Positions 1 through 29,937 of a DNA stretch of 29,937 bases are shown here, in pieces; the first letter of the stretch is position 1, and each line of letters opens with the position of its first letter. Where the stretch lies: positions 133,266-163,202 of the forward strand of contig NW_003314437.1 in the NCBI RefSeq assembly GCF_000143415.4, read 5' to 3'. The notes beneath the pieces are model-generated. The model saw nothing but the letters and a program-made list of their open reading frames with translations. It made no database searches and had not been told where the DNA came from. The stretch comes from Selaginella moellendorffii. Lineage: Eukaryota > Plantae > Lycopodiophyta. The position numbers were made by a program, and so were the translations under genes.

Positions 1-540
1 GCCCAGATTGTGGAAAGGACTAGTGAGCAGTCCTCTGGGGTAGTGACCAAGGACACAGTCGTGTGGTGAGGAAGTCCCAGAGGACCGTGGGACTTAGTGG
101 TCGGGCCTGTGGGCCTCGATCCAGTGGCAGTGTTGGCAAACACGGCCAGGGGTAGAAAGGGACTTAGGGGAGACTGACAGAGGGATACTGGGGAAGGCTA
201 TTCCCCTTGTCGGTGGGCATCCTAAGGATGCTAAAGAGTGGATCTGAGATGACCACTCATGGATGGTTTGCCTAGTCTTGGAGAGCCAAGACTGTGATAC
301 AAGTGGTATTGGTCTACCAGTGTGGCAAAGGTGATTGGGCATTGCCTTAGCGTAACAGGCTGCCGTGTCGGTGGTACTTTTGAGTGTCGGACATGGGATC
401 GGACACGTGGAGCACTTGGACCAAGTGCAAATGTTGAGTGGCATGGATGCCATTCTCGGGGCTAGCAAGTCCCAAGCCCTGAAATGGACTTATGGAGGTT
501 GTGATTGAGACTCCTCCAAGTGGTCGGAGGTGTGGTTAAG
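1..540 (-). mobile_element. Possible degenerate non-LTR retrotransposon fragment (RLE-type: NeSL/Utopia/R2-like)
   Basis: GC-richer, intronless block. Minus-strand frames give GLGLASPENGIHATQHLHLVQVLHVSDP (post-RT GGLGL-like region), then GCPPTRG and RVCQHCH (LPTR and zinc-knuckle-like). Recognised from memory only. Confidence 0.3.
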
Positions 541-1851
541 TGACTAAAGTAGAATGGAAAATTTAGTCGCTTACAGTTTACTTCTTCTTTTAAACAAAGA
601 AACTCCATTATATCACTCACCACTATAGTGTTCAGAAAATGCTAATAATATCACTAATAATCACTATTTTACAATACAATGATAATAATAAAAATAGACA
701 TTTTATATATATATATATATATTCTCTAAACAAAAAATTCTTGAGGATATCTTAGAATATCATTATTTTTAATATCTTTATAAATAAGAATAATGTTATA
801 AATCATTTTTAGTCTTCAATATTAGCATTTTCTACAAAATCCATGTTATATGTTCTTTCTATATTTCATTCTATAGTATTATAATCTATTTATTTTACAT
901 TAATCTTATATTTTAGGTCAAGTTCAAAAAGAATTTTACATGATTTTCTTAAACATTCTAAGTCTACTTACAATATCAATATATTCCCACCTTTATAAAA
1001 TATATGCATAAAAATAAAATTCACAAAAGACTTCCAGAGGTGTTGGATTTGGGACTTCTGGACAAGGGAAATGGTGATTTACCAAGACTTGATATATGGG
1101 AATATCCCTATACCCATGATCTTCAAGACAGTGCTCCACACAAAGGAAGCCTTTAGTTCAAACTATGGATTTTGATAAAGTATGGTACCTACAAAAATGG
1201 CCCCAAAATTCCAAAATTCCAAGCAAGGACCTCAAGAAATTGACCACACAATACAAGAGAAGTTCCTGAATGTTGGAGACTATCCTGGAATAGAAAAAAA
1301 AAAAAAACTTCTTTAGACAATCACTGTTCTGTGAGGTGACCAAAAAGCCGAAAAGAAGTGCATTGAGGATGATCTTTGATCAACAGGTTCTGTGAAGAAC
1401 CAGCAGCAGCTGTAGTTGTGACACCTCTGTAACCTCAGCATCTGCCACCACCGCTACAGTACCAGCAAGTAGCCTTTCGACCATACTGTCCGTATGATCC
1501 ATTCGTCTCATAAACATAAGCTTTTATCACCTTTTAGGGCGCGCGTTTGTTCTGACTGTGTGATCTCACAGGTTGAAGATGAATATGTGCACGAGATTCT
1601 AGCGGCAAAAGCTGTATGAGATCCCCATCTATGCAGGAGAACAAGGTAAAAACAAAGAAAAACTCGATCAGTTTTTGTTCCTCATTCGTTTGCTTTTCTT
1701 CCATGCAGGCGCTCCAAAGTTCTCACAATCGATCTTCAACACTAGATCCCATGGTGAAAACTCTTAATTTGTTTCCAACCAAAGACTTTTAATTCTTCTC
1801 TAAATTTACAACACGACGTTACAATAAACTCGAGCTTACTTCACATGCGCT

Positions 1852-2590
1852 TAGAAGAAGTCTATGAGTGGAGCTATGAGCAATAAAATGTATAGTGCCG
1901 CTGTGAACCACATTGTGCCAATCTGGACCCATTTTGAAGGCTAGCCAATGTCGATAGCGGTCCAGTGAGCAACATAGCCGAGTACATGCTCGCAAGAGAT
2001 AAAAGAATGAGTAGATGTATGTGACAGGACGGTGCTGGGACGGCTTCTTTGCTTCGTGGAAGTCGTGCTCAGATCCAGTGCTGCTTAGTTTGTTGCTGTT
2101 TTTGAAATCTCTCCTTGAGAGCAAAGGTTGCAAAGGAGCTTCTGGAAGAAGAATTGAGTAGAAAAACTCACAAAGTCGCTCTAATGTTACCTTCCTTGCG
2201 ATGAGGAGCTGGAAGAGACAGAAAAGTGGTCAAAGAGTCCGCAGAATATATCACGGAGATAAGCGTGGTGGCCACTCTAATTCAATTGTAGTCTCACGGC
2301 TCGCTTGACAATGCATTGTAGCATAGTTACATGCAGTAGAGCAGGTAGCAGGCGCCCATTCAGCTGGAACAAAAACAAACAATCATTCATACTCAACAGA
2401 GAAAACGTCGTTACCTGAGGATGCACGAAGATAGCAGAAAAAGAGATGCTAAGAGATAGCGAGCTCGTGATAAAGAAGAGAGTGAGCTTGCAATCTTGAT
2501 AAGCAGGATTGAACCACTTACACAGATATCCCAAGACAAAAAAAGTCGCGATGTAGCACACTAAGGACACAGCAAGCAAGGCATTATACC
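1852..2590 (-). pseudogene. Serinc (serine incorporator/TMS membrane protein) C-terminal half, captured fragment
   Basis: Translates to VSLVCYIATFFVLGYLCKWFNPAYQDCKL..HPQ/LNGRLLPA, TTLISVIYSA, RPVTYIYSFF, LASMYSAMLLTG, WVQIGTMWFTAALY. Has frameshifts, deletions and a stop. Confidence 0.85.
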
Positions 2591-2804
2591 TGTGAAGTGT
2601 GCATCTTGTTCTATGTATAAAACTTCAGTACAAGTTCAAGTTCATTCAAATTGTACAACTCGAAGAATCTTCTGGAGCTCTAGCTGCTTGATTCACGCAG
2701 GATGGGCTCAATAGAAACCAGAACGTTTTTTATTCCATGAGGCCAGGAGCACTGCAGCTTGGAATAGTTCCTGGTTCCCAATATAGCCACTGGGAATAAG
2801 GATA

Positions 2805-4013
2805 AGGGAACACCATTTGTGAGATTTGTCAGCAGGTAATGTCATCCGCACTAAATTTTTTGATTTTCTTACTTTCCTCATATTCGCTGATTTCAATCAA
2901 TATAGAATTTATTCGATCAACTTACAAAATTTCCTTGTCATGCTCGCTCGATGTTGTTGATATTGCATGGAGTTATGCATCCAAGTCGACTGTGAGAATT
3001 CCTCATCCCTTGCTGACCATGGCAAAGTTTCTCAAGTCAGAGTTCTCCTTCTCCTACCCAGCTGTAAGTTCCATGGCACAAGGCTCCTGGCTGCCATGAA
3101 ATCAAAGATGTGCTGGTTGTGTTCTTTGCTCTCCACACACAGATATTGAGAGACTTAGCACTGGTTGGGCGAGTCCTATTTCTATAAGAATGGAACCAGC
3201 TCACCTGTTTTTTCATGTTCAGTAGATTCTATTTTTGCCCTGCTGGGATTTTATCGATGGAGGCTTTATGGAGTGATCCTTGTGATGGTGGTGGGTAGGA
3301 GAAAGACGAGACTGGGAATCCTGAAATCCCATGCTCTTGTTGCAGCAGGTTGAAGGTAGGGACTTTGTTCCTTGAGTTGTCTGAGAGTTCTAAGCAATTC
3401 TGGCTCTTCCTCATTTATTTTTCTCTCTTTTGTGTTTGGTAGTATGCTCATCAAAAGTGTGTGCAGCACTGGTGCAACTAAAAAGAGGACACCATCTGCA
3501 AGATTTGTCTGCAGGTACATCATTTACAACTTACAATTTGCTTACCTTCCTTATGTTTGCTGATTTCAATCATTCTTTAGTTTTAAATGCAGCCAAGGTA
3601 GAGCTCCATTCCTGAGAGTTATGACACAACACTTAAGAACTTAACTGCAAATGTGGATTTCCGCACAAGGGTCACCAACCTGTCGCTACTTCCATCGCTG
3701 CATGATGTTTGTGGTCATGAGAAAAAAACAAAAGCTGCAGAACGCACAGCTTAGAATCAAAGCTGTAAGTCTCAGTAGCAACTGGTAATAGTAACAAGGT
3801 AAGAAACTTTGTTGTTTAGGCCGGCTGAGATTTCTAAGCAAGTTTCTGGCTTACCTTGCTTGTGTTCTATGATTCTTATGATCATTTTTTCATTATTTTT
3901 TCTTTTTCTTGGTGTTTGGTGCCTCACCTCTGTTTTGCAGCTTTTTAAATGCTACACAGCACCAATCCAGTTTCATGCCACTCCTATTGCTCTCTCCCTA
4001 ATGACCACTCGAG
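2805..4013 (+). pseudogene. RING-CH (RINGv/MARCH-type) E3 ligase fragments
   Basis: EKDETGNPEIPCSCCSRLK | intron | YAHQKCVQHWCN*KEDTICKICLQ (3442-3513), followed by exon LFKCYTAP (3941-4013). A second piece GNTICEICQQ-gt lies at ~2806-2835. In-frame stops. Confidence 0.8.
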
Positions 4014-4245
4014 GTATGTGTGCTTTTTCTTTTCCTTGACATGCTTACTCGGATTCTTCATTGTTTAGTTTATAATTTTTTTTTATAGTGCTGTTTTTTC
4101 ATTACGAAATTTCTGTGAAGCTGAGGTAGAGCTCCATTCCTAAGAATTGTGCTTAAGAACTTTCATAGAAGGGTCACTAAACTGTCACTACCACCATCAC
4201 TGTATAATACACATTGGAATCAAAGCTGTAAGTCTTGGTAGCAAC
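3596..4245 (+). repeat. Dispersed direct duplication 3596-3783 / 4124-4245
   Basis: Shared blocks aggtagagctccattcct..cttaagaact..gggtcac..gaatcaaagctgtaagtct..gtagcaac. Confidence 0.75.
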
Positions 4246-4596
4246 ATATAAAAATAAACATGCTAAAACAAATTAAGAAAAAGAAATAGTTTAAACAATT
4301 ATAGTTACAAATACATCTTTTCAAATTGAAAATATTCTCTACTACTCCCAGCGGAGCTGGGATCCCTGCTAGTCAAACTCTTTATTTAAAGTTGCTATTT
4401 TGGCATCAGCGTCACATATTCCATTTCTAGAATATCCATTGTTACTTATGGTAGACTAGCAAAAGTCCCAGCTACGCTGGGAGCATTGTGTTTATTTCTG
4501 ATATTTTAATAATTTCAAAGAGTTGTAAGTGTATTTGTAATTTTTAACATAATCATAATTATAAGATATATAGTTAAACATTTTTATATTTAAATA

Positions 4597-7500
4597 TAGA
4601 AGAAAGAGTATCTGATTGATTTGATACTACATGTTTAAACATATTGAACATATTTTTTGTTTTAAAAATATCGTATATAGTAGACATAATAAAAAAATTC
4701 ATCAATGAATACCATCTTTATACAACTAAATGTTTAAAATCATTTGAACCTAGTGCATTATATTATCTTGGATCAGTTGTCTAATTGCCTTTTATATGTA
4801 TTACAATATCACTTATGCCTCCTTGAATATTTGTTGAATTTAACACTTCATTCTCTATTTCTTACAATATTACAGACCCATGTCGTGCTACGCTGGGAGC
4901 ATTGTGTTTATTTCTGATATTTTAATAATTTCAAAGAGTTGTAAGCATAATTGTACTTTTTAACATAATCATAATTATAAGATATATAGTTAAACATAGC
5001 ATAATCTTTATATTAAAAATCTCTTCTACAATTGATTCTATCACCAACAAACATCATAACATAATAAATATAACTCAGCACATTATATCATATTTAAAAT
5101 TGATTATTGAAAGAAGTCTTGGATTTCTATAAATCAAATTTCTCATTGTGGGATCCCATGGGTAGATGAGTCATTTGTTTGATAACTACTTTTTTATTTT
5201 CTTTTAAAAATATCTATATAATTGATAAACTTATTATCATTTGATGATTTATTAATCTCTATAATTTTTTATCTTAATAAAGTATGCATTACATAATTCC
5301 ACTCAAATATGATGATGTTAAACATATATTTAATATATATTTAAAAACTCATCTAAAGTGCACACATCTTTTAAATTTAAAAAATATAAACATTGTTATG
5401 GAGTTTCTCTTTTCTTCATTTCAGACTGAAAGTTTTGGAATTGCATGATAATAAGTGAAAGATGTTAGCTTTATGTGTTATATTTTCTTTTAAATTTTCT
5501 AAATATTTCACATATTTACCATTGATATTCCCTTTTTACCTAATATTTATATTCATGCATTTTGAGAGTAATATTTAAAATATAAATTATTTTATTATAT
5601 ATCATAAACATTATTTCTGTATTTATTTTTATAAATCTGAAATAAGATTATTGTCTCCCTATATTCATGTATTTATATTTAAAATTAAGGCTTTATAACA
5701 CTGTTATGAATGATGAAATTTTATGATGATAAATGAATGGTAAGGGGTAGAGTAGGGTTTGATGATATATAATATTTTCTTTAGGCTAGAACTATAATAT
5801 ATCAGAAAATTCATAAATGGTATATAAATAGGTTTAATATAATATAATTAAATTTCTTTATATGGTCTATGTACTAATGTTGTCTCAATCATAGAAGCGG
5901 TCATTTGAACCTGGTGCATTGTATCATCTTGGATCAGTTATCTAATTGCTTTTTATATATATATTAAACCTCCTTGAATTTTTTTTGAATTTAACACTTG
6001 ATTCTCTATTTTCGACAACATTGTGAATGCATTAGCATAGGGATTTATCTCTTTTAATTATTTATCAAGATCACCCATTAGTTGCTCTTTGCATTTAGAA
6101 TTGTGTTTGTTTTTCATTTTTATTTGTATTGCTTGAGAGGTATCTAAAATATATAATTGTGAATATTTTTCATTATTTAGTTTGAAACTTCCAATATTAT
6201 GTTAAATTTGTTCATATATCTTAAAATAATTATGGCCACCTACTGCAATCTCTTCAATGTTTGCACCCATTGATGCTGCACTACTATAATTTTGTATTAA
6301 ATCTTTAAAATTAATAGTCTTTGGAGAAAGCATGGAAAAGGATGTAATTTTTCAGTTGCTATTCTCCTGTCACAATTACAATTGAAAAACTTTTCCACCA
6401 TAAAAAAAAAGGGCCTTACAAAGTATGCATTGTTTTTCCATCTTACCAAGAATGTTGCTCACATTTACCATTTTCATTCTCTGACATTAAACCCATTTTT
6501 TATTTTTTCTTTGTTTTTTTTTTTTTTTGGCTCACTGTGCTACTAACAGTAGTTACAAGAACACAAGAAATCATATGACAGGAATTGCCAGTAGTAGACA
6601 GACTATCACCAATTTCACATAGATAGGTCACTGAAGAAGAACTTTCCAGGTGTGTACTCGCATTCAACATTGGCAATTTATGAGGAGCTTTCAACGCTTG
6701 CCAAGTACCAAAACAGGCACTCGGCTGTGGATTACGCAGTGGCTGTCTTCATGTTCACACATGATGGAAACATGGCTTCATGCTATGTTTATAGTTTCTC
6801 CAATTCTCTAACTTTCGTTCCACTTTCCTCCAGGCAAAAGCTTATTCGGCTCATTGATAGCTATGGAGCTGGGAATATATCTTGGGATGAATTTGTGTTT
6901 CAAGTGAAAATGCTGCACAAAGTGAGGACAGGTCCAGCTCTAAGAGTTTTCCCGCTTGTCACATATGCAACCAGGAAACAGATTGTCAAAATATTAAATA
7001 TTCTTCGTGCTTTGGGATGGGACAACAGCAGCACCAGGGAAATGTAGAGCGCTCTTTAATATGTACAAAATCCGGGAAAGTTTTTTCATGGCACAGTATG
7101 TAGATTCAACATGATTGAAATTTTCCATGTATCAATGCACAAATTATTAGTGTAAATAACAGACTTATTACACATTCATCAATGAATCTACTCATATTGA
7201 GTTGCTTATTAGCTCAGATATAGTCTCATATTTGTGCAATATCATAAAGTTAAAAATCATAAGATTATGATAAAAGTATAACTTATTTACAAGATATAAT
7301 AGCTGGAGCTATTCAACTCTTTTATTTTAAGTTATAAAATATATCATTTCTATAGTCACTACTTTATTTACTTTTAACTTTATAGTATATCTTTTATTGT
7401 GTGTACTATATACCATCTTTGTAAAAAAAATTATGTTTAATTTTAATAATGTAGCATTGAATTAATCAGATACTCTTTGTTCTATAAAGTTTTTATTCTA

Positions 7501-7998
7501 TAGAAGAAAGAGTATATGATTGATTTTGATAATACATGTTTAAACATATTGAACATATTTTTTGTTTTAAATATATCGTACATAGTAGACATAATAAAAA
7601 AATTCATCAATGAATACCATCTTTGTACAACTAAATGTTTAAAATCATTTGAACCTAGTGCATTATATTATCTTGGATCAGTTGTCTAATTGCCTTTTAT
7701 ATGTATTACAATATCACTTATGCCTCCTTGAAAATTTGTTAATTTTAACACTTCATTCTCTATTTCTTACAATATTGTGAATGCATTAGCATAGGGATTT
7801 ATCTCTTTTAATAATTTATCAAGACCACCCATTAGTTGCTCATTACATTTAGAATTGTGTTTGTTTTTTGATTTTTATCTCCGTTGCTTGAGCAGTATCT
7901 AAAATATTTCATTGTGAATAAGCTGCATATATTTCATTATTTGGTTTGAAACTTCCAATATTTTATATATATATAAAATTAGAGCCACCTACTGCAAT
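4597..7998 (+). repeat. AT-rich internal direct repeats: 4597-4870 / 7501-7776 and 5901-6249 / 7646-7998
   Basis: Near-identical stretches visible by eye. The core tcatttgaacct.gtgcatt..atcttggatcagtt occurs three times (~4740, ~5901, ~7646). Confidence 0.85.
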
Positions 7999-8035
7999 GA
8001 TCAATGAGGCTCTTTCGTTTAAATATATTGGATGA
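4887..8035 (-). mobile_element. Probable inner, 3'-truncated B-type Helitron within B1
   Basis: Second B-type 5' end A|TCATCCAATATATTTAAACGAAAGAGCC at 8035-8008. Second copy of the B1 sub-terminal region with only half the hairpin and no CTAG at 4887-4997. Pairing these two ends is inferred. Confidence 0.5.
6625..6935 (+). pseudogene. O-fucosyltransferase-family (GT106, RRT-like) C-terminal fragment
   Basis: SLKKNFPGVYSHSTLAIYEEL..YQNRHSAVDYAVA..VFMFTHDGNMA, then a short intron, then RQKLIRLID..GNISWDEFVFQVKMLH. No N-terminus; internal deletions. Confidence 0.8.
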
Positions 8036-8394
8036 TTAGTGAAAGATCTCGATTCAACTTTGATCTTTATTTATATATCAATAAACGTTTTACAATTCTT
8101 TCTTTACATTTCAACTCCCTCGTTTTCCTTTTCGTTCCAACTTGTTTTCATTCTGCAGTTGTTCTCGGCAGCCACTGAAAATGTTTTCCAGCCATAGACA
8201 TAAGAGATGTTGATGTCCGGAGAATACAAAAAAGAAAAAACGCAAGCAAATGAAGTTAGTAATGGTGAAAAGGAAATAGGAACTTACTGCTGGCATTTTC
8301 TTTTAAGCCACTCGAACTTTCTTCATGCCCAAGTTGTTCTCAAGGCCGGGAGCACTCCTTTTCACACCACTCCTTCACAGCTTGTCGGTCTTAA

Positions 8395-8850
8395 TGCTGC
8401 AATTTTTGACAAATCCATGGGTGTTGCAGAACCTGATCGAACCTGAACCTGATTGGTCCTTGCTTGTTTGCAGCGGAGGATCTCCTTTCTAAGATGTTGG
8501 CCGTGGATCCGAAACAGAGGTCGCCCCCTGTCACACGAGATCAAATGCTTCCATTGGCTGGTATCCTCCCTTTCCCAGCGTCTGGTATAAAATTGCTCCT
8601 AGCCCCCACATTTCGATGGCTGCCATGTAGAGCTCCAATCCTTGTTCTCCACCACCTCAGCTGCCATGTACTTCGCTGTTGTGATATCTCCTAAAGGTGC
8701 TGATCACCACTTGTCATGCATGTTTAGCTTGGAAAGAATGTTGTCGAGCTTGAGATTCTGGTGAACCACGCCCCTCAAATAAATCTCTTTGAAGGTCTTT
8801 ACCAGCTGCTTGATGATTCTGGCTGCTTTCTCCTCACCAATCTTCTCGCA
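8395..8850 (-). pseudogene. CAMK-group (CDPK/PPCK-like) Ser/Thr kinase C-lobe fragment with internal micro-inversion
   Basis: EEKAARIIKQL..GVVHQNLKLDNIL, YMAAEV, IEMWGLGAILY and FDQVLQHPW on the minus strand; AEDLLSKMLAVDPKQR on the plus strand (8473-8520). Confidence 0.8.
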
Positions 8851-8893
8851 AATATGCTATATTTAAAAGACCAAATAATTATGGAATAACGCC

Positions 8894-9332
8894 TTAAGAA
8901 GGGAAGGCAAAATTTCCACCAATGAACACAACCACTGGAGGAAAAATGCCCGTGCCCTGTCCAAAAGGAGACTCGGACAACACCACAAAGTCAGCAAACT
9001 TTCCTGGCGTCAGTGACCCAACCAAATCCTCCAATGCAGCTGCATACACAGCCAAGGATGTGTACCTGTGAATCCAAAAACAAAAACTGCATTTCAGTTT
9101 CTCATCTGTTATCTCTTACCCTGCCACTACGTCCCATGCAGAAATCCTTTCCTCGGGATGACTCCAGCCTGAAGTGTTCTCTCTACGGCTGTGCGGATTC
9201 CTCCAAGTGGATTCACTGCTACCACCTTGAGACAAACCATTCATGTAACGCCGAAGAAAAAGTATTTGACAGGCTTACAGACCAGTCAGATCCTAGAGCA
9301 ACCACACTACCGTTTCCGAGGAGGGAAATCAT
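8894..9332 (-). pseudogene. LAF3: Amidohydrolase-3 (LAF3/YtcJ-like) last three exons
   Basis: SLLGNGSVVALGSDWS | VVAVNPLGGIRTAVER..PEERIS | YTSLAVYAAALEDLVGSLTPGKFADFVVLS..*. One frameshift; 5' part absent. Confidence 0.85.
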
Positions 9333-9342
9333 TGCACTTCAC

Positions 9343-9495
9343 CAGTTTATACCCCTCTTTGTGGCAAGCCTGTAGCTTTTGCGTTATAGAAGTGTAAAGT
9401 AGGGACCATGTATTAGCACCCACTCTGCAAAAGAGAGTCAATTAGGAAGGATTCTAGCAGTGTATCACCTTTTCACGTCCGTGTTCACAGAAGAT
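9343..9495 (-). pseudogene. ZDP: Polynucleotide 3'-phosphatase (ZDP/PNKP-like) two-exon fragment
   Basis: VNTDVKR | 44-nt intron | VGANTWSLLYTSITQKLQACHKEGYKL-gt resembles ZDP GADAWSLMYPSIPEKLQSL..GYKLVIFTN. Confidence 0.75.
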
Positions 9496-9679
9496 TATAA
9501 AGAAGGTAAACCAACAAAAAAAAGCACATTACTAAAAAACAATCTTTTGTATTGTGTAGTCAAAGAAGAAACAACTGATAATCCAGAAGAACAAAAAAAA
9601 GGTGAGGCTGTGTAATAAAGACTTTGTGAAACTTTAATAATTATAGGAAGACCAGGTATGGATATCCATGGTTTCTTTG

Positions 9680-11305
9680 AACTCCTCTTTGCTCAGTTGG
9701 CCTTTACTACAGGCTTTTGGACGTCCTGTGGTTTCCTCCTGTGATGTTTTCCTTCCTGGCATTAGAGAGTAACTGAGGATGTAAGATTGCACTGCCTGAG
9801 CAAAGCCAGGCTTGTACGAGAAGAGCAGCCCACGGAAGAATCCGTAGTTGAATACGTCGCTTACTCTAGCCTCGAACATCTTCTCGCCTAGCGGCTGAAC
9901 GTGAGCTTGAAACTCTGTAGCATGAGTTTGACAGGGAAAATTTGGAGAGGTCCAAGGTTTTCTGCAGATACCTCCGTGAGATGAAACCAAGCTCTTGTCC
10001 GCATCCCGTTGCTTGTCTAGCACGAATGGCGTGGCACGATACTCTTGCCGCCTTCTCTTAAGTGCCTTACGCATGGATAGCTTTGGTTCTGATGGATCTT
10101 TCTCCCTCAGCATCTCTTCACAGTAAAACGGCAACCATATTGTCAAGAATGGCAGCAATGTCAATAAAAGAAGAAGCCAACCTGTGTCGAGGAAATACAT
10201 GTCATCCAGAGCTTCAAGCTCTTCATTACATCCCCCATAGACGAATAATATGCCTCGCTCTGCGTCCACAGAATCTCCTGCAAGGGAGAAACCTGGAGAA
10301 GGCCTGGAACCAAAGGGATTCAAAGTTGCCCAAACACCAGTCGCTGCAAAATACATAAAAGGCCCATGAGAGACCAACAGGAAACAAATCTACCTACAAG
10401 CGTGATACTTTTCATGGCTGATTGTTGTATGCCCGGCTCTTGGCATCAGCTCGGCACCAGTCCTCTTTACCTCCCGCCATGCCATTGTTTCTGGAAACAC
10501 AAATGAATTCGCAAGTTTAAAACCAGCACAATGTATGTACCTGTGTCCAGAATATGAATGTCGTATAGATAGGCATTACCACCGTCCTCGCCACCCATGA
10601 CAACGAAACAGTTCTTATAAGAAGAGCAGGTATGGCTATCCCGAGGAATAGGCGAGACTCCAGCGGTAGAAATCTTCTTCCAGACAAAAGTATCTGCAGG
10701 GGAAAAAGAGTTTAGAAGAAAACCAGGAAAGATAACAGGATATTACTCGTGTCCAAAACATGGAGGAGGGATCGCTGGATTTCCCACATCCCCCAAACAC
10801 GAACAGGTTGTCACCGATGAGAGACGTGCTATGTCCTTCTCTCGGAGCAGGAACATCACCAAAAACGTCGGGTTTCCCCCAGGTGTTGGTAACTGCATCG
10901 GATGATAAGAACAAGAAAAAAAACATCAATAGAACTCGGAGCTTACCATTATCCAAAACAAAGAGATCGTCGAGTGGGCTGGTTCCATCGGTACCACCAA
11001 ACACATAGAGCTTAGACCCGACGGCCGTGGAGCTGTGGCTGTCCCGAGGAGAAGGGTGCGTTCCTTTTATCACAGGCTTGCTCCAGGTGTACATCCCTGC
11101 GCGATCCCACCAAAAACATGATCAAAACCTTTTTTTTCCGGAAAACCCAGAAGATGAAACTTATACCAATGTCGAAGACGTGAGCATTGTTGGTCTGGCA
11201 CTCGTCCCGGCCGCAGCCACCGAAAATGTAGATGAGATTCCTGACCACATTGCAGGTGTGGCCGCTGCTGCTGGAGCTGATCGCTGGATCGGGTTTATAG
11301 CGCTG
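9680..11305 (-). pseudogene. Kelch-repeat (galactose oxidase/kelch superfamily) gene, nearly full length but disabled
   Basis: Multi-exon GHTCNVV..IFGG, PRDSHS..VFGGTDG, PREGHS..VFGGCGKSS, PRDSHTC..MGGEDG, PRAGHTT, YGGCNEELEALDDM, FEARVSDVFNYG. Frameshifting deletion near 10765 and loss of part of repeat 5 near 10405. Confidence 0.85.
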
Positions 11306-11758
11306 CAAAATAGAAATCCCTCTCAATGCATTAAAAACACAACTGAAGAACAAGGAAGTGAACCGTGGACAAAAATTTCTATTTTTTCTCTTGGTTCCAG
11401 CCTCAAGCACCTGGAACAAACAGGAACTTTAAGCCTCGAAAGAGAATAGCGAAGAGCAAGATAATGAAAAACCTTGATTCTAGTCGTCGATGACAACGTG
11501 AATCCCCTCGTTGTCCGAGACGTCGTCCCTGTCGTGCGCTCCATCAGAGCCTCTTCGCCTTTCACTCCCAATCCTCATCGCATTTCCGAGCAGAGCACAT
11601 CGATCTACTGAATGCACCTGCGCAGGCGGATGCCGGCAGATTTGTTCCCCGCGTAAGTCTGGAAGGCATCGAGCCTGTTCTCGCTGATCATCGAGCACAA
11701 CTATGGCGACACAGAGAAAGCTGTGAGCCTCTCAAACCTTTGCAAACAGAGAAACAAA

Positions 11759-11760
11759 CA

Positions 11761-11818
<58 letters not shown>
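11759..11818. repeat. Compound microsatellite (CA)10(GA)20
   Basis: Directly visible. Lies inside a minus-strand GT..AG intron-like interval (11822-11738). Confidence 0.97.
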
Positions 11819-11822
<4 letters not shown>

Positions 11823-11924
11823 CTTCCTGCAAGCGATGATCGACGCTCTCTCCTCGTGCTCACGCGCCCTAAAAGAGAATTGAAATTTTTTATGATACCA
11901 AAAGTCACGGCTCTCCATTGTTTA

Positions 11925-11940
11925 ATCTCAGCCGTTAGAT
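11925..11940 (-). promoter_or_regulatory. MSA-like element ATCTAACGGCTGAGAT in the B-type Helitron 5' region (identical copy at 16349-16364, +)
   Basis: Fits the YCYAACGGYY MSA (MYB3R) consensus and is conserved in both B copies. Function unproven. Confidence 0.4.
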
Positions 11941-12629
11941 TTTGGCATATGCCCAGAATAAGTGACGCCAGTATATGCTATTATTATACCAGCTCTTTCG
12001 TTTAAATATATGAGTATGATGCTCCCAATCGGACGGACTAGATCTGTGACGCTCCAAAAGAACGGTGAAGATCGTTACATGGTGGCAAAAACGGTGGCAC
12101 CCCTTGAATTCTAGATTCGTAGCTTTGGAAATTTTAGGTTTAAGGAGACCAAATTTATGGAGCAAGATCCTACAGTTCCTTACAGTTCTTGACAGACCTT
12201 GGATATTGAAATATGAAGCCAGGTATGGTGAATTTGTAACTACTTTTCTTCTTTTGTACACTAATTCCATGTTGTTTGTTGTAGATTTTCTATCGTTACA
12301 GAATTGAAAGGCAGAGAGTTTATGGTTGCGGTATTCTTGCAGTGGTCTGGGTGGGATAAAATCCTAAAATTTTGTGTTGTATAGTTTTACAGTTTTGGAG
12401 CCGATCCAAATATCCAGTGTTTGCTCGAAATTTCCCAGCGAGGAGCACACTGGCGATGCAGCAGCTTTGTTGGCGCTCTCAAGTTATCATCACTGCAGCC
12501 ACTGATATGAACGTGACTGGCCGGTCAATTGATCAGATGCCATAGCTGAGCGCCAATGCCATACCATTTTAGGGGTTCTTCCTCCTCCAAGTTGTCCAGA
12601 TAGCCGGCTGAGTAAATCCCAGGCTGTTG

Positions 12630-14244
12630 ACTGGGAATCCACAGCAGCATGGCAGTCGCTGCCTTCCTGACATTCTTGAGTTTTCTCAACAAGTGGTACC
12701 ATGAGACGGTGCTCAATCCAGGACAGCCTCCACTTCCGGCTGCTTTTCTCAGAGGCTTCAAGTCTGGAAGACCGACTACATTGCAAAGTTAAGTGATCTT
12801 GTACTTTCTTTCGCTTGTTTAACTGTTGCTTTTTCTTGGTTTCAGGTGCAATCGAGTAGGTTTTACAAGGCGCGCGTTTCTGTTCAGGCAGCATGCAAAT
12901 TTGTAAAGACAGCTTTGAGACAGGATGGCCGGAGAGCACTGTTACGCTCATGAGCCACTTGAAGCTCCAAGCCCACTGTGAACAATCCCAAAGCTCTCAA
13001 GCAGTATGTGCCCCTCATCGTCAGCAACATAAAAGCGTGCCTTGAGAGGTGGTCTATGCAGGATAAGATCGTTCTTCTTACCGAGATGAGAAGGGTAAGC
13101 AATTGTCTTAGTTTTCTTGTTGACACTGGTTTTTTCTGATATGACAGTTCACGTTTCTAACTGTCCTCTACATTTTATATGGGAAAGACTCCAGTCTCGA
13201 CATGGAAGAGACTTTCTCCTTCTACTACATTGTCAACCAAGGCATTCAGGCTCTCCCCATCAACTTTCTCGGCACTGCCTACAACAAAGCCATATGCATT
13301 GTACATAGCTTTGTGACGTTTTCCCATTTTTCAGGCCGAGGCAAAAGCTCATCAAGCTTATCCAGAACGTGATCAACCAGCACTTCTGGAAAGCCGCAGA
13401 AACAAGCATTCTTTCGTTGCTCATGGATCAGCTGGATGGCGCTGGAAGACGCTCATATCATAGACATGCTCAACATGTACATGAATGCTGGTCACGACTC
13501 AACGGCTCATGTCATCATGTGGCTGATGATTTCCTAAAGCAAAATCCTGATGTGTTTGAGAAAGTGAAGGTAAACCTTTGCAGTTTCATACAAACTTCCT
13601 TCATACAATCTTTCTTCTTTAGGCCGAGCAAGACAACATTGCTAAAGTCATTTCAGAAGGGGAAATGATCAACCTTTTAGACATCAGAAGGATGCGCTAC
13701 CTATCTAGTGTCAGTCCATTTTCCCCTGTTTTTATTCCTGAATTTATTTTTTGTTTTTGCAGGTTGTCAATGAAACACTGCGACTTGCAAAAATATCTCC
13801 AATGGTCTTTAGAAGAGCCTTGTTAGACCTCGAGTTTAATAGTGAGTCTCCTTCTCTCAAGTGATGTGCAAGTGATTTGGAAGCGTGGCTAAGACAAGTA
13901 CATATGGATCCACCCTAATCCGGAAAAGTTCAATCCAGCTGGGAGGTACGAGATTCTCACCCATGCTCTGTAACTCTGGCTGGGATTTTTCACTAGAAAT
14001 ATGGAGCATCTCCATTCACGTTCACACCCTTTGGGATGGGAAATCGAACTTACAAACTTGCCAAGCTTCAAATCTTCATTGTAGTCCATTACTTCGTTAT
14101 TACAGGTAAAGATCTATTATTTGTGCCATTATCCTTTATCTGGGGTTTGAGGTGGACTGCCTTGGATCCCAACAGCAAATTTCTTACTTGCCACATCCAA
14201 GACCACGAGACTTCTATTCTGTAAGAGTTTCAAAACTTCTGTAG
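12630..14244 (+). pseudogene. KAO: Cytochrome P450 CYP88 / ent-kaurenoic acid oxidase-like pseudogene, copy 1
   Basis: AAFLRGFKSGRP, FETGWPEST, IIDMLNMYMNAGHDSTAH (I-helix), VVNETLR (ExxR), HMDP..PEKFNP, PFGMGNRTY (heme Cys lost), YLPHPRP. Many deletions and frameshifts; introns retained. Confidence 0.88.
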
Positions 14245-16739
14245 TTATAAAAGAAAAAAGTACTTTACTGAATTGTACCCATACAATATGATACCTTATG
14301 CATTCTCATGCCTCCACTATTCTAATCTGTCCCTGTCACTTATTGACTTATCACTCCTTCTTTGAAGTCACTGCCTCAACAGGATGAAACTCAAAGACAA
14401 GAAGATACTCAAAGGCAGGCTTGCCAAGTACATTGTAGAGGCTGTTTGTAAGTCCCAAATGTTTCTCATCACAGGTCTTTGGAGGACATGCATAGCTTTT
14501 ATGACCATGGACCAAATGTTGAGAACAGCAGCATCATCAAGAAGAGTTGCAGTCTAGCATTTAATTTGTCTCACTTCTGGCACAAGACAATAAGGTTGTT
14601 AAAAATAAGGTCTTCATTTATTTTTTAACTAAGTCCTGTTTGCACAGCAATGCAATGCATCAGGAGCTTGCTGGAAACTATGATTTACAGAATTTCCAAG
14701 AAGGTAGGAGATTCACGCTGATTACAGCAAGTAACTATCAGGTACACTTTTAGTGTTTTCGCTCATGGGTCGTGATCTCCCTTATCTTGAGTTTAGAGAA
14801 GCCTGCAAGTATCACCAGATTCTAAGAACTCAGCCAACTATGTGTGTCTTTGGAGGCTGCCATTATAAGTACTTTTTCTTTAAATTTTATATAACCTTCA
14901 CTGCTATGGATTCTGTGAATGGCATTTTCAGGACCCCATGTTCCTCCTCTTCCTCCATCTTTCTAAAAGTAATGCAGACAATTTCAAGATTGGCAATGTG
15001 CTGAAATCATAAGTCAAGCTTGCCATTGTGTATGTTCTTCAACAGGAAGTTTTCCAGGCCCAAAGGACGCTGAGTGTTCTTCTCTAGAAGGTTTTCCAGG
15101 CCTGAAGGGTGATGCAACGCTTTTGGTGGTAGGGATTCGTGTGTGCAACTAGACAACGTACTCCATGTTTGCCAAAAGCATTATAGCTTTAGATTGAAGG
15201 CTGCAAAATAAATTGGTCTTACTAATATGACTGCTTGGCCACTTCTCATGGAAAAGACATGTTTATGAAAAGTTTGCTTCCCTTATATGTAGTAAAGAAT
15301 ATATTTTGATACTATTGGTGTTTGTTAGCTAAAGGTGTTGGGCAAAGAAACTTTTTATCCAGATAATATTCTAAAGCTCTACTTACGGGTGGTGGAGTTC
15401 TGGAAATCTGGTCACAACACTTGAGGTTATTGTTTGTCTTTTAAAAGTAATAGTTGCTGCTATGTAAGTCTATAAGGTATTCATAATGGGACTCATTGAG
15501 ATCTGGAAAGATCATACTTAAAGCTTTGTAGACAACTTTTTCCTTACAAATTACATTTAACAAAGATTGAGTAATTAAAAACTATTCACTCCATAAAGAG
15601 GGAAATTAATTATAGATTAAAATTTAAAAAGAGTTATATTTTTTCAAAAGAAGATACACATTATCATGGATTATGATGTTGTATTGATGAACTTGGTCAG
15701 ATTTTTCTTAATACAAATATTATATCTCTAATATAATTATTATTTTTGTTTTTTTAACACCTCTAATGTAGTGTGAATATCTAGGTAGATTTAATTATGT
15801 ATATTTTTAAATGTAAAACCAGACATATAATAAAAGTTCTATTATTCTTTTGTAAACTATGAAAGTTAGAGGCATGATTACAGTTCAGATAAAAAAATTT
15901 AGCCCAGTATGCAATCAAACTTATAATTTCTCCAAACTAACCTATTATTTTTTGGTAGTCTATAATTCTTCAGTTTTGTGAAAACTCAATTGCTTTTAAA
16001 GTATGGCAGCAATCTTGTTTATGTGTTTAGGGTTTGGTACCTTTCCATAAAGGCAATAAAAATTTCAAATTCAAATTTAATGATGATTAAAAATGATCTT
16101 ATCTTCCCCAACACTTGCATTATTATGCATTTTTCTGGAGATGAATAGTAGCAAAACTTAGATAAATTTAACCTTGTATACAATCAAAATTTCTAATATT
16201 GTAAAGTTAGAAAAGAAGATCTATTTATCTTGGGTATGCTATATCTTCCAGTGGAGTTGGGGTCTCTGCTAGTACTCATATATTTAAATGAAAGAGCCGG
16301 TATAATAATAGCATATGCTGAGGACGCTTATTCTGGGCATATGCCAAGATCTAACGGCTGAGATATAATTACAAAAGGTCGTAACTTTTCAAATCAGAAA
16401 TTTTTTAATTGTGGCTTTTAGGGCGAATGAGAGCAAGGAGAACCACAGGGTGCTATGCAAAGAGCAGGCAAATCTATGGGTTACTGCAAGGTTCTCCCTC
16501 TCTCCTGCTTTCCCTGTGTGTGGGATTATGTGCAGAATTCTCTTTCAGTGTACTCTGGTTATAAATTATATTTTCTTCTCTTAAGAAAATGGTGCTGTGT
16601 ACATGGTGCTGCGTGCATGGTGCCCCGTCTTTGATAAGGTTGGTTTACGTGTTCTGCTATGCTGGCTGAAAGTGTATGGCTTGCTTTCTCTTTTACAAAT
16701 CTATCCACAACGTAGCTATCGGGTCTTGCCTCCATTTCT

Positions 16740-17760
16740 CTGTCACTGTTCCAGTAGCATCCAAGACTAATCTTTGTATAACACACCAGACTCAGGTGGC
16801 AAGTATGGAGTCCCATATTGAACTTATTTTTGGATGCCTGTCCAAGACATATGGTACTCGATGGCTATCAGCCCCGTGCATTTCACAGTCATCTCTACAG
16901 AACATGACTAGAGCTTGACCAGTGAACAAGTATGCATTCTTATTCTTTTCATCTTTACTTCAACGAAACCTTCTTCTACAGTACGCTTGGATGAAATCCG
17001 ACCTCGAATCTGTCGACAGATTCAGTACACCATGGATAGTTTTCACAGGGTAACTGTTTTTATCCACATTTTCATTCTGTAAACTCATGTTTGCTATTTT
17101 TCTTTCAGTCATCGACCTATGTACTCCACTCAACTGTGGGGAATTATTTTAAAACTTTACCAGGTGTGGATCCGAAGTTTGTAGCAGCTGTGGAACCATT
17201 GCTCTTTAAAACACGAGCTCTTCAAAGGGAAAACTAGAATGAAACTGTCATTTTTTTTTAAATTTATTTTTTGCACAGGTTGATTTAGCAGTGTGGGGGC
17301 ATGTTCACAGCTACGAGCGAACTTGTGCTGTGTTTCAGGGCCGCTGCCTGCAGCACCTGATCAAGGATTTAGCGGGCGTCGATTTCTTTGACACTACAAT
17401 TTACTCAGCTCCAGTTCACGTTGTGGTTGGCATGGCCGAATTCAGCCTGGATGACTTCCCTCGTAATGTAAGCTTGCAGCTTTGTTTCCTATATTCAAGC
17501 TCGTTATATGGTATTGATATTCTACCTTTTCTATTTTTTTTGTTGACAGTTTAGTTCATGGAGCTTGATTTGAAGGTCGGCATTTGGATATGCAAGAGTG
17601 ACAACTGATAAGACAAAGCTACTGTTTGAGGTAGATGAATTGCGTTCTTGGTTCTTGCATGTTATTTATTTAATTGTCATTCCAGTACATTACAACAGAC
17701 GGAACAGTAGCTGACCGGTTTAAAATTGCCAAGCTAGACTGGGGATTTTCCAGGCCGTAA
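16740..17760 (+). pseudogene. Purple acid phosphatase / nucleotide pyrophosphatase-phosphodiesterase C-terminal half
   Basis: PDSGGKYGVPY*TYF, WYSM..VHFTVISTEHD*, SVDRFSTPWIVFTG|HRPMYS, VDLAVWGHVHSYERTC, APVHVVVGMA, FGYARV. Several in-frame stops. Confidence 0.9.
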
Positions 17761-17795
17761 ACAATTTCAAGTTTTACAAGTTCAATAGTTGGCTT

Positions 17796-18490
17796 GTAGA
17801 GCTTGCTGATTTGCTTGAAGCTGCCAAGAGCTCTTGCTTTGCTGCACAGCACCTGTTTTTGGATCTTGCCAGTCACGGTTTTGTCCAAGGCCGCAAGAAT
17901 GACGACGCTCTTTGACACCATGAACTTCGGTAAACGCTGTTGACAGAACGAGAGTATCTCCTCCTTGTTGCTTCTCACGCCATGCTTGAGGGACACAAAT
18001 GCACATGGAGACTTGCCCCACTGCTCGTCTGGCGGCACCACCACAGCACTGCTGGATGCCTGGAAGAAAAAGAAGCAAACTTTAACGAGAAACAAAGAAG
18101 AAAAAACTCTCCTTTTACCTGTACAAGATGCTCTCCACTTCCAGGCTGCTAATGTTCTCCCCTCCAGAAATGATAATATCCTTGGCTCAATCCTTGATCT
18201 TGATGTATCCATCGGGATGCCGAACTGCCAAGTCCCCGGAGTGGAACCATCCTCCTCTAAAGCTCTCCAGCGTTGCCTCTGGATTGTTCAAGTACCCCTT
18301 GTTCCCACGCATGCAAACTTCGCCAATGGTGACACCGTCCTTGGCAACCGGTTCCAGAGTTTTGGAGTTGAGCACTTGTAAGCTGTCAAGGCAAACGTAT
18401 TTCATGCCCTGCTGAGCCTTGAGCCTGGCCTGCTCATCAGGTGAAAGAATGTCCCATTCGGGATTCCACTCGCACATTGTGCATGGAGCA
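17796..18490 (-). pseudogene. Acyl-activating enzyme (peroxisomal AAE clade, AAE1/7/11/12-like) 3' fragment
   Basis: [91 protein letters not shown]..ISKL. Internal stop at 18187-18189. Confidence 0.9.
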
Positions 18491-18598
18491 CAGTGCATGA
18501 AAGAGTGGGAAGAGGCTAGCTGCCTATTTTTCTTTCTATGCACTTCCTTTATGGTTATGTCCAGTTTATTTTTGAGTAGGTGGTATCTGTGGTTATAT

Positions 18599-19424
18599 NN
18601 NNNNNNNNNNNNNNNNNNNNNNNNNNNNNNNNNNNNNNNNNNNNNNNNNNNNNNNNNNNNNNNNNNNNNNNNNNNNNNNNNNNNNNNNNNNNNNNNNNNN
18701 NNNNNNNNNNNNNNNNNNNNNNNNNNNNNNNNNNNNNNNNNNNNNNNNNNNNNNNNNNNNNNNNNNNNNNNNNNNNNNNNNNNNNNNNNNNNNNNNNNNN
18801 NNNNNNNNNNNNNNNNNNNNNNNNNNNNNNNNNNNNNNNNNNNNNNNNNNNNNNNNNNNNNNNNNNNNNNNNNNNNNNNNNNNNNNNNNNNNNNNNNNNN
18901 NNNNNNNNNNNNNNNNNNNNNNNNNNNNNNNNNNNNNNNNNNNNNNNNNNNNNNNNNNNNNNNNNNNNNNNNNNNNNNNNNNNNNNNNNNNNNNNNNNNN
19001 NNNNNNNNNNNNNNNNNNNNNNNNNNNNNNNNNNNNNNNNNNNNNNNNNNNNNNNNNNNNNNNNNNNNNNNNNNNNNNNNNNNNNNNNNNNNNNNNNNNN
19101 NNNNNNNNNNNNNNNNNNNNNNNNNNNNNNNNNNNNNNNNNNNNNNNNNNNNNNNNNNNNNNNNNNNNNNNNNNNNNNNNNNNNNNNNNNNNNNNNNNNN
19201 NNNNNNNNNNNNNNNNNNNNNNNNNNNNNNNNNNNNNNNNNNNNNNNNNNNNNNNNNNNNNNNNNNNNNNNNNNNNNNNNNNNNNNNNNNNNNNNNNNNN
19301 NNNNNNNNNNNNNNNNNNNNNNNNNNNNNNNNNNNNNNNNNNNNNNNNNNNNNNNNNNNNNNNNNNNNNNNNNNNNNNNNNNNNNNNNNNNNNNNNNNNN
19401 NNNNNNNNNNNNNNNNNNNNNNNN
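18599..19424. other. Assembly gap (others at 24070-24169, 26458-26557, 28242-29138)
   Basis: Runs of N. Confidence 0.99.
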
Positions 19425-20672
19425 GATTGCAACAAACTTCTAAAGATGAAGCAATATGTAAAATATGTAAATATGCAGGACCTATAAAGGAACACATCAC
19501 CCAGCTTCACCTTGGACAAGACACGTTCCAAGTAGCTATACCTTCGCATTTTGTTGATCAACTGTATGGAACAAAGGAACTTTGACATTCCTTAAAAAAA
19601 ATAAACCTTTGCCTTTACATCTGTGCCTTTACTCTTTGATTTCTGATGAAGCTTTTATGCAGAATTGGTCAGAGTCTAGAAAAATGCACTGGATCTTTGC
19701 ACGGCAACATGGGGAACATTTGAAAGAACCCAGCACTTGAGGTGATATCCTCATTAAAGTTTGTGATTTGTTTATCTTGAGGCATCTTTTTTTAGGCACT
19801 TCGAGCATTGGCTTACATGGGAACTTTCATTGATGGGGGCAATGATTCCATTGAATATATTCCCAACCTTTCAACATCAGAAGGTTTGTAAATCAGCTGT
19901 TTACAAACATTCCTAATTCTCCCACTAATGTATTACATACCTGGAAAGAGATGTATATAATGGCATTGCGTAGATCACACTACTTCGTACACTCCAATCA
20001 AATATACAGGCCCACTGTGTTGAGGCACGTTCGTGACAAAAACTCATGGATTATACGTACTCTATTCGCTCAGATAACTACAACTTAATGTTCTGCTCAG
20101 CAAGCAGCCAGAAGAATATCTGGTCTGTCTCTAGAGATTCCAAAGTTGTGTCAAATGGTCCAAGACGACAGAACTGAAGCCAAAGTGATAGATGTTAACA
20201 ATCTCGATGTGCCTTTCATTGGTGATCCAATGAACACCAAAGTGCATATCCTTCAAGGTTAATATAATTACAGAATATGTATTTAAAAATCATGATATAG
20301 AAAAGGCTGAACTTCTTCTTACAATCGAGTAAGCTTTCCCATGCTTTCACACAAAACTTTTAACATAACCACCTATGAAATCTCATGCTTGAATATTTTT
20401 TTGTTAATAATAAAGAAACAATATAAACGAAAAGCCAACAACTGAAATATATATGAGACTCCCAGATTTGTCTTCTGATATTTCTTTTATAAAAAATAAA
20501 CATAAATGTAAAGCACTACGACTACTAATGTTAGTTTTGTCGAAATACATTACAAATTAGTTATTTAGTTACAAATTTTTGGTAACTAATTACATTACGT
20601 ATGTATGTATATAACATTATTACATTTTTTTTCTCTGTTTCATGTTAAGGGAGAGAGTTCTAAGAAGCTGAG

Positions 20673-21340
20673 ATGCCAATTAAGGACAGCGGCCACTGCT
20701 ACTGATGGTCTTTTCATGCCAAGGTGACACACAAAGGGAAACTTGTATTCTTTGAAATAGGCACAGCTGGGTGTGTTATGTCAGTTGATGTTGCCAATGC
20801 ATAAAGTTCTGAAATACGTATTGTTGGGTTTGGCGAGAATGCAAAGCATCTTTCAAGTGAGATTGAGCAAGGCAATGTCTATATATTTTCAGGGAACAGT
20901 GGTGTACAGTGCTCTAAACCAGCATATACACCATATAAATCAAATTGGGAGATAAAAGCAAGCAAGACTATGGAGATCAAGTGTGTAGAGGATGATCTAC
21001 GTATTCCAAATGTTGTTCTTAATAGAACGAGTGTTTTAGATGCTTCTAAGCTCGGCCAAGAGACATTTGTAGATGTGATTGGCAGTGTAATGTGGATTGG
21101 ACAAACATTTCTCCTAAGGATTCTGGAGCATTCATGAGAAGGAGGATGCTTTCTTTGAGTGATGAATTGGGCCATAGTATAGACATGTGTCTGTGGGATT
21201 CAAAGGCTGAAGATGAAGGTTCAGAAATTGAGGAGAAACCTGGACGAGGGGAGAGGCCTATTGTATGTGTGAAGGGCAGCCAGATTTCAGATTACAATGG
21301 CAAGTCCATTTCAGTCACAGGTGCAAGTATTGCAAGATAA
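20673..21340 (+). pseudogene. RPA1: Replication protein A 70 kDa (RPA1)-like OB-A/OB-B fragment
   Basis: WSFHAKVTHKG..SVDVANA*SSEIRIVGFG..IEQGNVYIF..NWEI..FVDVIGSV..RRRMLSLSDELGHSIDMCLW..IVCVKGSQISDYNGKSIS. Stops and a frameshift. Confidence 0.85.
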
Positions 21341-23378
21341 AAGTTGGTTAGGGTTATCTTTATAGTACATGGTTTCAGAATGAAATGACTTCCTCTTTGG
21401 AAAACGGTGAGAGCCAGGAAACACGCAGGTTGCATTTACATCAACCTTTGAGAATCCCTCGGAAAGAAGTTTCAGGTGAGATTTACAGCCCAGATGCCTA
21501 TTATAAATTTGAAATGCTTTACAAATGTGTGTAAAATGATTCCTGTAGATTATAAAAGCAGAGAAGAAGTGGGACTAGAAGAGATTGCAAAAGAGCAAAG
21601 AGAAAAGGGTAAGAGTTATCCAAACAAAAATTAATAATAAAAAGTTTCCTACTTGTAACATTTTCTTTTAGACATGATAAATGAGACCCGAAGAAATGGG
21701 TCTTGTGACATGGAAGTTGACAACAAAGGTAGTGAAATTTATATTAAAAACTAAAGCTATCATTATCATCATCAAACTCTTTATTTAAAGTTGCTATTTT
21801 GGCATCGGCGTCACATATTCCATTTTTCGAATATCCATTTTTACTTATGGCAGATGCTCTCAATTCAACGATCCAGATTTGTGACGCTCCAAAGCAATGG
21901 TGCGGATTGTTACATGGTGGCAAAGAGCTTGGTTTTAGGTTTAAGAAACAGTTAATATGGCTGTCCGTATCTGGAGCATATTGGATGCTAAAATTTTATT
22001 GTGGGAGAAGAAGCGCATCGGATGAGAAGTAGAACTTTCCCGTCCCATATACTGTAGAAGAAGGTGACATCAGAGGTGATTTTTGTTTCAGAATTTCTGG
22101 ACGATACAGGTATTGCTCAGAAGAAAAAACAAATTTACTGCTTCTCTAGGTACTCTAACATTCAAGCGAATCCAGGGTGCCTTGCAGCATTTTTCCAGTC
22201 CAGTGAAGCTGATCAATGGCATCGCAACAAAATCCAGTGAGTTTTGTTTTAGAAAAAAAAATGACTACCATCTTTGGATATGCCTGTACAGCTTGCTTTG
22301 TGTAGCTCTAGGAGATGTAGTCGAGGTTCTGGTTGGAATAGGTGGAGAGGCAAGAGCTCAGGCTGGGAAGCAACATCCTTGGAAGCTCTCCAAACAGGAT
22401 CCGATTGATGCACATGTCTGCCTGGGTGGAGGTGCGCTCTCTGTTCCTCATTACCAGAGCTCACTGCCACAGATTCTGGAGAGTGCAAGAGACTGTTGGA
22501 CTTCCAGGGAGTAGTTAGTGGAAAAGGTAGCTGACCTGTTTCATCACTTTGTTTCATTTCTGTGCTGCTGCAGAGTGACAACTTGCACACCAAGATAGAG
22601 GAGGATGAGAAAGAGAAGCTGTAGAAAAAGTAAGCCCACATCCCATCTCTGTGGCCATGTGTCTGAATCCATCTGTGTTGCAGGGAAGAGGAACGTCAGC
22701 TCCAGAAGAAGAAAAAGAGATGAGCAAAAGGCCCTTCCTGTCTGTCATTTTTGGACGAGGTCGACAGTGACACTGATGAAAGGGAAATGACAGTGATGAA
22801 GGCGAAATTGACAGCGCTGGTATGGTTTGGCAGCTTCAATCAAATCCAGTAAAAGATGAGAGGTGGCAGATGAACAGAAAAATAAAAAAACTGGGCAAGT
22901 TTGGGATCTCACCAGTATGGGGAAGACTGGGTAATGCTTTGCCTGTTTGTGTTTTTTCCAACCATGCTGTTCGTGATTCCAGCGGAAGTTCTCAAAGGCC
23001 AAGTTAATCTTTTGAGAGTCGAGCTAGGAGAAGTTCAACTCACAAAGCTCTTGGGAGGAAAGAGGTGGATCAGATGCCATGGTAAACACGTAAACCTCCT
23101 ATTTTCTTTCATTTTTTTCTTCAGGAATTCCATCTCTTGTTGCCAAGCCGCTGGGGTGTAGGGAATTAAAATGCCTGATTTGGTAAATTCATGAAGCCTT
23201 GTTCCGCTTTTCCTGACGAACACTGTAGGTACTCCAAAGGCCTCAGCTATGATTCTATACTGGACTGGGACAGCAACGCTGCTTCTTGATCTTCCTCGCA
23301 TTCGTTATTATTCTTCTCAGAACTAGGTAGCCACAATTTTCACTAAAATCTAAAACAAGCACTGACTAAAGTCACACA

Positions 23379-24790
23379 GATCCGAGTTCATTAAAAATCC
23401 TGGACCGCATAAGGTGCTGGTATAGTAGCATAAATTTTTTTTTTTATGATGCTAATCAAAATCTCTCTCTTTTGCACTTCTTTTTAGGTGAAAGTTATTC
23501 TTTTTTCTGACACAGAAGAGCGTGCATTTCCATTCAGAAGAGAAGCGGCCAAGAAGGACTCCGAGTTGATGTCTTTCGGATGTGTTTTGTGGAGGAAAGA
23601 GGAAGCTTCGATTTTGAAAAGCCGGTAGTTTTAGTGATAATCACGTGAATTGATTCATGCTTTTCGCATGTGGAGCAGGTTTGGATTAGAGTTGGCACCG
23701 GCAGTAGTTTTCATCAAAGATCCAGGTGTCCAGCCCATAACTGTTTATGGTAAAAATCTTCTTTGAGATGATTTCTTTCACTTTGCGGGTAAATTGCAGG
23801 TAAATTGCGTGACTCCTTCATGGAAACTGTGGAAGAACATAAAGTTCATGGTAAGTACTATGTAGGCTCTTCCTTTTTTTGCTATCTTTTGAATTGCAAT
23901 TTGATGTGCATGCTTTTATTTCTTCCTCAGCTGCAAAGCATCACGGCTTCCAAACTTGGATGTGATCCCGCGGACTTCTCTGCAGCTGGAAAAGATGTAG
24001 AAACATGGTACTGCATTGTGGTTGCTGGAAGGCCTGGTTTTCAGCTTGATCAACTCTGCAGTGTAAGATNNNNNNNNNNNNNNNNNNNNNNNNNNNNNNN
24101 NNNNNNNNNNNNNNNNNNNNNNNNNNNNNNNNNNNNNNNNNNNNNNNNNNNNNNNNNNNNNNNNNNNNNGAATTGTGCAAGATGAGCTCGTGTAAGTGAG
24201 AACATTGATAGCCAAAATTTTGCTGCTGCCACTGCATTTGAGCCTATCATGGCTTGACGGCAAAATCCAAAAGGTGGATACTTATATAGCTCGCTGGTTA
24301 ATTAATCCTTGTTTTTGTGCAGAAATTTTGCTATTACTGCCTCCCTTCTGAACCCGTCCATAAGACTTGCAGGCCGAGGCAGTACCAAGTGCAAGACGTG
24401 GCAAGGATTTTGATGATACGTTTTAGAAGAGATCCAACATCAAAAGCCGGTGGTGAAGAGAATCAATACCTGGTGGCGTTTGAATTATGAGGAGCCAGAT
24501 TTAGCATCGATGCTTATTGCTCCATACAGTGATGCAAATGAAATCTCGGAGGTTGGTTGGTTTCATTTAGACTTTTTTCTCTTTTCTTTGCTATACCAAA
24601 GAGTTTTTCTGCAGGTTTTATCGTGAATTTCTAATAGTGTTCATGATGGCGACACAAATGAAATTCCATTCTTTGTAAGTGTTGTGGTGTTTTGAAAGTT
24701 TGGAGAACTCTTGACTGTGGGATTTTGTTAGAATACTAAGTCGATGCCTGCGTTAATACCCGAGGAGCAAGCAGTCTTGATGCTCTCTTC
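23379..24790 (+). pseudogene. DNAJC16-like ER co-chaperone (thioredoxin-like central region), multi-exon internal fragment
   Basis: VKVILFSDTEERAFPFRREAAK, APAVVFIKDPGVQP, LPQLQSITASKLGCD..TWYCIVVAGR, WLDGKIQK|KFCYY, DGDTNEIPFF, PALIPEE. J-domain absent; stops present. Confidence 0.8.
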
Positions 24791-25530
24791 AACACGGAAT
24801 GCTGTGAGTGGAATGAGGAGATTTATAAATAAAAGTTTGTTTAAAAATTACAGATTGTGCATGTTATTAGCTTCTATGCACTATTTGGCAGAACAAAAAG
24901 GGAACACTACATTTAATAGAGTATGCATGACTGTAAGCTTTTAATTTTGTTGATGTTTCTTGTAAAAAAAATTTAAATTGAGCTAAAGGACAAAAGAAAA
25001 TGTAATTCAAAATAAAGATATTACATAAACAATAAAAAATTTAAAAAATATTTTAGAAGAAACTAAATTTTCTTTTCAAGATAAGAGCTTCAAATAGACT
25101 TGTTACATAGTTAGAGAATTTTTTCTGAGAGTTCATATCAACTTTCTTTCTAAGCATTATTGGTTGTACAAAACTTTTGGTTCCATACTAGAGGGATGGC
25201 TGGCTGGATCCCTCCTGGGTTGAGAGGGAACAAGGCCCCATAGTACTAGCAATCACAACTTGAACAGATGTGTAGGAAGCTGGTATATCTATCACATGTA
25301 GCCATAAAGATTCGAAAACTACAACAACTTTTGCTTGAAGCACTTGAAAAGAATGTGGTAGACAGCAACAAACCTGTACAACGTCGTGAACAGCCGGATG
25401 TCTGCCAGAGTGAGCGAGTTGCCACACAAAAATCTCAAGCACTGAAGGTGTTTCTCAACAGTTTCAAGTTGTTCCCTGTATTATAGAATTAAAAATGAAC
25501 AATTTTAGAATGGATTAGCAATGGGTTTAA

Positions 25531-26292
25531 AGAAGATAGCAGAAAAAGAGATGCTAAGAGATAGCGAGCTCTTGATAAAGAAGAGATTGAGCTTGCAATC
25601 TTGATAAGCAGGATTGAACCACTTACACAGATATCCCAAGAAAACAAAAGTCGTGATGTAGCACACTAAGGACACAGCAAGCGAGGCATTATACCTGTGA
25701 AGTGTGCATCTTGTTCTATGTATAAAAGGTAAAGAAACGAGGAAGAACATTACCAGAACTGACTCTCTTTGGCAATCCATGCAGCATTCCAGTTGTATGT
25801 CGAGAGTCTTCCTGCCAGAAGAACAAAGAAACTATGGTTATAAATCCAAGAGAAAAGCACTAGATTTACTGTCAGCATCCACAATGTCATTGGGAAGAAG
25901 GATGAGGCAAAGCACAGTGAGACCAGACCAGACGATAAGAGCTTGATCATTCAGTTGCCACGATGCCAAGAGTCCCTGTGATTGCTTTGGTACTTCCCAA
26001 AGCTCTCATGTGTAGAACAGCTTGTGTGCCAAACAAATCCTTGCCAGGCGAGTAAGGGAAGTGATTAATCCCTGGAAGCGAAAAAAAAGTAGGTGTTGTT
26101 GCAAATCACAAGAACTTACACGGGATTTTCTCACGTGAGGTCATGCAGCATCCATGCGAGCAGCAAGGAGAGTGCGAAGAGGCTGCAATACCCGATTCTT
26201 GCCAATCGGCAAGAGATGCTGCTCACTAATCCCTCACAAGCCTGGCAAGCGTAAGCTGTGCAGCTGGACGCTAGACAAAATGTCGCCCACAT
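25531..26292 (-). pseudogene. Serinc N-terminal half, captured fragment
   Basis: ATG at 26292: MWATFCLASSCTAYACQAC..ISCRLARIGYCSLFALSLLLAWML; RDSWHRGN*MIK; YNWNAAWIAKESQFW|YNASLAVSLVCY..WFNPAYQDCKLNLFF. Truncated at 25531. Confidence 0.88.
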
Positions 26293-26749
26293 CATCAGAT
26301 GCTCGCTGGATCAAGAAGCAAAACCTTAGAATTTGATTACATTGTCCCTCGCTTTAGATTTTTTTTTATAACACTAATGCCATGTTGTTCTGTTGTAGAT
26401 TTTCTATCGTTACAGAACTGAAAGGCAGAGAGTTTATGGTTGCAGTATTCTTGCAGTNNNNNNNNNNNNNNNNNNNNNNNNNNNNNNNNNNNNNNNNNNN
26501 NNNNNNNNNNNNNNNNNNNNNNNNNNNNNNNNNNNNNNNNNNNNNNNNNNNNNNNNNAGGAGCGCACTGGCAATGCAGCAGCTTTGTGCACTGGCGCTCT
26601 CAAGTTATCGTCACTGCAGCCACTGATATGAACGTGACTGGCCGCTCAATCGATCAGATGCCATATCTGAGCGACAATGCCATACCATTTTAAGGTTTCT
26701 TTTTCCTCCAAGTTGTCCAGATAGCCAGCTGAGTAAATCCCAGGCTGTT

Positions 26750-27837
26750 CACTGGGAATCCACAGCAGTGTGGCAGTCACTGCCTTCCTGACATTCTCGA
26801 GTTTTCTCAAAAAGTGGTATCATGAGACGGTGCTCAAGCCGGGACAGCCTCCTTCAGCACCGGGATCTTTGGCAACGTGGCTGCTTTTCTCAGAGGCTTC
26901 AAGTCTGGAAGACCGACTACTTTGCAAAGTTGAGTGATCTTGTACTTTCTTTCGCTTGTTTAACTGTCGCTTTTTCTTGGTTTCAGGTATAATCGAGTGG
27001 GTTTTACAAGGCGTTTCTGTTCTGGCAGAATGCAAATTTGTAAAGACAGCTTTGAGACAGGATGGCCGGAGAGCACTGTTGTGCTCATTGGACGAAATTT
27101 GTTTGCAGGGTTAACTGGAAAGAGCCACTTGAAGCTCCAAGCCCGCTGTGAACAATCCCAAAGCTCTCAAGCAGTATGTGCCCCTCATCGTCAACAACAT
27201 AAAAGCGTCCCTTGTGAGGTGGTCTACGCAGGATAAGATCGTTCTTCTTACCAGTAAGCAATTGTCTTAGTTTTCTTGTTGACACTGGTTTTTTCTGATA
27301 TGACAGTTCACGTTTCTAACTGTCCTCTACATTTTATATGGGAAAGACTCCAGTCTCGACATGGAAGAGACTTTCTCCTTCTAGTCCGTTGTCAACCAAG
27401 GCATTCAGGCTCTCCCCATCAACTTGCTCGGCACTGCCTACAACAAAGCCATTTGCGTTGTACATAGCTTTGTGACGTTTTCTCATTTTCAGGCCGAGGC
27501 AAAAGCTCATCAAGCTTATCCAGGACGTGATCAACCAATGCTTCTGGAAAGCCGCAGGAAACAAGCATTCTTTCGTTGCTCATGGATCAGCCGGATGACA
27601 AAAAAGAGGTGCTGGAAGACGCTCATATCATAGACATGCTCAACATGTACATGAATGCTGGTCACGACTCAACGGCTCATGTCATCATGTGGCTGATGAT
27701 TTCCTAAAGAAAAATCCATGATGTGCTTGAGAAAGTGAAGATAGACATTTCCAATTTCATACAAACTTTCCTTCATACAAAATTTCTTCTTTAGGCCACA
27801 TCCAGACTATTCTGTAAGAGTTTCAAAACTTCTGTAA
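26750..27837 (+). pseudogene. KAO: CYP88/KAO-like pseudogene, copy 2 (large 3' deletion)
   Basis: 26371-27935 is colinear with 12258-14350. GWPESTVVLIGRNLFAGL, YMNAGHDSTAH present; ExxR, PERF and heme exons deleted at 27794-27797. Confidence 0.88.
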
Positions 27838-29937
27838 TTAAAAAAGAAAAAAGTATTCTACTGAATTGTACCTCATACAAGATGATACACTATGTATTCT
27901 CATGCCTCCACTGTTCTAATTCATCTCTGTCGCTTCTGTATTTCGAAGGAAACACTATTTATAAAAACTCTACATTTATGGTTACCCTTTTTTCCAATGG
28001 ACCTAATGACGACATGTTCAAGATAGAGACAAACTGGTAGGTATTCTTAAAGAACCATAGAACTGAACACCATCTCTTTAAGGGCAATCTATGAGGCGCT
28101 TGTGAGGCTCTGAAGTGTTAACCTCCTCTGGATATCTTTCAATAACGAGAAAAAACCTTTAACCTATGAAAGGTACTTTTTCACTGCTTCTTTCATGTTT
28201 TATGGAGTCAAGTTACAGCTTCTGGAATTCTATGAGCAGCANNNNNNNNNNNNNNNNNNNNNNNNNNNNNNNNNNNNNNNNNNNNNNNNNNNNNNNNNNN
28301 NNNNNNNNNNNNNNNNNNNNNNNNNNNNNNNNNNNNNNNNNNNNNNNNNNNNNNNNNNNNNNNNNNNNNNNNNNNNNNNNNNNNNNNNNNNNNNNNNNNN
28401 NNNNNNNNNNNNNNNNNNNNNNNNNNNNNNNNNNNNNNNNNNNNNNNNNNNNNNNNNNNNNNNNNNNNNNNNNNNNNNNNNNNNNNNNNNNNNNNNNNNN
28501 NNNNNNNNNNNNNNNNNNNNNNNNNNNNNNNNNNNNNNNNNNNNNNNNNNNNNNNNNNNNNNNNNNNNNNNNNNNNNNNNNNNNNNNNNNNNNNNNNNNN
28601 NNNNNNNNNNNNNNNNNNNNNNNNNNNNNNNNNNNNNNNNNNNNNNNNNNNNNNNNNNNNNNNNNNNNNNNNNNNNNNNNNNNNNNNNNNNNNNNNNNNN
28701 NNNNNNNNNNNNNNNNNNNNNNNNNNNNNNNNNNNNNNNNNNNNNNNNNNNNNNNNNNNNNNNNNNNNNNNNNNNNNNNNNNNNNNNNNNNNNNNNNNNN
28801 NNNNNNNNNNNNNNNNNNNNNNNNNNNNNNNNNNNNNNNNNNNNNNNNNNNNNNNNNNNNNNNNNNNNNNNNNNNNNNNNNNNNNNNNNNNNNNNNNNNN
28901 NNNNNNNNNNNNNNNNNNNNNNNNNNNNNNNNNNNNNNNNNNNNNNNNNNNNNNNNNNNNNNNNNNNNNNNNNNNNNNNNNNNNNNNNNNNNNNNNNNNN
29001 NNNNNNNNNNNNNNNNNNNNNNNNNNNNNNNNNNNNNNNNNNNNNNNNNNNNNNNNNNNNNNNNNNNNNNNNNNNNNNNNNNNNNNNNNNNNNNNNNNNN
29101 NNNNNNNNNNNNNNNNNNNNNNNNNNNNNNNNNNNNNNAGAAAAACTTGAGCTACCTTCTGCAGTTCCATAAGCTAAGGAGTCCTTGCTGGTACATCCAA
29201 GCACATGAAGTTCCTTGGGTGTTAAGTCTTATCAAGTGGTGGGCTATTCAATGAGCATGGTAAAAATTAAAAATAGGTTGAGAAAAAGGAGAAACAACAT
29301 GTCTTACAAATAGCAGATAGATTTTAAAAAAAAAGTTAGAATTTATGCTAGGGTCCTCCCATGATTAATTTAAATGATGATATTAAAAAATATCACAATA
29401 ATCCAGATAAATTCAAATAATACAGCTTTTTAATTATTGATAATGTAGATACTGAATAGTTCTATTACTAATGCAGTAATATTAATGGCATGCATTGGAA
29501 ATTGGGATTAGAGCAGTAATAAAAATGGAATTTTGTCACACATAATGACATCTTAACACTTCTATGACAATATAGATTTACTTCTTCTGGTAAGCAAAGA
29601 AAATCCATTATATCATTCACCATTATAGTGTTCAGAAAATGGTAATAATATCAATAATAAGCACTATTTTATTATAACATGATAATAATAAAACAAAATG
29701 ATCACATTATATATATAGCTTATCTTTTCTAAAACTTGCATTTTTTATCTATTTGCATTATTGTGCATTTATTTAGAGGTGAAGAGTAGCAAAATTAAGA
29801 TAAATTTAACTTTGTATACAATCAAAATTTCTAACATTGTAAAATTAGAAAAGAAGATGTATTTATCTTAGGTATACTATATCTCCCAGCAGAGCTGGGG
29901 TCTCTGCTAGTACTCATATATTAAACGAAAGAGCCCG

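Follow-up and report, generated by a model that had tools for sequence, protein, structure and literature searches.

Helitrons stacked on the 5' leaders of other Helitrons in Selaginella moellendorffii

The 29,937-nt stretch of Selaginella moellendorffii DNA analysed here (the window) is a genuine pile of defective, non-autonomous Helitrons, in which newcomers occupy either the exact start of an older copy or a point three letters into it. Across a wider sample of the genome, Helitron 3' ends adjoin the 5' leaders of other Helitrons at fixed offsets and in the same orientation, far above the expectation for A|T sites. The whole is probably best explained as two head-to-tail stacks of non-autonomous canonical Helitrons that arose through targeting of resident leaders. 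How Helitrons choose their targets, gain new ends and shuffle gene fragments is poorly understood, and only the A|T target and an AT-rich context are established. Base-exact insertions at the starts of other Helitrons would provide a natural record of transposase specificity.

Elements of the two stacks

The elements have the termini of canonical Helitrons (Helitron1), with a 5' TC start and a 3' CTRR, and all four 3' ends are CTAG. Two types of 5' end predominate in the description that follows, the A-type beginning TCAAACTC and the B-type beginning TCATACTC. A hairpin of the form CCCAGC-N3-GCTGGG lies 6–7 nt before the CTAG in H0, B1 and A2, and is decayed in A1. A profile search of the 20 ORFs in the window for the RepHel transposase gave no Helitron_like_N or PIF1 match, and the cargo domains found using Pfam belong to Kelch, Serinc, O-FucT and AMP-binding_C gene fragments. 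As these ORFs hold only host gene fragments and no RepHel domain, the Helitrons in the window are non-autonomous. The features are listed in Table 1.

Table 1. Helitron features of the window
Feature	Position	Strand	Details
H0, 3' part of a non-autonomous Helitron	2671–4372	+	Hairpin 4347–4361, CTAG 4369–4372; found by pattern and hairpin scans
A1 5' leader, bases +1 to +83	4373–4455	+	Starts TCAAACTC
B1, 7.56-kb non-autonomous Helitron inserted in A1, antisense	4456–12019	-	5' end TCATACTCAT at 12019; 3' hairpin and CTAG ending at 4456
Second 5'-end-like motif inside B1, TCATCCAATATATTTAAACG	8009–8036	-	Starts at 8036; preceded by CTAA
Captured Kelch-repeat gene fragments, cargo of B1	9637–11428	-	Pfam Kelch matches
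A1 remainder with decayed 3' terminus	12020–16272	+	Stem 16247–16261, CTAG 16269–16272
B2 remainder from +4 of a B-type leader (TACTCAT..)	16273–21323	+	Contains gap 1 and an AMP-binding_C fragment (Pfam)
Two TCA stubs	21766–21771	+	Interpreted as the initial three bases of two leaders, cut off when later insertions divided those leaders
A2, non-autonomous Helitron with mosaic cargo including a Serinc fragment	21772–29910	+	Intact 3' hairpin and CTAG 29885–29910; contains gaps 2, 3 and 4
Gap 2, in A2	24070–24169		Collinear paralogue comparison covers gaps 1, 3 and 4 only
B3 remainder from +4 of a B-type leader	29911–29937	+	Runs off the end of the window

In the left stack, the CTAG of H0 (hairpin CCCAGC-GGA-GCTGGG) directly adjoins the first base of the A1 leader (CTAG|TC, 4372/4373), as the initial annotation had stated. 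This leader is 94% identical to bases 21772–21854 of A2, and A-type leaders were also found in four of the other loci examined (L001, L002, L007 and L010). The H0 region (2671–4375) is collinear with bases 4380–5857 of locus L006 at 85–90% identity, and the L006 paralogue ends on (TCA)4 plus a leader of a third type, the C-type. The similarity begins at 2671 without a recognisable terminus there, and a candidate element start behind (TCA)8 in L006 has no counterpart in the window. Neither a leader motif nor (TCA)n followed by TC was found on the forward strand of bases 1–4372, and the TCA stub predicted before H0 was absent from the same searched strand. The 5' end of H0 may lie before base 2671 or outside the window.

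The A1 leader is interrupted by B1, beyond which A1 resumes at 12020. The uninterrupted target of B1 can be seen in A2 (GGCAGA|TGCTC at 21854/21855), and this empty site proves both the termini of B1 and the A|T rule. B1 thus entered A1 at an A|T after base 83, in the opposite orientation, and did so canonically, without target site duplication; the position had been correctly recognised in the initial annotation. A reading of B1 as a targeted insertion was rejected, as it is antisense and away from the favoured offsets of +1 and +4. Paralogues of B1 are present in L004, L006, L007 and L010. Its internal motif resembles the 5' end of a young family represented in L008 and L009 and was inherited with the family body, as L004 spans it at 93.5% identity. 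The best relative of the Kelch cargo is an S. moellendorffii gene annotated as 'rab9 effector protein with kelch motifs' (86% identity), and the cargo is also related to approximately 25 chimeric gene models. Many of the 'genes' of S. moellendorffii that contain Kelch fragments, or fragments of other kinds, belong to the cargo of Helitrons.

At the other end of A1, the 3' stem has been spoiled by C-to-T changes and the CTAG is intact. Bases 12245–13625 of A1 match 26359–27797 of A2 at 89–92% identity, and a segment that includes the A1 3' end and the junction beyond it (16115–16298) matches 29753–29935 at 89%. The CTAG of both A1 (16272) and A2 (29910) is followed by TACTCATATATT, and alignment with the leader of B1 identified this as a B-type leader that lacks its first TCA, bearing out the earlier placement of both ends before base +4 of a B-type end. 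The start of B2 (16273–16441) is 81% identical to the B1 leader, and bases 16857–21323 are collinear with L006 16084–20634 across gap 1. No recognisable 3' end of B2 was found before 21765. The possibility that a B-type 3' end is hidden in gap 1 was rejected, as the L006 paralogue holds a hairpin fragment with no CTAG, flanked by a direct repeat. In the order that these junctions suggest, B2 would be the oldest element, A1 would have entered B2 at +4 and H0 would have landed on A1 at +1. B1 would have arrived later in A1 by an ordinary A|T insertion.

In the right stack, A2 is preceded by A-TCA-TCA (21765–21771), and when A2 was removed in silico the flanks joined as TCA plus TACTCAT to give an intact B leader. 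The first TCA (21766) marks the outermost element, and the site surrounding it is not a recognisable leader. The 5' part of A2 is 97–98% identical to L001 13478–15636 and its 3' part is 95–97% identical to L007 6241–9902. In L007, a close paralogue that serves as a proxy for B3, the B element is 6.4 kb long, and its end adjoins +4 of a C-type leader. The likely order of events here is that an outer element received B3, which then received A2, a sequence that would yield TCA-TCA-[A2]-TACTCAT.

An insertion at +4 leaves a TCA stub before the newcomer and a resident starting with TACTC behind the newcomer's CTAG. This arrangement was also found in L004, where a complete B element (9900–14282) lies between a TCA stub (9897–9899) and a C-type leader that begins at +4 (14283). 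The matching stubs across the inserted element in L004 and across A2 led us to reject the alternative that the leader piece behind a CTAG is the 3' tail of the upstream element. The (TCA)n runs before Helitron starts are not ordinary microsatellites.

Composite elements built by terminus recycling, which the initial annotation had offered as an alternative, do exist in this genome. B1 moved as one unit, as the empty site demonstrates, yet contains the internal 5'-end motif at 8036, and the 'A' element of L007 is a mosaic of B1-like and A2-like segments. The 3' ends at junctions in the window and the other loci retain CTAG, and do not correspond to the maize helA type, in which internal 3' termini are without an intact CTAG.

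Census of Helitron 3' ends

The comparison of 3' ends with random A|T sites that had been proposed was carried out on 238 kb of S. moellendorffii sequence, made up of the window and ten scaffold pieces (L001–L010). Ends with the hairpin and CTAG were classed by the downstream leader and the offset within it. A leader adjoined 17 of the 23 ends in this sample, in which a few related families are over-sampled as the ten additional loci were picked by shared Kelch cargo. Eight of the ends were at +4, five at +1, two behind (TCA)n stubs and two at other leader offsets, and the remaining six lay outside leaders. Leader-type downstream sequence follows only 0.46% of the 40,296 A|T sites in the 238 kb. 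The excess has a p value of approximately 5e-30 for 15 of the 23 ends, and of 5e-18 for 9 of 15 distinct junction types after collapsing. All 17 leader hits share the orientation of the target leader.

The offsets differ with the type of leader. The A-type has an A|T only at its boundary and all five insertions found there are at +1, whereas insertions in the B- and C-type leaders (TCA|TACTC) are mainly at +4. Junctions of these classes, exact to the base pair, recur on eight other scaffolds, and an independent public run includes a further 3' end joined to TACTCAT (loose end at 16267). Stacking of Helitrons on leaders is common in the S. moellendorffii genome, and scattered cases are found elsewhere. 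Targeting is not obligatory, since 99.5% identical copies of the young family in L008 and L009 are at two different A|T sites in unrelated host DNA; this pair is a second illustration, after B1, of the expected A|T insertion without target site duplication. The initial annotation had counted four of four 3' termini at 5' regions. Each of these junctions is real, but the count is too high, because A1|B and A2|B are a single type and B1 is antisense and off the favoured offsets.

Independence of the insertions and alternative explanations

Many of the leader insertions are independent events. The three junctions of an H-type element with an A leader at +1 share upstream similarity of only 27–35 bp, and the four junctions of a B element with a C leader at +4 share only 30–96 bp downstream. 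Near-identical (97–99%) A-type elements occur twice at +1 of an A leader and also at +4 of a C leader, and the two A leaders concerned are only 87% alike. A single event may underlie both the A1|B and the A2|B junction, as the two are of the same type and the A1|B2 junction (16272) aligns across with the copy at L007 9902 at an equal 82% identity on both sides.

This last alignment also suits an explanation without targeting, in which a few ancient chance nestings gave rise to composites or segmental duplications that then spread the junctions. The window shares the order H, A, B, C with L007 and L010, the A2–B3 segment is a 94–97% paralogue of L007, and composites with multiple termini are well documented in maize (PMC3288121). 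However, at least nine distinct junction types lie in leaders, many junctions of the same type share just the terminal 27–96 bp on one side, and the upstream and downstream flanks are incongruent for several types. Some junctions of the same type also diverge unequally on their two sides (e.g. 98% versus 87%), which is unexpected if the junctions were co-inherited. We consider chance nesting unlikely as the general explanation.

About equally improbable is a preference for any DNA that is rich in AT, melts easily or is selectively neutral, under which leaders would not be recognised as such. Helraiser favours AT-rich sequence, above all on the downstream side of its insertion site (PMC4778049), TATATTTAAA-type runs occur in the leaders, and insertions within transposons are less prone to purging. 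Such a preference does not predict insertions at two fixed offsets in one orientation. The window has approximately 2,400 A|T sites, of which 3.1% are within the first 100 nt of a leader, and long stretches of 22–30% GC occur inside the element bodies, yet only B1 is found away from the favoured offsets. Other A|T sites in the same leaders are also rarely used (2 of 17 hits).

The head-to-tail junctions might instead be relics of multimeric or 1.x-mer products of rolling-circle replication, an origin that has been proposed for tandem and centromeric Helitron arrays. Head-to-tail junctions and arrays in tandem are known, and a CTAG-TC junction is present in Helitron circles (PMC5876387). Such an origin is very unlikely here, as the neighbours are from different families with different cargo rather than a tandem array of one element, at most junctions the downstream leader has lost its initial TCA, which is found upstream as a stub, and the same-family A|A junctions are of very unequal age on their two sides.

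Least probable of all is a mis-join or collapse of repeats in a gapped draft scaffold, as, despite four N gaps and junctions in the window left unbridged by the listed contigs, the junction classes recur exactly on other scaffolds and in the independent run, collinear paralogues span three of the four gaps with segments of matching length and none of the four junctions in the window touches a gap. Gap 1 (18599–19424, 826 N) corresponds to 820 bp in the collinear L006 paralogue, gap 3 (100 N) is spanned by A1 itself (97 bp), L009 (99 bp) and L010 (100 bp), and gap 4 (897 N) by L007 (897 bp). Among the matches listed, no short Logan contig bridges 12019/12020 or 16272/16273. The region from 11500 to 17400 is highly repeated, with more than 2,000 contigs matched there.

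Proposed mechanism and known systems

Leader targeting remains the preferred explanation, and RepHel probably uses the 5' leaders of resident Helitrons as landing sites, with composites subsequently reshuffling the cargo. Stacks would be built by successive same-orientation insertions into a resident's leader at either of two sites, the boundary between the A of the host and the T of the leader's TC (+1), or the A|T three bases in (+4) in TCA|TACTC leaders. RepHel would normally bind the 5' leader and nick the top strand at A|T to start transposition, and the same nick in a resident leader could receive the strand or circle of an incoming Helitron. If transposition began at one 5' end and read through to a later 3' end, it would move composites and reshuffle their cargo, and this would account for family members having no more than short termini in common. 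RepHel-guided targeting had been suggested in the initial annotation; the targeting is supported by the leader enrichment and the independent events, while the guidance by RepHel is something we infer, the window itself encoding no transposase. We lean, by a small margin, towards the more specific proposal that RepHel treats the leader of any resident Helitron as its preferred site and makes its cuts at A|T in two phased positions, +1 and, in TCA|TACTC leaders, +4.

If this is correct, Helitrons would assemble themselves into directional stacks and disable the resident's own start, and the TCA stubs would be countable and would seed a microsatellite. Leader stacking would also offer a simple explanation for multi-terminus composites, which would be a source of new gene-shuffling families. 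It would represent an origin-targeted, strand-specific mode of integration so far undescribed for eukaryotic rolling-circle transposons.

Nesting, head-to-tail junctions and insertion into 5' ends have already been published for maize, bats and Fusarium. In maize, according to Dong et al. (2011, PMC3288121, citing Du et al. 2009 and Yang & Bennetzen 2009), non-autonomous Helitrons that carry gene fragments prefer to insert near or inside other Helitrons. That paper gives 28.7% of Helitrons with multiple termini, proposes that composites originate when nested elements transpose from the outer 5' end, and reports that 99 of 100 internal 3' termini are without CTAG. In contrast, the internal 3' ends in Selaginella keep their CTAG and sit at +1 or +4, and TCA stubs remain; no fixed 5'-end offset is described in the consulted text of the maize paper.

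In Fusarium and Metarhizium, FoHeli elements have been found inserted into another Helitron's 5' end, or 2 bp away from it (Chellapan et al. 2016, PMC5148889). Self-insertion was the explanation given for duplicated 5' termini that are short (<200 bp), and three tandem copies were put down to two 5'-end insertions or to rolling-circle replication (PMC5148889). However, FoHeli is Helitron2-like with other termini and target sites, and the few cases are within one family, whereas in Selaginella stacking is routine and involves canonical Helitrons of several families.

The HUH enzyme of Helraiser cleaves single-stranded DNA at the A|TC of the leader, and integration takes place at AT where the sequence downstream is AT-rich (PMC4778049). 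The Selaginella elements are likewise inserted at A|T. In bat and plant arrays and in Helraiser (PMC5876387, PMC4778049) CTAG is joined to TC, as in H0|A1. What meets in arrays and circles is the two ends of a single element, whereas the partners in Selaginella come from different families, and the first three bases of the leader are missing from most junctions.

The HUH transposons of the IS200/IS605 (IS608) and IS91 groups transpose via single strands, and their target is related to the sequence cleaved at their own end, so that the end of an element is able to form a target anew. The relation is also summarised in PMC5876387. These IS are prokaryotic, have other target motifs and, in the case of IS608, no helicase fusion, and the likeness to the Selaginella stacks is an analogy of mechanism only.

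Termini and junctions of the stacked Helitrons

Comparison of the window with itself, together with direct reading of the sequence, bore out the four junctions described in the initial annotation (H0 against A1, B1 within A1, and A1 and A2 each against a B-type leader, the Helitron 5' end). None of the window's junctions lies at an N gap. A1 and A2 were found by self-comparison to carry mostly different cargo, despite their common leader and 3' end. Because A2 carries the uninterrupted target (GGCAGA|TGCTC), B1 is a textbook case of insertion at A|T with no target duplication. The sequence directly behind both A1 and A2 (TACTCATATATT..) aligns with a B-type leader minus its first three bases, and A-TCA-TCA is found directly before A2. 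No ORF of the window matched a Rep or helicase domain, and the cargo consists of pieces of genes (Kelch, Serinc, O-fucosyltransferase and AMP-binding); the elements are therefore non-autonomous canonical Helitrons carrying gene fragments. The 3' hairpin of A1 shows C-to-T changes relative to A2 on both arms, as expected of methylated-cytosine deamination in an old silenced copy, and the spoiled stem marks A1 as an old, dead copy.

Helitron features and associated repeats in the window
Feature	Position	Strand	Description	Basis
H0 3' end	to 4372		hairpin CCCAGC-GGA-GCTGGG, seven bases, CTAG	self-comparison and direct reading
A1	4373-16272		starts TCAAACTC.. at the base next to the H0 end	self-comparison and direct reading
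A1 3' hairpin	16247-16261		C-to-T changes on both arms	
B1	12019 (5' TCATACTCAT..) to 4456 (hairpin and CTAG)	minus	interrupts A1 after base 83 of A1	
B1 direct repeats	4471-4581 / 4887-4997; 4595-4871 / 7499-7776		96-97%; contain a further copy of the sequence adjoining the 3' hairpin, without the terminus	
121-bp unit	11367-11487		single in B1; four to five tandem copies in the L006 paralogue (10090-10859)	
A2	21772-29910		leader and 3' end as in A1	self-comparison and direct reading

Sequences downstream of Helitron 3' ends

The census of sequences following 3' ends that the initial annotation proposed was run on a sample of the genome, namely the window and ten 15–22 kb pieces of other S. 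moellendorffii scaffolds (L001–L010; 238 kb in total), using a slightly relaxed form of its 3'-end pattern. The sample contained 23 3' ends. Eight were followed by TACTC.. and the TATTTAAA box, corresponding to +4 of a B- or C-type leader (the A|T three bases inside TCA|TACTC), and five by TCAAACTC.., which is +1 (the element boundary) of an A-type leader. In two cases (TCA)n (n=1 in L004, n=4 in L006) separates the 3' end from a complete leader; two further ends precede a leader at another offset, and six precede unrelated DNA. Such downstream sequence occurs at 0.46% of 40,296 A|T sites in the same sequences, so that the leader starts found behind 15 of the 23 ends are far in excess of this control (p ~5e-30). 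Conversely, 24 leader motifs were found, and in front of nearly all of them lies a Helitron 3' end or else TCA stubs, the severed first three bases of a leader split by a later insertion. All leader hits have the same orientation. A-type leaders have A|T at the boundary only and were always hit at +1; in the B- and C-type leaders +4 was mostly used.

The additional loci were found via shared Kelch cargo, using Kelch gene models (source assembly GCA_000143415.2), so the count could be raised by several copies of a single composite. Independence was examined by comparing junction-anchored flanks. The three junctions between an H-type end and +1 of an A leader (window, L007 and L010) have only 27–35 bp in common upstream and ~83 bp downstream, and therefore involve different elements on both sides. 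A-type elements with 97–99% identity over 400–500 bp were found on two A leaders that match each other at only 87%, and also at +4 of a C leader. In L004, two A-type ends with 96.5% identity abut different leaders, and the offsets differ as well. Four B|C+4 junctions have 600 bp in common upstream and only 30–96 bp downstream. These patterns fit repeated insertion, not co-inheritance. When collapsed to distinct junction types, 9 of 15 are in leaders (p ~5e-18).

The alignment of A1|B2 with the A|B junction of L007 crosses the junction, with 82% on each side, and A2-B3 is a 94–97% paralogue of L007; the window's two A|B junctions thus do not count as separate events. B1, at +83 of A1, is regarded as an ordinary A|T insertion outside the targeting. 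The earlier tally of four hits out of four is therefore too high. Leader targeting is not obligatory, because the copies of a young family (L008 5987–13772 and L009 7496–13782; 5' end TCATCCTTCTATATTTAAAAG), which are 99.5–99.7% identical, lie at two unrelated A|T host sites. This family looks recently active without leader use.

Nested insertion and order of arrival

In L004, a complete B element (9900–14282) was found between TCA and a C-type leader starting at +4, and its removal leaves an intact C leader. Removal of A2 from the window gives TCA+TACTCAT.., an intact B leader. This stub logic decides for nested insertion. Concatemer models do not fit, because the junction partners belong to different families and the first three leader bases are displaced, not lost. 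Under nested insertion, the two stubs before A2 imply that two residents lacking their first bases should follow it, and the order in the close paralogue L007 (an A element, a B remainder, then a C remainder at 16364) agrees with this, though indirectly. At a +1 junction the later arrival must, under the canonical A|T rule, be the upstream partner, since the reverse order would require insertion at G|T.

In the left stack, B2 would be the oldest element, beheaded when A1 arrived at its +4, with H0 then landing on +1 of A1 and B1 later entering A1 in antisense. The right stack would have begun with an outer element, followed by B3 and then A2. The first stub (21766) is in DNA without a recognisable leader, and therefore the outermost element landed elsewhere. 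The 5' end of H0, the stub expected before it and the 3' end of B2 were not found in the window. The initial annotation had offered composites built by terminus recycling as a second alternative, and such composites do exist, as B1 contains a second 5'-end motif (at 8036) and the 'A' element of L007 is a mix of B1-like and A2-like parts.

On single-stranded leader DNA, Helraiser cuts at A|TC and, in vitro, can also cut at an AT within the leader; it integrates at A|T in an AT-rich context, downstream especially (PMC4778049); it moves via circles with a CTAG-TC junction (PMC5876387). The Selaginella enzyme may bind resident leaders and nick the top strand at +1 or +4, the nick then serving as acceptor for the incoming strand. 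Such a mechanism would account for the stubs as well as for the fixed offsets and the single orientation. In maize, Helitrons prefer to insert into or close to other Helitrons, and some elements have multiple termini (PMC3288121, which cites Du 2009 and Yang & Bennetzen 2009); tandem arrays and head-to-tail junctions are known from plants and bats (PMC5876387). In the literature searched, no report was found that combined base-exact hits at +1 or +4 in several canonical families with an intact CTAG at internal ends and runs of TCA stubs.

Longer runs, (TCA)9 at L002 8695–8721 and (TCA)8 at L006 2644–2667, are located directly before Helitron starts. As these lengths exceed plausible stub counts, a run of stubs has probably been lengthened by slippage to form a microsatellite. 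At L006 9730–9760, a 3'-type hairpin (CCCAGC-ACA-GCTGGG) lacking spacer and CTAG is found directly before A-TCA-TCA and a complete B leader, and may reflect a deletion or an aberrant end.

Assembly support and cargo

Gap 1 (826 N, 18599–19424) is crossed collinearly by the L006 paralogue (92%), in which the flank matches lie 820 bp apart (L006 17904–18723). For gap 3 (100 N), the bridging interval is 97 bp in A1 itself, 99 bp in L009 and 100 bp in L010, and for gap 4 (897 N, 28242–29138) it is 897 bp in L007 (7170–8066). Gap 2 (24070–24169) had no bridging paralogue within the 238-kb sample, and a mis-join hidden there could make the halves of A2 different elements; the junction claims would be unaffected. 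The N-run of gap 4 has the exact length of the L007 interval, and that of gap 1 is near that of L006, which means that the gap sizes were either estimated well or taken from a related sequence. Among the matches listed, no short Logan contig bridges the window's own junctions. One contig, from run X5, joins a different 3' end to TACTCAT in identical phase, and another contains the A-type site uninterrupted.

A Kelch ORF of 251 aa (9637–10389, minus strand) matches ~25 S. moellendorffii gene models. The B1 Kelch cargo (9637–11428, minus strand) is 86% identical to, and probably derives from, the S. moellendorffii 'rab9 effector protein with kelch motifs' gene. Several of the ~25 SELMODRAFT models (proteins P0001–P0027) are chimeric, combining Kelch with amidohydrolase, PurM-N or DCD, and the models look like Helitron cargo rather than genes. 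One Serinc fragment, 97% identical, was found in both the H0 region (2427–2622) and A2 (25532–25727), and thus cargo is common to different members of the stack.
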